Positions 1 to 64,000 of a stretch of DNA of 64,000 nucleotides are shown in pieces. Source of the stretch: an uncultured virus (IMG/VR IMGVR_UViG_3300029305_009146) (lineage: Duplodnaviria > Heunggongvirae > Uroviricota > Caudoviricetes). Position numbers and translations under genes: made by a program. The stretch lies in IMG/VR virus record IMGVR_UViG_3300029305_009146; one strand, given 5' to 3'. Under the pieces are notes generated by a model. That model saw only the letters and a list, made by a program, of their open reading frames with translations. It was not told where the DNA came from and searched no databases. Positions within the stretch are counted from its first letter, which is position 1. Each line of letters opens with the position of its first letter.

Positions 1-17
1 GTCATACTCATTTCCGC

Positions 18-530
18 TTACCTCTCTTTCTCTAACAGTTCGGGATTGTCGAATACGTTGCCGATAACTTCACAATCAAAGAAATCTCCCCAATTTCCGC
101 AGCAATAAATTCCATAATCCTTTATTTTTACGCTCCATTCCGCGCTGTATTCACGGTATTTATCGTGCGTTTCTGTTTCCTCGTTGTAGAATCCACTGCC
201 TTTTCCGATGTCGTATTCTACAACTCCGATATGCCTTTTCGTCTTTCGGTTCTTCGCATACGGTTTATCCGAATACTCCTGCGTTCTAACAATATCATTC
301 TCCCAAATCTTCCGTCCGTTCTTGTCGGTAAGTCCGGTATCGTCACAAAGGGTTTCAATGTCAATTTCCACCTGTATCTGTTCAATCGGTGTACCCTTAC
401 TCAAATCAGCACCAATCGGGATGATGAAATGGTGTTCGTGCCGTTTATCATCATGCACCATGCAGAAATAAAACCCTTCCACCCATTCCTTGTTGTCCTT
501 TCGCTTTGCTTTGCAAATCTTACTTTTCAT
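18..530 (-). CDS. YopX-family protein
   Basis: KAKRKDNKEWVEG, TGLTDKNGRKIWENDIV, EVIGNVFDNPELLE motifs; SD before ATG 530; ends KER. Confidence 0.85.
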   Translation of the reverse strand: MKSKICKAKRKDNKEWVEGFYFCMVHDDKRHEHHFIIPIGADLSKGTPIEQIQVEIDIETLCDDTGLTDKNGRKIWENDIVRTQEYSDKPYAKNRKTKRHIGVVEYDIGKGSGFYNEETETHDKYREYSAEWSVKIKDYGIYCCGNWGDFFDCEVIGNVFDNPELLEKER

Positions 531-831
531 TCTGTTCTCCTTTCTCCGCAAGTGCGTCTTCGGCTTTTTCTTTGGCTGTGAACCATTCTTTTCCGTATTC
601 ATCCCACATCACACCCAAAAACATCATATCCGCTTCGTTCGCCTTTATTTGTCCGTTGGATTGTATAATATATACCGTATCTCCTACCTTGCATGGCAAC
701 CGCAGGAGAAGTCCTTGTTCCTCTGCCGTTTCATACTCCTTCAACTTCTTCTGAACCTCGATAATGTAGTCATTTTCCACATCCTCAACCTTCCCTTTGA
801 ATGTGTAAATATCGTCTACCAATCTCTCCAT
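520..831 (-). CDS. Hypothetical phage-type protein (paralog of 4924-5379)
   Basis: KLKEYETAEEQGLLLRLPCKVGDTVY motif; SD. Confidence 0.8.
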   Translation of the reverse strand: MERLVDDIYTFKGKVEDVENDYIIEVQKKLKEYETAEEQGLLLRLPCKVGDTVYIIQSNGQIKANEADMMFLGVMWDEYGKEWFTAKEKAEDALAEKGEQNEK

Positions 832-835
832 TCCG

Positions 836-1249
836 TCACTCTCCTATCTGAAAATCATTCATCACGATGTCGTTTCGTAGCTTGTGCCATCCGTACATAT
901 CATCCGGAGTCAACTGATTCTTCCATTCATCCCATTTAGACGGCACAAATACTGTCCATTCCTTTTCCGGGAGGGAAATACTGAGGTCATCCGGTGCCTT
1001 ATCATCCACATTAAGAGGCGGCTTCCACAGATTGATAAAGTAAATCTCATACAGATTCATGTCTGCTTCCGACTGGAACTCCGTGTACTCTATCTTTGTT
1101 ACATTGTGGATATTGATTGCCCGGTGCATCGGCTTCGCGAACATATGCCCTCTTATCCGTGCCTGCAATGGCTGTTTCGTTCTTCCGAGATATGCAAGGT
1201 GTTTTCCGTACCATATCCGATACAGTAAAAATCCTTTTGGACTAGACAT
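836..1249 (-). CDS. GIY-YIG nuclease-family protein
   Basis: LYRI..YLGRT..RIRGH..E.YFI..KPPLN pattern. Confidence 0.7.
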   Translation of the reverse strand: MSSPKGFLLYRIWYGKHLAYLGRTKQPLQARIRGHMFAKPMHRAINIHNVTKIEYTEFQSEADMNLYEIYFINLWKPPLNVDDKAPDDLSISLPEKEWTVFVPSKWDEWKNQLTPDDMYGWHKLRNDIVMNDFQIGE

Positions 1250-1296
1250 GTGTACCTCCTATTCATCAAACAGTTCTTTTGATGTGTTATATGGCG

Positions 1297-1419
1297 CTAA
1301 TATGTGCACCGCCACTGGCGATGGTTATCCCAATTAACCTTTTTAAGATATTTACAGCCTTTGCAGGAAAGATTCTTACGCTTTGACTTACCTTTCTTTC
1401 TCTTACACTTGAATCCCAT
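1297..1419 (-). CDS. 40-aa basic Cys-containing peptide
   Basis: Hand-translated MGFKCKRKKGKSKRKNLSCKGCKY...RCTY; AAGGAG SD; first gene after motif 1442. Confidence 0.6.
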   Translation of the reverse strand: MGFKCKRKKGKSKRKNLSCKGCKYLKKVNWDNHRQWRCTY

Positions 1420-1441
1420 GCAATCACTCCTTTTCTATGTA

Positions 1442-1453
1442 TGTTAAGGAAAA
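1442..1453 (-). promoter_or_regulatory. TTCC(C)TTAAC element motif (putative promoter)
   Basis: Repeat motif upstream of 1419. Confidence 0.7.
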
Positions 1454-1470
1454 TAATTAGACCAAAATAA

Positions 1471-1498
1471 AAAAGCCCTGGATTTTTCCAAGGCTTTT
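1471..1498 (-). terminator. Intrinsic terminator
   Basis: AAAAGCC..GGCTTTT hairpin with T-tract after 1503 stop. Confidence 0.7.
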
Positions 1499-1502
1499 CG
1501 CA

Positions 1503-2051
1503 CTAATCTCTTTCCCAACTTCTTATTTCGTTAATGGAGAACCCGTCAATCTCACAGGCTCCATTATCTGTGGGTTGATAATAGGCTCCTTCTTTCTCCG
1601 GGGAAATAAATTCCTGCGCGGCTAAGTTCGCAAGGGAGATAAGTAGAGCCGGGTTCCCGCTTTTCTTGTAGAGTTCTAAGGCGCAATCCATCATTCCAAG
1701 CGTAGTAAACTCCTCACAGGGAGTTGTCATAAACTCGCCTGTTTTTGGCACAGACGGATTCATAAACTCAATCATGGCAAAGTTGGCCACGTCTGCAAGA
1801 AATTCCGTATTACCGGTCTCTCTGTACTTATCCAGCCGCTTCTTCGCGGAACCAAGCGCATCAATGCACTTATACTTCCCGTAATTGTCCTTCAGGGGGC
1901 CGTACTTATAATAAGACACGACCATCATGTTCTTCCGGATGCGGTCAAACTCCATGGACTTATCTGAGCGCGGCATATTCTGATACCTGGCATCATCAAA
2001 TTTTTGTGAGTATTCTGTTAACAGAATCTTATCAAAATCTTTCTCCATCAC
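1503..2051 (-). CDS. Hypothetical protein with internal duplication
   Basis: ETGNTEFLADVANFAMIEF / KSGNPALLISLANLAAQEF repeats; ends ERD. Confidence 0.8.
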   Translation of the reverse strand: MMEKDFDKILLTEYSQKFDDARYQNMPRSDKSMEFDRIRKNMMVVSYYKYGPLKDNYGKYKCIDALGSAKKRLDKYRETGNTEFLADVANFAMIEFMNPSVPKTGEFMTTPCEEFTTLGMMDCALELYKKSGNPALLISLANLAAQEFISPEKEGAYYQPTDNGACEIDGFSINEIRSWERD

Positions 2052-2077
2052 ATTTTCCTCCTTGCTTTTGTGTCATC

Positions 2078-2088
2078 GTTAAGGAAAA
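2078..2088 (-). promoter_or_regulatory. TTCC(C)TTAAC element motif
   Basis: Upstream of 2051. Confidence 0.7.
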
Positions 2089-2133
2089 AATAATGGAAAA
2101 GAAAAGCCCACTATAAAAAGTGGACTTAGAATC

Positions 2134-2565
2134 TTATCTTTCTATTGTTTGATTTTTGCGAAGAAGAACATTCCACGCATCTACAACTTCATCAGGAGCC
2201 ATCTGCTTTTGAGTCCTCTTTCCTTCCAAAAACAACTTGACATTGTTGTCAATGCGTTTCATAATGATTTCGGAAGCGTTGGAAAGTATAAAAACATCAA
2301 AAAGCTCGATGCTTGCAGATTGGTAAATTTCCCCGTCATAATATACTCCAAACCGAACTGTTTGTTCAGAGACGTTTATTGTGCCGTATACTTTTGACGT
2401 GGTAATCGGGAAGCTAATGGTCATATCAGGAAGCTTTTGCCGTTCGCTCAAAAACACAACAGGAAAACAAGCATCGCATATAATTTTTTGTACGCGGTTA
2501 TATTCTTCTTCTGTTGTGTCCGGATGGTCTTCAAGTAAGAAATCAAAATTTTTAAATTTCTTCAT
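2134..2565 (-). CDS. Hypothetical protein
   Basis: ORF, start moved to MKKFKN; ends TIER before terminator. Confidence 0.8.
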   Translation of the reverse strand: MKKFKNFDFLLEDHPDTTEEEYNRVQKIICDACFPVVFLSERQKLPDMTISFPITTSKVYGTINVSEQTVRFGVYYDGEIYQSASIELFDVFILSNASEIIMKRIDNNVKLFLEGKRTQKQMAPDEVVDAWNVLLRKNQTIER

Positions 2566-2794
2566 GTTTAACCCCCGCCATATCAAACTCGGCTTTTATC
2601 CATGGGCGGATAGCTGTAAAAATATCCGCATCTGTCATTTTATTCAAGTCTTCCGTAATATCAGACTTTTTTAAGGTTGCTGCAAGATACAACTCCGCCA
2701 TCTCGCCCAAAGGGCAACATACAACTTCTTCAAACAAATCAATAAGAGACTTTGATAATTCAATTTTTCTGTTTCGAATATTGATTGTTTTCAT
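2552..2794 (-). CDS. Hypothetical protein (resembles 43257-43490)
   Basis: ORF with GGAGG SD. Confidence 0.8.
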   Translation of the reverse strand: MKTINIRNRKIELSKSLIDLFEEVVCCPLGEMAELYLAATLKKSDITEDLNKMTDADIFTAIRPWIKAEFDMAGVKHEEI

Positions 2795-2824
2795 ACCAAT
2801 ACCTCCCTTTTCTTCTTTTACTAT

Positions 2825-2837
2825 TGTTAAGGGAAAA
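2825..2837 (-). promoter_or_regulatory. TTCC(C)TTAAC element motif
   Basis: Upstream of 2794. Confidence 0.7.
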
Positions 2838-2865
2838 ATATCACATAAAATAAAAATATATCAAT

Positions 2866-3096
2866 TTATAAACCTAAGTCTTCTTTAAAATATTGGATTA
2901 CCGTATCCCGGTCAACCAAACACCACTGCGGAGAACATTCGTTGCTGCTCTTTCCGGCAGGAGCTTCCAGTTCATAAAGCTTTCCATTGTATTGATGTAC
3001 AGTAACAGAAAAGGTGGAGGTAGAAAAATCGAACACTGAGCCTCTCCTATTCTCCTGTACACCCATTTCTTTTAATGTTGCTCTCAAGCGTCTCAT
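2866..3096 (-). CDS. Hypothetical protein
   Basis: ORF with AAGGAG SD. Confidence 0.75.
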   Translation of the reverse strand: MRRLRATLKEMGVQENRRGSVFDFSTSTFSVTVHQYNGKLYELEAPAGKSSNECSPQWCLVDRDTVIQYFKEDLGL

Positions 3097-3116
3097 TTAT
3101 ATTCTCCTTTCGCAAT

Positions 3117-3341
3117 TTACTCTCTTATGAAATCTTCGTCTTTCCAGGCTTCTGCAAATGCCTTTATTTCAGAAATAAACTGTTCTTCTGTGCAGCCGTC
3201 TTTAAAAAGCGCTATCGGACACATAACAACAGTCTCTGCATCGGAGAGCGAGCATTCGCATTTCTTATTGTCGTGGGCGTTTAACAAATAGTCAAAAGCA
3301 CGCTTCTCCTCTTTATTTAACTTATTTCTGATTTTTCTCAT
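3117..3341 (-). CDS. Hypothetical protein
   Basis: ORF with SD, downstream of sigma-A promoter. Confidence 0.75.
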   Translation of the reverse strand: MRKIRNKLNKEEKRAFDYLLNAHDNKKCECSLSDAETVVMCPIALFKDGCTEEQFISEIKAFAEAWKDEDFIRE

Positions 3342-3379
3342 TGATAAACCTCTCTCTTTTTTAAGTCTTCTTATATTTG

Positions 3380-3408
3380 ATTATAACTGTTTCTTTCCTC
3401 TTTTTCAA
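3380..3408 (-). promoter_or_regulatory. Sigma-A/70-type promoter
   Basis: TTGAAA-17 bp-TATAAT on minus strand. Confidence 0.75.
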
Positions 3409-3419
3409 TATAAAATTGG

Positions 3420-3448
3420 TTGACAATCAACCTGTATTATTTTATAAT
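3420..3448 (+). promoter_or_regulatory. Sigma-A/70-type promoter (perfect consensus)
   Basis: TTGACA-17 bp-TATAAT upstream of 3475. Confidence 0.85.
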
Positions 3449-3474
3449 TTCACATTATACTTAGGAGAGAAAGC

Positions 3475-3756
3475 ATGAAAGAATTATTGAAAAACTTTTA
3501 TGGTTTTCATACTTATTGCGGTGATTTGTTTATTTTTGGCGATAACATGGAAATTTGCAAACCGTATCTGAATGATATAAAAGTCGAATCCATTGAAGAA
3601 GTACTTGAATACTGTAAAGAACATAAACTGCGTGCATATCTTTACCCGAAACGGTCTATCAAAGGAATAATTGGATTTATCTCCACGTATTTTTCTGCTA
3701 AAAAAATGGGGGTATACAGTACATGGGAAAATATATTACAATATCTGGAACAATAA
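3475..3756 (+). CDS. Hypothetical protein
   Basis: Consensus promoter, AGGAG SD, terminator downstream. Confidence 0.85.
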   Translation: MKELLKNFYGFHTYCGDLFIFGDNMEICKPYLNDIKVESIEEVLEYCKEHKLRAYLYPKRSIKGIIGFISTYFSAKKMGVYSTWENILQYLEQ

Positions 3757-3761
3757 AAAAT

Positions 3762-3792
3762 AAAGGGCGGCATACTCATCCGCCCCTTTTTT
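3762..3792. terminator. Bidirectional terminator
   Basis: GGGCGG..CCGCCC hairpin flanked by A/T tracts between convergent genes. Confidence 0.75.
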
Positions 3793-4535
3793 TACTCTCT
3801 TTCTTCTTCAAGATTCTTCTCTAATTCTTTTTCTACAACAATAGAATATCCTTCTGTATAACAACCGTCTTTCTCTGAGAAAGCATACAAGCGCCATTCT
3901 CCGTTTAGATTATCGGGCGCGCCTTCCACTTCGTAAAAAGGGTCTCTGGTCAACGGAACTACCCCTCCGTCACGATGAAGGAAAAGGCTCAATTTTGGAT
4001 GTTCTTCATCTTTTTCTATATCAACCATATCTAAACTGATAGAAACCTTTTCGTCGCCGAAGTACGCGGAAACAGACCAAAGATTATTTTTGTAACCAAG
4101 GCCTCTCTTTTTTAATTCGCCTATGTTTAATTCTTTTAAAAAATCTATTGACCCAAGAATTGCTGACAAGGATTCACCGGCTACTTTAGTGCTGAGCGGA
4201 ACGCGGCAGAAAGGAATCTCTTCCTGGTTGCGCCGATAAAACACATTCATTCTACAAAGGTAGAGTGATTCGACTGCATCATTAAACGTGCTGGATTTTG
4301 CTGGCGGGAAAGCACTTACGTTACTCCAGTACCAGTCCGGGTTCTTTTTGGCAAGCTTTGTGTTGTTATACTTTCCGTGGATGAAGTTTATAAGCCTCTT
4401 CTCGTTCTGCAGGATAACCTTTCTTGCCCGGTGAAAACTCACGCGAGTAAATTCTTCCTCGGTGAAAATATAATTGGTCTCGCGACCGCTTTCTACAGAA
4501 ATAATTCCGATAAGCGGGTAATTAATCTCCTTCAT
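3792..4535 (-). CDS. Hypothetical protein
   Basis: ORF with SD; ends LEEERE. Confidence 0.8.
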   Translation of the reverse strand: MKEINYPLIGIISVESGRETNYIFTEEEFTRVSFHRARKVILQNEKRLINFIHGKYNNTKLAKKNPDWYWSNVSAFPPAKSSTFNDAVESLYLCRMNVFYRRNQEEIPFCRVPLSTKVAGESLSAILGSIDFLKELNIGELKKRGLGYKNNLWSVSAYFGDEKVSISLDMVDIEKDEEHPKLSLFLHRDGGVVPLTRDPFYEVEGAPDNLNGEWRLYAFSEKDGCYTEGYSIVVEKELEKNLEEERE

Positions 4536-4555
4536 AATTTTCTTCCTCTTTTCTT

Positions 4556-4921
4556 TTATTCTAAAAACTTATCTTCTATCTGTGATAAAACGCTGTTTTC
4601 TCTGATGTCGGTATCCCATTGCAGGATGTCCTCCATATCAGCCTTTTGCTCTTCGTTATTTGCGTTCTGCAAATTGTCCTCGACAAAGGTTCGTTGTTCC
4701 TTTGTCAAATGAAGCCCCTCATAGGGCTTAAAGCGGAAAGAAGCCCCTCTGCTGTTAAACTGGATAAAACCGGCTTCATATAAATAATCTTCCGCTTCTA
4801 TCCGGTTTTTAAAAAGCCTGTTGCTTCTTCCGGCGGCTAGGGAAAGAGCGAGGTCAAGATGTTCCCATGCATCGCACTCATGCATTACTCCTTCCGGGGA
4901 TAAAAACCCGCATAATGCCAT
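4556..4921 (-). CDS. Hypothetical protein
   Basis: GFLSPEG..C...H motif typical of phage hypotheticals. Confidence 0.8.
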   Translation of the reverse strand: MALCGFLSPEGVMHECDAWEHLDLALSLAAGRSNRLFKNRIEAEDYLYEAGFIQFNSRGASFRFKPYEGLHLTKEQRTFVEDNLQNANNEEQKADMEDILQWDTDIRENSVLSQIEDKFLE

Positions 4922-4923
4922 AA

Positions 4924-5379
4924 TTAGCGTTCCTCCTGTCTGATGTTCTCTTGAAATAATGCCTCTGCTTTTTCTCGGGATAAAAAAGCAGTTTCTTCAA
5001 ACCGGTAAAAAGGGATGACCCAATTCCCTATAATTCCTATTCCTGCAGCCCTTGTAAATTCATCACATTTTACTGTGGCATAGCTTCCGTTTTTATCAAT
5101 TACAATGGATTGCACTTCTCCTTCGTAATATCCTTCCTCAATATGATTCGGCATAAAGGCATAGACGGTGTCGCCGGGTTTGCAGGGGGCAGAAACAAGC
5201 ATGGCCTTTTCTTCTGCCTTTTCTTTTTCATCCTCATATTCAGCGAGCTTTTCAAGCATCTTTCGAGCGTGTCCTGTTTGGATTTCGCAAGGCTCAAGAC
5301 TCATGTTATTGTTCTCATGGTCCACAAACCATATCATACCTTCCATGTTTTTGCCGCCACGTCTTGTTAATCGCTCCAT
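4924..5379 (-). CDS. Hypothetical protein (paralog of 520-831)
   Basis: MERLT..KLAEYED..PCKPGDTVY; ends QEER. Confidence 0.8.
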   Translation of the reverse strand: MERLTRRGGKNMEGMIWFVDHENNNMSLEPCEIQTGHARKMLEKLAEYEDEKEKAEEKAMLVSAPCKPGDTVYAFMPNHIEEGYYEGEVQSIVIDKNGSYATVKCDEFTRAAGIGIIGNWVIPFYRFEETAFLSREKAEALFQENIRQEER

Positions 5380-5942
5380 TACCGTTCTACCTCCTCTTCT
5401 TTGTCAGAAACGCGTTGTAAAAGAGACTCTTTCATTTCCTTCGCAATCACTTCTGCTCTTTCTTTTACTGCTTCTACACCATAATCAAACCAGGTATCTC
5501 TGTCACATCCATAACCGATACCGCTATCAAATCCAGAGTTAAGTAAGGCTTTTAAGAACTCATCGATTGTCTCTATGCGAGTACACACTATCCGAGGGTC
5601 TTCCGGAGGGCCTTCTGAAGCCTTTTCTTCTAAAAGGTTTTCTGTAGGTTTCTCGTCGGGAAGCTCCTCAGAGGCTTGCAAACCCTGCTCTTTTTTCACC
5701 GGAATACATGCAAGTTTAAACTCCTGGCCGGTTAAGTAGATATAACGATTGTCCTCTGTCAACAGCGTAAACAAAGTGTTTGCAGGACGGGAGCAAACAT
5801 CTCCATCCATTGCATAAACCACTCCATGTTTATGCCCGGCATCGGAACAGATATAATATTTTCCGTCTACACATTCTACACAACCGCCATGATGCAGTTT
5901 TGCGCCATCAAGTTTCTTCAGGTTAAGGGTGAAATATTCCAT
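5379..5942 (-). CDS. Hypothetical protein, tandem paralog 3
   Basis: TAATG coupling; ends EEEVER. Confidence 0.8.
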   Translation of the reverse strand: MEYFTLNLKKLDGAKLHHGGCVECVDGKYYICSDAGHKHGVVYAMDGDVCSRPANTLFTLLTEDNRYIYLTGQEFKLACIPVKKEQGLQASEELPDEKPTENLLEEKASEGPPEDPRIVCTRIETIDEFLKALLNSGFDSGIGYGCDRDTWFDYGVEAVKERAEVIAKEMKESLLQRVSDKEEEVER

Positions 5943-6619
5943 TATCTTTCCTCCTGCTCTTCTTCCAACTCCAGTTCTTGCTGTTTTACAAAAACCTCAT
6001 ACATATCGCCGTTATACTCAATCTCCCACTTATCGAAGTAGAAGCCTTGAAGCTCCGTTTGTGCGACCTTTTTAAGACCATCATAAAGGAATGCCTGACA
6101 CCAGCCGCTTTGATAGAGTCGTATCTCCATACAAAGACCGTTGGTGAAAGTTGCGGTGTTTCTTCGGAGAATTTTGTTCTGAGCGTGTTTGTTCTCCGGC
6201 AAATAAGCAATCCGGTCTTTTTCAATATCCCAAAACTCATCTTCGGAAAATTCTAAGGTGCTGCAAAACCATCTTCGATTGTCACGAGCCCCATTCTCTC
6301 TTACTGGCAGACACATAGCCTCATACTCTTCCAGTGAAAGAACAATGGGCTCCTTTTCTGAGAGTGTGGTAAGTTTTACATAATCTCCGGTATATGCGAT
6401 ACGGCAAACTTCTCCGCCTCTGGCATATGCTTTTCCTTTATCGGAAACAATATAATAGTCTTTGTTAAAGCGCTTTATTTTCCCCGCATGCGTAAGATAT
6501 ACCACACGGGCATTTTCTTTCCGGTGAGATTCATAATACATCCGTAAATCCAAGAGCACTGTGTCGCCCTTTTCCGGGTCTTTTATCGGAGCGGCGAAAA
6601 AATCTCTCGTCTCTTTCAT
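5942..6619 (-). CDS. Hypothetical protein, tandem paralog 2
   Basis: TAATG coupling; ends EEEQEER. Confidence 0.8.
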   Translation of the reverse strand: MKETRDFFAAPIKDPEKGDTVLLDLRMYYESHRKENARVVYLTHAGKIKRFNKDYYIVSDKGKAYARGGEVCRIAYTGDYVKLTTLSEKEPIVLSLEEYEAMCLPVRENGARDNRRWFCSTLEFSEDEFWDIEKDRIAYLPENKHAQNKILRRNTATFTNGLCMEIRLYQSGWCQAFLYDGLKKVAQTELQGFYFDKWEIEYNGDMYEVFVKQQELELEEEQEER

Positions 6620-7371
6620 TATCTTTCCACCTCATAGTCATACTCCAGACTCATATCCCCTTGAAAAGCAGAACCAAGAACGATACGTCCATTATTTTCC
6701 AATTCCTCTGCAATCTGTTCGGCTACAACGTCCCCGTTTTCATCGGCGCCGATTTCTATGTCCACGGAAATCTGGACCACTCTCTTCTTGGGAGCATCTT
6801 CCGTGCTCTTTGTTTTTTGCGGCAACTCTCCGGTATATTCCTTGAATGCCAAAAGCTCGCCGTTTCGATATGCTACAAACCAGCTCTTATTGTTGTAGAG
6901 ATAAATGCTTGCCTTGTAGCGGTCTTCGCCAAGTACTTTTTCCTCCTGAGAAACAATCTGGCCGTTTGCTTTGATATTGGAAAGCGTTTCTGTATTAGCA
7001 ACACGAACAACCTCTTCAAAGGTATCAAGAAAACTTTTCTCTTTTTCCGGCTGTAACGTGAGACACTGCACCGCTTCCCCGATATCAAGGGTGATATCAT
7101 AAGGAATTCCAAATTTGAATGCGAGGTCACTCTTGAGAGTAATCGTTTTCTGGTCCATATCGACTTTTTTTACTTCTATCGGGGCAACATCCACATTAAC
7201 GGCCAGACAAATACCGTCTTTCGAATAAAGCTCAAAATAGTCACCGTCACGGCTAATACCCCCTTCGTGGCAAAGCTTATGATTACTGAGATGAGCACCT
7301 CCGGAGAGCATGTCATACATCTCCCAAAGCTTTTCCAAATTTAAAATCACTTTGTCTCCTGCTCTAAACAT
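6619..7371 (-). CDS. Hypothetical protein, tandem paralog 1
   Basis: AAGGAGG SD; ends YEVER. Confidence 0.8.
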   Translation of the reverse strand: MFRAGDKVILNLEKLWEMYDMLSGGAHLSNHKLCHEGGISRDGDYFELYSKDGICLAVNVDVAPIEVKKVDMDQKTITLKSDLAFKFGIPYDITLDIGEAVQCLTLQPEKEKSFLDTFEEVVRVANTETLSNIKANGQIVSQEEKVLGEDRYKASIYLYNNKSWFVAYRNGELLAFKEYTGELPQKTKSTEDAPKKRVVQISVDIEIGADENGDVVAEQIAEELENNGRIVLGSAFQGDMSLEYDYEVER

Positions 7372-7385
7372 AATATCATCCTCCT

Positions 7386-8021
7386 TTAATTATAATCACG
7401 GTCGCATTCGACCAGGGTTTCCAGTCTATTCAGTCTGTCTGCAAGGTCTAACGGATTTTCTCCCAGCTTTTTGTACTCAAGAAGCTCGTTAAGAGCCTTT
7501 ATGATTTGCCGGGCCTCGTAAATCGGGATATCCTCGCCAGATGTATAAGCAGTAAGGTCTGCAATCATCTCTTCTATTGTTTTCTCGGAAAAAGATAGCT
7601 GAGATTTCTTTTTGCCAAATGCATCCCAAAAGCGTTCGCTGTGTCTGACATCAATGATGGTATCGTCATAGAGGAAGTCCATTTTGATGTTTTCTAGGTC
7701 GCTAAGATTCTGGGCATTTTCTATTCTCTGTAGCCAGGAAAAAAGAATTTCCTCAAACTGCAGCATATCGTCAAGTTTTCCCAGTTCGCTCTCTGATAAA
7801 ATATCCCATACATCTTCCGGAGAGGAGAATATGTGAAAATACTCTTCATTTCCAAAATAAGCAGTGTGCGTTATTGTGTAGGGAATGCCAGCCACCGTAG
7901 CAGTAAAGGCAGACACTCTTTCCCGGGCTTTTTCATCATAGTTTCGCGAAATGCAGGTAAGGTCCATAAAATCGTTCGCTTTTTGCGGGATAATGCTTCC
8001 ATCTTCACGTTTGATTGCCAT
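7386..8021 (-). CDS. Hypothetical protein (paralog of 8032-8670)
   Basis: Start moved to SD-supported ATG 8021. Confidence 0.8.
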   Translation of the reverse strand: MAIKREDGSIIPQKANDFMDLTCISRNYDEKARERVSAFTATVAGIPYTITHTAYFGNEEYFHIFSSPEDVWDILSESELGKLDDMLQFEEILFSWLQRIENAQNLSDLENIKMDFLYDDTIIDVRHSERFWDAFGKKKSQLSFSEKTIEEMIADLTAYTSGEDIPIYEARQIIKALNELLEYKKLGENPLDLADRLNRLETLVECDRDYN

Positions 8022-8031
8022 AAGCCCCTCC

Positions 8032-8670
8032 TTACTCTCTCTCTTCTTCCCTATTTTTATCGCGGTATGTCTCAACCCCATTTAAAACCTCTCTAAGATT
8101 GGTTGGAGTCCCAATGAGTGCTTGAAATTCACGAAGCTCTTTTAACCGTTCGATTACCCGTTCGAGAGCACAACGGTTAGTACTTGAGAGTTCCTCCTTA
8201 TATTCAAACAATATATCTTCTACATCGAAGATGGCCCAGTTTGAAGTAAGACTCATGTTGAACTCCAAGGATTTGTCATAAAAGTCGCGTTCAAGAATAG
8301 AATCATATTCTTTCGATATAGGCGTTATGCTTTTTTTTAAATTCAAGAGTTCTTCTTCACTGGAGACCTGTGATATTTTCCTCTTAGCTTCGTAATAACG
8401 AGCGCTGGAAAACAGAGCAGCTCTTAAATGAACAATTTCATCGTGAGACAAACGTATATCCATAACACTTGGACCCTGAATAGAGAAATTTAACAGTTGC
8501 TTGTTTGAATATGCGTGTGTAAGGCCAAAGCATCGGTCTCCGACACGGCAACGGAAAGTTTCAGATATCATCCCGTTAAATACATCTCGATAAACATTGG
8601 TGCATTCGATGTCTTTAAAATCACTTGCTTCTGTTACAGTAATACGACTATTTTCTGTCCACGTAACCAT
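8032..8670 (-). CDS. Hypothetical protein
   Basis: SD; ends EEERE. Confidence 0.8.
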   Translation of the reverse strand: MVTWTENSRITVTEASDFKDIECTNVYRDVFNGMISETFRCRVGDRCFGLTHAYSNKQLLNFSIQGPSVMDIRLSHDEIVHLRAALFSSARYYEAKRKISQVSSEEELLNLKKSITPISKEYDSILERDFYDKSLEFNMSLTSNWAIFDVEDILFEYKEELSSTNRCALERVIERLKELREFQALIGTPTNLREVLNGVETYRDKNREEERE

Positions 8671-8680
8671 AAGCTCCTCC

Positions 8681-9244
8681 TTAATCTCTCTCGAAATCGT
8701 CCAAAGACATGTACAAGGTGTTGTCTCCGGCTTCCTTCTTAATTCTTTCCTCTGGCCAACTAGCCGGGTAAGAAGTCATAAAGGTTTGTCCGGTCTTTTT
8801 GTCCTCTTCCACGGAAATGGCACCATATCCCTGCTTCTGTTTCTTTTTAAATGTTTTCTCTACATCGTAGAGTTCAAGAAAATCCTCCACGATATACACA
8901 ATGGAGTTGCTTGCCATGGTGCGAATCGTGATATCCGCTTCCGGGATATACGGGTGATACTTCTTGAAACGCTCGCATTCTTCCTTATACTGTCCCGGGC
9001 GTTCTTTGTAGAGATTTTCAATGAACGGGTTCGGATGTTCCTTGGCGTAAGCAATGACAACCTTCATCATTTCTTCCTCTGCTTCCTTGGAAACGTAATC
9101 CACATCCTCCGGGCCGCCATCACCGTAATCTGCGTAAGTACCGATTTTCTTGCCGTTCAAATACATGGTGGCGGTACAACCATAGCCCTCTCGCCCAAGG
9201 GTGTTCTTAATATTTTTCATCTGAAAGCCTTTAATGCTTGCCAT
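8681..9244 (-). CDS. Hypothetical protein
   Basis: SD; DYGDGG motif; ends DDFERD. Confidence 0.8.
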   Translation of the reverse strand: MASIKGFQMKNIKNTLGREGYGCTATMYLNGKKIGTYADYGDGGPEDVDYVSKEAEEEMMKVVIAYAKEHPNPFIENLYKERPGQYKEECERFKKYHPYIPEADITIRTMASNSIVYIVEDFLELYDVEKTFKKKQKQGYGAISVEEDKKTGQTFMTSYPASWPEERIKKEAGDNTLYMSLDDFERD

Positions 9245-9280
9245 AATATATTTCTCCTTTCTGTCGAATCACTTTGCTAT

Positions 9281-9293
9281 TGTTAAGGGAAAA
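9281..9293 (-). promoter_or_regulatory. TTCC(C)TTAAC element motif
   Basis: Upstream of 9244. Confidence 0.7.
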
Positions 9294-9341
9294 ATATTGA
9301 AACAAAGAAAAAAAACGGGTAAAAACCCGCTTCTTTCTATG

Positions 9342-9752
9342 CTAACTCTCAATCTCTTCGTTTGAAAGACTCTTTTCATAGTCCTCTCGACACTTTTTGG
9401 TCTGTTCGATAATGTATGGCAGCGTATACACATCAAGAACCTCTCCTGCAGTAAAGCTTCTAAGGAGACCGTCATCAAGATAGGTTTCTATGTCTTCTTC
9501 TGTCATCTGGAAGAGGTAATTCACTGCTGTTTGTGCCTCTGCAAGACCTTGTACGTACCCTTGCGTGTAAACCGGACGTTCATGCAGTTTGAGCTGTCCC
9601 GGGACATAGTGAAAAATATCTCCGTTGTATCGCACAGATACCGTATCGCTTTCTACATGAACTACCTCACCAATGGAGCCAATAGGGTGCAGAGAGGTTC
9701 CTCCAAAGTCCGTTCCGTCCACAATTTCTACCCAGTCATTTACATAAAACAC
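9342..9752 (-). CDS. Hypothetical protein, SH3/KOW-like N-terminus
   Basis: Resembles 10535-11128; GTG start. Confidence 0.75.
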   Translation of the reverse strand: MFYVNDWVEIVDGTDFGGTSLHPIGSIGEVVHVESDTVSVRYNGDIFHYVPGQLKLHERPVYTQGYVQGLAEAQTAVNYLFQMTEEDIETYLDDGLLRSFTAGEVLDVYTLPYIIEQTKKCREDYEKSLSNEEIES

Positions 9753-9754
9753 GA

Positions 9755-10522
9755 TTATCTCTCCTCTCGTTCCTCTTCTCTGGTTAACTGCCGATATATC
9801 TGTTGTGCAGCCTGCATATTCATCGGAAAAGAACTCTCTATTGCAATAAATACAGGGAAAATTTCGTCTTTGTAAACACAGTCCACAAAATATTCGTATC
9901 CCTGGCTGTCACATGGCTCTTCTGTACCCGGAACGAACTCAAACTCTTTTGCAATCTGTTCGATTTCCGAAGAACTCTTTGTCAGTTCTGTTTCGTGGAA
10001 CCAACGAGCCTCGGTCTTTGATTCCCATTTAGCGATTGCTTCCATACAAAGTTTGTTTTCGAGCTCCTTATGCCTTTCGCTAAGTTTTTCGTTTGCATCA
10101 AACCGCTTCATAACACCCTTATAAAAAGCTATCTCGCGTTCTTTTACGTCTTCAAGCCCTTTAATCTCATATCCGCGGTTCTCATCTTTTTCTAAAACGA
10201 TAAAACCATTTTCCTTATCGATGAACTTATTTGGGAAACCTTTGTAATGAGAAAGTGCGGTTCTATCATCGGTTCCCCGCACAAGGACATACGACGTATA
10301 CTGGGTTTCTTCAAATACACTGTTTGTAATGACAATCTTGGGCATGCGACAGATTTCATCATCGGTCAAACGCTTTTGCACAAGATTTGCTTCGCCACTC
10401 TTAAGCTTATGCCATAACGGCATAAGTTCTTCGATGTCTCCGGGACGGATTCCATCCTTGAGCGTAGTTAATACATCATTGACGCAATTCAAGTCCTTGT
10501 AATCACCGTGGAAAATAATCAT
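9755..10522 (-). CDS. Hypothetical protein
   Basis: SD; ends EEEREER. Confidence 0.8.
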   Translation of the reverse strand: MIIFHGDYKDLNCVNDVLTTLKDGIRPGDIEELMPLWHKLKSGEANLVQKRLTDDEICRMPKIVITNSVFEETQYTSYVLVRGTDDRTALSHYKGFPNKFIDKENGFIVLEKDENRGYEIKGLEDVKEREIAFYKGVMKRFDANEKLSERHKELENKLCMEAIAKWESKTEARWFHETELTKSSSEIEQIAKEFEFVPGTEEPCDSQGYEYFVDCVYKDEIFPVFIAIESSFPMNMQAAQQIYRQLTREEEREER

Positions 10523-10534
10523 AAAAGGACCTCC

Positions 10535-11128
10535 TTATCTCTCGTAATCGTCATCGAGGCGTGCGAATACGTTCTCGATTTCGTCATAGTGTACTCCGGT
10601 TTTCGTAAGTCTGTCTTTCTCCCACTCACAAATACCACCATTCTTATCAGCTACATAGAAACTTTCATCGGTATAAAATCCAACAACACAGCCTTTCATT
10701 GTCCGGTTGTGATAGTCCAACATGATTACTTCGTCACCGATTTTAAAATCCTTTGCTTCTTTCCCTTGCTCATAGGCTTCGATTTTGGCAAGGGCTTCTT
10801 CGACTGTGAATCCGTATGCAACCAAATGAAACCCACCCTTTCCAAATATATCTCTGCACTCATCACAGGACATTTTGGCAATCTTCTTCGCCAACTCCCA
10901 CGCATCCGCGAGTCCTTCTTCATAGGTCTTTTCAATGTAAGGCTCCAATGCGGTGGCCGGATAAAAATACACAGTTCCAGCTTCATCCGCAACGGTATAT
11001 GCAAACAGCGCTGTTGGGTTGACGTCTGTAACCGTGCCAACAACTCCACCCGGAGAAAATTGTGGGAATTGTGGCGAACCATCTATCCCTTTTACAGCGC
11101 GAACCTTGTCTCCTACTTTATACTTCAT
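10535..11128 (-). CDS. Hypothetical protein with two KVGDKV/KIGDEV beta-barrel-like units
   Basis: Motifs visible; ends DDDYER. Confidence 0.8.
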   Translation of the reverse strand: MKYKVGDKVRAVKGIDGSPQFPQFSPGGVVGTVTDVNPTALFAYTVADEAGTVYFYPATALEPYIEKTYEEGLADAWELAKKIAKMSCDECRDIFGKGGFHLVAYGFTVEEALAKIEAYEQGKEAKDFKIGDEVIMLDYHNRTMKGCVVGFYTDESFYVADKNGGICEWEKDRLTKTGVHYDEIENVFARLDDDYER

Positions 11129-11732
11129 CTTTTTCTTCCTCCTCCTTTTGGCATTCTTCCCAAAAATCTTCTAATGACAATCCGTCGGTATGCCATACAC
11201 AGTAGTCATCCATCTTCTCAAGAAGAAACTTTTTCTCTTTCTCGGAAAGAGCATATTCGTATGCTTTATCTCCTGTGTTCGACTTTACGATGTAAATGGC
11301 CTTTACGGAACCGTCAGGATACCAGTTTGTGTAGAAGTTCACCCACATATCATCATCATCTCTGGTATCAGTCCCAAACATCTTATCTACATCAAACCAG
11401 CAGTCCCACGAGAAATTAATATAGTCATCCTCAACCATGATTTCCCCTTCGCACATGATATCTACATCAGCAAGCGTTTTCGGCTCCGGTTCTACAACAA
11501 AATGCTCCAATAGTTCAGCCTCCCGTTCGTTATCGCCGATAGCAAAAGAACGCTGATTTCTTAACCGAGCAATCTCTTTTTTTAGTTCTTCCTGTTTACT
11601 GATTGCGTTTTTAGCATATTCGATGGCTTCTTCATACGATGAGGTATCGGAAGGCTCCCCATATTCATCCGTAGTATCCATTTTCATCCAAACGTCGTTC
11701 AGCATATTTATCATTTTCTGTTCTTTTGACAT
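11118..11732 (-). CDS. Acidic hypothetical protein
   Basis: AAGGAGG SD. Confidence 0.8.
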   Translation of the reverse strand: MSKEQKMINMLNDVWMKMDTTDEYGEPSDTSSYEEAIEYAKNAISKQEELKKEIARLRNQRSFAIGDNEREAELLEHFVVEPEPKTLADVDIMCEGEIMVEDDYINFSWDCWFDVDKMFGTDTRDDDDMWVNFYTNWYPDGSVKAIYIVKSNTGDKAYEYALSEKEKKFLLEKMDDYCVWHTDGLSLEDFWEECQKEEEEKDEV

Positions 11733-11757
11733 ATTTATTACCTCCTTTTCCTGTTAC

Positions 11758-11770
11758 TGTTAAGGGAAAA
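11758..11770 (-). promoter_or_regulatory. TTCC(C)TTAAC element motif
   Basis: Upstream of 11732. Confidence 0.7.
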
Positions 11771-11790
11771 ATTTGTAAATACAAACAAAA

Positions 11791-11815
11791 AAAAGAGGCT
11801 GTTACGCCTCTTTTT
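11791..11815 (-). terminator. AGAGG-stem family terminator
   Basis: AAAAGAGG-ctgttacg-CCTCTTTT. Confidence 0.8.
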
Positions 11816-11819
11816 CTAC

Positions 11820-12746
11820 TCAGTTCAGGTTTACTAAAACATCCATGGGTCTGTTTGCATGACATTGTTTGAACTTCTTACCGGAGCCGCAGAAGCACTT
11901 GTCGTTTCTTCCGATTCCCTTTGCCTTTGCAATCAGTTCCGTGTGCTTGTTTGCAAGGATATCAAGAGCACTGATAAACTGACTTCGCATTTCCTGATAT
12001 TCTTCTATTGTAAAGGGACTATTGTTTGATATCCGATTGTCCCACTCCATAAGAATATCCTGAGCACGTATATACGCCGGCGTCCCAATAAAATCCGCTG
12101 CGTTAATTGCAAGAAGCCCCGGCTGCGCATCCTTTTTGGCAAGAATAGCCCACAAAAAAGGAATTATTCCGGACATACGTATTGCCCAGTACGCAAACGC
12201 GACATCTTCCTTTGCGCGGCTTTTGCCATAACAGAAACTGTCTGTCTCAAGCAAGGCTCTTGTTCTTTCCAGAAAGATTGTATGTGATTCTTTTGCATAG
12301 GTGACGACATACTCCGGCGCATCATAAATATCTTTCAAAAGAGATTCAAGGACTGATGATGATTGATACAACGCAGCCACCGGGAGTCGAAGGGCATCTT
12401 CGGGAATCTCTTTTACAAGATAATCCGTAGCATGTGGTAAATTCTTGTTAAGACAGTCTCTGATTTCGTCCTGTTTCGGAGACATGCACAAACAATTGTT
12501 AGACCAGTCCAAAAGATTAATCGGGATACAATCCTCTTCCGGGATAGAAAAACAGATAATCTCTTCCGGACACCTCGGAGATGCTGCCCAAAGCCGAAAC
12601 CATGTTTCGGATAATGAGTCTTCGTCAACTAAAGTGCAGAAATACGGCCGGTACCCTAAAAAATCAGTCAGTCCGGCCTGGTCTGCGGTAGACCATCCGT
12701 CTTTTTGCTCGCCTCCCTGTACCGTAATAAGCAAAACATCGCCCAT
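11820..12746 (-). CDS. SEC-C motif protein
   Basis: C-terminal GRNDKCFCGSGKKFKQCH. Confidence 0.8.
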   Translation of the reverse strand: MGDVLLITVQGGEQKDGWSTADQAGLTDFLGYRPYFCTLVDEDSLSETWFRLWAASPRCPEEIICFSIPEEDCIPINLLDWSNNCLCMSPKQDEIRDCLNKNLPHATDYLVKEIPEDALRLPVAALYQSSSVLESLLKDIYDAPEYVVTYAKESHTIFLERTRALLETDSFCYGKSRAKEDVAFAYWAIRMSGIIPFLWAILAKKDAQPGLLAINAADFIGTPAYIRAQDILMEWDNRISNNSPFTIEEYQEMRSQFISALDILANKHTELIAKAKGIGRNDKCFCGSGKKFKQCHANRPMDVLVNLN

Positions 12747-12786
12747 ATAATAAATTCCTCCGTCGTTAGTTTAATCATTACTTTTA

Positions 12787-12798
12787 TGTTAAGGGAAA
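12787..12798 (-). promoter_or_regulatory. TTCC(C)TTAAC element motif
   Basis: Upstream of 12746. Confidence 0.7.
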
Positions 12799-12828
12799 TA
12801 TTGTGCTAAAAATAAAAAAAAGAGAGGA

Positions 12829-12906
12829 TTATCGTTCCTCTCTCTCCAGTTGATTTTCCAAAAAACTTCGGTTGTTTACAAACACTCGCAACGCAAATGC
12901 TGTCAT
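12829..12906 (-). CDS. 25-aa peptide or truncated paralog ending EREER
   Basis: Hand-translated MTAFALRVFVNNRSFLENQLEREER; ATGA overlap with upstream stop. Confidence 0.5.
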   Translation of the reverse strand: MTAFALRVFVNNRSFLENQLEREER

Positions 12907-13133
12907 CCAAAATCCTCTCTTTCCTCATATTCAAAGCTTGCAGCTTCTTCTAAGAAAATATCACGATATTCTAAAAAGCCGCGTATCTGCTCTAATGTGT
13001 ATCGAAAAAGAGAGATAAAACAGTAGTCATTATCTTCTTCCCTCGTTTCAATTTCTAAGAGCAGATTTGCATCACTGTATCGGGACATATTATAAATATC
13101 CTCTTCTGACAAGTTGAAAAAATCCATGTACAT
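12903..13133 (-). CDS. Hypothetical protein (paralog of 13611-13880)
   Basis: YSD...EI..REE..YT..Q.R.F.E.R..F.EE shared. Confidence 0.75.
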   Translation of the reverse strand: MYMDFFNLSEEDIYNMSRYSDANLLLEIETREEDNDYCFISLFRYTLEQIRGFLEYRDIFLEEAASFEYEEREDFG

Positions 13134-13138
13134 TTGTG

Positions 13139-13597
13139 CTACTCTCTTTCATCGTTACAAATCTCATCTCTGCCCTCACTCAGTCGGGGACCATGTCCTC
13201 CAAGCAGTTTGTCTACCATGTCGCTTAGCCGGTCTTCCGAGAGAGACAAAACGTCATCCTCATTTATTGGACTCCACTTTCGGTCGGCGTAGCTACGGAT
13301 ATCATCCGCAAACTCCGTAACAGCCTCCTCTCTTGCTTTTTTCCGGATATCCTCATCGTGCTTTTGAATCCATTCCTCGAATTTTTGTCCGTCATTCAAA
13401 AGAATTTCCGCCTTCCCATATCGAAGCAAAAACTCAAGCTCCTCCAGCAGCTCAATATCCCGCATTATTTTTTCGTCCTTCTTCGCAATCAAAGCATCCA
13501 ATTGGGACAGGCTACGATATCCGTCTCCTTCTTTTGCAAGGGAAAAGTCACATTGGAAAGATGAAATTGCGTGATTAAACTTATTGGTCGGCTCCAT
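13139..13597 (-). CDS. Hypothetical protein
   Basis: Start moved to MEPTNK; ends NDERE. Confidence 0.8.
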   Translation of the reverse strand: MEPTNKFNHAISSFQCDFSLAKEGDGYRSLSQLDALIAKKDEKIMRDIELLEELEFLLRYGKAEILLNDGQKFEEWIQKHDEDIRKKAREEAVTEFADDIRSYADRKWSPINEDDVLSLSEDRLSDMVDKLLGGHGPRLSEGRDEICNDERE

Positions 13598-13610
13598 ATC
13601 TTTTTCCTCC

Positions 13611-13880
13611 CTATTTATTGAAATTGTCGTATTCACTGCTATATTCATCAGATAAGGTATTATTGTACTCTCTTATCTGTATAGCATTGTGTTCCTCAAT
13701 AAATTCTTTCCGGTGTTCGATAAACGCCCGGAGTTGTCCAACGGTGTAAAGAGCGAGTGTCCATTCCGAAAACTCACCGTACTCCTCTCTGACATCTATC
13801 TCCATGTATATTGCATCATCGGAATAACTTTTTAGTTTTTCAATGTCTCTTGGGCCGAGACCAAAATCCTTCATACTCAT
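13611..13880 (-). CDS. Hypothetical protein
   Basis: SD; paralog of 12903-13133. Confidence 0.75.
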   Translation of the reverse strand: MSMKDFGLGPRDIEKLKSYSDDAIYMEIDVREEYGEFSEWTLALYTVGQLRAFIEHRKEFIEEHNAIQIREYNNTLSDEYSSEYDNFNK

Positions 13881-13884
13881 ATGC

Positions 13885-14421
13885 TTACTCCTCTCTTTCT
13901 ACGTCTTCTACAAATTTTCGCGCGTATACCGGAAGAAACTCCGGAAGCTCTTTTCCATCACTGTCAAGGCATAAACAACTGCAACCATGGTCTTTTGCAA
14001 ACCGGATACAGTCAGCAAGGTCCTCCGGGAGTCCTGCCAAATCATCATACTCATACCAATACACATATGCTCCGTACCGGACCCCGTCGTATTCTTTAAA
14101 GGATATTGCTAGGTCTTCGATTTTATCGAGCATTTGTGAGGTCTGCGCACTGATATGCACACTGGATATCGTACAAATACCGGTGAACACATCACCGTCG
14201 GTCTTGATATAACCGGAATGATTGGACTTCCCTTCATTTTCAAGCAGTTTTTCATAATCGGACTTATGGTAGTTGCTAAGAATGGATTTTACGGCAGAAA
14301 AAGCCGTCTGATAAGCCTCACTCCCGCTTTTGTTTGGGGGATAACCAGCACTGGGATGCAACAGCGCATCGAGCTTTAAAGAAAGTTGTTTTTGCAGGTG
14401 CTTGTATTCTGCTTCTGTCAT
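13885..14421 (-). CDS. Hypothetical protein
   Basis: ATGA coupling; LPEDLADCIRFA..LDSDG motif; ends VEREE. Confidence 0.8.
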   Translation of the reverse strand: MTEAEYKHLQKQLSLKLDALLHPSAGYPPNKSGSEAYQTAFSAVKSILSNYHKSDYEKLLENEGKSNHSGYIKTDGDVFTGICTISSVHISAQTSQMLDKIEDLAISFKEYDGVRYGAYVYWYEYDDLAGLPEDLADCIRFAKDHGCSCLCLDSDGKELPEFLPVYARKFVEDVEREE

Positions 14422-14807
14422 CGCTCTACCTCCGCTTGCTTTGCGTTTTCATCTAAAAGTTCTGATATTAACTCAAACGAAAACTTTTTGCAAATTTCCA
14501 AATTGTCTGCACACCCAAATAATTCAGTTTTCTGTTCATCGGACATCTTCGAAATTCTCCATGCAACACGTGGAAGAATAGAGAGTGCTTCTATTTCCTC
14601 TTTTGTAAGTGGGGTCAAAGAAAGCTCCTCTTCCTTGTACATAATCTCATAAGAAAAATAATCAGTAGAAAATTGCACGCGATATTCAATATTCCCAAAA
14701 ACATCTTCTTCATAGCTTTTTAATTCCCCACGGGTTCCAATGCTGAATCCGTCCCTTTTCACCCTTGGATACACATATGTCGGTTCAAACAATTTTTTGC
14801 TTATCAT
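14418..14807 (-). CDS. Hypothetical protein
   Basis: ATGA coupling; ends AEVER. Confidence 0.8.
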   Translation of the reverse strand: MISKKLFEPTYVYPRVKRDGFSIGTRGELKSYEEDVFGNIEYRVQFSTDYFSYEIMYKEEELSLTPLTKEEIEALSILPRVAWRISKMSDEQKTELFGCADNLEICKKFSFELISELLDENAKQAEVER

Positions 14808-14971
14808 CGTTCTATCTCCATTCCTTCCGCTTTGTCAGCAAGTTCTCTTAACTCATCCGGCATATACCCCATAAGCGACATATGGAGCCACTCTCCTGTT
14901 TCTTCAACACAACTAGCTTCATCGCGCAATTGTTCTGCGGTAAATCTCTTTAAGATATCTTCTTTTCTCAT
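14804..14971 (-). CDS. 55-aa hypothetical protein (below ORF-track cutoff)
   Basis: Hand-translated MRKEDILKRF...GMEIER; AAGGAG SD. Confidence 0.75.
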   Translation of the reverse strand: MRKEDILKRFTAEQLRDEASCVEETGEWLHMSLMGYMPDELRELADKAEGMEIER

Positions 14972-15017
14972 AAAAAACTCCTTTTTCGGATAGGTTGGTT
15001 TTATTTGTTTCCGTTTC

Positions 15018-15029
15018 TGTTAAGGAAAA
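15018..15029 (-). promoter_or_regulatory. TTCC(C)TTAAC element motif
   Basis: Upstream of 14971. Confidence 0.7.
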
Positions 15030-15043
15030 AATTTCTAAACATG

Positions 15044-15072
15044 AAATAAGAGGCTTGTTACGCCTCTTATTT
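15044..15072 (-). terminator. AGAGG-stem family terminator
   Basis: AAATAAGAGG-cttgttacg-CCTCTTATTT. Confidence 0.75.
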
Positions 15073-15519
15073 GATAAAAATCATCCAATGCGTCTTTGCT
15101 CTCTTATCCCCAAAGAGCGGTTGGTATCCGATTGCTTTTAAGATTTCTGCCGTTTTTATTTGGTCTTCGTTCCACTTAAACACCAGCACTCCATCCTTTT
15201 CCAGAACGCGCATACATTCAGCGAACCCGGCTTTTAAGTATTCCTTCCAGTTTTCCGGCAGAACTCCGTACTTTTGCCTAAGCCATGACGTCTCTCCGGC
15301 CTTAATGAGATGTGGCGGGTCAAAAACGACCATTTTGAAGGCTTCGTCCGGATAAGGCATATCCCTAAAATCCATCAAAACATCCGGTTTTACAATAAGC
15401 TTTCTTCCGTCGCAGAGAGTTGTTTCCAGTTCTCTGTTATCGGCAAACACCACATCCGGATTTTCTTTATCAAACCAAAACATCCTGCTTCCGCAACAGG
15501 CGTCAAGAATTCTTGGCAT
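15067..15519 (-). CDS. SAM-dependent methyltransferase, phage-type (probable amino DNA MTase)
   Basis: ILDACCGSRMFWF (motif I) and VFDPPH (motif IV-like). Confidence 0.8.
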   Translation of the reverse strand: MPRILDACCGSRMFWFDKENPDVVFADNRELETTLCDGRKLIVKPDVLMDFRDMPYPDEAFKMVVFDPPHLIKAGETSWLRQKYGVLPENWKEYLKAGFAECMRVLEKDGVLVFKWNEDQIKTAEILKAIGYQPLFGDKRAKTHWMIFIK

Positions 15520-16453
15520 TCGTAACACCTGCCTCTCCCATCCGGTCAATATATTGGTGGATTCTGTTCCATGCATCTTTACATTCTCTGGATTTCAACA
15601 TATACATAGTGATGACATCATGCACACCGCTCTCTAAGCAGTCAAAACTTACATATGCGCCTGCCTTTTTGAGGTCGGCTGCCAAATTGGTTCCTTGCCG
15701 CTCCAGCATCTCGCCCTTGGCTACCGAAATGTAAAAGTTACAATCCTTGAAAATATTTAAGTCGCCATATACCGGAGAAATAAACGGGTTCTTTTTATTT
15801 TCCCCGTTTGCGTATGTATTCGCGCACATCTCAAGCACATCGCCCCATCCAAACAGAACATCTCCGGCCTTCTGGTTTGCTGTGTATTCCAGATTGAGAT
15901 TCACCCACGGACTGGACAAAATATATGTTCTGGGAATTTCCCTTCCCTTTTCATGAAGCTTTAACGCCATAGCTAAAGCAAGACCGCCGCCGGCGCTGTC
16001 TCCTGCAACAATAATGTCTTCTGCATTATATCCCATCGCATACAAGGCCGCATATCCGGTAATCGCGTCATCCAATGCTTTCGGGAACACATCTTTAGGA
16101 GCGGTTCTGTAATCGATGGCAAATACATCGTATTTTTCGTTTGAAAGCCTTTCCATAACGCCACAATAGAGGTCCGTCATGGATGAATGGTAAGCGCCGC
16201 CATGCAAGACGTAAATAACCTTTTTAGATTCACTGCCGATTTTATGCAAATGTTCAAAGTTTACGCCGGAAATTGCTTTTCTCTGGAAAATATACCCGGC
16301 CGGTGCCGTATAAGAGCTCTCTCTTGATTGTCCGGGTTCAAACTGTTGTCCCGAAAGACGCTTGTCAATATATGCCTGTTCGTTTCCTATGTACTTTTTC
16401 ATTGCCTTTCTTACAAAAGCCTGAAATAACTTGGTTTTTATACTCATTCCCAT
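15503..16453 (-). CDS. Alpha/beta hydrolase (HSL-family esterase/lipase)
   Basis: HGGA oxyanion loop, DYRTAP, GDSAGG nucleophile, SPW. Confidence 0.9.
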   Translation of the reverse strand: MGMSIKTKLFQAFVRKAMKKYIGNEQAYIDKRLSGQQFEPGQSRESSYTAPAGYIFQRKAISGVNFEHLHKIGSESKKVIYVLHGGAYHSSMTDLYCGVMERLSNEKYDVFAIDYRTAPKDVFPKALDDAITGYAALYAMGYNAEDIIVAGDSAGGGLALAMALKLHEKGREIPRTYILSSPWVNLNLEYTANQKAGDVLFGWGDVLEMCANTYANGENKKNPFISPVYGDLNIFKDCNFYISVAKGEMLERQGTNLAADLKKAGAYVSFDCLESGVHDVITMYMLKSRECKDAWNRIHQYIDRMGEAGVTNAKNS

Positions 16454-16485
16454 ACTAATTTCTCCTTATTGTTTTTTTTCATAAT

Positions 16486-16497
16486 TGTTAAGGAAAA
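16486..16497 (-). promoter_or_regulatory. TTCC(C)TTAAC element motif
   Basis: Upstream of 16453. Confidence 0.7.
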
Positions 16498-16553
16498 AAT
16501 AACGGCAAAATAAAAAAAAGAGAGGCTTTATCCTCTCTTCTTTACAAACAATC

Positions 16554-17252
16554 TTACCTTTCTCTGTCGTCTTGCTCCAGTTCACGAGTAACCTCCGCCG
16601 TAAGCTCTTCGATGTATCCCTCCAGCTTTTCATACTTGTCGATGAGTATTTTCAGCTCTTCCATGGTGATTTCTCGCCTGTCATTATCACCGTCATACAC
16701 AAAAATTTCTCCGGAACTGCTGAAGACAGGATTTGTACCGAATGTCGTATGGTATTGATGACTGTAATCTGCCGCTCTCTTTTTGAGAATGCTGTATTCG
16801 TCGTGTTCCTGAAAATACTTCTTCTCCATTTTCTCACATTCTTTGAGTTGGCGATGAAAAATCTCATCTACCAAGTCGTCATAAGTATCGTATTTCCCGG
16901 CAGAATCATGTTGAATATATCTTTCGCATCCCACAAAGCGATATTTTCCGTAATTATAATCATCATTAATTATCGGAAACTTATACCTGATATCATTTCT
17001 CTTAATCCATGCTTTTAAGGACGTGGTTTTTACAGTTCCCCAGCCATCCTTTGGCATAGAATCTTTCTCTGCATTAAACTTTTCGATAAGCCCTAAAAGA
17101 TAGCTTAGCTTGCCATCCTGCAAACTATCTACAAAAGCAATTTTATCCTCCCGGGAAGTTTTTATTTCATAGGAGTAAATGCCTTCTTTCCCATAAAAGA
17201 TTCTTTTCGGCTCATTCAATAATGCCATATTTTCCACGTTCCATGTAAACAT
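16554..17252 (-). CDS. Hypothetical protein
   Basis: SD; ends DDRER before terminator. Confidence 0.8.
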   Translation of the reverse strand: MFTWNVENMALLNEPKRIFYGKEGIYSYEIKTSREDKIAFVDSLQDGKLSYLLGLIEKFNAEKDSMPKDGWGTVKTTSLKAWIKRNDIRYKFPIINDDYNYGKYRFVGCERYIQHDSAGKYDTYDDLVDEIFHRQLKECEKMEKKYFQEHDEYSILKKRAADYSHQYHTTFGTNPVFSSSGEIFVYDGDNDRREITMEELKILIDKYEKLEGYIEELTAEVTRELEQDDRER

Positions 17253-17263
17253 AGTATTCCTCC

Positions 17264-17455
17264 TTAGTAGTCAAAGGCCTCATACGGGTCGTCAAGTCCG
17301 TCCATTTCTGCCATTTCAAGCAAAGCACCTTTGATTTCACCAATGCTCTGTTCAATATCCACAATATCTTCAACAGGCGCGTTTTGCTCTTTTGCTAACG
17401 CCAGCGCCTCTTCATACCCCTCCAGCATTCGGTTTAGTCTTGCATATTCTCCCAT
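17264..17455 (-). CDS. Small acidic helical protein
   Basis: ORF with SD. Confidence 0.7.
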   Translation of the reverse strand: MGEYARLNRMLEGYEEALALAKEQNAPVEDIVDIEQSIGEIKGALLEMAEMDGLDDPYEAFDY

Positions 17456-17462
17456 AAAGCAC

Positions 17463-17783
17463 CTACCTTTCTATTTCACCTTTTTCTCTCTCGATTATTT
17501 TTTTCAGTTCCGCCGGAAGCTCTTCCAATACCTCATATCCATTTGCTTCCAGGCACTCCTTTACGCTCTCCTGCATGATATAGCAGATTTCCTGTTCAAA
17601 CTGAGCGTCTTCAGGAAAGCTGTAAAAGGAGAGCCATATTCCGGTTTCATTCTGACCGCCAACCAGTACGAGGTTTAATCGTAAGGAATCATATCCGTCG
17701 TAAATTTCCATTGATTCTACCTTATAAATAAGGTCATCGCCGTTATTCACAAAAAATGTCTTATCTTCTAAATATGCCTGCAT
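17463..17783 (-). CDS. Hypothetical protein
   Basis: SD; ends GEIER. Confidence 0.8.
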   Translation of the reverse strand: MQAYLEDKTFFVNNGDDLIYKVESMEIYDGYDSLRLNLVLVGGQNETGIWLSFYSFPEDAQFEQEICYIMQESVKECLEANGYEVLEELPAELKKIIEREKGEIER

Positions 17784-17802
17784 ATTTACTACCTCCTTCT
17801 AT

Positions 17803-18036
17803 TTATCTGTCCAATTCCTTCTCCGGTGCTTCGATTTCGAATGTCAGATATCCGTTCTCGATAAACATGTACTTTAACTCTGCATCAAGCACAGCGTCAT
17901 CGATATCAGAATAAATCCCATCCATAACATCTTCCTTTACATGGGTAACGTTTTCTTCCAGCTCTTCATCCCAGTGCCGTATAATGATGTCCCCTTGAAT
18001 CACAACACCGTCTTCTATCATATCTCTGATTGTCAC
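17803..18036 (-). CDS. Small acidic protein
   Basis: AAGGAGG SD; ends ELDR. Confidence 0.75.
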   Translation of the reverse strand: MTIRDMIEDGVVIQGDIIIRHWDEELEENVTHVKEDVMDGIYSDIDDAVLDAELKYMFIENGYLTFEIEAPEKELDR

Positions 18037-18144
18037 AACATAACCTCCTTTGTCGGTTAAATTAATAATCTACAATGAATAGTGAACAATGGAGTTATCT
18101 TAATTATTCATTATTCCTTATTCGTTATTAATTCCTCTTATAGT

Positions 18145-18157
18145 TGTTAAGGGAAAA
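18145..18157 (-). promoter_or_regulatory. TTCC(C)TTAAC element motif
   Basis: ~110 nt upstream of 18036. Confidence 0.65.
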
Positions 18158-18165
18158 ATTTTAAA

Positions 18166-18570
18166 TCATAGTAAGTTTTTATCAAAATCAATTAATCCGG
18201 TTGTAAAAACGTGTTCGTCTGTTTCAAAGGAACCTTCTTTCAACAAAAGATTCAGTCCTGCCTCCGGGATTGCCGGGAGTGCAGTGTAAAAATCCTCTAC
18301 AGATACACGGATGCCATCTAAGGTAAAATAGCGCATTTTTACATCGGCAAGCTCCAGGTCTTCATCATCAAACTCAAACCGGTAATCTTCGTGAATAAAA
18401 TCCCGAAGCGTCCGGATATCAAATCGTGGAAAAATATGTCCGCCTGCAATATGAATATCTGCCTCTAGGGGGTCTTTTTTACTGCGCTCGATTTTTTCAA
18501 TATCGCCTGCGTTTATGTTTGAGTAATAAAGCCTTAACGCCTCCGCCAAAAGGTAATTAAGGTTTGTCAT
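18166..18570 (-). CDS. Hypothetical protein
   Basis: AGGAG SD; own sigma-A promoter. Confidence 0.8.
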   Translation of the reverse strand: MTNLNYLLAEALRLYYSNINAGDIEKIERSKKDPLEADIHIAGGHIFPRFDIRTLRDFIHEDYRFEFDDEDLELADVKMRYFTLDGIRVSVEDFYTALPAIPEAGLNLLLKEGSFETDEHVFTTGLIDFDKNLL

Positions 18571-18605
18571 ATAACTTTGTCTCCTAACGTGATTATTCTG
18601 CCGTC

Positions 18606-18634
18606 ATTATATCACTCATTCTTTTAAAATGCAA
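18606..18634 (-). promoter_or_regulatory. Sigma-A/70-type promoter (extended -10)
   Basis: TTGCAT-17 bp-TATAAT with TG extension. Confidence 0.75.
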
Positions 18635-18635
18635 T

Positions 18636-18665
18636 AAAAAACCTCTGCATTACGCAGAGGCCTTT
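18636..18665 (-). terminator. Intrinsic terminator
   Basis: CCTCTGC-attac-GCAGAGG with T-tract on minus strand. Confidence 0.75.
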
Positions 18666-18668
18666 ATT

Positions 18669-19097
18669 CTATCGATTTATACATCTTTCATGAAGGTATA
18701 CATCAAGTCCGGTTTCTTTATCCAGGTTTCGCTTTTTTATAAATGAAAACACACACTGAATGCTTAAAGAGACGCCGTGTCTCATCCCTATTACTCTTAT
18801 TGCTTGGGAAAATGAAGGAAAATATTCCCCATGATAAATAAACTTTTTACTGATACGTTCCCGCTCAGCAGCAAGAAACTCTGCTCTTTTCGCTTTTCGT
18901 TTTTCTAAATCCTCGTAATAAGTGAGTAATCCATCAATTGCCTCTTCCGTAGACAGGTTGTGCTTCCTCTTATAAGAATAGAGTGAAGCGTAAGTGAACA
19001 TCGGCACCTGGTTTATAGACGGGTACCATGTCCCATCAATGTAAACGCGCTTAGCGCACCCCGGCTCTGCCTCTTGTATTTTTATGTTATGACACAT
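18669..19097 (-). CDS. Putative DNA-binding protein with two small repeats
   Basis: YIDGTWYPSI / IYHGEYFPSF units resembling repeats of 19448-20239. Confidence 0.65.
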   Translation of the reverse strand: MCHNIKIQEAEPGCAKRVYIDGTWYPSINQVPMFTYASLYSYKRKHNLSTEEAIDGLLTYYEDLEKRKAKRAEFLAAERERISKKFIYHGEYFPSFSQAIRVIGMRHGVSLSIQCVFSFIKKRNLDKETGLDVYLHERCINR

Positions 19098-19120
19098 AAT
19101 CATCCTCCTATATTTCACAT

Positions 19121-19372
19121 TTATCTATCTTCTTTTTCGTAATGGTCACGTACTACTTTCTTGTTTCGACTGCACTGAGAACATAAACTGGAACCAAGAT
19201 GGGCGCATGATTCACAGACCAGTCCCTTTACAGCCTCTTTGCAGAGAAGCTTATAAACCTCGGCGAATGATAACCCGTATTGCAGCGCCAGGTCTAATAC
19301 ATCTTTGTTATTCCGCACACTGCCTCCCCTATAGCAGGCGAGTATTATTTTCTTTGTTCTTGCGTTCATCAC
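19121..19372 (-). CDS. Small Cys-rich (Zn-binding?) protein
   Basis: CESC..CSQC; GGAGG SD. Confidence 0.7.
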   Translation of the reverse strand: MMNARTKKIILACYRGGSVRNNKDVLDLALQYGLSFAEVYKLLCKEAVKGLVCESCAHLGSSLCSQCSRNKKVVRDHYEKEDR

Positions 19373-19464
19373 ACACCTCCTACAGCAGACAACGTTTTTG
19401 AACCTCGCTTTATAATGACTTCTTTATATATATTCCCTTTATGGTCTTTACTGATTTTGCTCAT
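19369..19464 (-). pseudogene. 31-aa remnant of a DH.G-repeat protein
   Basis: MSKISKDHKGNIYKE... matches start of neighbouring repeats; SD AGGAG. Confidence 0.5.
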
Positions 19465-20239
19465 TTTTATCTCCTATTATTTTACTTCTTTTTTTAACAA
19501 TTTCCTTTATAGAGAGGCCGTTTGTTCGGTCCATACTATAAGTCCCTGATGGAATTTGGTGGTATTCACATAACTCTTTTACAGAAAGAAATGAATTTCC
19601 AAACTCATCCCGTACCGGCTTTCTGCGCGAGTCTTCGTTTTTTAGACACAGTTCTTGAGTCAGCCCCATTCTTTTCCTGGCATAATAGGTTTTTGTTTCA
19701 ACGCCATAATAATCGCACATATCGGCAACACTTCGGAATTCATTCCCTAAGTGGTCCCGGCATTTATTCGGACATAAACGTTCCGGAGACAGCGAATCCT
19801 TTATACTATATCCAGCTGCTCTGCGGCGGGAATATTTTGACTCTGATATTTTATGATATCTGCACATTTCCCGTTGTGAATCAAACACGTTTCCCAAATG
19901 GTCCCGACATTGTTTTCTCTTTCTTTTTCCGGTTAATGCCTCTTCTTTTGTCCAGCCACGTTCTATGCGATGACAATATGTAGATAAATGAATGCCATAA
20001 TCTTTGCACATTTGCCCTTTGGAAGAATAATGAAAACCTAAATGGTCTTCGCACGGCTGTTGATTAAATACAGAATCATTTCTTGCGTATGCGATAAAAT
20101 CTCCGGTTAACGCCTCACGTATAGGAATGCCCCTGTCTATTCTTGCGCGATAAGTTGCAAGACCAACATTGTATTCTCTGCACATAGCAGATTCACTCCG
20201 GTATTTAGTTCCTCTATGGTCTGTACATGCGTTACTCAT
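19448..20239 (-). CDS. Five-repeat putative DNA-binding protein
   Basis: 5x C.DH.G..(F/Y).S...MC..Y....TY..R...G. Confidence 0.8.
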   Translation of the reverse strand: MSNACTDHRGTKYRSESAMCREYNVGLATYRARIDRGIPIREALTGDFIAYARNDSVFNQQPCEDHLGFHYSSKGQMCKDYGIHLSTYCHRIERGWTKEEALTGKRKRKQCRDHLGNVFDSQREMCRYHKISESKYSRRRAAGYSIKDSLSPERLCPNKCRDHLGNEFRSVADMCDYYGVETKTYYARKRMGLTQELCLKNEDSRRKPVRDEFGNSFLSVKELCEYHQIPSGTYSMDRTNGLSIKEIVKKRSKIIGDKNEQNQ

Positions 20240-20274
20240 GAATATCTTCCCTTCTTGCACATTTCTATATATCC

Positions 20275-20285
20275 GTTAAGGAAAA
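20275..20285 (-). promoter_or_regulatory. TTCC(C)TTAAC element motif
   Basis: Upstream of 20239. Confidence 0.7.
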
Positions 20286-20303
20286 ACTTTTCAAGAAAAA
20301 TAA

Positions 20304-20329
20304 AAAAAGAGGTTGTTACGCCTCTTTTT
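20304..20329 (-). terminator. AGAGG-stem family terminator
   Basis: AAAAAGAGG-ttgttacg-CCTCTTTTT. Confidence 0.8.
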
Positions 20330-20346
20330 ATCAATCACAAAACCGC

Positions 20347-21678
20347 TTAACTACATAAATAACGGGTGTCAGACCTTTTTTCTATATCATCTTCTTGTTC
20401 CTTCTGCCGAAGTTTTTCCACAAAATAATCTTCCGTAGCGTTAATCAGAGAAAATCCTCCAATATCCAAGCGAATTATCTGTGTCGGCCCTTCCGGTGTT
20501 CTCGTCTTTAATATCTGGCTGTATGCCTTCATGGACAGTTCCAGAATTGTTGCATAAATTAACCGACAGCCGAACTCGCCGGAAGCAGACTCTATAAGAT
20601 TGTCCTTAAGTCGTTCGGAAAGCTCCAGAGGAGTGTTTAACTTATAAGATATATGTAGACGAGCCTTTTCAATAATACCGACAATTACTTCTGTTCCAAG
20701 AGCATGAAAGTTTATGATAAGCGAAAAACGTCCCACAAACTCATGCGAGCACCCAAACTCGAGAAGGTCTTCCCGTGTAATATCATCAAAATATCCGACA
20801 TCCTTTGTTTGTAACGTAAAACCAATATGCTTTTCTTCCGACTTTCTCTTCTTTTCTTCCCGGATGGCGTTAAAAGAGCCGCAGCCGATGAACATCGTCA
20901 GCTCTGTATCAACATAGATGTTTCCTTTCTTTTTGGTCGGGTACCATTCAGACTTTCCTTCTACCAGCGACAAAAGCTGGCCTTGGACTTCATGTCCGAC
21001 ATTTACTCCTTCTGCGGAATATTGCGGAGCCAAACGTTTATCAAGCTCGTCGAGGAACAGAATCCCGTAGCCACCGGTTTCGCTCATAATAAGGTCCGCA
21101 ATAATATCTGCGGTGTCCTTGCCTTTAAAACCTTCTGTGGTTATTTGCGTTGTATCTACGTAGGAGATTACAAGCAGAGGCAGGGTTTCTCTGAAATAAT
21201 CCTTGAGCGCACGGTAAGTTTCTGTTTTTCCGCTTCCGGACGGGGCTGTAAGAATTGTATTAAGCTTTGGCGGAATCCCAGTTTTTGCAATTCCTTCGAC
21301 ATAGTTATATACCGCCGCAAGAAGCAAGTCTAAGTGCTCCTGTCCCATCACTCTTTCCGCTATTTTATCCGAAAAATCAGCAAAGGACACCGTCTGCACA
21401 AAGCGCTTTGCTTCTTTTCTTAACCGCGCCGGATATGTCTTGTCTACGCTCTGGTCTTCGGCGCAGCGTTCCTTTTTACAGGCAGAAATAAACTCCGGGA
21501 GGTCTTCGTCAAAGAAACGTCCGAAATAACTATGCATAATATCGTTTTCAGTAATAATGTTTTTTTCTTTCCAGTCGCAATCATCTCTTAATAAACACTT
21601 ACGACAACCGTTTCTTTTATTTCTGGTTTGTTTGCAGATTTCAAACAAACGTGCATATGCATTTTTTTGTTTATCCAC
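20347..21678 (-). CDS. ClpX-like AAA+ ATPase (divergent)
   Basis: VMGQE, Walker A APSGSGKT, TTEGFKG, Walker B LFLDELDK, VQGQLLSLVEG, IGF loop, EFVGRF; N-terminal Cys cluster. Confidence 0.85.
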   Translation of the reverse strand: MDKQKNAYARLFEICKQTRNKRNGCRKCLLRDDCDWKEKNIITENDIMHSYFGRFFDEDLPEFISACKKERCAEDQSVDKTYPARLRKEAKRFVQTVSFADFSDKIAERVMGQEHLDLLLAAVYNYVEGIAKTGIPPKLNTILTAPSGSGKTETYRALKDYFRETLPLLVISYVDTTQITTEGFKGKDTADIIADLIMSETGGYGILFLDELDKRLAPQYSAEGVNVGHEVQGQLLSLVEGKSEWYPTKKKGNIYVDTELTMFIGCGSFNAIREEKKRKSEEKHIGFTLQTKDVGYFDDITREDLLEFGCSHEFVGRFSLIINFHALGTEVIVGIIEKARLHISYKLNTPLELSERLKDNLIESASGEFGCRLIYATILELSMKAYSQILKTRTPEGPTQIIRLDIGGFSLINATEDYFVEKLRQKEQEDDIEKRSDTRYLCS

Positions 21679-21708
21679 AGCAATTCTCCAATCATATCTT
21701 GGTATTTT

Positions 21709-21720
21709 TGTTAAGGAAAA
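21709..21720 (-). promoter_or_regulatory. TTCC(C)TTAAC element motif
   Basis: Upstream of 21678. Confidence 0.7.
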
Positions 21721-21803
21721 TATTTTACTAAAAATGAAAAAGAGGAGAACTTATTTCTTCTCTTTTGTTTGTCACTTATAGCCGGGATATACGATATCTG
21801 CAT

Positions 21804-22175
21804 TTACCGCTCTATCTCCCGGGGATTGTCATGAAGCTTGTTAAGCATTGCAGTGGTAGCATCTACAATCCCAAGAGCCTGCCTATGACGTCTTTCGAGC
21901 TCTTTTACCAAAAGACGCTTTGCAAACGCCTCGTTTTCCTGCGGGCAGACTACATACGCGTACCAGTGATTTTTCACTCCGTGAATTGTGTTAAATGCAT
22001 CCGGAGTATAAGTGCTGTCTAAGTAAAACGGACAGCCCGGCGTTTTTTCAATATGGCAGGTTCCGTGATGATTTTCATACGGGAAACAGCGTTTTTCATA
22101 CCGGTAATAATATTCTCCGTTTTCATACTCCAGACAAACAGCATAGAAATAAAGGTTTGCATTCTCTTTTTTCAT
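21804..22175 (-). CDS. Hypothetical protein
   Basis: SD; ends REIER. Confidence 0.8.
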   Translation of the reverse strand: MKKENANLYFYAVCLEYENGEYYYRYEKRCFPYENHHGTCHIEKTPGCPFYLDSTYTPDAFNTIHGVKNHWYAYVVCPQENEAFAKRLLVKELERRHRQALGIVDATTAMLNKLHDNPREIER

Positions 22176-22177
22176 AA

Positions 22178-22286
22178 TTATCTCCTTTCCTGCAGCTCTT
22201 TTTCATCTTGACAGCCTCAATGCTGTATCAAAAACTTCCTCTTTGTTGTTCAGTTGTTTAAGGTACATATTTATGTAATAACTCAT
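22178..22286 (-). pseudogene. Short gene remnant
   Basis: SD + 27-codon ORF (22203-22286); out-of-frame tail QDEKELQERR*. Confidence 0.4.
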
Positions 22287-22299
22287 AGTATCTCCTTTC

Positions 22300-23265
22300 T
22301 TATAAGAGCATTACGCGAAACATTTCTTCAAAAATAGGTACGGAAATCGAATTGCCGGCCTGCTCATACAAAACCCGGTTCATTTTCCCCGGGATACCCG
22401 GATTTGCTCTCCTTGCGTTTTCAAAGTCCTCATCTGTATATCCCTGGAGCCGCCAACATTCGCGCTCTGTCAGATACCGGTACGTTCCATCTCCAAGGTC
22501 TACAATCTGTGCCGGAGTCCGGTCCTGTCTGGTGGTAATGGTAAAAGCATGGTCACGAATTACCGTAGCCCGACGGATTCCTTTATCTCCAATGCAGGAA
22601 AGAATACTTGGCTGAGTCACATGATAATATTCCGGCACGTTTTCTTCCAAAAATTCAGAGATATGTTTCATTGGTCTGTGGGAAAGTTTTTCAAAATCAA
22701 ACTTATCTCCGATAAGGGAGCTTACCGTGAATACCCGGTCTCTGTCCTGTGGGAGTCCAAAATCCATGGAGTTTAATACTGCATAGCTATTGGTATAGCC
22801 CAGTTTTTCCATTTCAAGAAGATACTTGGAAAAGTTGTGTTTGTTGTAGGACCCGAGCACATTTTTCACGTTCTCCCAAATAACATATCGCGGTTTCCAC
22901 TCTCCCATCTGCTTGATAATCCGGATGGTTTCCCACATGAGAGAGCTTCTGGTTCCGCTTCCTTCATCCGCGCCTTTTCCGCGATTTACTCGTCCGCCTT
23001 CTTTGGTTGCCTTGCCCTGATGTCCGCTGATAGACATATCCTGGCATGGGGAACCGTGAACAAGAATATCCGGTCTAAGATTCCAGCCAATGACATTCTG
23101 CTCCTTATATGGGAGTTCTTTTTCAAACATTGCATTGTAAGAACGAACTGCTTTTTCGTTGATTTCTACATAATCAATGGATTTTGTTGGGATATGCAGA
23201 TTTCTAAGCCCGCACCGTGGAGCTCCGATACCACCAAACAATTCTAAAATTTGAATTTCCTTCAT
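22300..23265 (-). CDS. DNA (cytosine-5)-methyltransferase, orphan
   Basis: ELFGGIG, GSPCQD, WENV, PQDRDRVF, QAGNS motifs. Confidence 0.95.
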   Translation of the reverse strand: MKEIQILELFGGIGAPRCGLRNLHIPTKSIDYVEINEKAVRSYNAMFEKELPYKEQNVIGWNLRPDILVHGSPCQDMSISGHQGKATKEGGRVNRGKGADEGSGTRSSLMWETIRIIKQMGEWKPRYVIWENVKNVLGSYNKHNFSKYLLEMEKLGYTNSYAVLNSMDFGLPQDRDRVFTVSSLIGDKFDFEKLSHRPMKHISEFLEENVPEYYHVTQPSILSCIGDKGIRRATVIRDHAFTITTRQDRTPAQIVDLGDGTYRYLTERECWRLQGYTDEDFENARRANPGIPGKMNRVLYEQAGNSISVPIFEEMFRVMLL

Positions 23266-23294
23266 GTTTTCCCTCCAATGCTTTTCTCTATATA

Positions 23295-23306
23295 GTTAAG
23301 GGAAAA
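23295..23306 (-). promoter_or_regulatory. TTCC(C)TTAAC element motif
   Basis: Upstream of 23265. Confidence 0.7.
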
Positions 23307-23420
23307 ATAACGCCACAAGAAAAATTTTCCCGTGGCGTTTGTTATTTTATTTATCCGGTTAAGTATATTCCTTTCCTTCAGTCGGATACTCTGAATAAAT
23401 TGGATAGGTTTTGTCCGGAA

Positions 23421-24170
23421 TTATTCTTCAAACAGTTCTTTTCCCCTTTCTGCGACTTGTTTATTGTATTCCCGTCCTCGTTCTGTAAGAAATAACGTTA
23501 TTTTCTCAGGTAACAACCGGCTCCGATGCGCAACCTCGGTAACCAGTTCTTGGACATCCACGTCTCTTTTCCCATAATAAAGTCGCAGTATCCGTTCAAT
23601 TTTGCCCATCAGAAAGCGGAAATTTGTTGCTTCTTCCATCCACTGTGTACGTTCCTTCTCTGATTTACGGAGTTCGCCCTGAAGCTTAGAGATACTATCT
23701 ATGTCGGCTGCATCTCTAAGCTTTTGCATCTTATAGCTCATGCTCCGGACCATAGATTCCTTTAACATGACCTCTTGTTCCGGGGATAACTCTTGCTTTT
23801 TGGGATTTTTCACAATCTCAACCCCGTCGGACCATGAGTTCGGGCACGGGATGGCGATACCAACATAATCCGGAGTAAATTCTTCCGGGCGCTCGCATAT
23901 CTTTTGGTACAGTTCTCGCGTAACAAAGAGATAATTGTAATGCCCATACCAAGATTTCTTTGCTTTGCTTTTAAGGTCAGCAAGGGTTACCTTGATTTCG
24001 TAACATCGAAGGGTGCCTTTACTGTCCATAGTGCAGAAATCTACAATCTCATTGCCGTGTCCATTGTTATAAAAACCAATGGTAACTTCTTCACATCCGT
24101 AAATCCTGCGCTTTTTGCACATTTGCCGGAGTATTTCTTCAATTTCCAGTGTCTCTTTCCGTTTTGCCAT
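23421..24170 (-). CDS. PD-(D/E)xK nuclease-like protein (MmcB-like)
   Basis: EV..IVD..CYEIKVTLADL pattern plus coiled coil. Confidence 0.65.
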   Translation of the reverse strand: MAKRKETLEIEEILRQMCKKRRIYGCEEVTIGFYNNGHGNEIVDFCTMDSKGTLRCYEIKVTLADLKSKAKKSWYGHYNYLFVTRELYQKICERPEEFTPDYVGIAIPCPNSWSDGVEIVKNPKKQELSPEQEVMLKESMVRSMSYKMQKLRDAADIDSISKLQGELRKSEKERTQWMEEATNFRFLMGKIERILRLYYGKRDVDVQELVTEVAHRSRLLPEKITLFLTERGREYNKQVAERGKELFEE

Positions 24171-24184
24171 TTTTTCTCCTTATC

Positions 24185-24361
24185 TTAGAATACAAAGGGC
24201 ATTACGAGCATTATCAACGCAAGAAAAACGAACCCCACTGCCATACCAATGACCCCGCCTTTTGCAATTTCTTCCTTTGCCTTAGCAATCTCAAGCTGCT
24301 CTTTTGCCAAATCTCGCCTTGCGTCTGCATACTTTGGTGTTTCTTTCTTTTGCTTCATCAT
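24185..24361 (-). CDS. Small membrane protein
   Basis: C-terminal hydrophobic helix; GGAGG SD. Confidence 0.75.
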   Translation of the reverse strand: MMKQKKETPKYADARRDLAKEQLEIAKAKEEIAKGGVIGMAVGFVFLALIMLVMPFVF

Positions 24362-24374
24362 TACACCTCCTAAT

Positions 24375-24932
24375 CTAACATCGTTCATATTTACTGTGGC
24401 AGCGTCTTTTGGTATTTACGTATTGTATTGCAAACGACTCCGCTTCCTCTTTAGTATTCCATTTTACTTGTTCGCCATTAGTTAACTGTACGTTCCCGAT
24501 ATACGCATACCAGTGAGTTCCTGCGGGCCACTTTTTTATGCGAATATCTTCCGCAGAAAACACCGGAAAGTCAAAGCCTTCTTTTGAATATATCTGTTTT
24601 GCTTCTCTTTTCCAGTTATATCCGCCTACGCTGTTAATGTATACTTGTCCGTGCTCAACGAGAACGTCAGACGCATTTTTATAGAACGATTCCTTCAAAA
24701 ATGTTAACTCAGAAAAGAAGGATGTATCCTTGAAGCTTGCTAAAGAGTCACATACACATGCAAAGTGGTTGGTGTAATGTCCCTTAATGTTATTTCTTTT
24801 AAGTTCCAAAAACTCTTTTGTTGCAAGCAACTCGTCCTGCAAAAAGACATCTATCATATAAGCATCCAGTTCTTCTTGCGAAGTTATTTTTAACCACCAT
24901 GCTCTTCCGTCATGAATAAAAGTATGCTTCAT
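24375..24932 (-). CDS. Hypothetical protein
   Basis: Start moved to MKHTFI with GGAGG SD. Confidence 0.8.
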   Translation of the reverse strand: MKHTFIHDGRAWWLKITSQEELDAYMIDVFLQDELLATKEFLELKRNNIKGHYTNHFACVCDSLASFKDTSFFSELTFLKESFYKNASDVLVEHGQVYINSVGGYNWKREAKQIYSKEGFDFPVFSAEDIRIKKWPAGTHWYAYIGNVQLTNGEQVKWNTKEEAESFAIQYVNTKRRCHSKYERC

Positions 24933-24949
24933 AATACACCTCCAAATTC

Positions 24950-25279
24950 TTATGCCGGATAAAAACCATGCTCGAAGAACCACTGCATGTTTACACCATC
25001 CGGAACCTTGTCAAAAACATGCTTTTTCCATATATCGTAGTGATACTTCAGAGTATCGTAATCCCTGCTCGTAAAGTCCAGTTCCATGCCGGTATCGTCT
25101 GCTCCCCAGACGCACATCCGGACAAGGTAATGGTCGATTCTCGGCTTATAACTCAGAAAAATGCTGAGTTTTACCTTGTTATCCGGATAATTCGGATACC
25201 AGTCATCGGTTACGGTAACCATACGGTCTACTCGAAATTGGTTTAACCCCTCGATGGGGTTTCTCTTTTTCTTTCCCAT
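24950..25279 (-). CDS. Hypothetical protein
   Basis: SD; DDWYP..WGADD motif. Confidence 0.8.
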   Translation of the reverse strand: MGKKKRNPIEGLNQFRVDRMVTVTDDWYPNYPDNKVKLSIFLSYKPRIDHYLVRMCVWGADDTGMELDFTSRDYDTLKYHYDIWKKHVFDKVPDGVNMQWFFEHGFYPA

Positions 25280-25288
25280 AAAGGCCTC

Positions 25289-25558
25289 CTATTTTATGTT
25301 CCCATAACGGGTCAAGTCATACATGCCGGTTCTGTAGATTTCCCGGACAATTGAGTTACAATCATGCAGTTCTATTCCCGGAATACCAGAAGCAATGTCT
25401 TCCATATCGACAAAGTACAGTCCGATTCCGGAGGCTTCGATGTCATCAAAGTCTTCCAGTTTATCGGTATATCCAATTTCCATTATTTCTAAAGCTACAT
25501 AATCTCCGTCTTCGTCTGAACATAGCACTCTCATAGGATAACCCTCCTTCTCTACCAC
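25289..25558 (-). CDS. Acidic hypothetical protein
   Basis: ORF; true start may be the internal MRVL. Confidence 0.7.
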   Translation of the reverse strand: MVEKEGYPMRVLCSDEDGDYVALEIMEIGYTDKLEDFDDIEASGIGLYFVDMEDIASGIPGIELHDCNSIVREIYRTGMYDLTRYGNIK

Positions 25559-25773
25559 ATCATTATTTTGTCAATTATTTCTCTTAGTTTATCTCCGAAG
25601 ATGCCATAATGCAAAGTCAACGGCAAGTAATATAAGAATGTCACCAGTAAAAACACTTGAATTGACCAGACGTCACATCCCAAGAGCATGAGGAACACAA
25701 GAGCTACGAAATAGCAGGACAGCTCATACAAGGTTGTAAGGAATGTTACAACGCGAATCCACATATCTCTCAC
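25552..25773 (-). CDS. Small membrane protein
   Basis: Two hydrophobic segments. Confidence 0.65.
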   Translation of the reverse strand: MRDMWIRVVTFLTTLYELSCYFVALVFLMLLGCDVWSIQVFLLVTFLYYLPLTLHYGIFGDKLREIIDKIMMW

Positions 25774-25781
25774 CGGAGCAC

Positions 25782-26732
25782 CTACTTTCTGAATTTTTCC
25801 AAGATGGTAATTGCAACTGTAATCCCTTCGTCAGATGCCTTATCTGCGGCTTCAAGGAGCTTCTTTAAACGGCCGTCTACCGGAGAAGTTTCGGAAGCGT
25901 TAAAGAACGCCTTCGCAATATCCTTTTCCACCTTTGCAAGGTCATCAAGCTTCTGCTTTACCTGTGCCACACCGGTCTTATATGCCTCTGCGATTGCCTT
26001 TTCATCAAGAGCCTCACTCTTTTTAAGTCCGAGCGTCTTTCTTACAAAAGTTTCGGATTCCTCAGAAAGAAACTGCTTCTTGCCGCTCTTCTTTGGAGAG
26101 GCGGTTCTTGTTCTTTTTGGCTTTTCGCTTTCTTTCGGTTGTTCCTTCGGCTGATTCTTAATCTCCTTAAACATCGGCCGCTCAGAAATCGGACGGCTAT
26201 CCTCCGGATTGCGGGACTCACAACGGTCTTCGTAATTACAGTTCGTATGTCCGGTTTCGTCTAATCTGCAATGTGCACACTCTGTGCAATACACCTGCTT
26301 ATCATTCATCTTCTTTTCCTCCTTCTTTGTAGCCGCAACTTCCCCGACAACAAATTTCGAGTCTGCTGCTCTTACAAAAGCTTTTAAAACATCCTCTTCT
26401 ACCGGTTTTTTCCCCGCAAAAAGCTCCGGCTTCGGCATAAAGTCGTCTTTTGCCGGTTTTACTTCTGAGGCCTTTTCTTTAGATTCCCGTTCCTTTGCCG
26501 GGGCTGCCGCCGGAGTCTCGACCTTTTCCGTCGGCCTTACCTTTGTCTTTGGAATATCAACTCCAAGTTTTTCACAAATACGCTTTACCTCGTCTGTGGA
26601 TGGTTCCGCGGTACCGCGCATCCAGTTCTTTACTTTATCGTCCGGAATACCAAGCCCTCTTGTCACATGCCTAAGATTAGTTCCGACAGCGCCCGCCTTT
26701 GAAATAAGTTCAGCCACCAATACACTGGTCAT
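25782..26732 (-). CDS. XRE-like HTH protein with central Cys motif
   Basis: LGIPDDKVKNWMRGTAEPS..ICEKLGV HTH; CTECAHC..C..C. Confidence 0.7.
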   Translation of the reverse strand: MTSVLVAELISKAGAVGTNLRHVTRGLGIPDDKVKNWMRGTAEPSTDEVKRICEKLGVDIPKTKVRPTEKVETPAAAPAKERESKEKASEVKPAKDDFMPKPELFAGKKPVEEDVLKAFVRAADSKFVVGEVAATKKEEKKMNDKQVYCTECAHCRLDETGHTNCNYEDRCESRNPEDSRPISERPMFKEIKNQPKEQPKESEKPKRTRTASPKKSGKKQFLSEESETFVRKTLGLKKSEALDEKAIAEAYKTGVAQVKQKLDDLAKVEKDIAKAFFNASETSPVDGRLKKLLEAADKASDEGITVAITILEKFRK

Positions 26733-26877
26733 ACTTTTCTTCCTCCTTAATTTCTCTTAAATCATGCAATAATTCAAGTACAGCCTTAACGCAACTCTTT
26801 GCTTCTTGGACTATAAAAATCCCACTTGCAAACAATGCGATTACTGAAAAGATTAGCCATAGTATAGTTCCTGTCAT
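26710..26877 (-). CDS. Small membrane protein
   Basis: Start moved to MTGTILW; TM helix. Confidence 0.7.
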   Translation of the reverse strand: MTGTILWLIFSVIALFASGIFIVQEAKSCVKAVLELLHDLREIKEEEKYDQCIGG

Positions 26878-26915
26878 TCCACACCGCCTTTCTGCCGAGC
26901 GATTTTTTCTATATA

Positions 26916-26927
26916 TGTTAAGGAAAA
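26916..26927 (-). promoter_or_regulatory. TTCC(C)TTAAC element motif
   Basis: Upstream of 26877. Confidence 0.7.
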
Positions 26928-26972
26928 TATTTAGCCCAAAATAAAAAAGCCCTGAAAAGTCAAGGCTTTTTA

Positions 26973-27068
26973 TCAAATGTCATTGTCAAATAAGTCTTTT
27001 GTCATAAAGCGGAAGAACCTACGAAACAAAACTTTTGTTCGCCGCCAAAAAGTAAGTTTTCTTCTCAC
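26973..27068 (-). CDS. 31-aa Arg/Phe-rich peptide
   Basis: GTG start with GAGGTG SD; MRRKLTFWRRTKVLFRRFFRFMTKDLFDNDI. Confidence 0.5.
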   Translation of the reverse strand: MRRKLTFWRRTKVLFRRFFRFMTKDLFDNDI

Positions 27069-27071
27069 TGC

Positions 27072-27398
27072 TTATACACCTCGTTTTTCTTGTACAATCT
27101 CCTCACAGTCGGCGCCCGTTTCAATATCAAAAGGCTTATTCTTGATTTTAATCGCTTCAAATACACACATAACCGCCATCATTGTCGGAATAATAAACGT
27201 CATAATCTTTATAATCCATATGAGTTCACTTCCTTTTATGATGGACGCCATTGCAATCGCCAAAATACACATTGAGCTTCTCACTGCTGGAAAATACAAA
27301 CGAGCATCATCATAATAAATCCGCATAAACCAAACAGCGCACACAGCAAGCCCGAGAATCACGATGCACAAAAACGCGACAATATCGATTAAACTCAT
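27072..27398 (-). CDS. Membrane protein (3 TM)
   Basis: Hydrophobic segments; ATGA coupling. Confidence 0.75.
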   Translation of the reverse strand: MSLIDIVAFLCIVILGLAVCAVWFMRIYYDDARLYFPAVRSSMCILAIAMASIIKGSELIWIIKIMTFIIPTMMAVMCVFEAIKIKNKPFDIETGADCEEIVQEKRGV

Positions 27399-28078
27399 TT
27401 CTCCATCTCCTTTCTAAGGGAGTCTTTGATGTAATATTCTACGCCAAGTTCTTCGCACAAAGCCTCTGCTTTTTTACCAAACTCCTTCCAGTTGATATCG
27501 AACGGATGGTAGTTAAGCTTTCCGATTTTCATCCGGTCGGTGAAAGGCGCTATTTCTCTGATATTTGCCAAGACCACATCCGCATCCACTACCGGTTCAA
27601 AGGATACCCACGTATGGATTCCGCGCTCGTGAGCTTCCCGCAAAGCCGCGATACGCTTTTCGGAGCTCATGCAGTGTTCATTTTCGGTCCCATCAAGGGT
27701 AATGCCAAACCAGTCGTTTTCATCCAGTAAATCGAAATCTCTTGTAATAGCATTCTTGGTCAAAATCTGTACATGATTGCCGTATTCCTTTAACACCTTG
27801 ATAATTTCCCGGGTGGCAGAACTGTCATGCCCCATCGGATATGGGTCGCAGGTAAAACACAAATGAATAGTCTTGCCGGTGATGTATTCCGCTTGTGCCT
27901 TGGTTGCTTCTACTATCCCGTCTCTCGGGGCTACATTTGAATGGAACAAGTCTCGTTCTTTCCGCAACACTCCCGGGGCAAAACAGTACCGGCAGCGGTG
28001 GCTGCACCCCGTATAGATATTCAACGCGTAGTCGCCGTATTCTTTTGCGGCTCCCCGCGGTTCATAAATCGGTTTCAT
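27395..28078 (-). CDS. Radical SAM protein (SPL-like phage/plasmid family)
   Basis: GCSHRCRYC, CDPY, ILTK, WVSFEP. Confidence 0.85.
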   Translation of the reverse strand: MKPIYEPRGAAKEYGDYALNIYTGCSHRCRYCFAPGVLRKERDLFHSNVAPRDGIVEATKAQAEYITGKTIHLCFTCDPYPMGHDSSATREIIKVLKEYGNHVQILTKNAITRDFDLLDENDWFGITLDGTENEHCMSSEKRIAALREAHERGIHTWVSFEPVVDADVVLANIREIAPFTDRMKIGKLNYHPFDINWKEFGKKAEALCEELGVEYYIKDSLRKEMEK

Positions 28079-28105
28079 AAAAACCCTCCTTTTATACTAA
28101 ACATA

Positions 28106-28270
28106 CTAAAATGAATCTTCTTTTCTTCTTACACAGGAATGCAACCATATGGCTCCTGCAAGTCCAAGAAGAAGAGAAAACACGGTTAAAACAAGATTGT
28201 CTGTTTGGAGACCGTAAAGGTTTAATCCGCTGCTAATCCATATGATTAGAAAAATGAGCGATGCCTTCAT
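28106..28270 (-). CDS. 54-aa membrane protein
   Basis: Hand-translated MKASLIFLIIW...; AAGGAGG SD. Confidence 0.7.
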   Translation of the reverse strand: MKASLIFLIIWISSGLNLYGLQTDNLVLTVFSLLLGLAGAIWLHSCVRRKEDSF

Positions 28271-28360
28271 AAGAATCCTCCTTATTCTCTGTATTCTCTA
28301 ACAAGCGTCAGGACACGGCCAATATAAGCAATCTTCATAAGTCCTTCGCTTTTATGTCTA

Positions 28361-28372
28361 TGTTAAGGAAAA
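28361..28372 (-). promoter_or_regulatory. TTCC(C)TTAAC element motif
   Basis: Upstream of 28338/28270. Confidence 0.7.
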
Positions 28373-28418
28373 TTTTGAGGACATAATAAAAATAAGCCAC
28401 ACTTTTGCGGCCTATTTC

Positions 28419-28775
28419 TTATTCTCGTTCCAAATTGCTGAGCGGAAGCCGGTAGCTCCACATCTCACGGATATCGTCATAATCGGTCTCTTCTGCCTTA
28501 AAGTGTTCATAGATAGGTTTGTTGTCGATGCTGGACTCGAAAACGAATACCTCTGCATGGAAATGTTCTGCGATGGTAAGCAAAACATCCCGGTAATGGT
28601 GCTGTCCGGATATCGACGGGTAGAGCTCTACATATTCTAAGTAGATTTCATTCTCTTTCATCCCCTTCGACACCCCACCATATCCAACTTCTTCTCCATC
28701 AAGCATGATATAAAAGGTGCAGTCTACAGTAACCCCCAAGTAGATATCGTCCTTGGGACGAATAGTGAATTTCAT
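28419..28775 (-). CDS. GNAT-like protein
   Basis: EEVGYG..IYLEYVELYP..GQH..NKPIYEH resembles GNAT fold; ends LERE. Confidence 0.5.
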   Translation of the reverse strand: MKFTIRPKDDIYLGVTVDCTFYIMLDGEEVGYGGVSKGMKENEIYLEYVELYPSISGQHHYRDVLLTIAEHFHAEVFVFESSIDNKPIYEHFKAEETDYDDIREMWSYRLPLSNLERE

Positions 28776-28807
28776 TGTTTTTCCGCCTTTCACAAATTTA
28801 TATATTG

Positions 28808-28819
28808 GTTAAGGGAAAA
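28808..28819 (-). promoter_or_regulatory. TTCC(C)TTAAC element motif
   Basis: Upstream of 28775. Confidence 0.7.
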
Positions 28820-28881
28820 TTTTGTTTTAAGATAAAAAGCCCCGAAATCCGGGGCTTCTTTGTTAATTGTTACAGTCCTAT

Positions 28882-29352
28882 TCATTCTCGCTCCTCCCGC
28901 TTCTTCTCTTCGTGCTGTATCCGTTCAAATATAGTAACAAATTCAAATTCCAAAAAGCGAGGGTTTAGCACTTCGTTAATTGGAATATTCTCCTCCATAA
29001 CGTTAAATAAATACGTCGAAACAAAGAGATAATCTTCCGAAAGCCATATATCAAAGGTATCATGGCTAACAGCAAAAATCGTCGCCTCTGGATTAAGAAT
29101 ATCTTTCATTGCAAAGCAATCCACGTTTTCCAAAAACTTGGAAAGTTCAAGCAAAGCATATTCTTTTCTTATCAGGTCGTTCCAACACAGAGTCTCCTCT
29201 TCTGACAATCCTTCTTCCGTATGTTTTTCCCCTAACTGAGACATCATTCTACGGTGCCTGTTGGAGTATTTGATTATCTCTTTGGAAATCTTTTCTCTTA
29301 CCTTTTTGGTTTTCTCAAGGCGTAAGTGCGCCTCTGCTGTTTTCTCATACAT
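28882..29352 (-). CDS. Hypothetical protein
   Basis: ORF; ends REERE before terminator. Confidence 0.8.
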   Translation of the reverse strand: MYEKTAEAHLRLEKTKKVREKISKEIIKYSNRHRRMMSQLGEKHTEEGLSEEETLCWNDLIRKEYALLELSKFLENVDCFAMKDILNPEATIFAVSHDTFDIWLSEDYLFVSTYLFNVMEENIPINEVLNPRFLEFEFVTIFERIQHEEKKREERE

Positions 29353-29692
29353 TTTCCCTTTCCTCCTTTTCTCCCCACCAAATATCGTGCTTATGCCGTT
29401 CTACATAAGCAATAATGTTTTCCTTGCTCCCGGAGAGCCAGCCGTCAGAAAGAGCCAGCCAACACTCTTCCGTCCCGGGGCATATTAAGAGCAGGCCGTG
29501 GTCGCAACTGCTGATATCAGCAAATAGATTGTCCGGCTTTGCGTTGGTCCAGTGCTCCCAGTTACAAAGATTCCAGACATTTTCCGGAGAAAAGCTGTCC
29601 ATTTCCGCATATCCTAAATAAGTTGGGCTGATGTTATAAACCAGCTTGTTACCCACTATACTTTTTTTAAAAACGTGAATCGGTATTTGCAT
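29345..29692 (-). CDS. Hypothetical protein
   Basis: Start moved to MQIPIH with AAGGAGG SD. Confidence 0.75.
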   Translation of the reverse strand: MQIPIHVFKKSIVGNKLVYNISPTYLGYAEMDSFSPENVWNLCNWEHWTNAKPDNLFADISSCDHGLLLICPGTEECWLALSDGWLSGSKENIIAYVERHKHDIWWGEKEERENV

Positions 29693-29789
29693 GACAATCC
29701 TCCTTATATTTTTCCCGTCGCAATGCGTTAATAACAATTTTTCATCTACCAAAGCCGAGCCACTTTTCCGTACTCATTATGGAGTTCTC

Positions 29790-30074
29790 CTATCTCTGCA
29801 TTCTTCTTTCGAGTTCATCCAATAACTCCCGGTCAGAGAAATTAGAAAGACCGGCAGGGCCTTTTTCGAGCCCGTCGCTTTCATCTACACAGTCGATTGA
29901 CTCATACATTTGATATTCCTTGTCGGTTGCCTTTCTGACAAGAGCAATATCGTGACACAGGCCCCTTTTAATCATAACTGCTTTTGCCAATATTTCCGCT
30001 TCTTCTTTGTTAAAAGCAGAAACATAGGTGGTTACTCCGTTTTCAAACGTAATGATATAACGATATTCTCTCAT
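29790..30074 (-). CDS. Hypothetical protein
   Basis: SD. Confidence 0.75.
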   Translation of the reverse strand: MREYRYIITFENGVTTYVSAFNKEEAEILAKAVMIKRGLCHDIALVRKATDKEYQMYESIDCVDESDGLEKGPAGLSNFSDRELLDELERRMQR

Positions 30075-30085
30075 AACATTCTCCT

Positions 30086-30313
30086 TTACCTGCTAATGCG
30101 TTCTAAAAACGCTGCGTAGTCTTTTTGTTCCAAATTTGTGCAACGCTGCACACCAATCATATCCATAGTAGGCTTGCAGCGGCAATGTTTGTTTTCTACA
30201 TCATCCTCTGAGAGCCAAATCTCATGTAACCGGCACCAGTACTTTGGGTTGCTGCACGGAAGCCCGTTAAGCCCCATATTGGGGACTCTTTTATCTGCTT
30301 TTTGGTATTTCAT
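30086..30313 (-). CDS. Small Cys/His-rich protein
   Basis: WCRLH..HCRC..C. Confidence 0.7.
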   Translation of the reverse strand: MKYQKADKRVPNMGLNGLPCSNPKYWCRLHEIWLSEDDVENKHCRCKPTMDMIGVQRCTNLEQKDYAAFLERISR

Positions 30314-30336
30314 GTCTCTGCCGCTTTCTTTCGACT

Positions 30337-30549
30337 TTACCGGTTTTTTAACGCATCCATGATATCAAAATGAGAAATGGTATCATCATAAAACCATCTC
30401 GAATTGTTTATCTGCAAAATATGCGCCGAGTTTCTTCTGCACCACTCAAGCGCCTTTTCTTCAGAAGCAAAAGTCTTTTTCTGGCGAGAGTAATCCATAA
30501 TATGTAAAACCTTATCCTCTACCCATAAAATTTCTACCGTCATACGCAC
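30337..30549 (-). CDS. Hypothetical protein
   Basis: GGAGG SD. Confidence 0.7.
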   Translation of the reverse strand: MRMTVEILWVEDKVLHIMDYSRQKKTFASEEKALEWCRRNSAHILQINNSRWFYDDTISHFDIMDALKNR

Positions 30550-30584
30550 ATCCTCCTGTCAAACATTATAATCAAACCTGTATA

Positions 30585-30597
30585 TGTTAAGGGAAAA
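30585..30597 (-). promoter_or_regulatory. TTCC(C)TTAAC element motif
   Basis: Upstream of 30549. Confidence 0.7.
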
Positions 30598-30651
30598 ATA
30601 TAGATGGAAATAAAAAAAGAGAGAAAAATCCTCTCTTTTATATGACTTGTT

Positions 30652-31458
30652 TTATGCCTGTGCCGGGGCAAGTGTAAACGGAGCTTTCTTCTGCAGAATC
30701 AATACGATTCCTCCAAAAATAACCGTAAGTGAAAGCAGGTACAGGATTTCGTTAAGATTCGTAAAGGTGTAAAGTACCGAAGACAAATTCACGCCCACAT
30801 GGATTAGAATTGCATCCAGTAAATTGTTTGTCTTGTTGTAAATGGCAGCGATTACCATTCCAATCAAAAAAGCATATCCGCCCTGGATGACGTTCCCGTG
30901 CATCAGCCCAAACAGAAGGGAAGATACGATAAGCGCCACGGTTACGTTTTTTTGTTTAAGTTTATTAAATATTCCGTACCGGAAAATAATCTCTTCCATT
31001 ACCGGTGCCAAAATACCGGTACAGAGAATGGATAGTACCGGCGGCATGGAAACTGCTACCGATGTAACTAAGGATAAATCTTGTTGCCATGAATCCGGGA
31101 ACGGGATATAGGTGCAGCAAATGGTGACCGCCAAATTTAAGAACAGTCCCACAAAGAGCATTAGAACAACGTTCGTAACGCCCGGCTTTCTAATGATTTG
31201 TTCTTTTTTCTTAAGCTTCATAGCAATGAATGGAACAACAATTAAAACATCCGTAATGAGAAGCGACAGCGGAGCCATTTCTAAAATCAACTTCAAATAC
31301 TGTGCTGTATCATCATTGAGTAATGCATCATACGTTTGGGACAGCCAATCCATATCCGTGAACGCCTTAAATAACAACACCCCGAAGGAGCTTGCAAACG
31401 ACACAAACAAAAAATAAAACAAGTATCCAATACTTTTTAAAACAACCTTTTCCTTCAT
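30652..31458 (-). CDS. CPBP (CAAX/Abi) intramembrane metalloprotease
   Basis: EEIIFR, FGLMH, HVGVN motifs; multi-TM. Confidence 0.9.
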   Translation of the reverse strand: MKEKVVLKSIGYLFYFLFVSFASSFGVLLFKAFTDMDWLSQTYDALLNDDTAQYLKLILEMAPLSLLITDVLIVVPFIAMKLKKKEQIIRKPGVTNVVLMLFVGLFLNLAVTICCTYIPFPDSWQQDLSLVTSVAVSMPPVLSILCTGILAPVMEEIIFRYGIFNKLKQKNVTVALIVSSLLFGLMHGNVIQGGYAFLIGMVIAAIYNKTNNLLDAILIHVGVNLSSVLYTFTNLNEILYLLSLTVIFGGIVLILQKKAPFTLAPAQA

Positions 31459-31512
31459 AACATAAAACCCTTTCAGTATTAGTATTTCTCAAAAATGTGA
31501 GTCTAATGACCT

Positions 31513-31524
31513 TGTTAAGGGAAA
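31513..31524 (-). promoter_or_regulatory. TTCC(C)TTAAC element motif
   Basis: Upstream of 31458. Confidence 0.7.
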
Positions 31525-31574
31525 TATATTATGAAAAAAATAAAAAGGAGAGACATCTCTCCTTTTCTTGTTTT

Positions 31575-32261
31575 TTACTCCCGTTCTATCTCTTTATCCT
31601 GCTCACTTTCCAACTCATATTTAAGGCTGGCATTACATACATCAAGACCAGCGGCATAGATTGCATTAAGGAACCTTTCCTCAGCCTCTTCTTTGGTCTC
31701 TCCGTGGAGCGTCTTCATGTAAAAGAGCCCGGTCACACGGAGCTCGTCTTCTGTCGGCCTCACAGTAGCTTCTTTTTGTAAAATATCTGCAGCTTGCCCT
31801 TTCTCATAAACAGTTTTGTAAAGGATATCTGCAATTCTGTCAAAAGTCTCTTTTGGTGTGTCACAAGGAAGAAGTACAACAAACTCATGACAATCCTGAA
31901 TACCACATCCGTTGAACAAAAGAATCTTGGTATCTTTAAACTCATTCATGGTAGAGTATTCTTCAGCTCTTGTTTTCATGCAGGCGTACAAAGCATTCAT
32001 GGAAACATCGGTATTTTTGGCAAATTCTTCATCGAATTCATTGATAAGTGCAATGCCGTACTCTCCCTTGTATTCAACAAGATAGCACAAAGAGCCCGTA
32101 CTGTCTGACCAGAGCCCGTTGTATGCCCGAGAAAGTTCTTTTGGAAGTTCATCTTCCGTGATATCATACTCCCCGTGATGGTGAAGCTCACCACATGCAT
32201 TACACCAATACTTCAAATCTTTGCTATAACTCCAAGCATCCTTGGTTTCAATAATCTCCAT
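31575..32261 (-). CDS. Hypothetical protein (paralog of 48822-49331)
   Basis: YWCNACGELHHHGEYDI..LPKEL.RAYN.LW; ends EIERE. Confidence 0.85.
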   Translation of the reverse strand: MEIIETKDAWSYSKDLKYWCNACGELHHHGEYDITEDELPKELSRAYNGLWSDSTGSLCYLVEYKGEYGIALINEFDEEFAKNTDVSMNALYACMKTRAEEYSTMNEFKDTKILLFNGCGIQDCHEFVVLLPCDTPKETFDRIADILYKTVYEKGQAADILQKEATVRPTEDELRVTGLFYMKTLHGETKEEAEERFLNAIYAAGLDVCNASLKYELESEQDKEIERE

Positions 32262-32272
32262 GTTTTTCCTCC

Positions 32273-32497
32273 TTAATCTCTCTCAACAGCTTCCTTATCA
32301 GAAGTTTTGTTCTTTTCGCAAACGCTGATGATTAAATCAGTCATCTTTTCCTGCAACTCGTCCAAAGAAAAAGCGTCCTCTGGGCTGATATCTCCGGATT
32401 CGATTCCGTTTGCTTTCTGATACGCCAGAAAGACTTCATTCAGCTTTATATCTATAAGTTCACACAATCTTTCACGGTTCATCACCAATTTGCCCAT
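32273..32497 (-). CDS. Hypothetical protein
   Basis: GIESGDISP motif; ends VERD. Confidence 0.8.
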   Translation of the reverse strand: MGKLVMNRERLCELIDIKLNEVFLAYQKANGIESGDISPEDAFSLDELQEKMTDLIISVCEKNKTSDKEAVERD

Positions 32498-32508
32498 ACC
32501 GCCACCTC

Positions 32509-33132
32509 CTATCTTTCATAATCATCCGATGTTTCCAATCCTGCGTTTAAAATGTTTCCTGCTTTCTTGGCATCCATCTCTCCAATCGCCCGCTGCTTTA
32601 TGAACTCGTCAATTGCGTTTGCAATATCCTCTTCTTTATAAGAACAGGCAAGCCTTTCACTCCACGATGACGATTTTTGGTAAGAAACCGAATACATGCC
32701 ATAATTCATGTTTTCAAGAAACTTAGGTTTTGCCACGCGAACATCCGGTATTTTCAGAATAAATGTGGTGTTTTTGTAATCCACATAAAACCAGTAAGCA
32801 TAACTCTCCCAGCCTTCTGATGTAATATCGGTAAGCTTTGCATCCTTGTCCCCATGAAAGAACAGCTCTATAATTTTATCTTTTACGAGCTCATAAGTCC
32901 CCCGGTCCTTCTTTAATTTTTCGTGTTGCTGTTTCATTGCTGCCGGGAGAACATCCTTAAGCATCGAAAACGGCGTTGAAATGCTTTTTACGCTCCGAAT
33001 CATGGAGTCTGTGAGAGATTCCTTCATTAACTCCTTTTCAGCAATCTCCGCATCTATTTTTGCAATTAAGGCTCTGTACTCTGCGGTCTTTTTCTGCGGT
33101 GTTTTTTCATATTCATAGTCATCAAAAAACAT
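32509..33132 (-). CDS. Hypothetical protein
   Basis: SD; ends DDYER. Confidence 0.8.
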   Translation of the reverse strand: MFFDDYEYEKTPQKKTAEYRALIAKIDAEIAEKELMKESLTDSMIRSVKSISTPFSMLKDVLPAAMKQQHEKLKKDRGTYELVKDKIIELFFHGDKDAKLTDITSEGWESYAYWFYVDYKNTTFILKIPDVRVAKPKFLENMNYGMYSVSYQKSSSWSERLACSYKEEDIANAIDEFIKQRAIGEMDAKKAGNILNAGLETSDDYER

Positions 33133-33145
33133 AAGATTTCCTCCT

Positions 33146-33322
33146 CTAAATTATTGTTTCGGTTATAGAGATTGCCAATGATACTCCGAAGAGTATGATT
33201 GCTGCTAAATTCCAGTTTCTTGAATTATCGGAGCCTTTTTTTATCCGTGTCATATACAAGCAGAAGCATCCGGTTCCGAACAAAATCGCCCAGATAATTG
33301 TAAATATCATCGTCGTTGTCAT
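33146..33322 (-). CDS. Small membrane protein (2 TM)
   Basis: Start moved to MTTTMIF; GGAGG SD. Confidence 0.7.
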   Translation of the reverse strand: MTTTMIFTIIWAILFGTGCFCLYMTRIKKGSDNSRNWNLAAIILFGVSLAISITETII

Positions 33323-33345
33323 TCTTATTCTCCTCCTTTTTCGTT

Positions 33346-33654
33346 TTATTTCCCTGAAAATCTTTTTTGCAACTCTTCTTCGGCCTTGTAGCACCGGAGC
33401 TCATCCATTTCTTTTCCATACCAAGACAGAGAATACCACTTGGTGTCGGAAAGGGGATATTGAGAGTCGATGTATCTTTCCTTAAATCTCAGAAGCTCGT
33501 TCTTTTTAAAGTAAAAACTGTCTTCTTCAGACAAGCATTTCAAAATCGCCTCTTTAATATCTTTACCGGTACACCATTTCTTTCCGGAATAACGCTTAGT
33601 CCAAGAAATCATATCGTTTAACTTCGCCTGGGCTGACATATACAATACAACCAA
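33346..33654 (-). CDS. Hypothetical protein
   Basis: ORF after motif 33679; start uncertain. Confidence 0.7.
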   Translation of the reverse strand: MVVLYMSAQAKLNDMISWTKRYSGKKWCTGKDIKEAILKCLSEEDSFYFKKNELLRFKERYIDSQYPLSDTKWYSLSWYGKEMDELRCYKAEEELQKRFSGK

Positions 33655-33678
33655 TCCTCCTTATATGCTCTTAGTAAG

Positions 33679-33690
33679 GTTAAGGGAAAA
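33679..33690 (-). promoter_or_regulatory. TTCC(C)TTAAC element motif
   Basis: Upstream of 33654. Confidence 0.7.
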
Positions 33691-33739
33691 ATATTGAAAC
33701 AAATAAAAAAAAGAGGGCAATTACCCTCTTTTAAGATGG

Positions 33740-33812
33740 TGAGCGAGAATGCTCGGTTACTCTACAACGGAACGTTAGTAGTTCCGTTGTCATAAATTGC
33801 CGAGTAGTTGAC
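33740..33812. repeat. Nested inverted repeat (structured element)
   Basis: ACAACGGAAC/GTTCCGTTGT perfect stem inside CTCGG/CCGAG stem. Confidence 0.7.
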
Positions 33813-33821
33813 CTTTTGCCC

Positions 33822-34118
33822 CTATCCCATTTCGGCTAAAATCTCCAGGTTTTCTTCATTTTCAAGGATTTTGTCAATCATGAACTTTTTATAAAATTTC
33901 TCTAATTCCTCTTCCGGCATTTGAGCATAGGCTTCATCCATGAGTTTATTGAGCTCATAGAAATCAAGCCCGGAGATGTCTACGGAACCCCCGACAAACT
34001 CCTGAATATAGCTTTCGCCCCATGCAAGAAGTTCGGACTTTAACTTCGCAAAACGAACCTGCTCAACGTCGTTATTGTTTAAATGATTTTCAAACAAAAT
34101 TTTATTCACAAGCGTCAC
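33822..34118 (-). CDS. Hypothetical protein (matches N-terminus of 47689-48810)
   Basis: LMDEA.AQMPEEELE.F shared; GTGA coupling. Confidence 0.8.
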   Translation of the reverse strand: MTLVNKILFENHLNNNDVEQVRFAKLKSELLAWGESYIQEFVGGSVDISGLDFYELNKLMDEAYAQMPEEELEKFYKKFMIDKILENEENLEILAEMG

Positions 34119-34747
34119 CTCTCTATCTCATCTTCCGCTTTTTCGTTTTCTTTCCATGCTTTTCCATCTACAGCCAGAATGTCTCCGATGTTTTTCGGGG
34201 ATACAAAGCAGTTCCGTTCCTCACAATACCACCAAGGTTTTTTAAACTGATACGCCGGGTCGCACTTTATAGCAGTTACAAGACCGTCACCGCGCAAGAA
34301 AGTTACAGAGGTTCCTACCGGGCACTCTTTTAAAAGCTTTTGCTTTTCATTCTGAAGATGGCACTTTTCACGCCATTCCAAAGCGTACTTGTTCTCTGTG
34401 GGTGAAAGAAGCTTCAAAATAGATTCCGGACAATCATAGTATCCGGGGCCCATGGACTCATCCATATCTTTGTAGGAAAAGTTGTAGTAATCGTTTTTGT
34501 CGGTGTCTGTCAAGAATACAACGCCAAAAACATGCTGTTCCTCTGCCGGAAGGTCTTCATAGGTGTTGCCAACGCATTTTTTAAGCGGACGGATGGCAGC
34601 GTAATAAACGCCGTCTACCATAGCCGACTTCTCCACCTTGTAATGCCCGTTGTTTAAGCTTTCTGTAAAATAAGCGTCGCACTCTGTTTTTTTATCGATT
34701 GCGCCACCTTTTGTATAATGTGTTGCATGATAACTTGTCCAACCCAC
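34115..34747 (-). CDS. DUF6927-like protein
   Basis: MGW..YYAA..YKDMDESMGP..DCP..IL.LL..A.EWR..C; ends DEIER. Confidence 0.7.
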   Translation of the reverse strand: MGWTSYHATHYTKGGAIDKKTECDAYFTESLNNGHYKVEKSAMVDGVYYAAIRPLKKCVGNTYEDLPAEEQHVFGVVFLTDTDKNDYYNFSYKDMDESMGPGYYDCPESILKLLSPTENKYALEWREKCHLQNEKQKLLKECPVGTSVTFLRGDGLVTAIKCDPAYQFKKPWWYCEERNCFVSPKNIGDILAVDGKAWKENEKAEDEIER

Positions 34748-34790
34748 AGCAAATTCTCCTTTCAGAATGAAGTTTTTTCATTACACTGTC

Positions 34791-34801
34791 GTTAAGGGAA
34801 A
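34791..34801 (-). promoter_or_regulatory. TTCC(C)TTAAC element motif
   Basis: Upstream of 34747. Confidence 0.7.
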
Positions 34802-34816
34802 TATTTTAAAACACAT

Positions 34817-34848
34817 AACAAAAAGAGGCTGTTACACCTCTTTTTGTT
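34817..34848 (-). terminator. AGAGG-stem family terminator
   Basis: AACAAAAAGAGG-ctgttaca-CCTCTTTTTGTT. Confidence 0.8.
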
Positions 34849-34872
34849 TTCGCCATTATGCGATATACTATA

Positions 34873-34885
34873 GTTAAAGGGAAAA
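34873..34885 (-). promoter_or_regulatory. Variant element motif (TTTTCCCTTTAAC) with no gene downstream
   Basis: One extra T; followed by terminator within ~25 nt. Confidence 0.5.
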
Positions 34886-34924
34886 AGAGGGCAAAAAAAA
34901 AGAGAGGAAAAACCTCTCTTTCTT

Positions 34925-35137
34925 TTAATTTTTCACACCTCTTGTCCAATCCCCGTGTGTCATGGTCTCATTGGTACGCTGACCAGACCACTGCTTGTCA
35001 CTCGCCGAGGCATTTTCCCCGTGGCTACCCATTATGCCGGTGCGGGAGTTGTAAAAGTCGTGCACATGGTTCGGGCCGTCTCCCGGAAACTCCAAACGAT
35101 TATGCTGTCCATTGCTTTCATAGGTTTTTGTGCTCAT
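34925..35137 (-). CDS. Small hydrophilic protein
   Basis: AAGGAGG SD; own motif and terminator. Confidence 0.75.
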   Translation of the reverse strand: MSTKTYESNGQHNRLEFPGDGPNHVHDFYNSRTGIMGSHGENASASDKQWSGQRTNETMTHGDWTRGVKN

Positions 35138-35181
35138 AGTCGCCCTCCTTTTTTGTAAATAGTTTTTTGGTTATCGCAACA

Positions 35182-35193
35182 GTTAAGGGAAAA
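35182..35193 (-). promoter_or_regulatory. TTCC(C)TTAAC element motif
   Basis: Upstream of 35137. Confidence 0.7.
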
Positions 35194-35255
35194 CAGTTTT
35201 AAATTTTTCTCCTCGAAGAAATCCTCCTGATAAGAAATCGCATAGTGCTTCCTCC

Positions 35256-35705
35256 TTATCTTTCTGCATCTTCCATGCTGGCTCTTGTCAGTTCCTCATC
35301 ATATCTTGCTGCTTTTTCTTTCCGATTTGAGCCTAACGGGTGCTCCATGTATTTTGCAATGTGGTAATCATAGGTGGTGCGATGAACCTTTTCTATCAAC
35401 CCAACATTGTCATCTTCTTTCCTGTAAAGAAGATTTAGGTCATTCGGGCCTTCACCCAACACCTCAAGAATATGATACGTCGGTGCATCCATTACAAACA
35501 TCGGATTTTTGGGATATTCAAATACAACATCCTCTTCATCCATCTTACCCGCAAGGCACATGTCAAGCTCTGTGCAGGCCGTGATGCCGACAAAGTCAGT
35601 GGTATGATAGATTTCTCCGTTTGCCTTTATACCGTAAAGGTTATGGGAATATTCCCAGCCGCCACCAAGTTCCATTAAGACATATTTAAACTCCGAAATC
35701 TTCAT
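35256..35705 (-). CDS. Hypothetical protein
   Basis: Ends EDAER. Confidence 0.8.
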   Translation of the reverse strand: MKISEFKYVLMELGGGWEYSHNLYGIKANGEIYHTTDFVGITACTELDMCLAGKMDEEDVVFEYPKNPMFVMDAPTYHILEVLGEGPNDLNLLYRKEDDNVGLIEKVHRTTYDYHIAKYMEHPLGSNRKEKAARYDEELTRASMEDAER

Positions 35706-35716
35706 GATGAACAGCC

Positions 35717-36517
35717 CTACCTTTCCATGTCGTCCAGAATATTCTCCGAAAAGCCGCAGGAATTGGTCAGCTCTTCTTCGGTAAAACCGACGTCATAAAG
35801 ATACTTTGCGGCTGCGGCTTCTCCCTTAGATACAAGCAGGTCGTTTACAATTCCGTAGAGCAGTTCTTTTGCTCTCGCTTCACTCATGTACGGCAGAGAC
35901 CAATCTAAATCCTCCGATTCATATTCTTCGGTAGTTTCCCAACCTTGGTTTGGGTCACTCAGGCTCGGGCTTGCCTCGTCATACTCCATCGGCTTAGAGG
36001 TAATCTTAATCGGATACGGAAGAGATGTGTTTTGTTCGTCATAGCAGGCGATTGCAATTCCAAGCTCTCTCTTCCAATCTTTTCCGTAATCACGGGCCAT
36101 CGCCTTGTCTTCTTTTCCGGTTTTGTAATCCATGAGCATCTGAACATCCTGATTAAACCAACGCATAGCTCTGTCATAACGCTCTTTTTGCGTCTGCTTA
36201 TCAATTTTTGCAATTTCTTCCTCGGAAAAACCTCTGTTTGTAAGTTCGGTTTTATCCCATCGGTCTAAGCCGCCATAATTTTCCAACTTCGGAACGTCTC
36301 TTAACATATCCGCAGAAAGAGACTCTCTGTTCCACTCTGCTACAAGGTCATAGACGTCATATTTACCCATATGGCCGTACCCGTCATAGCAAGTCTCATG
36401 GATATACTTCCCGTACCGCTTCTGGAACGGCGGCGGAACCAAAAGATAAGAGTCCGCTTTTCTGTTGTCAATCATCTGTTTCCCGTTGTCAGCATAAATC
36501 CAGCTAAATTGTCCCAT
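35717..36517 (-). CDS. Hypothetical protein
   Basis: MGQFSW..YDGYG..DPNQGW; ends DDMER. Confidence 0.85.
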   Translation of the reverse strand: MGQFSWIYADNGKQMIDNRKADSYLLVPPPFQKRYGKYIHETCYDGYGHMGKYDVYDLVAEWNRESLSADMLRDVPKLENYGGLDRWDKTELTNRGFSEEEIAKIDKQTQKERYDRAMRWFNQDVQMLMDYKTGKEDKAMARDYGKDWKRELGIAIACYDEQNTSLPYPIKITSKPMEYDEASPSLSDPNQGWETTEEYESEDLDWSLPYMSEARAKELLYGIVNDLLVSKGEAAAAKYLYDVGFTEEELTNSCGFSENILDDMER

Positions 36518-36532
36518 AAGATAATCCTCCTT

Positions 36533-36919
36533 TTATTCTCTTTCCATTTCACAAAGCCGGTAAAGTTCCAGCCCGTCTGCATTCTCTCTAAGCGCCATAT
36601 GCATACATGCAACTGGTCCATCCATATACTTAGGATTTACCAAGTCGGCTTCTATATTCTTCTCGTATGCGATAGCGATATCCCAAAGAAGGTCCTCGTT
36701 TGCAAGAATGGCAGCACAATCAAAGGTTTCCCTCATGTTTTTGTCGTTTTTTATATGTTCTATAACGTCCGGCTTAAACTTAATCTCGGTTCTTGCATAC
36801 TCCATAATGTATCGAAGTTCATCATAATCAAGAGTAACCCTTGCATCACCTTTTATGATATGAATTTTATCTCCTTCTATTTGTGCGTTTGCCACCGGAC
36901 ATCCTTCTACAAGATTCAT
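36533..36919 (-). CDS. Hypothetical protein
   Basis: SD; ends EMERE. Confidence 0.8.
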   Translation of the reverse strand: MNLVEGCPVANAQIEGDKIHIIKGDARVTLDYDELRYIMEYARTEIKFKPDVIEHIKNDKNMRETFDCAAILANEDLLWDIAIAYEKNIEADLVNPKYMDGPVACMHMALRENADGLELYRLCEMERE

Positions 36920-36936
36920 AAATACCTCCCTCTACT

Positions 36937-37746
36937 TTAAGCGCTTTCTTCGCCGAACACATCAACGAAGGAAAGCTGTCTGTTTGCAATCAGCGTATCC
37001 AGCTTCTCATTTACTTCTTCAAAGGTTTCGCCCCACTTAAAATTCTGCGTTACGAGATTGTCATCTGTGGAAAGTAACTCCAGCTCCCCCCAGAGCTCCG
37101 GATGATTCGCTTTCATGTCTGCCATCTCCTCATAGCCTTGGTTCGGGCAGTACCAGCATCCCTGCCGTTTTCTCTTTCCGTCATAAATCGGAGACAACAG
37201 CCCGTACTTCCTGCAGAGCGGGTAGGTATCATCTTCATTATACCCGAACTGTTCTAAAAGGGAAACAGCATTTCTTTTTTCGTGCATACTGACAAGTCTT
37301 TCCGGCTCGTCAAGAGCAATGCCCTCGTACATTACATAAGGCTGTTTGAGCGCCTTTAAGTAATCCCGGATAGGGTTTGCTTTCTCACGGTTCATGTAGC
37401 ATCGCTTTCCAAGAAGCCAGCCAGCCTTCTTGCCGTTTCTCTCCGGGATTTTGCTCTTATAAATGATATGGTTAAACCAGAACATGTAGTCGCGTTCAGA
37501 GCTTACCAGCACCACCTTATATCCCCAGCTCTCAAAGAGCGGCTTTGCATAATTTAATACCCAGTCAATATGCTTCGGATTCTCTCCACAGATACCGCGC
37601 TTTTTATCAAACCATACAATCGACATAATGACAAGGTCAATCGGAATGCCGTGCTCATGGGCAAGGATGACCGTTGCACTACTGTCTTTCCCGCCAGACC
37701 ACGATATAATATTTAGCGGACGGTCTAAACTCTGAACATCATCCAT
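36937..37746 (-). CDS. PAPS-reductase-family (PP-loop) protein
   Basis: SWSGGKDS, GIALDE..R, RQGCWYCP. Confidence 0.85.
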   Translation of the reverse strand: MDDVQSLDRPLNIISWSGGKDSSATVILAHEHGIPIDLVIMSIVWFDKKRGICGENPKHIDWVLNYAKPLFESWGYKVVLVSSERDYMFWFNHIIYKSKIPERNGKKAGWLLGKRCYMNREKANPIRDYLKALKQPYVMYEGIALDEPERLVSMHEKRNAVSLLEQFGYNEDDTYPLCRKYGLLSPIYDGKRKRQGCWYCPNQGYEEMADMKANHPELWGELELLSTDDNLVTQNFKWGETFEEVNEKLDTLIANRQLSFVDVFGEESA

Positions 37747-37811
37747 TTAACCTTCCCCCTTAACAAAAATTGAATACGGAATTAAAAATGAGGTATTCCG
37801 TTCCACATCTT

Positions 37812-37824
37812 TGTTAAGGGAAAA
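37812..37824 (-). promoter_or_regulatory. TTCC(C)TTAAC element motif
   Basis: Upstream of 37746. Confidence 0.7.
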
Positions 37825-37838
37825 TTTTATGATTAAAT

Positions 37839-37868
37839 AAAAAAGAGGCTCTTACGCCTCTCTTTTTT
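37839..37868 (-). terminator. AGAGG-stem family terminator
   Basis: AGAGGC-tcttac-GCCTCT. Confidence 0.75.
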
Positions 37869-37874
37869 ATCTTT

Positions 37875-38498
37875 TTACTCTCTCTCTTCCGGTTCTTTTT
37901 CTGATTCTGCCGGCTCTAATCCATCGCTCTTTACATGAATAAGCGGAACCGCACACCATACACCATCTTTACATACGGCAAAAGAATCCTTATGTATTAC
38001 ATGCTTTTCATGCCCATTGAGTTCCCACATATAAGAAACATCAAAAAACGCCATATTGTCTTGAATTCGGAGATTACTGATATTGATATCCCACTTATCC
38101 TCTTGACGTAATCCTTCTATGACATATTCTGCAAGCGAGAGCTCTCTTTCGTTTGCATCAATGTACTCTCCGCACGGCGTAGACATAGAAAGAGAACTAA
38201 GACATAATGGGGTTGCCCCTTTACCGTCATACCAGTTGTTTGCTGTCTTTAAAGCCTCGCTTCTCAAAACTTCGTCGATATACTGTGTACAGGAGATGAT
38301 ACAGTCATCATAGATTTTAGGGTTTTCCAGATAATCTTTTAATAAAAAATCCACCTGACAATACTCCAAAACCCTCCAATCGTCGTCTGCCGGATAGATG
38401 TATCCGCTAAAACAAATTCTTTTTTTACCACCGTTTTCATAAATTTGGTAAAAGTCCCGGCTCTCAATCAAATCAAGCATATTGTTGGTTATCGTCAT
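37875..38498 (-). CDS. Hypothetical protein
   Basis: SD; ends PEERE. Confidence 0.8.
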   Translation of the reverse strand: MTITNNMLDLIESRDFYQIYENGGKKRICFSGYIYPADDDWRVLEYCQVDFLLKDYLENPKIYDDCIISCTQYIDEVLRSEALKTANNWYDGKGATPLCLSSLSMSTPCGEYIDANERELSLAEYVIEGLRQEDKWDINISNLRIQDNMAFFDVSYMWELNGHEKHVIHKDSFAVCKDGVWCAVPLIHVKSDGLEPAESEKEPEERE

Positions 38499-38510
38499 AA
38501 AACCTCCTCC

Positions 38511-39026
38511 TTAATCCCTTTCCTGCTCGTACTGCTCATACGGAGTGAACTCTCTGTCCTTTTCTTGTATAAACCATCGGTCATCAAGATACTGCGCAAG
38601 GTAATTTTCTACCACATCAAAGAGGTCCGGCTCTTCCTTGAATTCGTCTTCAACCCAACAAACTAACTCTCCGAAAGTGCCATCTTTTTTGCAAGTAAAA
38701 TAAATGTCCCCGTCATCGATAATAACGATATTTCTGTCACGGCCATTGTTTGCTGCTTCCTCGAAAGAAGTGCAGATATACGATGCACCACCATTTGACG
38801 CAACAATGGCGAGCAGGGATTTCGGACGACTGATGCAATAATCCACCCTGCTGCTCTCAGCAACCGGAGAAAGAATTTCTTCAATATAATCTTCCTTTGC
38901 CAGCCCTCCGGAAAGTTCCATGGCCTGCTCCGGGGTGGTACAGTTGAGCCAGTCAAGAATTGCCTCTTCGTCTTTGCCTTCTACTACAAGTTCTACAGTG
39001 TAACCAAGTCTTACTCTTGCTTTCAT
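38511..39026 (-). CDS. Acidic hypothetical protein
   Basis: SD; ends EQERD. Confidence 0.8.
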   Translation of the reverse strand: MKARVRLGYTVELVVEGKDEEAILDWLNCTTPEQAMELSGGLAKEDYIEEILSPVAESSRVDYCISRPKSLLAIVASNGGASYICTSFEEAANNGRDRNIVIIDDGDIYFTCKKDGTFGELVCWVEDEFKEEPDLFDVVENYLAQYLDDRWFIQEKDREFTPYEQYEQERD

Positions 39027-39038
39027 AATATATCCTCC

Positions 39039-39716
39039 TTATCGTTCGATGTCTTCTTTTTCTTCAAACAAATCCTCTACATCCAACCACTTGTTCCAAA
39101 TATCGCCATAAACGGCAACCTTAGCATCTTTTGCCCCGCAATCATATTCAAGATAATTTCTAAGGTCTACAGGAACATAATCATCAGGAGCATCAACCCA
39201 TTTTCCGACAAAACGAAGACAAAGTCCATCTTCTGTGGGCGTAAGAACGGGCTCGCCCTCCGGCGAAAACTCCGGAGCATAAAAAGATAATTCATCCTTC
39301 AGTGTAAGAAACGCCTCTTCGCTTCCTTTTCCGGTAACAATAATCTCGGCTTTTATATCCCATTCTTTTTCCCAATCGAAGGCTTCTCTTGGAAAAATTT
39401 CTTCCGGACATGCCGCCATTTCATAACCGTCTTCGAAGCGAATATTCCATAAAGGGAGAGTATCAAGGTCGGCACCGTTCTTATCATCCATTATTAGACC
39501 AAGAACGGCAAAGGATTTTCCTTTAAGGTCGTCCTGTCCATTGTATTCATACTCGCCAAAACCTTTTGCAAAACCGGTATGCTTTCCGATATTATCATAC
39601 ATCCTGCAAAGGTCTTTAATGTACAGCCTTTTTTCTCTTTGGCTCATCTCATCACGGTCTCTACCCTGATATGATGCATAAAAATTCTTCCAGCTGGAAT
39701 ACATAGACATAGTCAT
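39039..39716 (-). CDS. Hypothetical protein
   Basis: ATGA coupling; ends EDIER. Confidence 0.8.
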   Translation of the reverse strand: MTMSMYSSWKNFYASYQGRDRDEMSQREKRLYIKDLCRMYDNIGKHTGFAKGFGEYEYNGQDDLKGKSFAVLGLIMDDKNGADLDTLPLWNIRFEDGYEMAACPEEIFPREAFDWEKEWDIKAEIIVTGKGSEEAFLTLKDELSFYAPEFSPEGEPVLTPTEDGLCLRFVGKWVDAPDDYVPVDLRNYLEYDCGAKDAKVAVYGDIWNKWLDVEDLFEEKEDIER

Positions 39717-40894
39717 CTCTCCTCTCTTTCTACTTCTTTCCCGTACTCCATTTCGGAAAGAGCAGATATGAAATCAGTTACAAACGGACGATATTTCTCC
39801 TCTACCTTTTCCAGAAAATCAGTTGAGTTTTCCTTTATTTTTGCATATGGCAAAGAAAATTCTTCATCCTTAAACTTGTAACGGATTGTGGTATCCGGCA
39901 AAACTGCACCTTTACAGGAAGCGTAGGTATCAACAACATCCCTAAACTCATCAACGTTTTCGAAATAGAATCCACGATTCACCACGTATGGGTTCTCCTC
40001 ATCAAAGCCAACGATATTTATTAAAGTTACATCAAGCGCATCCGAGTAGCTTCCGGCGTCGATGACAAACTCTTGATAACATTGCCAATGAAAATCATCC
40101 GGAATTTTTACCATTGTTTTCTTGAACTCTGCCTGTCTAGCTCTCGCGTTCTCAATGTAATCTTGGTCGCCTTTGTCAAATTCACGGACAGAAATATCTT
40201 CAAAATAGATATCTTCATCACATAAATTTGCCTCTATATGACGCAAGGTCGGGATATCGGGCGCCGGATACGTCGCATCAGAATAATGGCTGGCAAACCA
40301 TATTTCCGCACCCTCAATTTTTGACCCTTTTGCTTTCTCCACATAAATCGTATAAGAACATGCATCGTCTGCGTAACTAACAATCTTCCCTGTCAAATCA
40401 TAGTCTTTCAAGAACGCAACCTGTTCTTCATGAGATAAACCGAGGTCTTGGAGTTGCTCCATGTCAAAGCGTACAGGCTTTATCCCCTTTTTATAAAGTT
40501 CTTTCGAAACAGATGCTGCCTCATCGCGCTCACAAAACACAGTGAATTCAATATCCCATTCTTCCGGATTGAGTGTTTCTACGAATGATTTAAGAGCAGC
40601 ATCCTCAGAGATATCGTAATATGACTCCGTAAAATACAGTCCATATCGGCTTCGAGAAAAAAGCTCAGCTCCATGCGTTGTCAGCTCGTTAAAAAGAGGG
40701 CCTAACGGGATACTGTTTGGTTGAAGAACCCTAAGCGCACGATAATCAAGTTTTGCCAAACTACGAGTATGAAGTTCCATAACAAACGGAAGCGGAATAT
40801 CGTTTCCTGCTACCGCGTTGTTAGCGCGGAAAATCACGCTGTTATTCTTGCTTTTTGAAAGATACTCCACGATTTCTTTAGTGTTAAAACTCAT
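39713..40894 (-). CDS. Large acidic hypothetical protein
   Basis: Start moved to MSFNTK; ends VEREER. Confidence 0.8.
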   Translation of the reverse strand: MSFNTKEIVEYLSKSKNNSVIFRANNAVAGNDIPLPFVMELHTRSLAKLDYRALRVLQPNSIPLGPLFNELTTHGAELFSRSRYGLYFTESYYDISEDAALKSFVETLNPEEWDIEFTVFCERDEAASVSKELYKKGIKPVRFDMEQLQDLGLSHEEQVAFLKDYDLTGKIVSYADDACSYTIYVEKAKGSKIEGAEIWFASHYSDATYPAPDIPTLRHIEANLCDEDIYFEDISVREFDKGDQDYIENARARQAEFKKTMVKIPDDFHWQCYQEFVIDAGSYSDALDVTLINIVGFDEENPYVVNRGFYFENVDEFRDVVDTYASCKGAVLPDTTIRYKFKDEEFSLPYAKIKENSTDFLEKVEEKYRPFVTDFISALSEMEYGKEVEREER

Positions 40895-41574
40895 CGTTCC
40901 ACCTCCTGCTCCCATTCAAGGGCGCCGATTATCCTTTTCTCTTCCATGGTAGGCTCATACGCCTTAATTTTCGGTGTTGGCATCCAGGCAACCACCATCC
41001 GTGAGGTACTGTTATCCGGAATATCACAATAATTTCTTTCGCCGGTATGGGAACCGTTATATCCCATCTTTAGCTCTGCCCAATGATTATACCAACAATT
41101 ATACTGAGCATCTGCGACATAATACTTGTTATGGAGAGCGTCATAAACGGTAGCCTTACAATAATAGTGTCCGTCATCATTCCCCCAGTCTTTTCCCGGC
41201 AAATCTCCGGCAAAAACCGAATGCCAGTCGCTTTTTGGGAGAGCGCTTCTTTCTGCCTTGATGATTTCGGCGGATTCAATAGCTTCGGCGTATGTTTCCT
41301 TTACCTTGGCAATCCTGTCAAGCGCTCGATTAAACACATCGGCCTTACGCTTATCCAGCCCGGGGATTTTATTCTTGGCTGAAATAATAAGTGCGAGAGA
41401 ATCAAGTGCATCTCCGTGATTTTTAAATTTGCCCTCGTCATAAGCTTCTTCTATAGCAGAAATATCGCGAAGAATTTCCTTTGTCGCTTCTTCCGCCTTT
41501 TTACCCTCCCACATTGTTTCGTTGATAAGAGGATGACTTATCTCTTTAAAAATATTTTTCAAACTTTTTTTCAT
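40891..41574 (-). CDS. DUF551-like C-terminal domain protein
   Basis: WHSV..LP ... VVAWMPTP; ends QEVER. Confidence 0.6.
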   Translation of the reverse strand: MKKSLKNIFKEISHPLINETMWEGKKAEEATKEILRDISAIEEAYDEGKFKNHGDALDSLALIISAKNKIPGLDKRKADVFNRALDRIAKVKETYAEAIESAEIIKAERSALPKSDWHSVFAGDLPGKDWGNDDGHYYCKATVYDALHNKYYVADAQYNCWYNHWAELKMGYNGSHTGERNYCDIPDNSTSRMVVAWMPTPKIKAYEPTMEEKRIIGALEWEQEVER

Positions 41575-41576
41575 AC

Positions 41577-42083
41577 TTACTCCCTCTCTTCTAATCCAGC
41601 CTCTTCTTCTGTTTTTTTGAATTTTATCATCGCTTCGGCTACTCCTGGGCGGTGAAATAAATCTTTCTTTTCAATCCCGCCTTCGACTTTTACCCCATTC
41701 TCAAAAAAAGAATAAGTATATTGTTCTCCGGCAAGGTCGTTCCATTTGGAATAATCCAAATCCTTTATCTTGGCTTCCCTTGTTGCGCGGCGAAGTAAAT
41801 CTTTATCGCTTTCTGACCCGGTGAGCTCTAAAAGGTCGTATTCGTGTTCCCACAACCAGCAGTCTAAAGCGCGGAAGGTTTCGATGTCTGTCTCGTATCC
41901 CAAAACAGTGTTCAGATTCGCATACCGGTCAGCATCACACACATCTAAGTCGTTTTGCATTTGGTTATAGTAGAATGCATAACCAAAGTTGGTTAACAAC
42001 CGGCTTCCTTCGTCATAACCCATGTACTTGTTTACCTCTTCTATCTGTTCGCTTGTAATCGTGTTGCCATATACTTTACTCAC
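41577..42083 (-). CDS. Hypothetical protein
   Basis: GTG start after AAGGAGG; ends LEERE. Confidence 0.75.
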   Translation of the reverse strand: MSKVYGNTITSEQIEEVNKYMGYDEGSRLLTNFGYAFYYNQMQNDLDVCDADRYANLNTVLGYETDIETFRALDCWLWEHEYDLLELTGSESDKDLLRRATREAKIKDLDYSKWNDLAGEQYTYSFFENGVKVEGGIEKKDLFHRPGVAEAMIKFKKTEEEAGLEERE

Positions 42084-42096
42084 TGCGATATCCTCC

Positions 42097-42393
42097 TTAT
42101 CTGTCAAAATCTATTCCCAGTTCGCACTCTATGTACTCCATGATATAGAGAAGCTCGTCTGGTTTTAGCATGTTCACCGACTGGAAAACGCAAACACCGT
42201 CTTCATCCACCTCATAGTCCACCGGGAACGTGAGGGTTTTGTGCGGGTCAGATACATCTTCCTGTGCATCAAATACCGGAACAGAAATGATGCAATGACG
42301 GTTCTTTTTATCGACACCCTTGATTTCGTAATCACCCTCTCGCTCATAGAAAGCATTGATATACTCCCTCTCCTTTTTTGTTAAAGAAGTCAT
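42097..42393 (-). CDS. Hypothetical protein
   Basis: SD; ends DFDR. Confidence 0.75.
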   Translation of the reverse strand: MTSLTKKEREYINAFYEREGDYEIKGVDKKNRHCIISVPVFDAQEDVSDPHKTLTFPVDYEVDEDGVCVFQSVNMLKPDELLYIMEYIECELGIDFDR

Positions 42394-42415
42394 AAGTCTC
42401 CCCCTTTCTTTTATG

Positions 42416-42428
42416 TGTTAAGGGAAAA
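42416..42428 (-). promoter_or_regulatory. TTCC(C)TTAAC element motif
   Basis: Upstream of 42393. Confidence 0.7.
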
Positions 42429-42445
42429 TTTTTGAATAAGACAAT

Positions 42446-42474
42446 AAAAAAAGAGGTTGCTACACCTCTTTTTT
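42446..42474 (-). terminator. AGAGG-stem family terminator
   Basis: AAAAAAGAGGT-tgctac-ACCTCTTTTTT. Confidence 0.8.
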
Positions 42475-42480
42475 GTATAA

Positions 42481-42738
42481 TTACTTTTTTATCTTTTTGA
42501 CAAGCTTCACAATCCCCATTACGATACCGGCAACCGCAAGAATTGTACCACCGATTATTACAATGGGGAGAAAATCTTCGTCAAAGCAATCGCTGATTCC
42601 GGATAAGACTCCGCCGCCTGTCTCTGCCGCATCTGCGATGTCGTTTGCCAGTTCCACTCCATCAAGTACTGCTTCGCCACCGGCGCCTACCATATCCAGT
42701 GTGCTGACAAGATTGTTCACTGCTTTTGTTTTTCTCAT
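42481..42738 (-). CDS. Gly/Asp-rich tail-anchored membrane protein
   Basis: C-terminal TM followed by KKIKK. Confidence 0.75.
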   Translation of the reverse strand: MRKTKAVNNLVSTLDMVGAGGEAVLDGVELANDIADAAETGGGVLSGISDCFDEDFLPIVIIGGTILAVAGIVMGIVKLVKKIKK

Positions 42739-42740
42739 AG

Positions 42741-43247
42741 TTATCTCTCCTTTTCATCAATATCTTTCTTTTCAAGAAAAACATTGTTATTTGTTTGAGC
42801 CTCTTTCACTCTCTGTATGAGAACAGGATTATTTTCTATATAATTCCCCCATGCATCAGACAGTTTAAATAACTCCGCCGGATAACGCCCTTCTTTCTTT
42901 TCTAAGAGAGTCGTCTCACATCTGTCAGCAAAACGCTTTAACATATTATATGATAGCTTTTTATACTTATCACACCAAAGCGTGTTTACTATCTTGTTTT
43001 CCTTTTCTTCATAAACTCCGAACAAAACAATTCCGTCAAAGCAATGAACTGTTAGGTAATCCGCCCCGTCGGGAGACACCTTTAGTAACATTCCAATTGT
43101 CGCTTCCTCCAGTTCAAGAATTTTCACACCTGCCGCAGAAATCCGACATACAAGCTCAACTCCGTTCCGGATAAGTCGTTCTTTCTCTCTGCCCATTCCA
43201 TCATATGGTTCTATCCAGAACCCATAATTTTGTCCTAATGTATCCAC
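42741..43247 (-). CDS. Hypothetical protein
   Basis: GTG start; ends DEKER. Confidence 0.8.
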   Translation of the reverse strand: MDTLGQNYGFWIEPYDGMGREKERLIRNGVELVCRISAAGVKILELEEATIGMLLKVSPDGADYLTVHCFDGIVLFGVYEEKENKIVNTLWCDKYKKLSYNMLKRFADRCETTLLEKKEGRYPAELFKLSDAWGNYIENNPVLIQRVKEAQTNNNVFLEKKDIDEKER

Positions 43248-43256
43248 GCATCTCTC

Positions 43257-43490
43257 CTATTCGTACAACCTAAGTTCAGCAAGAACCGACTCTTGGATTT
43301 TTTGCTGGATTTCTTCCTTAGAATGTGCCGCAAGGATTTCTTCCATCGTCTCTTCATCAAATCCCATTTCTACATACTCGGAAGCGAGGATTTCAAATTT
43401 CTCACAGGTCAATAGTTCAAGTTTTGTTACCAAAGCTTCGTCAAACTCCAATTCATACTTATCAATCGTAATTTTTCTCATAGCCATCAC
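43257..43490 (-). CDS. Small acidic protein (resembles 2552-2794)
   Basis: SD. Confidence 0.75.
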   Translation of the reverse strand: MMAMRKITIDKYELEFDEALVTKLELLTCEKFEILASEYVEMGFDEETMEEILAAHSKEEIQQKIQESVLAELRLYE

Positions 43491-43550
43491 TCCTTTTTTC
43501 TTTTTATTCTATCATTTGTAGGCTGTCCTCGTCAATTTCCCTTCTATCTA

Positions 43551-43562
43551 TGTTAAGGAAAA
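43551..43562 (-). promoter_or_regulatory. TTCC(C)TTAAC element motif
   Basis: Upstream of 43490. Confidence 0.7.
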
Positions 43563-43583
43563 AATAGAGAGGTAAAATAAAAT

Positions 43584-44171
43584 TTACCTCTCTACCCGGG
43601 AGTTTTCTTCTCCTTCCAACCACTTCCCCTTCAGTGTCTCCGGAGAGAGCTGAAAAATAGGTTTTCCTTGTTCTTTTGCATACCGCATACACTCCGCGGT
43701 ACCACTCTTGGTCTCCGGGAGTTCCCAGTTAAAGTCCGGATAAATGCCGATTGTAGCATCCGTGTCGTCTACCATTTTATGATTACGGTTGTACATGGCA
43801 TCATTTATTGCTCTTTGGTTGGACTCACTGATATTCATATCACTAAGGATATGTACTTCATCCGCCTGTTTAAGCATAAGATTGTATTCTTTCTGGGAAA
43901 ACAATCCTTCCTTTGCCCAGCGCCTCTCTTGTCCTTTAAAGGGGACGTAAACAATGTTCTTAACGTTGTAACCTTCTTTTTTAAGAGAATTAACTGCCCA
44001 GAAGGCCAGCTGGTCAAGGCCCTGTGCTCCTCCGGTTATAAAGGAATCATAGCCTTGTTTGATAAGCTTCCGGATAGTATCTTTGAGAGCACTAAGTAAA
44101 GGGAAATATGCCGCTTTATTATCGTAGCCGTAGAGATTCTTGGGCCGAGGCCCGGTAAAACATGCTTTCAT
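43584..44171 (-). CDS. SLOG-superfamily protein (DUF1273/YpsA-like)
   Basis: CFTGPRP, FITGGAQGLD, RNHKMVD, SGT; ends RVER. Confidence 0.85.
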   Translation of the reverse strand: MKACFTGPRPKNLYGYDNKAAYFPLLSALKDTIRKLIKQGYDSFITGGAQGLDQLAFWAVNSLKKEGYNVKNIVYVPFKGQERRWAKEGLFSQKEYNLMLKQADEVHILSDMNISESNQRAINDAMYNRNHKMVDDTDATIGIYPDFNWELPETKSGTAECMRYAKEQGKPIFQLSPETLKGKWLEGEENSRVER

Positions 44172-44179
44172 AAACAAAC

Positions 44180-44518
44180 CTACCTTTCTATATCGTTGTT
44201 TTCTTTTTCCACTTCTCTTTCACGACGTTCAATGCACCCTTGGCAGCGGCATTCCTCTGCAAGAATCACTTCAAATTCGTTGCGGGGGTCACAGATAAAA
44301 GTGTCAATGTCAAAAATGAAACCGTGGCTCCTTACGGTACGGTCATCTTTTCCCCAGTACCCTCTGTCTTTCATGCCTCTTACACTGCCAGTAGCATCAA
44401 TATTCGAGTGGACGCTGTACCCCATGCCGGTACTGCCGTCTGCAATCCAGGCAAGACCGGATTTGTCATCGCGGTATAAATGTGCATACTTTCTAATGTC
44501 TCTTATGTGTCTTTTCAT
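44180..44518 (-). CDS. Hypothetical protein
   Basis: Start moved to MKRHIR; ends NDIER. Confidence 0.8.
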   Translation of the reverse strand: MKRHIRDIRKYAHLYRDDKSGLAWIADGSTGMGYSVHSNIDATGSVRGMKDRGYWGKDDRTVRSHGFIFDIDTFICDPRNEFEVILAEECRCQGCIERREREVEKENNDIER

Positions 44519-44526
44519 AAAAATAC

Positions 44527-45102
44527 CTACCTTTCTATTTCTTCCCGGCACGGATGATGTCGGATGAGGTTTTTGAAGCTCTCGAAGTCCTCTTCGTAAC
44601 ACATTCCGCCACCGGTATAAAATTTGTAACCGGTTTCATTATCAATTAAGACGACATTACAGTCGTAATAAAGAGTCCGGTATTCATCTTCGTCCTCTTC
44701 ATAATCTTCGTCTTCTTCGTAATCATCGTCTTCATAATACCCCTCCGGTTCTCCGTCTTCCCATTTGGCGGTAAACCCATCATACATTTCGCCGTCCTTG
44801 CAAACAACAACCATGTGATAGTCCCAACCGATATCGGCGTAAACCACCGAACCCGGGAGATGTGCAGAAAAGAAGCGAGCGATATCGTCCGGAGCCTCTC
44901 TGCAGGCGTTAAAGGTTACTACGCCGTTTTCTTCAAAGCCATCGCTGAAACAATTAAAGCCATCATGAGCTCGCTCTCCGTATTCGGCTACAACCTTGAG
45001 TACTTCATCCAGTGTTGTGTTTGTGATTGCCGCAGAGGTATATTCATGGTTAAAACCGTGGCTTCCCATGCAAAATCTCTTTTTCATCTCATTCAAATCC
45101 AT
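44527..45102 (-). CDS. Very acidic protein with D/E/Y tract
   Basis: YEDDDYEEDEDYEEDEDEY; ends EEIER. Confidence 0.8.
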   Translation of the reverse strand: MDLNEMKKRFCMGSHGFNHEYTSAAITNTTLDEVLKVVAEYGERAHDGFNCFSDGFEENGVVTFNACREAPDDIARFFSAHLPGSVVYADIGWDYHMVVVCKDGEMYDGFTAKWEDGEPEGYYEDDDYEEDEDYEEDEDEYRTLYYDCNVVLIDNETGYKFYTGGGMCYEEDFESFKNLIRHHPCREEIER

Positions 45103-45110
45103 GAAAACAC

Positions 45111-45302
45111 CTACCTTTCTTCTTGCTCTGCCTCCAGAGTTTCCTCTATCCCAAGTTCTTCCCAGATAGCATCAACCAGTCGCAATCCCTGCGCAAACTC
45201 GTCCGCCTGAGACCTGGTGTTTCTTGCTAAAATTTTCTCAAGCTCGGATAAATGCTGGTCAATAAAAAATCCACTTGCATTAGACTTGTCGTTAGCGCTC
45301 AT
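45111..45302 (-). CDS. Small hypothetical protein
   Basis: Ends EQEER. Confidence 0.75.
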   Translation of the reverse strand: MSANDKSNASGFFIDQHLSELEKILARNTRSQADEFAQGLRLVDAIWEELGIEETLEAEQEER

Positions 45303-45741
45303 GTTCTTCCTCTTTTTGTTCTCCGTTTATGCAACGATTGTTTTCGTTATTGCGGGGTCTGTAACCATAAATATCCTTGTGCCAGTCTGAGAAAGTGCTG
45401 AGAGCCTCGCGCTCTTCTTCTGACAGCTCGTTATATGGCTTATCCCATGCTTTTTGGCAGCGCTCATCAAAAAACTTTTGCAGTTCTATGATATTGCTTT
45501 CGTGTAGCTCCAGTTCCTTATCGTAGTTTACAATGCTTCTGCAAACATCGAAAATTGTATTGCCGCCATTTATGACCTCATCATACGCAAGATAATACTC
45601 TATATCAGACGGAGTAGCATCCTTGATTTCTTTGTCATAAATACACGGCGTAATACAAACGTTTCTGTCCGGAAGAGAATACATAACCTCACCATTTTGA
45701 GACTTTATCATATCCCAAAGGGCAATGGCAGTTCTTTTCAT
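45292..45741 (-). CDS. Hypothetical protein
   Basis: FSDWHKDIYGYRPR motif; ends EEHER. Confidence 0.8.
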   Translation of the reverse strand: MKRTAIALWDMIKSQNGEVMYSLPDRNVCITPCIYDKEIKDATPSDIEYYLAYDEVINGGNTIFDVCRSIVNYDKELELHESNIIELQKFFDERCQKAWDKPYNELSEEEREALSTFSDWHKDIYGYRPRNNENNRCINGEQKEEEHER

Positions 45742-45744
45742 CCT

Positions 45745-45987
45745 TTATGCCCATTCATTACCCTTCCCGCATTCGTGTTCAATAACGAGGGCATACGCTT
45801 TTTCGGTTTCTTCACGCTCTGCTCTCGTATTAGAATAAAGGTACGGGACAGATACGTCATCAAACTTTGTTATCATGATGATTTCATGGTTCTTTTCATC
45901 TAACGGAACTTCGTAGCGGTATCCGCATGCACGCTCCGATTTGTAGTCTGATACTGAAATATCAACCTGTTGGAATAGATTTCTCAT
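45745..45987 (-). CDS. Hypothetical protein
   Basis: GGAGG SD. Confidence 0.7.
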   Translation of the reverse strand: MRNLFQQVDISVSDYKSERACGYRYEVPLDEKNHEIIMITKFDDVSVPYLYSNTRAEREETEKAYALVIEHECGKGNEWA

Positions 45988-45996
45988 AAGCTCCTC

Positions 45997-46263
45997 CTAT
46001 CGTTCTATATCTTCTGTCTTTTCTATCGCCTTATCAAATTCTTTTCCATTTGAACTAAAAGAACGATAACATGTCCGAGGAAGACGGAATTCATCAAACT
46101 CGTAAGCGTCCGCTCCCTTTAGGGTTTGTGTTCCTCCATCCGTATACTTAATTCTGTATTCTGGGTTTCCATTTGCATCCATGCGCTTATGGCACTCTAT
46201 GACCTCTTCATAAAGGCCGGCCATACCCTGTGGTTCGTAACGCTCTTTCCGTCTATCGCTCAT
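45997..46263 (-). CDS. Hypothetical protein
   Basis: Ends EDIER. Confidence 0.8.
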   Translation of the reverse strand: MSDRRKERYEPQGMAGLYEEVIECHKRMDANGNPEYRIKYTDGGTQTLKGADAYEFDEFRLPRTCYRSFSSNGKEFDKAIEKTEDIER

Positions 46264-46531
46264 AGTCTCCCTCCTTAGGTAGTAATCGCGCCCCTAATAT
46301 TCTTTGCATCTTTCTCTCCCGCTCCTTTATGTATACGGGGTTTGTCCAAACCTCTTCAAAATCCTTATCTTCCACACAGTATCCGCCGGCTTTCACGCAG
46401 GCATCTTTTGCTTTCTCCAGGTCATCGAACCAAATGGCAAATTTTTTATCATCCTGCAGCGTATTCGGCTTGCAGTAATCTGCCTCGCAGGTGAAATCTC
46501 GTGCGTCACGTAAGATAACAGTGTATTCCAT
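46253..46531 (-). CDS. Hypothetical protein
   Basis: TAATG coupling; ends GDYER. Confidence 0.8.
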   Translation of the reverse strand: MEYTVILRDARDFTCEADYCKPNTLQDDKKFAIWFDDLEKAKDACVKAGGYCVEDKDFEEVWTNPVYIKERERKMQRILGARLLPKEGDYER

Positions 46532-47004
46532 TAGCGCTCGCCCCTTTCTTCTTCTGCATCCGGTTCCTCATACACTTTAATGTGAAGAAAATTAGTCTCC
46601 CAATACTCCACGAGACATTCAATGATGTGTTCCGGAAGCTCCACATCTTCAAGTCCATTTACCCAGTCGTATGTTGCGCTCCACCGGTCACTATGGAGCC
46701 ATTCCTTCCCTATCCAATCCGAAAACTGCCCAGAAACATACAGGCACCATGCGTGGAACATGCCTGTCTTTTCAAGAAACTCCTTCGCATTCTCAATCAT
46801 TTCTCCGTCTGCAACAGGAAAGGAAATCTCCTTAATATTGGGGTAATCGCTGTTCCATCCATCCCACTTCGAGAACACAATATCTCCGTTCTGGTCCTGT
46901 ACCTCACATCCGCTCTTTAGTGCCTGCTTTACTGCATCCTTTAAGTTGTCAAACCCTTGCGCAACGAGCCTTCCGTTCCAGTCAAAACATGCGTATTTGG
47001 CCAT
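46531..47004 (-). CDS. Hypothetical protein
   Basis: Start moved to MAKYAC; ends ERGER. Confidence 0.8.
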   Translation of the reverse strand: MAKYACFDWNGRLVAQGFDNLKDAVKQALKSGCEVQDQNGDIVFSKWDGWNSDYPNIKEISFPVADGEMIENAKEFLEKTGMFHAWCLYVSGQFSDWIGKEWLHSDRWSATYDWVNGLEDVELPEHIIECLVEYWETNFLHIKVYEEPDAEEERGER

Positions 47005-47014
47005 AATGTCCTCC

Positions 47015-47431
47015 TTAGTCTCTTTCGTGTTCTTTTTCCACATCAAATCCCAGTTCCTTTGCCCGGGTAATGTAAGCTCTTCTTGCGTTATACTGAGTAT
47101 TCGCCTCCGGTAATAATTCGTTCTCAAGAGCAAACCGGACAAGGTCTTCTACGGTTTCGATTTGCTCGCAGAACTCACGAAAAGCTGCCTCATCCTTGAT
47201 TTTTTGCCCTTCATACGCCTCTTCTGCAGTCGGATAAAGGTTATCCCATGCCGCACCGGCTAAGCCAAAGTTGCGGTCAATATATTTTCCGTCTTTATCG
47301 ACAAAGGAAAGGTTTTTAAAACGCACGCCTTCTGCAAAAATTTCAGTCACTTGGGATTTTGCAATTCGTCCGGACCACGGTTCAATACTATAAACAATGT
47401 CGCCAATCTTCACGTCATCTTTCGTCATCAT
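47015..47431 (-). CDS. Hypothetical protein
   Basis: KIGDIVY; ends HERD. Confidence 0.8.
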   Translation of the reverse strand: MMTKDDVKIGDIVYSIEPWSGRIAKSQVTEIFAEGVRFKNLSFVDKDGKYIDRNFGLAGAAWDNLYPTAEEAYEGQKIKDEAAFREFCEQIETVEDLVRFALENELLPEANTQYNARRAYITRAKELGFDVEKEHERD

Positions 47432-47675
47432 GGCTTAATTCTTCCTCCTTTTTATACGCAATTTCCTCCAGCCGGTTTACAGTTGCTTTAATGCGTTTTA
47501 ATACCCCATCCAGTTCCGGGCAGGTTGTTGCGTTAAATTCCACAGGAGGAACAGTGGAATAATAAGTCCCTTCGTTTATTTCCTTTATACGGTCTTCGCA
47601 TTGGAGCAACCAGGCTTGTGCCTGTATTAATTGTTCTATTGTTAATTGCGTACCGTTGCTTGAACTAAGTACCAT
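47415..47675 (-). CDS. Hypothetical protein
   Basis: Start moved to MVLSSS; ends DDER. Confidence 0.75.
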   Translation of the reverse strand: MVLSSSNGTQLTIEQLIQAQAWLLQCEDRIKEINEGTYYSTVPPVEFNATTCPELDGVLKRIKATVNRLEEIAYKKEEELSHDDER

Positions 47676-47688
47676 ATGCCTTCCTCCT

Positions 47689-48810
47689 TTATCTTTCTTC
47701 TTCCAATCCCGATTCTTCTTCTGCTTCTTTCGTCTTAAATGTGCCGGCCTTAGCCTCATCCCTTAAAAATTTTTGTGTACTTAGATTGGTTAGAGATACA
47801 CCTTTTTGTATATCTTCTAGTCTGGAATATTTTCCAATGTCAACGCCTTCATCAAAGAAGGTTTTGATGTATTCTAAGTCAGAGCTATCATTTATCGTGA
47901 TAAATGCGCAGCTCTCTTTTGCCGGACCTAAAACATCTTGCGCTAGTTGCGCAGACTTGCTTGGAATAGAATATTTATGCCGCGTAGTAAGCATTACAGA
48001 TTTTACCCCGTTTACCTGCTCAATTTTTCCACGCCACGCACCATTGCATACATAAAACACTGTTCCTTCTTTTAAATCACCGAGGCCTACCAGACAACCA
48101 CCGTATTTGTGGTCCGGAAAACCATAATAATTGTGCATTTCCTCACAGTATTGTTTCGTCATTTTCGATTCCTCCTGTCTTTCTCCCCTAGCAGATTCCA
48201 TGAGTTTTTCCAGCCCAATATCTGCTTCTCTTGTATCCTTCCAGATGTAAAGCTTCTCCCGGAGTTTATCTTTTACAACCTCATTGACACGTTCTACGAA
48301 CTCCACCTTGTCGTCCGGAATGTCACAAAGGTCTATACCAAATGATTCGCATGCCTTTGATACAAAAACCTCGCTTGCCCAGCAGGTCCAATCATTAACC
48401 ACTTCTTCGAAATTATCCTGCGAAAAAGCAAGCAGTTCCTCCATAGAGTTAAATCCAATATCTGTAGGGAAATCGTGCTGCCACCAGTTCTGAAAATAGT
48501 CGGAATGGAATGCGAGAGCCTCTCGAATAGCCGCGAGAATAGCATTATGCTCTTCTTTATGGCACGCCGCATCTATTTTCAATTTTATAAGCTCATCCAC
48601 ACAGAACTTTTCCATGAAGACTTCCAGTTCTTCCTCCGGCATCTGGGCGATTGCTTCGTCCATAAGGTCGTCGATATCGTCCTTGTCCCAGTCCGGGTCA
48701 AGCTCTTCTCCGATGAATTCTTCGATGTAATCCCGGCCCCAGTCAAAGAGCTGAGATTTTAAAATTTCAATACGCCAATCTTCATAAAGTTCTTTCTGCA
48801 TATCACTCAT
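47689..48810 (-). CDS. Multidomain acidic protein
   Basis: N-terminus matches 33822-34118; ends LEEER. Confidence 0.85.
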   Translation of the reverse strand: MSDMQKELYEDWRIEILKSQLFDWGRDYIEEFIGEELDPDWDKDDIDDLMDEAIAQMPEEELEVFMEKFCVDELIKLKIDAACHKEEHNAILAAIREALAFHSDYFQNWWQHDFPTDIGFNSMEELLAFSQDNFEEVVNDWTCWASEVFVSKACESFGIDLCDIPDDKVEFVERVNEVVKDKLREKLYIWKDTREADIGLEKLMESARGERQEESKMTKQYCEEMHNYYGFPDHKYGGCLVGLGDLKEGTVFYVCNGAWRGKIEQVNGVKSVMLTTRHKYSIPSKSAQLAQDVLGPAKESCAFITINDSSDLEYIKTFFDEGVDIGKYSRLEDIQKGVSLTNLSTQKFLRDEAKAGTFKTKEAEEESGLEEER

Positions 48811-48821
48811 AAGATTCCTCC

Positions 48822-49331
48822 TTATCTTTCCGGCTCAACCGCGTTATGCTTATGAGGCTCATCGTACAGCACATAACACATGGACTCGAAATATCTGCCG
48901 ACCTCATCAAACTTTTCTTTGCTGATATCCCATGGCATAATAATCATAACAACAGAGTCTGCAGAACCATCACTCCATTTATCAGTGTCTTCTCCGAAGA
49001 TAACATCATACCCCGGATACTCATTTGAACATGCAACGGCCTTTTCACTTGCTGTTTTAACAAGTCCTTCATATGTGATACCTAAATCATCTGCATAGCC
49101 CTCGCTATATCCTGCCTCAAAGGCGATTCCATATTTGCCGTTAAACTCTACAAGATAGCATCTAAGCCCATAAACACCGTCACACCACAGCTCGTTGTAT
49201 GCACGTCGCAGTTCCTTCGGTAAGTCCTCAACCTTATCGATGTCGTACTCTCCGTTATGATGCAGGTCCCCACAAGAATTACTCCAGTAAACAAAATTTC
49301 CGCCCAACTTGTCTTTGTATTCGTATAACAT
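48822..49331 (-). CDS. Hypothetical protein (paralog of 31575-32261)
   Basis: YWSNSCGDLHHNGEYDI; ends VEPER. Confidence 0.85.
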   Translation of the reverse strand: MLYEYKDKLGGNFVYWSNSCGDLHHNGEYDIDKVEDLPKELRRAYNELWCDGVYGLRCYLVEFNGKYGIAFEAGYSEGYADDLGITYEGLVKTASEKAVACSNEYPGYDVIFGEDTDKWSDGSADSVVMIIMPWDISKEKFDEVGRYFESMCYVLYDEPHKHNAVEPER

Positions 49332-49365
49332 AATCTTCCTCCTTTTTTATGCTTTTTCTCTATGT

Positions 49366-49378
49366 TGTTAAGGGAAAA
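49366..49378 (-). promoter_or_regulatory. TTCC(C)TTAAC element motif
   Basis: Upstream of 49331. Confidence 0.7.
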
Positions 49379-49392
49379 TTTTGTAATTAAAT

Positions 49393-49419
49393 AAAAAAGA
49401 GGCTTGTTACGCCTCTTTT
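49393..49419 (-). terminator. AGAGG-stem family terminator
   Basis: AAAAGAGGC-ttgttac-GCCTCTTTT. Confidence 0.8.
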
Positions 49420-49426
49420 GGTTTTT

Positions 49427-49783
49427 CTATTCGCGCTCGGGACTCTGTTCCCTGGATGGCCAGTCCTTCCAGTTCTTGTCATTCACGAAAACAGGGTTAC
49501 TGTTCCAGAACTCAAGCATCTGTACATAAATTTCCTCGGGAACCTCCCGCAGACTGTTTGCATAATCGATGTCATAATCGATATCATTACCGGATTCGTC
49601 AACACCTATTGTATCCATAGGCTTGCTGTAGCACCAACGAGCATCTTCGATAAGGGTTTCCGGTTCTCCGTCCTTGTTGACGGAAATGTTGGCATAATAC
49701 TTATCATCTCCATCCACAACCTCACATTCCAGTGAAAGCCATGGATAAATTGCGCCTATTGTTCGATATCTTATAATTTCCAC
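49427..49783 (-). CDS. Acidic hypothetical protein
   Basis: GTG start; ends SPERE. Confidence 0.8.
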   Translation of the reverse strand: MEIIRYRTIGAIYPWLSLECEVVDGDDKYYANISVNKDGEPETLIEDARWCYSKPMDTIGVDESGNDIDYDIDYANSLREVPEEIYVQMLEFWNSNPVFVNDKNWKDWPSREQSPERE

Positions 49784-49803
49784 AATACCTTCCTCCTTTT
49801 GTT

Positions 49804-50268
49804 TTAATCTCTCTCCATATCATCGTACGGCGGATTGAACGTCCCAAGTTTTACAATCTCGTCGGTATCAATCGAATCAATTTGATTATACAGCTCTTGC
49901 AATTCATTTGCAAGATTATCCATTCCGATTGCTCGGAGGCCTTTTTCCATGTAATAAATCTCGTCCGTAACATCTACTCTCCTAACCACCTTGTGATGTT
50001 TAGTTCTCATGGCATTTACCATTGTATCCAACTCTTGTGCTGTCATCGAAGCCCTTTGAGGCTCTCGGACATATTTGGGTTTCATAACACCTTTTTGCCA
50101 GTGTATGCGAACTCTTCCGACAACATCTTCCGGGCTGTACATATAGTTGTCGGGGTAATCTCTTGAAAATGCAAAACTGTTTTCTCCGTCTCGGTATACG
50201 ACTTGGTTGTATCCTGTTTTTCTTGCAGCCTGAATTGCATTGCTGACTATTTCTTCGTAATATGTCAT
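49804..50268 (-). CDS. Hypothetical protein
   Basis: SD; ends DMERD. Confidence 0.8.
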   Translation of the reverse strand: MTYYEEIVSNAIQAARKTGYNQVVYRDGENSFAFSRDYPDNYMYSPEDVVGRVRIHWQKGVMKPKYVREPQRASMTAQELDTMVNAMRTKHHKVVRRVDVTDEIYYMEKGLRAIGMDNLANELQELYNQIDSIDTDEIVKLGTFNPPYDDMERD

Positions 50269-50287
50269 TGCACTCTCCTCCTCTTCT

Positions 50288-50578
50288 TTATCGTCTCAGA
50301 AATCCATATTCGTCATACAAATCACCGTACTTATTGCCCGTGCGCTCGCTAAGACCGGCCATCATGGCGGTCATGCTCAATAACCTGCCAACCGCAGCCT
50401 TTGCTGCTCTCTCACGCTTCTCTTTTGCTCTTTTTCGGTTCTCCTCTACGGCGGCCTTTTCTTCTTCTGATAAGGAGGTCCACCATTCATCGTAAAGTTT
50501 ACGTTTGTACCACCGGATAGCATTACCACCATTGATGCAATACCATCGTCTTCTCTTTAATTCTGCATACCAAGCCAT
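50288..50578 (-). CDS. Basic hypothetical protein
   Basis: Start moved to MAWYAE. Confidence 0.75.
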   Translation of the reverse strand: MAWYAELKRRRWYCINGGNAIRWYKRKLYDEWWTSLSEEEKAAVEENRKRAKEKRERAAKAAVGRLLSMTAMMAGLSERTGNKYGDLYDEYGFLRR

Positions 50579-50591
50579 GTATAAACCTCCT

Positions 50592-51308
50592 TTATCGTTC
50601 ATTGTCTTCCCGCCGTGCTTGTTCGACTTCTATTTGCACACAGATATAGTTAAGTGCCTCGGCTTCGGCCTTTTCTTCTGTATCAAACGGTCCAAAACAA
50701 GTCAGTTCCATTTCCTGCGTCTGTTCAAAAATGCACTCTGCGAGAATTCCATTAATCTCTTCCTTCGGGTAAGATTCTTCAAAATCTTCCATTGACGGAT
50801 AATACCCGGTTATAACTGAGGACTTTTCTGCGTCGCTGTAATCATCAAGGTCAATGATTCCGCTTACATATATATAGCCATCCGGAAACTCTCTCACTTC
50901 AACCAGATGAAAAGTGGTTTCAGTTATCTGCTTTCTCCACTGAGTATCATCAGTGCGTACCCATTTGTTGTTTTGAGAGTTCATAACATTGCCCTCCTCT
51001 TTAAGCCGTCTTCCCATCTTATCCATATCAAGCTGCTCCTGCTTCAAAACGCCGAGCTCTTCTGCGTATTTGTCGATAACAGCATAAATAACGTCATTGC
51101 CAAGAAACCGCAAATCATCGCAGATTCCCTTTCCGTAACGAGTATGTCCGCCTCCGTCGCTCTGCATATCGTAAATTTCAGATGTGACATACTCACGGCA
51201 TTCTTCCCTTGTCATTTTCGGATATTCGTCCGGATAATCATACATGCCGTTGAGATACATATTTAAGACTTCCTCAACATTATACTGTAATTGCTTTTCT
51301 TTTTTCAT
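50592..51308 (-). CDS. Hypothetical protein (two-part)
   Basis: SD; ends EDNER. Confidence 0.8.
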   Translation of the reverse strand: MKKEKQLQYNVEEVLNMYLNGMYDYPDEYPKMTREECREYVTSEIYDMQSDGGGHTRYGKGICDDLRFLGNDVIYAVIDKYAEELGVLKQEQLDMDKMGRRLKEEGNVMNSQNNKWVRTDDTQWRKQITETTFHLVEVREFPDGYIYVSGIIDLDDYSDAEKSSVITGYYPSMEDFEESYPKEEINGILAECIFEQTQEMELTCFGPFDTEEKAEAEALNYICVQIEVEQARREDNER

Positions 51309-51349
51309 GGACTCTCCTCCTTATACAGATAATAATTGCGTTCTTATAT

Positions 51350-51362
51350 TGTTAAGGGAAAA
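51350..51362 (-). promoter_or_regulatory. TTCC(C)TTAAC element motif
   Basis: Upstream of 51308. Confidence 0.7.
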
Positions 51363-51380
51363 ATATTAAATCAAATAAAA

Positions 51381-51405
51381 GAAACCCCTGAAAATCAGGG
51401 GTTTC
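51381..51405 (-). terminator. Intrinsic terminator
   Basis: GAAACCCCTGA-aaa-TCAGGGGTTTC. Confidence 0.85.
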
Positions 51406-51409
51406 TAAA

Positions 51410-52006
51410 TCATCTTTCTATATCTTCATCGCCCAACAGAGTCTTTTGGAAGTCCGGCTCGTGCTGAACCTCCATAGGAACTACTCTGTAATACAAATGT
51501 CCGTCGCACTCTTCATCATAATCATCAAGGCTCTGGCGTTCTACCTCCAGTCGTTCCAGTTTCACCGCGATATCCTGTGCAGCATCCTCATTGTCATAAA
51601 CACCAACAATCTCTGTAGCATCCTTGGCAGGAGAATAATATCGTCCTTCCGAATAGTTGCTTTGGTCTGTGTCTTGAAGAACCAACCACACAGTTTTAGA
51701 CTCCGGGGCTTTTTCTTCAATCATTTTCTCCGTCTTATCAAGGAATTCGCTTTGCGTGATATCGCGATTCAGAATCTCCGAAGTAACAGCTTTCTTTTCT
51801 AGTGTCTCCATAATCTGCAGTATTTCATCCTGATACTCCTTCAATACTTTTGAAGTATAATATGGAGCGCCCAAATTGCTATTGATGCGGTCAAAGATTT
51901 CGGTTATTCTTTCTTTCGGAGAAATACCTGCATTTAGAGAAGCGCCTACATTTCCTGTAAAATCGCTATCTACACCAGCGGTATAATTTATTTTGATATC
52001 AGCCAT
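51410..52006 (-). CDS. Hypothetical protein
   Basis: Ends DEDIER before terminator. Confidence 0.8.
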   Translation of the reverse strand: MADIKINYTAGVDSDFTGNVGASLNAGISPKERITEIFDRINSNLGAPYYTSKVLKEYQDEILQIMETLEKKAVTSEILNRDITQSEFLDKTEKMIEEKAPESKTVWLVLQDTDQSNYSEGRYYSPAKDATEIVGVYDNEDAAQDIAVKLERLEVERQSLDDYDEECDGHLYYRVVPMEVQHEPDFQKTLLGDEDIER

Positions 52007-52008
52007 AG

Positions 52009-52395
52009 CTACCTCTCCTCTCTTTCTTCCTGTCTCTCTAAGAAAATCTCCTTTGCTTCTTCAAATGCTTTTCTCACACAATACCGGATGTCTTCTTTTT
52101 GTTCTCTAATGTTACCGAACCATCGCTTCCAGCCGCAATAGTCATGAAGTTCTCCATCTTTTACATCCCCGTAACCGGTGCATCTCGAAAAAGATGTTTT
52201 CCCGTAAAGGCGGGCCGTATTTCTGTTAATCGCATCCTCCAGAATGTTCTGGAACTCGTATGCCTCGTTTTCGGAAAGCCCCTTAATGCCAATATCAAGC
52301 CAAAGATAATTCCGGTCAAGTTCGCTTGGAACCTCTTTCCCCGTTACCGGGTCTATTTCTTTCATAGCAGCTTGCCAGTTGAGTGAAATCTTCAT
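52009..52395 (-). CDS. Hypothetical protein
   Basis: Start moved to MKISLN; ends EREER. Confidence 0.8.
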   Translation of the reverse strand: MKISLNWQAAMKEIDPVTGKEVPSELDRNYLWLDIGIKGLSENEAYEFQNILEDAINRNTARLYGKTSFSRCTGYGDVKDGELHDYCGWKRWFGNIREQKEDIRYCVRKAFEEAKEIFLERQEEREER

Positions 52396-52403
52396 AAAAA
52401 TAC

Positions 52404-52703
52404 CTACCTTTCCCATGGTTCGCGACATACCATTCTCTGCCCGAACAGGCTATAGCTATGCTGTGCCATCCACGCTTTTGCATCCTCTTCTGTGGTAAAT
52501 ACCGCCACGCTGTCTTCTTCTACATTTGTGTCGTAAAAGCCCCAGACCTGGTCGATATCATAAGTTTTGTCCTGATACAGATAATGGTCATCAAACACAT
52601 CTGTAACAACTCCTTTGCTGTAACCACACCCGTCTATGGGGTCACTGTAACAGGCAAATACTGACAATCCAGTCTTTATATTCTCTTTTGTCACAAGTGC
52701 CAT
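52404..52703 (-). CDS. Hypothetical protein
   Basis: Start moved to MALVTK; ends PWER. Confidence 0.75.
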   Translation of the reverse strand: MALVTKENIKTGLSVFACYSDPIDGCGYSKGVVTDVFDDHYLYQDKTYDIDQVWGFYDTNVEEDSVAVFTTEEDAKAWMAQHSYSLFGQRMVCREPWER

Positions 52704-52724
52704 AATAAATTCCTCCTTTTCTGT

Positions 52725-52736
52725 TGTTAAGGAAAA
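52725..52736 (-). promoter_or_regulatory. TTCC(C)TTAAC element motif
   Basis: Upstream of 52703. Confidence 0.7.
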
Positions 52737-52751
52737 AATATTGGAATAAAG

Positions 52752-52778
52752 AAAAAAAGAGGCGACTGCACCTCTTTT
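52752..52778 (-). terminator. AGAGG-stem family terminator
   Basis: AAAAGAGG-cgactgca-CCTCTTTT. Confidence 0.75.
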
Positions 52779-52785
52779 GAGTTCT

Positions 52786-53112
52786 TTATTCTTTTCCCAA
52801 GCCAAGCTCTGGTTGGTTTTCTATCACGTACTTTTCCGATATTTGAGGATATTTTTTCTCCAGCCAGCCATCCGAGGTATCAAATGCGTTTATGTTCGGA
52901 TGTTCGTCAACATATTCGAACACATAGCCCTTAGCTTCAAGAACATTTTTCCAAATTGGGACCTCTTCCTCATCACCGCCATTGAGATAAACGTCGTTGG
53001 ATATTTTTTCGAGCGCCTCTAATTCCTCTGTGGGAGCATTGGTTTTAAAAACAATCATTATGCCGCCCATATCCGTTCCGTCGGTAAGTGTAATCAGTCT
53101 AAGCTTATCCAT
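52786..53112 (-). CDS. Acidic hypothetical protein
   Basis: Start moved to MDKLRL. Confidence 0.75.
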   Translation of the reverse strand: MDKLRLITLTDGTDMGGIMIVFKTNAPTEELEALEKISNDVYLNGGDEEEVPIWKNVLEAKGYVFEYVDEHPNINAFDTSDGWLEKKYPQISEKYVIENQPELGLGKE

Positions 53113-53128
53113 AAAAACCTCCTTAAAT

Positions 53129-53407
53129 CTATCTTTCATCCCGGTCTGCTTCTAAAACATGCTCTTTCATATAATTTTCCGCACATTGGATAAACTTTTC
53201 AAATGTTCCCTGAAAAATTTTAAAAGAGCGAGAATCCATATATTCCATATACTGTGTCCAGCCGTGCACATTGTATCGCGACCTGTTATAATAGAAATAA
53301 CGGTCGCCCTCCGGGGAATACAAGGCTCCGGAGCCATCACGACTTTGATGCCATATCCATCCTTCCGGAAGTGTTTCTGCCTGAACCTGTTTTTCTTCGT
53401 ATTGCAT
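53129..53407 (-). CDS. Hypothetical protein (paralog of 57110-57436)
   Basis: W.W....DGSG.L.SPEG..YF.Y; ends RDER. Confidence 0.8.
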   Translation of the reverse strand: MQYEEKQVQAETLPEGWIWHQSRDGSGALYSPEGDRYFYYNRSRYNVHGWTQYMEYMDSRSFKIFQGTFEKFIQCAENYMKEHVLEADRDER

Positions 53408-53409
53408 CG

Positions 53410-53943
53410 TTATACCTCTCTTTCTTCGTCCCTTTCCATGAGAAGGAGCTCTCTCATACATCGGTTAAAATCATCTTGCTTTATACCGTAGAGCTTACGA
53501 GGCTCAAAATCCTTATCATCAAGAAGTTCCGTGGAGGTACCGTCCTCGTTAAGCAGAAATACCGGATATGGGAAGTTTCGGAACAACGCAAGAGCATTGT
53601 CAGCAAATGTGATATACATTCCGGATGTATTATAATCACGTTCTGCAAACGCATCCTGCTCAACACCCAGTATAAACTCCGGGAACGTTACCGCTTCGGC
53701 AAGATGGGATTCATAGTAGCTCAGCGACTGCAAAACAACTACCTTCTTGTTATTTCTTTCCCGAAACTCATAGCAGGTGTTCTCTTTAAATATGCTGTAA
53801 GACGCACCTAAAGCCGTCGGATTATCGTCGGTTATAGCATACCCATGCTCTTTTGCAAACAGAAGAAGCACTGCGGCCTCCAATCTGTTACGGCAATGGA
53901 CAACAGGGAACGTTTTAAAATCCGGGATAAACAGCTTTTCCAT
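53410..53943 (-). CDS. Hypothetical protein (paralog of 53946-54518)
   Basis: VVHC....EA..LL.FA.E.GY; ends DEEREV. Confidence 0.8.
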   Translation of the reverse strand: MEKLFIPDFKTFPVVHCRNRLEAAVLLLFAKEHGYAITDDNPTALGASYSIFKENTCYEFRERNNKKVVVLQSLSYYESHLAEAVTFPEFILGVEQDAFAERDYNTSGMYITFADNALALFRNFPYPVFLLNEDGTSTELLDDKDFEPRKLYGIKQDDFNRCMRELLLMERDEEREV

Positions 53944-53945
53944 CG

Positions 53946-54518
53946 TTATACCTCTCTTTCCTCATCGAGACTTTCAAATATTTGCTTTTGCAGAGAAGCA
54001 AAAAATTCATTATAGCTCAGCACGGGGGTTTCTTTACTTTTAAATGCCGCAAGCGGGCCAAAGGAAATAAACTTCCCTTCTTTTCCGTAAACATCAAGCT
54101 CATCACCAAATTTATAACAGGTCTGGTCTTCGTGGAAACCAAACTTAATACTCTGTAGCGGTTGTCCATGGTCAAGCCACAAATACCCCAGCTCTTCAGC
54201 AAAAGAAAGAAGTTCACGCGCTTCCTTCTCTGTCTTACAGTGTACTACGGTTCCGGGTGTGATTTCTCCAAAAAGAGCACTCTTTATTAGAGGGCTTGTC
54301 TTGGAGTTATTGGGAAAATACCGTTTAAGCTCCATAAGTTTCAATAGATTGTCGAGGTTGTCGGAGCCATTGGCTCGTATATCTTGAAAAACAGTATGAA
54401 GAAAACTGCTGTTCCCGTTTTTCCCAAGAGCTTTTCTAATTTCATTTTCGAGTAACTTTGTTCTAAAACTTAAAGCGGCAAGCTGGTAAAACTTACCCTC
54501 GGCTTCATCTCGTGTCAT
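53946..54518 (-). CDS. Hypothetical protein
   Basis: VVHCKTEKEARELL; ends DEEREV. Confidence 0.8.
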   Translation of the reverse strand: MTRDEAEGKFYQLAALSFRTKLLENEIRKALGKNGNSSFLHTVFQDIRANGSDNLDNLLKLMELKRYFPNNSKTSPLIKSALFGEITPGTVVHCKTEKEARELLSFAEELGYLWLDHGQPLQSIKFGFHEDQTCYKFGDELDVYGKEGKFISFGPLAAFKSKETPVLSYNEFFASLQKQIFESLDEEREV

Positions 54519-54529
54519 AAAACACCTCC

Positions 54530-55096
54530 TTATCGTTCAATATCTTCATGTTCTTTTTCAAACACAACCGAGATAGCATATCCATCATGGCAATACCCGG
54601 TAACGCTTGACAGATAATCGGCAATCTCATCCATATCAGTCATTCCCTTGGGGATTTCTATTTCTTTTGGCAGTTCGCCGTTATCCTCATAATCAACATC
54701 CCATTTGATGTTTGTTGCATAACGGGTAGCACCCTCCAGCAGCCCCCTCTCGTAGTCGCTGCAATATACCCAGTTTTCCGTATAATGGTCTTCGCAGTAA
54801 TTGAGATTGCTGTAAAGGTCTTCGAGCTCATCTTCATCCAGGTTTTCATCCTCCGGGTCGTCGTAGATATCCCCACCTGGGCCAAGGTAACCGCCCCAGT
54901 AGCAGTCATCACCATTCTGTCGCTTTACGATAATATCCTTTACTTCTTCCTCATCAAGGATATACTCACATAAAGCTCCGGCCTCGTTATAGCCGAACAC
55001 ATACGCTCCGGTCTCCGGGTTGTATAAATCATGGTTCTGTGCACAATCAAGCATTTCTTCCGCAGAAGAAAAAGCAACATAATTAAGATTTTTCAT
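54530..55096 (-). CDS. Very acidic two-domain protein
   Basis: NIKWDVD..LP.EI.IP..IADYLS..TGYCH; ends EDIER. Confidence 0.8.
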   Translation of the reverse strand: MKNLNYVAFSSAEEMLDCAQNHDLYNPETGAYVFGYNEAGALCEYILDEEEVKDIIVKRQNGDDCYWGGYLGPGGDIYDDPEDENLDEDELEDLYSNLNYCEDHYTENWVYCSDYERGLLEGATRYATNIKWDVDYEDNGELPKEIEIPKGMTDMDEIADYLSSVTGYCHDGYAISVVFEKEHEDIER

Positions 55097-55114
55097 AAAA
55101 GTCTCCTTTTCTTG

Positions 55115-55909
55115 TTATTCGTAGTCTAATTCATAATCTTCGTTATAGGGAACGAGAGGGTATTCAGGATTCTCGTCGTTAAAGAGCATATTGTCTATGG
55201 CACCCGGAATCTTGTAATAATTCGTTACAAAATCCTCAATCTCATTGATGGTACTCTCCGGATAATCCTCAAATTCCTCCGGGACAAAGCTCAATAATTC
55301 CCCAAACTCCTTATACCACTCGCCATTGCGTTGATACTCATACTTATAAGTAAAATGAACGCGGGCTTCGCTTAAAAGTACAATGTTTTCTTTTCTGTCG
55401 TTATTTTCCGCCTCACTGAAAGAATGGCATATAAGATGAGTAACGCCTAATCTTTCCAACACGCACATAAGCGGAGGTGTTTCTTCTTTAATAACAGCCG
55501 GCACATCCTGCAGTGTAATCTCGCGGATGTCCGCAACCCTTTTAGCAACATAGTCAATGTGGTAGTCTATGTAGCTGCCATATGCATACAGTGCATTGTT
55601 ATCCAGCCGTTCTACCTCATCGACGCCATCGGTCCCGTAATCAAACCGGTCTCCGGCGTTCTCCATATCCTTTGCGGACAGTCCGGCAAGCAGCTGTTTT
55701 GCTTCGTCTTCTGTCCCGGTAAAGTTTAATAGTTCTGCCTCATCACCGCCGGTATTAGAAATGCTGATAATCCACTTTTCCTTTTTCGTATTCGGCATTG
55801 TTGGCTCTCCTTTATCATTTATCACTTCACAAAATACTTTTTTTGTAGTATTTCTTTCTTTTTCCAATTGAGCAAACATCTCGTTTACCTGTTTGTTAAA
55901 CTCGGTCAT
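55115..55909 (-). CDS. Acidic hypothetical protein
   Basis: Start moved to MTEFNK with GGAGG SD. Confidence 0.8.
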   Translation of the reverse strand: MTEFNKQVNEMFAQLEKERNTTKKVFCEVINDKGEPTMPNTKKEKWIISISNTGGDEAELLNFTGTEDEAKQLLAGLSAKDMENAGDRFDYGTDGVDEVERLDNNALYAYGSYIDYHIDYVAKRVADIREITLQDVPAVIKEETPPLMCVLERLGVTHLICHSFSEAENNDRKENIVLLSEARVHFTYKYEYQRNGEWYKEFGELLSFVPEEFEDYPESTINEIEDFVTNYYKIPGAIDNMLFNDENPEYPLVPYNEDYELDYE

Positions 55910-56779
55910 AATACGCCTCCTGTAAATCGTCATATTCTTCGGAAAGATAGTTAAGAAGTTTCTTGTAAATATCCAGCCGATGCTCTTGCAAATACTGACA
56001 CAACTCTACATCTGTATCAAAGAACTCTTCTATCGCAGTAGAATTTGCCCACCGGTCAAATGCAGTTCTTGTTGTAGCCCGAAACATCCACCGGTTATCT
56101 TTAAAGCATTTGCTTATGGCTCTTTATCCAGCTCCTCATCCGGCGTCTCAAAAAAGTAAAGCCTGGTATCTAAATTTTCTTTTATGTATTGGATGGTATC
56201 ATTGGTTGCACTTCTGTAAGAAAATGTGCTGTCATATGGGTGTTCATCATAATAGCAATTTGCACACCCTTCATGAATCTGAATATTCGGATTCCGCGTA
56301 GGAGCAAGCAACATAGAAAAGAACGAATCTACGGCATATTTTTCTGCCTTGGTAAACCCGAATGTATCAAGTTCTTCTTTCTTCGCCAAAATGAGTTCCC
56401 GGTACAATTCGCACAGCATTCTCGCAGCTGTTGCTTCCGTAAGTCTCTCCGGGTGCAGTTCGGTCCGGAGCTCGTGATTTAAAATGTCCAGTTCCGGGTC
56501 CGAGACTGTGTTCTTGTAGGGGAATGTCTCATCCCATTGTTCAGACAACGGAGAAATATCCCTATACCATGAGTTTTTATCAGCGAACCATTTTGCTGCT
56601 TCTCGCAACACAGAAGCTTTCTTGTCGTCCTTAAACTTTTCTTCGTAAGAGAGGGCAAACTGAACATACAGTACCTCTCTCGGGTCCCTCTCGTACAGCG
56701 CAATCGCCAGCTCTGCCGCCTCTCTGAGCTTTTTAGCCAGCTCTGGGCGATGATAGACTATAGTTTCTTCTTTCTTCAT
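55896..56779 (-). pseudogene. Probably frameshifted gene (56114-56779 plus 55896-56122)
   Basis: Downstream frame is open from ~56122 and has no SD of its own; removing one A near 56123-56125 joins the two. Confidence 0.5.
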
Positions 56780-56789
56780 AACAAACCTC

Positions 56790-57095
56790 CTAATCCGTCA
56801 TCTCATAGAAATAATCCGCATCCTCGCCTTTGAGGTGCTCAACCGCATACGCATCTGCCTCTTCCCAAAGCCGATTATAGAGATTGGCGATTGTATTATC
56901 GCCGTCTTTCTCGTCGTAGTGGTCCCAAATCTTCCAGTTAAGGACAATAACCAGCTCGGTAAGGGACTCCGGATTATCCTTCCATTCTGCAAAAGCCCGT
57001 TTAAAGGTATCCTCAATCGCATCATACCCGAACCGGTCCGCAATAGAAAAATCCTGCCAAAATGTGGTTTTAAATTTAAAATCATCCGGTAACAT
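56790..57095 (-). CDS. Conserved-looking phage/plasmid hypothetical protein
   Basis: TTFWQDFSIAD.FG..AI.DT..RAF..WK..LTEL..VLNWKIW. Confidence 0.85.
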   Translation of the reverse strand: MLPDDFKFKTTFWQDFSIADRFGYDAIEDTFKRAFAEWKDNPESLTELVIVLNWKIWDHYDEKDGDNTIANLYNRLWEEADAYAVEHLKGEDADYFYEMTD

Positions 57096-57109
57096 AGCAA
57101 CCTCCTCCT

Positions 57110-57436
57110 TTATCGTTCTACTGTGTCCTCTTTGTCATTTTCGGCCGTCTTTAACACGTTCTTTGCGACGTATTCTTCTGCAAACTTTTGAAACTCAGAA
57201 AAACCATCCTCAAAAACAGACCAGCCGGAACCCTTTTCTGCCTGATATTCAATCCAGCCGACATTAGCGTACGGGGCTTTGTCGTATGAAAAGTATTTTG
57301 TACCTTCCGGACTCCGCAGCGAACCGGAACCATCCTGATACATAACCCACCGCCAGTCGTCAGACAAGCGTTCTGCCCGTTTTATAAATGGCAACATATC
57401 AATAGCCATGTCAATATCGGTGTTCATGCTATTCAT
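57110..57436 (-). CDS. Hypothetical protein (paralog of 53129-53407)
   Basis: DGSGSLRSPEG; ends DTVER. Confidence 0.8.
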   Translation of the reverse strand: MNSMNTDIDMAIDMLPFIKRAERLSDDWRWVMYQDGSGSLRSPEGTKYFSYDKAPYANVGWIEYQAEKGSGWSVFEDGFSEFQKFAEEYVAKNVLKTAENDKEDTVER

Positions 57437-57449
57437 TCTATTCATCCTC

Positions 57450-57821
57450 CTATTCTCGTTCCAATGTATCGCCCTTGTCTGTTGACAATCCGACAAGCAA
57501 TTTTTCGGTATCAGTCCATGTGATTTTGCCATATAATTCTTCGTGCTCGCTGATTACCAACGAAAAAACACCAAGTTTATCAAACACATAATCTTTCAAA
57601 ACAACGATTATTTCGCTTGTGGGGTCTGACTCATAGACAACGCCTCCGTCTTTTCCATGCTCCATCGCATAGATTACCTGAGATTCTTCAGATACCATAA
57701 TGTCCACGCAGACGTCATAATTTGGATGCTGTTCGAGCGCTACTGTATAAATCACACGCAGCTTTTCGCCCGCACAAGAATCGTCGTAAAAGTCGATAAT
57801 TTCATAGTTATCTTTCCGCAT
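57450..57821 (-). CDS. Hypothetical protein
   Basis: SD; ends TLERE. Confidence 0.8.
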   Translation of the reverse strand: MRKDNYEIIDFYDDSCAGEKLRVIYTVALEQHPNYDVCVDIMVSEESQVIYAMEHGKDGGVVYESDPTSEIIVVLKDYVFDKLGVFSLVISEHEELYGKITWTDTEKLLVGLSTDKGDTLERE

Positions 57822-57830
57822 ATCTTCCTC

Positions 57831-58340
57831 CTATCTTCCAAACACATCCATATCATTTATTATTCTCCCGACATCACGAAGGTGATACTGGAACGGTCGT
57901 TCTTCTTCGTTTATATCATGTTCCGGATATGTCCCCGAATGTACATATTCCTTAAGATACTCGTAGCACAGGCTCTTTGCCATGTTTAAAACAACATAAC
58001 AGTCGTCTCGGGAAATTATTCCGTCTCCATACCGCAACCGGTTCATCCTTGTAATAATGTCTGCATTAAGCGCAATATCGCTATGTCCTTTTACGAAGCC
58101 ACCTCTGCAAAACTCCAGTTTAATCAGAATTTCCGAAATATTGTGTGTGTGGCTGACGGTGTCATAGAGCTCCTCATTTTTCTCTCTCACAAACAACTTC
58201 AGTAGTTTCTCTATCGCCTGTGCGCTGTGATACGCAACAAGGTTATGAATTTCCGGGTTCTTTGCCCAGATTTTTTCATCATCATAAAACACCTTTTTGG
58301 CCAATATCAAATCAGCCTGTGCACTCGCTATCGTAAGCAA
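57831..58340 (-). CDS. HEPN-domain protein
   Basis: AYHSAQAIEKLLK..HTHNI..LRYG pattern. Confidence 0.8.
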   Translation of the reverse strand: MLTIASAQADLILAKKVFYDDEKIWAKNPEIHNLVAYHSAQAIEKLLKLFVREKNEELYDTVSHTHNISEILIKLEFCRGGFVKGHSDIALNADIITRMNRLRYGDGIISRDDCYVVLNMAKSLCYEYLKEYVHSGTYPEHDINEEERPFQYHLRDVGRIINDMDVFGR

Positions 58341-58352
58341 TTAAAACACCTC

Positions 58353-58694
58353 CTACCCCTGATACACCAAAAGAACATTCCCTTTGGCAATTTCTTCTTT
58401 TACTGCTTCCGCTCCAAAAGGCTCCTGCTCCAGAGTTTTGCTGTTATATAAGACACTACCGTCTAAGAGCCGGCTGATAGTCCCGTCCAAAATGATATAG
58501 CGCATATCCCCGGGAACAAGCGTTGTCTCCACTACTACCTGGGCCTCGGTTCCGTATGGGTTGTTCGGTACTAACCACAGCCTGGTCACTTCTTTGGGAA
58601 ACTTTTCTTTAAGAAACGACGCGATACATCTTAAGCCGTAAAACAGCACATCTGATACATCTTCTCTTTTATACATACGAGCCTGAATTTCCAT
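58353..58694 (-). CDS. Degenerate MNT (nucleotidyltransferase)-like protein
   Basis: Upstream of HEPN; EVTRLWLV and EEIAKGNVLLVY ends resemble MNT; GS and DxD motifs absent. Confidence 0.45.
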   Translation of the reverse strand: MEIQARMYKREDVSDVLFYGLRCIASFLKEKFPKEVTRLWLVPNNPYGTEAQVVVETTLVPGDMRYIILDGTISRLLDGSVLYNSKTLEQEPFGAEAVKEEIAKGNVLLVYQG

Positions 58695-58709
58695 AACAAA
58701 CACCTCCTG

Positions 58710-58798
58710 TTAGCGTTCCAACGCAGCCATCTCTCGTTCTACTGAGTAAAATCGCCTTTTTCAACACACTTATCAAAAGTAACCATCGAAACATCCAA
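58710..58798 (-). pseudogene. Small frameshifted ORF ending ALER
   Basis: GGAGG SD + TTG; 89 nt, one base short of MDVSMVTFDKCVEKGDFYSVEREMAALER. Confidence 0.35.
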
Positions 58799-58827
58799 AG
58801 GTCTGCTCCTCCTTGTTTTTCTATTAC

Positions 58828-58840
58828 TGTTAAGGGAAAA
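58828..58840 (-). promoter_or_regulatory. TTCC(C)TTAAC element motif
   Basis: Divergent pair, leftward copy. Confidence 0.75.
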
Positions 58841-58872
58841 AATCGTAATCATAGAAATAATTGCTATAAAAA

Positions 58873-58884
58873 TTTCCCTTAACA
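58873..58884 (+). promoter_or_regulatory. TTCC(C)TTAAC element motif
   Basis: TTTCCCTTAACA on plus strand, 30 nt before plus-strand gene 58914. Confidence 0.8.
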
Positions 58885-58913
58885 ATAGTAAAGATAGCGC
58901 AAAGGAGAAAAGT

Positions 58914-59399
58914 ATGAATCAGTCACCAACAAAAGAAAGTGTAGGCGTATTAACACAGACCATCCTGCCATTTTCATTGCATGGCGTGAACCCCCGCACC
59001 ATTATGGGGGAAGAAGAATGGCAGAAGGTAAAGAAAGAGACACAGAAACAGGCAGACCATCATTGTATGTGTTGCGGCCGGTCGGTACAACATATTCCGG
59101 GAGACTGGGTGGAGACCCACGAAATGTACAGCATAGACACGGAAAAGCACGTATTTGAGCTCTCCGGATTTGTCGGGCTCTGTAACGATTGCCACAGTTA
59201 CATTCATCAGGGGCGACTCCGAATTCTGGTAGCAGAAGGTAAAATGAGAATGAGTGAGTATACTCGTATCATCGAACATGGAGATAAGTTACTTGATATG
59301 TTTGGATTATCAAAACACGATTTGCCGGGAAGTGAAATTGAGAACCCGGAATGGCGCCTGTTATACAACGGGGAGCTTTATAAAAACGATTATAAATAA
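58914..59399 (+). CDS. HNH-type endonuclease-like protein
   Basis: CMCCG..ETHE..LCNDCH..IH; AAGGAG SD. Confidence 0.8.
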   Translation: MNQSPTKESVGVLTQTILPFSLHGVNPRTIMGEEEWQKVKKETQKQADHHCMCCGRSVQHIPGDWVETHEMYSIDTEKHVFELSGFVGLCNDCHSYIHQGRLRILVAEGKMRMSEYTRIIEHGDKLLDMFGLSKHDLPGSEIENPEWRLLYNGELYKNDYK

Positions 59400-59404
59400 G
59401 CAAA

Positions 59405-59436
59405 AAAAAGACCGCATAACGCGGCCTTTCTTTTTT
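59405..59436. terminator. Bidirectional terminator
   Basis: CCGC-ataac-GCGG flanked by A/T tracts between convergent genes. Confidence 0.65.
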
Positions 59437-59725
59437 AATCCAGTTCTTCTTGTTCAAAACTCTCCCAAAGATAGTTGTTTTCATCACGTTTTTTGATTTT
59501 CTCCATCAACGTATCAATGCCCCAACCGCAAACAGCGGTAAGCATTCTGTCGGCGATTTCAAACTCCTGCTCTGTCTTGCAGGCAAGAAACGCACGCATT
59601 ACGGAAAGTCCCATGTAAGAGGATGAGGTATCATCGCTCATGAGCTCGTCCACCAGTACCTCGCCCAGTTTATCGGACAAATTTACATCATCATAATCTG
59701 CTTTATACAATTCTCCCCATTTCAT
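59435..59725 (-). CDS. Acidic hypothetical protein
   Basis: Start moved to MKWGEL. Confidence 0.75.
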   Translation of the reverse strand: MKWGELYKADYDDVNLSDKLGEVLVDELMSDDTSSSYMGLSVMRAFLACKTEQEFEIADRMLTAVCGWGIDTLMEKIKKRDENNYLWESFEQEELD

Positions 59726-59739
59726 AATTATTTCCTCCT

Positions 59740-60111
59740 TTATCGTTCCATAACATCCACAAGAATCAGTTCTTCCCACTCCTTTGGTTCGAGGACAACT
59801 TCAATTTTGCGGCGTCTTACACGTCCATTTGCAACCTCATATTCCCGGTAATCATCAGTTTCGGTACGCTCAGTAACAATAAAATACGCATCCGGAAAAT
59901 CATTTGATACCGCCGCCATCTGAGCAAGGTCACCCTTGGAGAAATAATCAAATTCACCAAGTCTTACCAAAATGCGGTGGCCGGATAAATCTTCACAACT
60001 CACATCAAGATACTGTGCAATCCGCACGTTTTCCATTAAAGCATCACAAATTTCTCCAAGATTCTTCTGCTTGGTAACAACGTTCAGCTTAAGTTCAGAA
60101 TAATAACTCAT
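59740..60111 (-). CDS. Hypothetical protein
   Basis: SD; ends DVMER. Confidence 0.8.
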   Translation of the reverse strand: MSYYSELKLNVVTKQKNLGEICDALMENVRIAQYLDVSCEDLSGHRILVRLGEFDYFSKGDLAQMAAVSNDFPDAYFIVTERTETDDYREYEVANGRVRRRKIEVVLEPKEWEELILVDVMER

Positions 60112-60168
60112 AATTCAAACCCCCTTGTATCATTCTCCATTGCTTCAAACTCAGCCCCGAGCTCTATT

Positions 60169-60738
60169 TTATCTTTCTTCTTTTCTTTCTGCCTGACATT
60201 TGGCATACCGCTCTTCCTGCTCGTATTCGTTATCTATCGGTCTCCCGCATTCATCAAGGAATATCATACCGTAGGTAGCAATCTGTCCTTTCATAACGCT
60301 CCGGTCGTAATCGGTAAGGTTGCAATATGTCTCATAAGTCGGCGGGACCAGCATCTTTTCTTCCCATGCGTTAATGGTTTCTGCCATAAGCTCATAGAGT
60401 TCCGCCGTGGTGGACTTTTCCACATCTACAACATCATAATTAAGAAAATCGCCCTCTTTGGACAAGAAAAATTCAAACCAGTTGTTTGCATCAACATACA
60501 AACGGTCACCATATTCCGTTTCTAAAAGTCGGTCTTCTGCAATAATCCGTTTCAACTCTTCCGGAAAGTCGGCGGGGTTACGGTATGTTATCCCATCAAA
60601 GTCAATATTGACTTCTCCGCGGACCTCAACTGTTGCAACCGTGCCGTTTCCTACCTCAAGGGTTGCGATTGTAGTCCCGCTTGAGAGCTGCAGGCTATCT
60701 ACAATGTTCGTCATATCTACATGCTGTTCAAACTTCAT
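60169..60738 (-). CDS. Hypothetical protein
   Basis: ATGA coupling; ends RKEER. Confidence 0.8.
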   Translation of the reverse strand: MKFEQHVDMTNIVDSLQLSSGTTIATLEVGNGTVATVEVRGEVNIDFDGITYRNPADFPEELKRIIAEDRLLETEYGDRLYVDANNWFEFFLSKEGDFLNYDVVDVEKSTTAELYELMAETINAWEEKMLVPPTYETYCNLTDYDRSVMKGQIATYGMIFLDECGRPIDNEYEQEERYAKCQAERKEER

Positions 60739-61580
60739 CGTTCTGTTTCCTCCTTATCTTTAGAAAAGTCCTTATAGTGAAATATTCGTGCAAGCTCATC
60801 CCAGAGCGAGCCGTCGGTCACATAAATATCTCCGGTATCGTCTACCCATTTTCCCCGCCAGCAGGTAGAAATGGTGACGAGATTATTATAATCTTCATCC
60901 ACTTCCCTATGGTAACTGCTGTCTTTTGTGATATGGAGGTCGAGTTCTCCGTAACAACCAAAGTTGCGGACATCAAGCCTTTCTCCGGCGTCAAGGTTGC
61001 TGCAAAGTCTTATTATTTCACTGAGTTGAACGTCCATAGGTTCTTTTTCGCTGTAATTATAGTAGGCTTCCTTTGGAATATCTTTACCGAGAAAGCTATA
61101 CAAATCTCGAATTACCACAGGAGCTCGCTGAAGGTACACTGTGTGTCCGGTTTCGGGATTGGTCAATTTATATTTGTGTTTGTCAAATTCTTCCGAAACG
61201 GTCAGTCCGAGTTTTTCACAGGTCACAAAGAAATCTGCGACTTCCTTCTTTGCCTGATTCACATTTAATACCGAACAGGTGACATTTTCCGTAAATTCAG
61301 CATCAGCCGCATATAAAACAACCTGTACCACCTCTGATTCCAAAATTTCAAGTAATGATGAGTCGTGAAATTGTTGCGGAATTTTAATCGTATACTCATC
61401 GGCAGAAGTCTGCCACTCACCAAGAAGAGAGTCTTCGACCTCTCCGCTGTCAATAAGCATTTGACCGTGCGCCAGCGCCAACTTTTCCGACAAATAAAAC
61501 GCAAGCGGCTCAACTGAAATAATCCCGTTTGACACAAAAGGCCGGTAAAGATGTACTTTTGTTGTCTTATCGTTCATCAT
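60735..61580 (-). CDS. Hypothetical protein
   Basis: Start moved to MMNDKT; ends EETER. Confidence 0.8.
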   Translation of the reverse strand: MMNDKTTKVHLYRPFVSNGIISVEPLAFYLSEKLALAHGQMLIDSGEVEDSLLGEWQTSADEYTIKIPQQFHDSSLLEILESEVVQVVLYAADAEFTENVTCSVLNVNQAKKEVADFFVTCEKLGLTVSEEFDKHKYKLTNPETGHTVYLQRAPVVIRDLYSFLGKDIPKEAYYNYSEKEPMDVQLSEIIRLCSNLDAGERLDVRNFGCYGELDLHITKDSSYHREVDEDYNNLVTISTCWRGKWVDDTGDIYVTDGSLWDELARIFHYKDFSKDKEETER

Positions 61581-62406
61581 GTTCTTCCTCCTTCTCCTGC
61601 AGATAATCGTCAAAGTTATAGCATTCATCTACGCCGATGCTCCAAGTATCACTCCGGTCATCGTTATACACGGAGGAAGAAATAATTCTTACTTTCTCCT
61701 TCCCGCCCACAAGACCGTCTACAAACAATTCAAACGGAATGCCACCGCGCATAGCCGCATCACACCATTCCCCGATTGTGTCCCGGGGAGCGTCCGTACA
61801 CAAAAGCACCCAGTCAAAGCCCTCTCCTTCAATAAGAACTTTGCGGGCCTTTTGAGCCTTATATTTGTTCATTTCCTTCACGTAATCACATTCGAGAAAC
61901 TCCTGCAGCTCTTCCATGGTCATGAGCTCTGCGTTTTCTCTGATTTCTGACAGGTTGTCATAGAGGATATCGAGCTGGTCGTGATTCATGTCTTTCCAGT
62001 CCGAGGCATCCCAGTTCATGTACATTTCACAGTCCATGATTTTTTCAATTTCCCCATCGGTAAAAGCATATTTAATTTGTCCCTCCGGCGAAACATCAAT
62101 AAAGAGCTTACCGTGATTGTTACTCGGAGACCAGAATACATAGTCCTCGAAATCCTGACTATAGTCCACTTCCCTATGTTCTTTTATCAAGTCAGAGCTG
62201 ATAACAATATCCTTCATATCAAAATTGACATCAAGAATCCGATTAAGCTTTGGAATATCGATGTACTTGTTATCTCTCAACCACTCTATTGTCCATCGGC
62301 AGCGGCTTATCATGCGCTCTGCATAACACCAACCGTTATCTCTGGCCGCAAGGTGAATATTATTACCATTATTTACCCTTACATAAAGTTGGCTTCTCTC
62401 GCTCAT
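61567..62406 (-). CDS. Hypothetical protein
   Basis: Start moved to MSERSQ; ends EHDER. Confidence 0.8.
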   Translation of the reverse strand: MSERSQLYVRVNNGNNIHLAARDNGWCYAERMISRCRWTIEWLRDNKYIDIPKLNRILDVNFDMKDIVISSDLIKEHREVDYSQDFEDYVFWSPSNNHGKLFIDVSPEGQIKYAFTDGEIEKIMDCEMYMNWDASDWKDMNHDQLDILYDNLSEIRENAELMTMEELQEFLECDYVKEMNKYKAQKARKVLIEGEGFDWVLLCTDAPRDTIGEWCDAAMRGGIPFELFVDGLVGGKEKVRIISSSVYNDDRSDTWSIGVDECYNFDDYLQEKEEEHDER

Positions 62407-62498
62407 AAACATTCTCCTTTCAAATATAGGAATCACTATATTTGTTAAGGGAAAAATATTGAAATAAAGAAAAGAACCATGCTTTTACACATGGTTCT
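62402..62498. repeat. Direct repeat copy 1 (start-SD-motif-terminator module)
   Basis: ctcataaacattctcctttca ... tgttaagggaaaaa ... aaagaaccatgcttttacaca shared with 63648-63736. Confidence 0.85.
62443..62455 (-). promoter_or_regulatory. TTCC(C)TTAAC element motif
   Basis: Upstream of 62406. Confidence 0.7.
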
Positions 62499-62517
62499 TA
62501 GCAAAGCTTTAATATTG

Positions 62518-63237
62518 TCAGAACAAAGGGAACGTGTCCGGCAAATCATGTTTTAAAATTCCGGCATAGAGAACCTTTTCTTTTTTGAAATATCCCCAAA
62601 ACTTCGTTCCGTAATCATAATGCCACCATTCGGACGGGAGATTGGTGAACCCCGCAGAAAGCATTGCGTTATAAAGCAATCTACGGTTATCTCTCACCTC
62701 TTCGCATTCATCAAACACCTCAAAATGATTTGACCACGCTCTGTTTGTAAAATCATCAAACAGGGTTCCCATGTTTAACGCATAGCCAGAATCCGTTATG
62801 ATTGTTAAATCTACTGCGCCACCAGTATTATGCAGGGACGGGTGAGTTATATCATAACTAGGCTTACTTACAAAAAATGATGTTAACTTATCCAGCTCTT
62901 CATCGTCTACTGCCGGATGGTCCGCCTTTACCTGCGCCCTGTAGTATTTCCAGAGTCGCTCCTGTACCTCTACCGGACGATACGCATCGTAGATTTTGAA
63001 CCTGAACCCTTTTGGTAATGAATCTTGTGCTATTTTTAATCGTTCAACTACTCCGACACGAGCATAACAATCTTTGAGTGCTCCGGCAATTCCCATTTTG
63101 TAATACTGGGATTCGCATACAAAGCCCGCTTGTGATAGTGATACGAGCGGCTCTTCAACACCTTTTACCTCATAACTGTGAATAGATGGAAACTCCACTG
63201 TTGGTATCGAGGTAGTTAAATCAATGTTATTACTCAT
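62518..63237 (-). CDS. D-Ala-D-Ala dipeptidase (peptidase M15D, VanX/DdpX-like)
   Basis: YDAYRP, SLHNTGGAVDLT, MGT.FDDF, EWWHY motifs. Confidence 0.9.
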   Translation of the reverse strand: MSNNIDLTTSIPTVEFPSIHSYEVKGVEEPLVSLSQAGFVCESQYYKMGIAGALKDCYARVGVVERLKIAQDSLPKGFRFKIYDAYRPVEVQERLWKYYRAQVKADHPAVDDEELDKLTSFFVSKPSYDITHPSLHNTGGAVDLTIITDSGYALNMGTLFDDFTNRAWSNHFEVFDECEEVRDNRRLLYNAMLSAGFTNLPSEWWHYDYGTKFWGYFKKEKVLYAGILKHDLPDTFPLF

Positions 63238-63256
63238 AATAACCTCTCCTTACTTT

Positions 63257-63652
63257 TTATTTTTCTAAAAAATCTTGTTCTTTTGTGTCAATCTCGCTAA
63301 TGACGCCTTGTAAAGACTGAAGTTTACGTTCCATTTCCTTTTGGATTTCCCGCAATCTATCTGCCAGAAGCTCCTTTGCAAGCTCTGCGTTTGGTGAATC
63401 AAAAACAACACAAAAACATTCGTTGTCTCCAAAAACACGTCCAAAGTGTTCTTTTGTTATTGTACATCCTTGAAAGCCCGGCAAGTTCCGTGAACTTTCT
63501 GTTAACCGATATTTCCCGTCTTTCAAATACATATTGTGAACTTCCTCTATATAGCGAAGCTTTTCCGGTTCTTTAGTTTGAGCGTCTTTTGTATAACCAT
63601 AAAAATACAACTTTTTTATATTATCTTCATACATCCATGAATAGTCCCTCAT
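63257..63652 (-). CDS. Hypothetical protein
   Basis: SD; C-terminal coiled coil. Confidence 0.8.
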   Translation of the reverse strand: MRDYSWMYEDNIKKLYFYGYTKDAQTKEPEKLRYIEEVHNMYLKDGKYRLTESSRNLPGFQGCTITKEHFGRVFGDNECFCVVFDSPNAELAKELLADRLREIQKEMERKLQSLQGVISEIDTKEQDFLEK

Positions 63653-63736
63653 AAACATTCTCCTTTCAGATATGGCGCCTTTCTATTGTTAAGGGAAAAA
63701 ATAAAAAAAGAACCATGCTTTTACACACGGCTCTTT
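63648..63736. repeat. Direct repeat copy 2
   Basis: See 62402-62498. Confidence 0.85.
63687..63699 (-). promoter_or_regulatory. TTCC(C)TTAAC element motif
   Basis: Upstream of 63652. Confidence 0.7.
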
Positions 63737-63739
63737 ATA

Positions 63740-64000
63740 TTATCGTTCCACGTCATTTTGTTCCCTGCGTTTCGCCTGCAATGTGGATAAAATATTATCC
63801 AAGTTATCAGAATTAAGTACATCTTTGTACTCTTCTTCAAAATCAACAAGCAGCTCCTTGGCTTCTTTTTCGCCTCTCATTATTTCTAAAAAGTAAGCTT
63901 GTAAATCCTCAAGAGCTGTCGCTTTTTCAATAAACTCTATCGCTTCCTTTGAAATGCAATCCCAAGAACCATACAGATTAATCGTGGCTTCTTTTATTTT
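63740..64000 (-). CDS. 3' part of a gene starting beyond the window
   Basis: Hand-translated end ...QAKRREQNDVER* followed by terminator. Confidence 0.7.
   Translation of the reverse strand, partial: KIKEATINLYGSWDCISKEAIEFIEKATALEDLQAYFLEIMRGEKEAKELLVDFEEEYKDVLNSDNLDNILSTLQAKRREQNDVER

Follow-up and report, generated by a model that had tools for sequence, protein, structure and literature searches.

In the 64-kb stretch of DNA analyzed here (64,000 nucleotides, the window), about 55% of the encoded proteins carry, on an unstructured appendage, a real and lineage-specific C-terminal peptide motif: an acidic residue, a hydrophobic residue or Glu, then Glu-Arg (ER), in some cases with one or two further residues, mostly acidic, after it. 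The source is an uncultured element from gut samples, probably jumbo-phage-like. The ending originates translationally, from ribosome sites shared between tightly packed genes, and in this lineage it has been loosened from that role, as only one ER end in four doubles as a ribosome site.

Our gene calls, refined by start codon, Shine-Dalgarno (SD) sequence and coding potential, give 119 confident genes, every one of them on the minus strand, among which 44 end in Glu-Arg-stop (fewer than 1 expected), 18 in ERx, and 3 in ERxx. A greedy call of the longest open reading frames (ORFs) on the minus strand gives 41, 16, and 3 among 127 (10 ERE, 5 ERD, and 1 ERC; EREV twice and EREE once). These two calls agree with the preliminary description, where a hand count found ~45 ER, ~17 ERE/ERD, and 3 EREE/EREV ends in ~128 genes. 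Given an internal ER dipeptide frequency of 0.59%, one would expect 0.75 ER ends in the greedy call (binomial P ~1e-58), and the terminal position holds 44 of all 170 ER dipeptides in the proteins of the 119-gene set. The motif may be written [D/E]-hydrophobic-E-R, with one or two extra residues after Arg in 21 genes; across the four end classes defined below, position -4 is acidic in 55-73% and position -3 hydrophobic in 46-64%. Terminal Arg is enriched (52/119) and terminal Lys is not (9/119). The hexamer GARMGR followed by a stop is found 41 times in frame; of the two other frames, one has it 4 times and the other lacks it.

Such an ending could be only a by-product of the next gene's SD, and the shape of the motif follows from the ribosome site alone: UAGAAAGG, an SD variant complementary to the very 3' end of 16S rRNA, reads [I/V/L]-E-R-stop in frame with its embedded stop. 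An xTA codon stands at position -3 in 13/44 ER genes, against 4.9% in the background and 7/103 internal ER dipeptides. ER outnumbers every other ending among 1,153 unique ORFs from 62 related metagenome loci (40 cases, 3.5% of ORFs, 10.5-fold over expectation); in 27/39 unique cases its Arg is AGG, and the layout is then almost always GARAGG-stop-N(2-8)-ATG. Within the window, ER ends are more frequent among genes that overlap or abut their downstream neighbour (17/31) than among those with no gene in the next 30 nt (8/41; P 0.005 for coupled versus far spacing), which argues for a translational component. The compact layout puts the stop of the upstream gene inside the ribosome site of the next one. 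The SD variant accounts for nearly all ER ends in the related gut elements, but only for 11/44, a quarter, in the window; for the other 33 the ribosome site is elsewhere or no gene follows. The earlier view that more than the next gene's SD is at work holds as regards selection on the peptide, but it underrated the share of the SD, both in those 11 ends and in the motif shape.

The ER ends fall into four classes. In class S (n = 11) the ER hexamer serves as the SD of the next gene; in class D (n = 11) a separate AGGAGG lies directly after the stop; in class U (n = 13) the SD is upstream and ER overlaps the start of the next gene; and in class T (n = 9) there is no start within 30 nt. The exact ER-stop ends are as follows:

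63740..63748, minus, class T, GAACGA TAA, hairpin follows
61567..61575, minus, class U, GAACGA TAA
60735..60743, minus, class U, GAACGA TGA, ATGA overlap
60169..60177, minus, class T, GAAAGA TAA
59740..59748, minus, class D, GAACGA TAA
57110..57118, minus, class D, GAACGA TAA
54530..54538, minus, class D, GAACGA TAA
53129..53137, minus, class D, GAAAGA TAG
52404..52412, minus, class S, GAAAGG TAG
52009..52017, minus, class S, GAGAGG TAG
51410..51418, minus, class T, GAAAGA TGA, terminator 51406-51380
50592..50600, minus, class D, GAACGA TAA
48822..48830, minus, class D, GAAAGA TAA
47689..47697, minus, class D, GAAAGA TAA
47415..47423, minus, class U, GAAAGA TGA
46531..46539, minus, class U, GAGCGC TAA, TAATG overlap
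46253..46261, minus, class U, GAGCGA TAG
45997..46005, minus, class D, GAACGA TAG
45292..45300, minus, class U, GAGCGC TAA
45111..45119, minus, class S, GAAAGG TAG
44527..44535, minus, class S, GAAAGG TAG
44180..44188, minus, class S, GAAAGG TAG
43584..43592, minus, class T, GAGAGG TAA, YoqJ/YpsA-like gene, within 5' arm of terminator 43597-43562
42741..42749, minus, class S, GAGAGA TAA
40891..40899, minus, class U, GAACGA TGA
39713..39721, minus, class S, GAGAGA TGA
39039..39047, minus, class D, GAACGA TAA
35717..35725, minus, class S, GAAAGG TAG
35256..35264, minus, scored T (class D if an uncalled short ORF is counted), GAAAGA TAA, GGAGG and ATG follow
34115..34123, minus, class S, GAGAGG TGA
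32509..32517, minus, class D, GAAAGA TAG
21804..21812, minus, scored T, GAGCGG TAA, ATG directly after stop
17463..17471, minus, class S, GAAAGG TAG
16554..16562, minus, class T, GAAAGG TAA, terminator 16543-16514
14804..14812, minus, class U, GAACGA TGA
14418..14426, minus, class U, GAGCGA TGA
10535..10543, minus, class D, GAGAGA TAA
9755..9763, minus, class S, GAGAGA TAA
6619..6627, minus, class U, GAAAGA TAA, TAATG overlap
5942..5950, minus, class U, GAAAGA TAA, TAATG overlap
5379..5387, minus, class U, GAACGG TAA, TAATG overlap
4924..4932, minus, class U, GAACGC TAA
2134..2142, minus, class T, GAAAGA TAA, terminator 2127-2104
18..26, minus, scored T as no neighbour is called (ATG 8 nt downstream), GAGAGG TAA, YopX-family gene at window edge

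The Arg codon tracks the position of the ribosome site. It is AGG 8 times and AGA 3 times in class S, CGA 6 and AGA 5 in class D, and CGA 6, CGC 3, CGG 1, and AGA 3 in class U, so that AGG is found in 8/11 S ends and 0/24 D and U ends (P 7e-6). Where the site lies elsewhere, Arg is respelled, mostly as CGA, and the ER residues are unchanged. The six codon spellings from which selection on the peptide had first been argued (2134, 4924, 5379, 14418, 16554, 21804) are all correct, and the argument itself holds.

The ends with residues after Arg are the following:

57450..57461, minus, ERE-stop, gene call
53946..53960, minus, EREV-stop, GAGAGGT is the next gene's SD
53410..53424, minus, EREV-stop, gene call
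49804..49815, minus, ERD-stop, gene call
49427..49438, minus, ERE-stop, terminator 49419-49395
47015..47026, minus, ERD-stop, gene call
41577..41588, minus, ERE-stop, gene call
38511..38522, minus, ERD-stop, GGAGG directly after stop
37875..37886, minus, ERE-stop, hairpin follows
36533..36544, minus, ERE-stop, whole gene missing from contigs of two runs
32273..32284, minus, ERD-stop, gene call
31575..31586, minus, ERE-stop, terminator 31567-31542
28882..28893, minus, ERE-stop, next called start 106 nt downstream
28419..28430, minus, ERE-stop, hairpin follows
24375..24386, minus, ERC-stop, extended by 9 residues past its homolog in phage record G001
13885..13899, minus, EREE-stop, DUF5983 protein, gene call
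13139..13150, minus, ERE-stop, gene call
8681..8692, minus, ERD-stop, 57%-identical homolog in phage record G002 ends ...FDFVK
8032..8043, minus, ERE-stop, gene call
3792..3803, minus, ERE-stop, hairpin follows
1503..1514, minus, ERD-stop, terminator 1499-1470

Strong terminator-like sites number 20 on the gene strand; ER ends precede 4 of them and ERE/ERD ends 3. Ten ends had been described as operon-terminal. Scans place a terminator-like site directly after the stop at five of them (2134, 16554, 31575, 49427, 51410), and the flanking sequence has a G+C-rich hairpin with a T run at four (3792, 28419, 37875, 63740). At 28882 the evidence is mixed: a fold test flags a terminator-like hairpin with a T run, but the 30 bases of flanking sequence show none.

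One-step variants of the terminal hexamer GARAGR are synonymous in 15 cases and non-synonymous in 9 among the 119 genes, against 2 and 40 in the relatives (P 4.6e-7), a comparison that takes CGN ends to be derived from AGR ends and in which the relatives have lower G+C, disfavouring A-to-C changes. Exact ER ends are rare elsewhere: 1/246 and 0/418 in two related complete jumbo phage records, 1/71 in SPbeta, and 0/45 in a Cytobacillus locus. By comparison with homologs, three conserved proteins, the YoqJ-like protein among them, acquired ER-type extensions in this lineage only. The YoqJ-like protein has a 10-residue extension, modelled with pLDDT <50, past the end of a 62%-identical homolog, and 4/120 YoqJ homologs end in ER, the two closest among them. 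In the family of the gene ending at 16554..16562, the tail replaces the usual ...I-x-Y/F end; the last residue is aromatic in 60/132 full-length homologs, and ER ends 2 among the 150 matches listed. Taken together, the respelling of Arg, the synonymous excess, and the lineage-only extensions support selection on the peptide, and the ending seems to be kept for the protein ends themselves.

The tail is unevenly distributed among proteins whose bodies are unrelated, as first described (8 BLASTP pairs at E<=1e-3 among 129 proteins). It is absent from all 7 proteins with a predicted transmembrane segment (Fisher P 0.003), these including one soluble protein, the ATPase discussed below, and ER-type tails are carried by 3/14 proteins assigned to a named Pfam or PHROG family versus 62/105 others (P 0.01). 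The claims that membrane proteins and most recognisable enzymes lack the tail are borne out. Most of both groups lie in one module:

17803..31458, minus, module poor in ER ends, with 2 exact ER ends (21804, 17463) among ~29 genes from 31458 down to 17463

Its genes include a C5 methylase, a radical SAM protein, a CPBP protease, a ClpX-like protein, and an HNH-like protein.

The preliminary description took the tail for a sorting signal read by one receptor: a conjugative coupling protein, a virion packaging/ejection system, or the ClpX-like ATPase. Our analysis lends this role little support. No gene for a relaxase, coupling protein, T4SS, or capsid turned up in Pfam and PHROG scans of the window, and the relatives of the element are tailed jumbo phages, not conjugative elements. 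A reader requiring the free carboxylate of Arg is excluded by the 21 genes with residues after it, and the tail therefore need not be at the very end. Our overall explanation, to which we give slightly less than even chances, is that an SD-born ending became uncoupled and was retained because it determines what becomes of the protein once made. The tail would be a common charged C-terminal handle for a machine that reads C-termini, sparing or engaging the protein. The best candidate would be an AAA+ protease system, either the element's ClpX-like unfoldase paired with ClpP of the host or a C-terminal proteolysis system that is the host's own.

According to Weber et al. (2020, PMC7246954), bacterial proteins in general reach higher levels when their last residues are charged, mainly because they are degraded more slowly, and the Arg codons CGA, AGA, and AGG are enriched before stops. 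This general bias favours Lys no less than Arg, a pattern not seen here, and hence it cannot be the whole story. Among the three named receptors, only the ATPase, as a candidate reader, offers a lead, its lysine-rich pore loops:

20347..21678, minus, divergent ClpX-like AAA+ ATPase, without ER tail

The related phage G002 lacks ER tails although its ClpX-like gene is canonical, and 4/5 related records have no ClpX-like gene, so that a single genome underlies the pairing of the tail with the variant ATPase. The protein keeps the Walker A/B motifs and the IGF loop and has an N-terminal Cys cluster, but its pore-1 loop is GFKG where ClpX has GYVG, and TKKKGN (KKK) stands in place of the RKH loop of ClpX.

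The Glu-Arg (ER) ending is confirmed in the window, at a frequency far beyond chance. A greedy call gives 127 ORFs that cover 91% of the window, nearly all of it coded by the minus strand (G+C of 40–44%, with a strong strand asymmetry). Of these ORFs, 41 end in ER, 16 in ER followed by one residue (ERx), and 3 in ER followed by two (ERxx), with 0.75 ER ends expected from the frequency of the internal dipeptide. A refined call using start codon, Shine-Dalgarno (SD) site, and coding potential gives 129 genes, 119 of them confident, with 44 ER, 18 ERx, and 3 ERxx ends among the 119. The coexistence of these three forms speaks against a strict requirement for a last-position Arg with a free carboxylate. 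Among the 127 ORFs, Arg occupies position −1 in 52 and Glu position −2 in 51; at −3 stand Ile, Val, Met, Phe, or Glu, preceded by mostly acidic residues at −4 and −5. Arg is enriched 8.8-fold as last residue (52/119, against 5.0%), and Lys is not enriched at all (9/119, 1.0-fold). The stop codons of the ER genes (24 TAA, 10 TAG, and 7 TGA; n = 41) are used in the same proportions as in the other genes. The claim of the preliminary description that the ending sits on many proteins with unrelated bodies is thus borne out. A paralogous family with a common C-terminal domain is ruled out, there being 8 BLASTP pairs at E ≤ 1e-3 among the 129 proteins, and no N-terminal feature common to the proteins was found. 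A search of a limited literature collection, on C-terminal tags common to phage proteins and on C-terminal bias arising from downstream ribosome sites, returned no paper on the ER motif.

Scans of 114 window proteins against Pfam and PHROG name few of them:

Window proteins named by Pfam or PHROG
YopX; YpsA/YoqJ SLOG protein; DUF5983
C5 DNA methylase; radical SAM protein; PAPS-reductase-like protein
MmcB-like protein; HNH-like protein; esterase; M15 peptidase
CPBP (Rce1-like) membrane protease; SEC-C-motif protein; AAA+ ATPase

The tail is carried by 3 of the 14 proteins of named family and by none of the 7 with a predicted membrane segment, as anticipated from its reported absence in membrane proteins and most recognisable enzymes. 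Genes with ER ends are dense at 32–64 kb and 0–16 kb and sparse at ~17.8–31.5 kb, where the enzymes lie. The CPBP/Rce1-like intramembrane protease (30652–31458) has weak matches, below cut-offs, to the proteases of the VPEID-CTERM, JDVT-CTERM, Synerg-CTERM, and myxosortase systems. ER tails come without a membrane segment, so no link to this protease is seen, and it is another C-terminus-processing enzyme family on the element.

No near-identical DNA was found in phage and plasmid collections when the window was searched as 20-kb pieces, and three window proteins used as queries recovered no related locus among viral contigs. The same kind of search in genome contigs returned as sole match a 40-residue stretch in a Cytobacillus scaffold. 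For two tail-bearing proteins without family, the only homologs found are one distant protein (ending in ...DDR) and otherwise an identical fragment. The 14-base string spanning ER, stop, and SD occurs in at least 118 stretches of viral contigs; among the 80 listed, a single contig has two matches. One window protein is on record in a contig of 154,507 bases. The closest relatives among the records retrieved are five uncultured viral ones of 155–290 kb, which IMG/VR classifies as three with direct terminal repeats, one linear, and one provirus, and of which four are 100% complete according to CheckV; one of them, G002, has seven proteins in common with the window. About half of the sampled words of one 10-kb window piece are present in six feces-metagenome runs, none of the runs listed being an RNA run, and the contigs of four runs differ from the window by 910 bases. 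As the related records are large and mostly complete viruses, and as feces runs share words with the window, the element is most likely a large phage or prophage of a gut Firmicute. No tRNA gene and no Rfam family were found in the window.

Contigs of two of the runs (X7 and X8) join position 36518 straight to 36918 and therefore lack exactly one gene (36533–36919), from its start codon to the next start codon. Other joints in the run contigs skip 1.8–5.4 kb between gene junctions. Gene cassettes thus seem to be gained and lost via recombination between ribosome-site/start regions. Inside gene 44527–45102, contigs pile up at 44683–44735 in all four runs compared (summed depths of 17, 4.7, 4.5, and 10 versus ~1–5 around), and many have loose ends at 44684–44720. 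This points to a short segment common to many contigs, i.e., a repeat or a widely conserved module boundary. Further features of the window are as follows:

3420–3448 (+), sigma-70-like promoter, a perfect 12/12
3475–3756 (+), the one clear plus-strand gene, 93 aa, no family
3408–3380 (−), 11/12 promoter, back to back with the plus-strand promoter
49395–49419, 52755–52778, and 31542–31567, hairpins that are terminator-like on both strands (A-run, stem, T-run) despite one-way genes

The plus-strand gene and the convergent gene 3792 have a two-way hairpin in common, and 3380–3790 may be a small regulatory switch region.

The viral nature of the relatives bears on one possible use of the tail, namely as an export or loading signal that would send many small acidic proteins to a conjugative coupling protein or a type IV secretion system (T4SS), or would load them into virions to be ejected when the next host is infected. 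With its acidic block and a hydrophobic residue at −3, the tail is similar to the Glu-rich Dot/Icm signals, the somewhat tolerant position of the motif (ERx, ERxx) is a property of composition-type secretion signals, and membrane proteins are without the tail. However, no capsid, portal, terminase, relaxase, coupling protein, or T4SS/secretion gene was found among the 114 window proteins with Pfam and PHROG, so that the search for VirD4/T4SS, relaxase, and capsid genes that the preliminary description had proposed came back empty for the window. The relatives are phage records, three of five having direct terminal repeats. Also, some 65 different cargo proteins from 64 kb would be too many, as the known virion or T4SS cargo sets are, to our knowledge, all far below this number. 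We regard this use of the tail as improbable.

The origin of the ER ending is ordinary: it is a ribosome site read in frame. Among 62 related metagenome loci, found via the YoqJ-like protein and spanning 24–67% G+C, ER is the commonest ending (40 of 1,153 unique ORFs, i.e., 3.5%, or 10.5-fold over expectation). There it is spelled mostly GAAAGG or GAGAGG (AGG in 27 of 39 unique ends), followed by the stop, 2–8 bases, and ATG. GAAAGG is an SD variant that pairs with the last bases of 16S rRNA, and UA plus GAAAGG would be the full complement of the general Firmicutes 16S 3′ end. Read in frame, xUA-GAA-AGG-stop yields I/V/L-E-R-stop, so the motif is the reading of UAGAAAGG plus stop. The window bears the same signature. 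An xTA codon stands at −3 in 13 of the 44 ER genes (versus 4.9% of all codons and 7 of 103 internal ER dipeptides), and where Ile precedes ER, its codon is ATA in 8 of 10 genes versus 24% elsewhere. The next gene's ribosome site thus accounts for the shape of the motif.

In a rival reading, the peptide has no function and the tails are by-products and relics of extreme gene packing. ORFs would have been extended up to a stop in or beside the next ribosome site, where purine-rich sequence reads as acidic residues and E-R; neighbours would then have been swapped, deleted, or replaced by terminators, the old ends staying in place, with only SD-like spelling selected away. Such a history agrees with the derivation of the motif from the ribosome site plus stop and with the ER ends of the relatives, which are almost all of this kind. 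It also agrees with the ER share, which falls with gene spacing from 17/31 (55%) for overlapping genes to 18/46 (39%) for close and 8/41 (20%) for distant ones, and with the contigs of two runs that lack one gene, start codon to start codon, so that neighbours do change at junctions. Finally, the tails are rare on widespread families, as one would expect if these families arrived recently.

To see how far the ending is still tied to the ribosome site, the 44 ER ends were classed by the position of the best SD of the next gene:

Classes of ER ends and their Arg codons
Class S (n = 11), the ER hexamer is the SD: AGG 8, AGA 3
Class D (n = 11), a separate GGAGG at or right after the stop: CGA 6, AGA 5
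Class U (n = 13), the SD lies upstream in the acidic run and ER is the spacer or overlaps the next start: CGA 6, CGC 3, CGG 1, AGA 3
Class T (n = 9), no called start within 30 nt: AGA 4, AGG 3, CGA 1, CGG 1

Class T includes 6 ends that are clearly without a start, 4 of them followed by a strong terminator, and 3 doubtful ones, as a possible short ORF follows 35256 and 21804 and gene 18 lies at the window edge. The ER hexamer is therefore the best SD at working distance in 11 of 44 ends and not in the other 33 (11 D, 13 U, 9 T); in the related loci it is so in most ER ends. The preliminary description had argued that the ending is more than the SD of the next gene. This stands for the 33 ends with the SD elsewhere or no called start, and has to be given up for the 11 that are the SD and for the shape of the motif, which comes from it. 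Its further point, that the ending occurs on genes before terminators, is supported by the 20 strong terminator-like sites on the gene strand (positions 1–60,000), where the gene just upstream ends in ER in 4 cases and in ERE or ERD in 3. At 43562–43597, the last codons and stop of the YoqJ-like gene lie within the 5′ arm of a 15-pair terminator-like hairpin. This hairpin would be opened by a ribosome that reaches the end of the gene, and read-through into the next operon may thus be modulated by translation. Eleven related gut elements of 24–32% G+C (L139, L142, L144, L145, L148, L149, L151, L162, L163, L165, and L187) contain homologs of window genes 18, 520, 16554, 23421, and 47015; they have the class S form of the ER end, and acidic C-terminal tails are also found on their non-ER proteins.

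The spelling of the terminal Arg tracks the role of the RNA, while the residues remain constant. AGG is used in 8 of 11 class S ends versus none of the 24 in classes D and U (P = 7e-6). Over 41 ER genes the terminal Arg codons are AGA 14, CGA 12, AGG 10, CGC 3, and CGG 2, CGT being absent. The codon variation reported earlier is thus upheld, with five Arg codons in use and AGG confined away from classes D and U. A choice by SD-likeness, which would allow AGG and AGA and never CGN, is not what the window contains. The terminal Glu (28 GAA to 13 GAG) follows general usage (62% to 38% internally), and A immediately precedes the stop in 63% of ER genes, compared with 50% of the others. The string GARMGR-stop is found in frame 41 times; of the two other frames, one has it 4 times and the other not at all. 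All four classes show the acidic −4 and the hydrophobic −3 position. For the by-product history just described, the class T ends, 7 of 9 with AGR, are as they should be; against it, the spacers of free ribosome sites are T-rich here, whereas those of class U spell ER.

The rarity of the ending elsewhere, together with the comparison of homologs, indicates that the tail was gained in this lineage. ER ends are found in 1 of 71 annotated genes in the comparable region of SPbeta, in none of 45 in a Cytobacillus prophage-like locus, and in 1 of 246 and 0 of 418 in two complete related phage records. Relatives of the same architecture thus have 0–3.5% of ER ends versus 37% in the window, which leaves the by-product history with no plausible ancestor rich in class S. 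Among homologs of the YoqJ-like protein, 4 of 120 end in ER, two of them being the closest homologs (91% and 74% identity), with tails unlike each other in both length and sequence. That two such unlike tails should both end in ER is again hard to understand from gene packing alone. The window protein runs for ten more residues to ...SRVER, where the 62%-identical homolog in the large viral record G001 stops at ...GQWL; in an AlphaFold model of the window protein (mean pLDDT 89), residues 191–197 are below pLDDT 50. The family of the gene ending at 16554 (g16554) usually ends in ...I-x-Tyr/Phe, with Tyr or Phe last in 60 of 132 full-length homologs and ER in 2 of 150, among the matches listed. 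The window copy ends in ...ELEQDDRER, followed by a terminator. Other lineages of this family have also been extended, ending in YER, IER, or YERD, a point in favour of by-products. Gene 24375 has a nine-residue extension ending in YERC, and gene 8681 ends in FERD where its 57%-identical homolog ends in FVK. The comparison of homologs for gain or loss of the tail, suggested at the outset, thus finds ER-type ends on window proteins whose homologs are mostly without them.

A constraint on the peptide can be gauged by counting, in all 119 genes, the terminal hexamers one base away from the core GARAGR. In the window, 15 variants are synonymous, each with C as first base of the Arg codon, and 9 are non-synonymous (EK 3, DR 3, GR, QR, ES), although the possible changes from GARAGR number ~15 non-synonymous per synonymous. 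For the related loci the counts are 2 synonymous to 40 non-synonymous, and the difference is significant (P = 4.6e-7), on the presumption that CGN ends descend from AGR ends and with relatives of lower G+C. The conservative EK and DR ends, with 3 each, are five times rarer than the respelled (CGR) ER. C may also have an advantage of its own, in that it abolishes a competing SD. How widespread the motif is, how it is spelled, and that conserved proteins have gained it all point to peptide-level selection, as had been proposed, and these patterns in the sequences suggest that selection acts on a charged C-terminal appendage of soluble proteins. The by-product history, to which the synonymous excess and the scarcity of EK and DR ends are both contrary, is without an account of this excess and of the ten-fold surplus over relatives of the same architecture; we hold it to be rather unlikely.

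Selection on the last residues might also act at the ribosome itself, if a nascent Glu-Arg allowed a quick or clean release that clears the stop by the next start and so aids coupled translation. ER indeed peaks at junctions with an overlapping or abutting stop and start (17/31 versus 8/41), the three stop codons are used in proportion, and the effect would go by amino acid and not by codon, as observed. However, ER and ERE/ERD also precede terminators (7/20), host translation would press related phages alike and yet the motif is absent there, and neither the preferences at −3 and −4 nor the ERx variants are accounted for. Published release rates, moreover, hardly differ between residues, Pro and Gly aside, which also counts against such a role. 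An effect on release is accordingly improbable as well.

Another possibility is that a common cassette of last codons, stop, ribosome site, and start was spread by gene conversion during shuffling. Relatives do differ at gene junctions by whole cassettes, and the unrelated junctions 52404 and 44527 have the same 20 bases from the ER hexamer to the next ATG. But Glu and Arg codons vary, and the identity of the stop is independent of ER. Such homogenisation by recombination, which had hardly any plausibility, is rejected, since ER is kept throughout classes D and U, where the spacers and ribosome sites that follow the stop are different every time.

Because the excess concerns Arg only, and because its size and the fixed Glu exceed the general bias of bacterial C-termini, we favour a specific reading of the C-terminus that would set the fate of the protein. 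The window encodes one candidate reader:

20347–21678 (−), ClpX-like AAA+ ATPase, itself without an ER tail

Its AAA+ module aligns with solved ClpX, and the Walker A and B motifs and the IGF loop are kept. The pore-1 loop is GFKG (GYVG in ClpX, with Val replaced by Lys), TKKKGN stands at the position of the RKH loop, and four Cys lie within 20 residues at the N-terminus. Against the NCBIfam ClpX model it scores 89.6 bits, with a cut-off of 359, so that by sequence the protein is a divergent ClpX relative and not an equivalog. The homolog in G002 (locus L205) has canonical GYVG, RKH, and IGF and is without the N-terminal domain, and G002 is ER-free. Lysine-rich pore loops would suit acidic tails, a lead that comes from one genome. 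In its most specific form, the favoured reading makes the ER tail a private address code of the phage lineage, derived from a ribosome-site by-product and served by a dedicated reader, with the phage's own ClpX-like unfoldase as prime suspect. By their acidic tail capped with Arg, this reader would recognise roughly every second soluble protein of the phage, and it could offer a phage channel for unfolding or timed destruction of early proteins, apart from host quality control. So detailed a proposal is tentative and, taken as a whole, rather unlikely.

If the tail is read by the phage unfoldase or by another receptor, it would give a handle on some 65 proteins of unknown function at once. It would also supply a portable tag of two to five residues with which the fate of proteins in gut Firmicutes could be set, and it would document how a by-product of a translation signal came to serve as a signal on proteins. 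Even if the tails are by-products, they call for caution in annotation, as ribosome-site architecture can write an apparent motif at protein ends (3.5% of related ORFs).

Short C-terminal tags decide the fate of many unrelated proteins in organelles, secretion systems, and proteases, but we know of none that marks half the proteome of a bacterial virus. The ssrA degron (...LAA-COOH) is read by ClpX, whose positively charged RKH loops attract the negative charge of the tag. Like it, the ER tail is a short C-terminal tag on unrelated proteins, and the window encodes a ClpX-family unfoldase with an IGF loop. Unlike it, the tail is charged rather than non-polar, may be followed by one or two further residues, and is present on half of the proteome, and its role as a degron is putative. 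Dot/Icm signals consist of a Glu-rich C-terminal E-block with a hydrophobic residue at −3 or −4, and VirB/D4 signals are Arg-rich. The ER tail has in common with Dot/Icm signals the acidic block and near-end hydrophobic residue on many unrelated small proteins, as well as the loose position; it differs from both in that neither a T4SS nor a coupling protein was found in the window, the relatives belong to the tailed phages, and a fixed Glu-Arg pair is not part of those signals. The strict last-residue tags PTS1 (-SKL) and KDEL, with known receptors, are also very short motifs on unrelated proteins of one class, here the soluble, non-membrane proteins. They differ in that the ER tail has ERx and ERxx variants, belongs to a bacterial virus, and has a candidate receptor only.

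At the level of translation, stops embedded in or overlapping the next ribosome site belong to translational coupling (Huber et al. 2019, PMC6728339). Class S (GARAGG-stop-N5-8-ATG) and the ATGA and TAATG overlaps are of this type, which gives the sequence of the motif and accounts for the ER ends of the relatives; it does not extend to the 33 of 44 window ER ends that are not a ribosome site. A bias of the last position is reported across bacteria, with Lys enriched 2.32-fold and Arg 1.76-fold, i.e., about two-fold, in the passages on terminal residues of Weber et al. (2020, Mol Syst Biol, PMC7246954). According to the same passages, the only Arg codons enriched before stops are CGA, AGA, and AGG, with NNA preferred, and charged residues at −1 and −2 raise expression, largely via slower degradation, hydrophobic ends being disfavoured (PMC7246954). 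The window resembles this bias in the enrichment of Arg as last residue and in the use of CGA, AGA, or AGG for 36 of 41 terminal Arg. It departs from it in the 8.8-fold excess of Arg with Lys at 1.0-fold, in a single dipeptide making up 37% of the ends, and in the restriction to one phage lineage; nor is there a two-fold enrichment of Lys and Arg common to all genomes (Lys 1.0-fold in the window, ER ends 1/246 and 0/418 in related phages). As far as those passages go, this bias is the closest documented phenomenon to the ER tail, and it matches the codon pattern, but neither the effect size nor the exclusion of Lys nor the fixed Glu.
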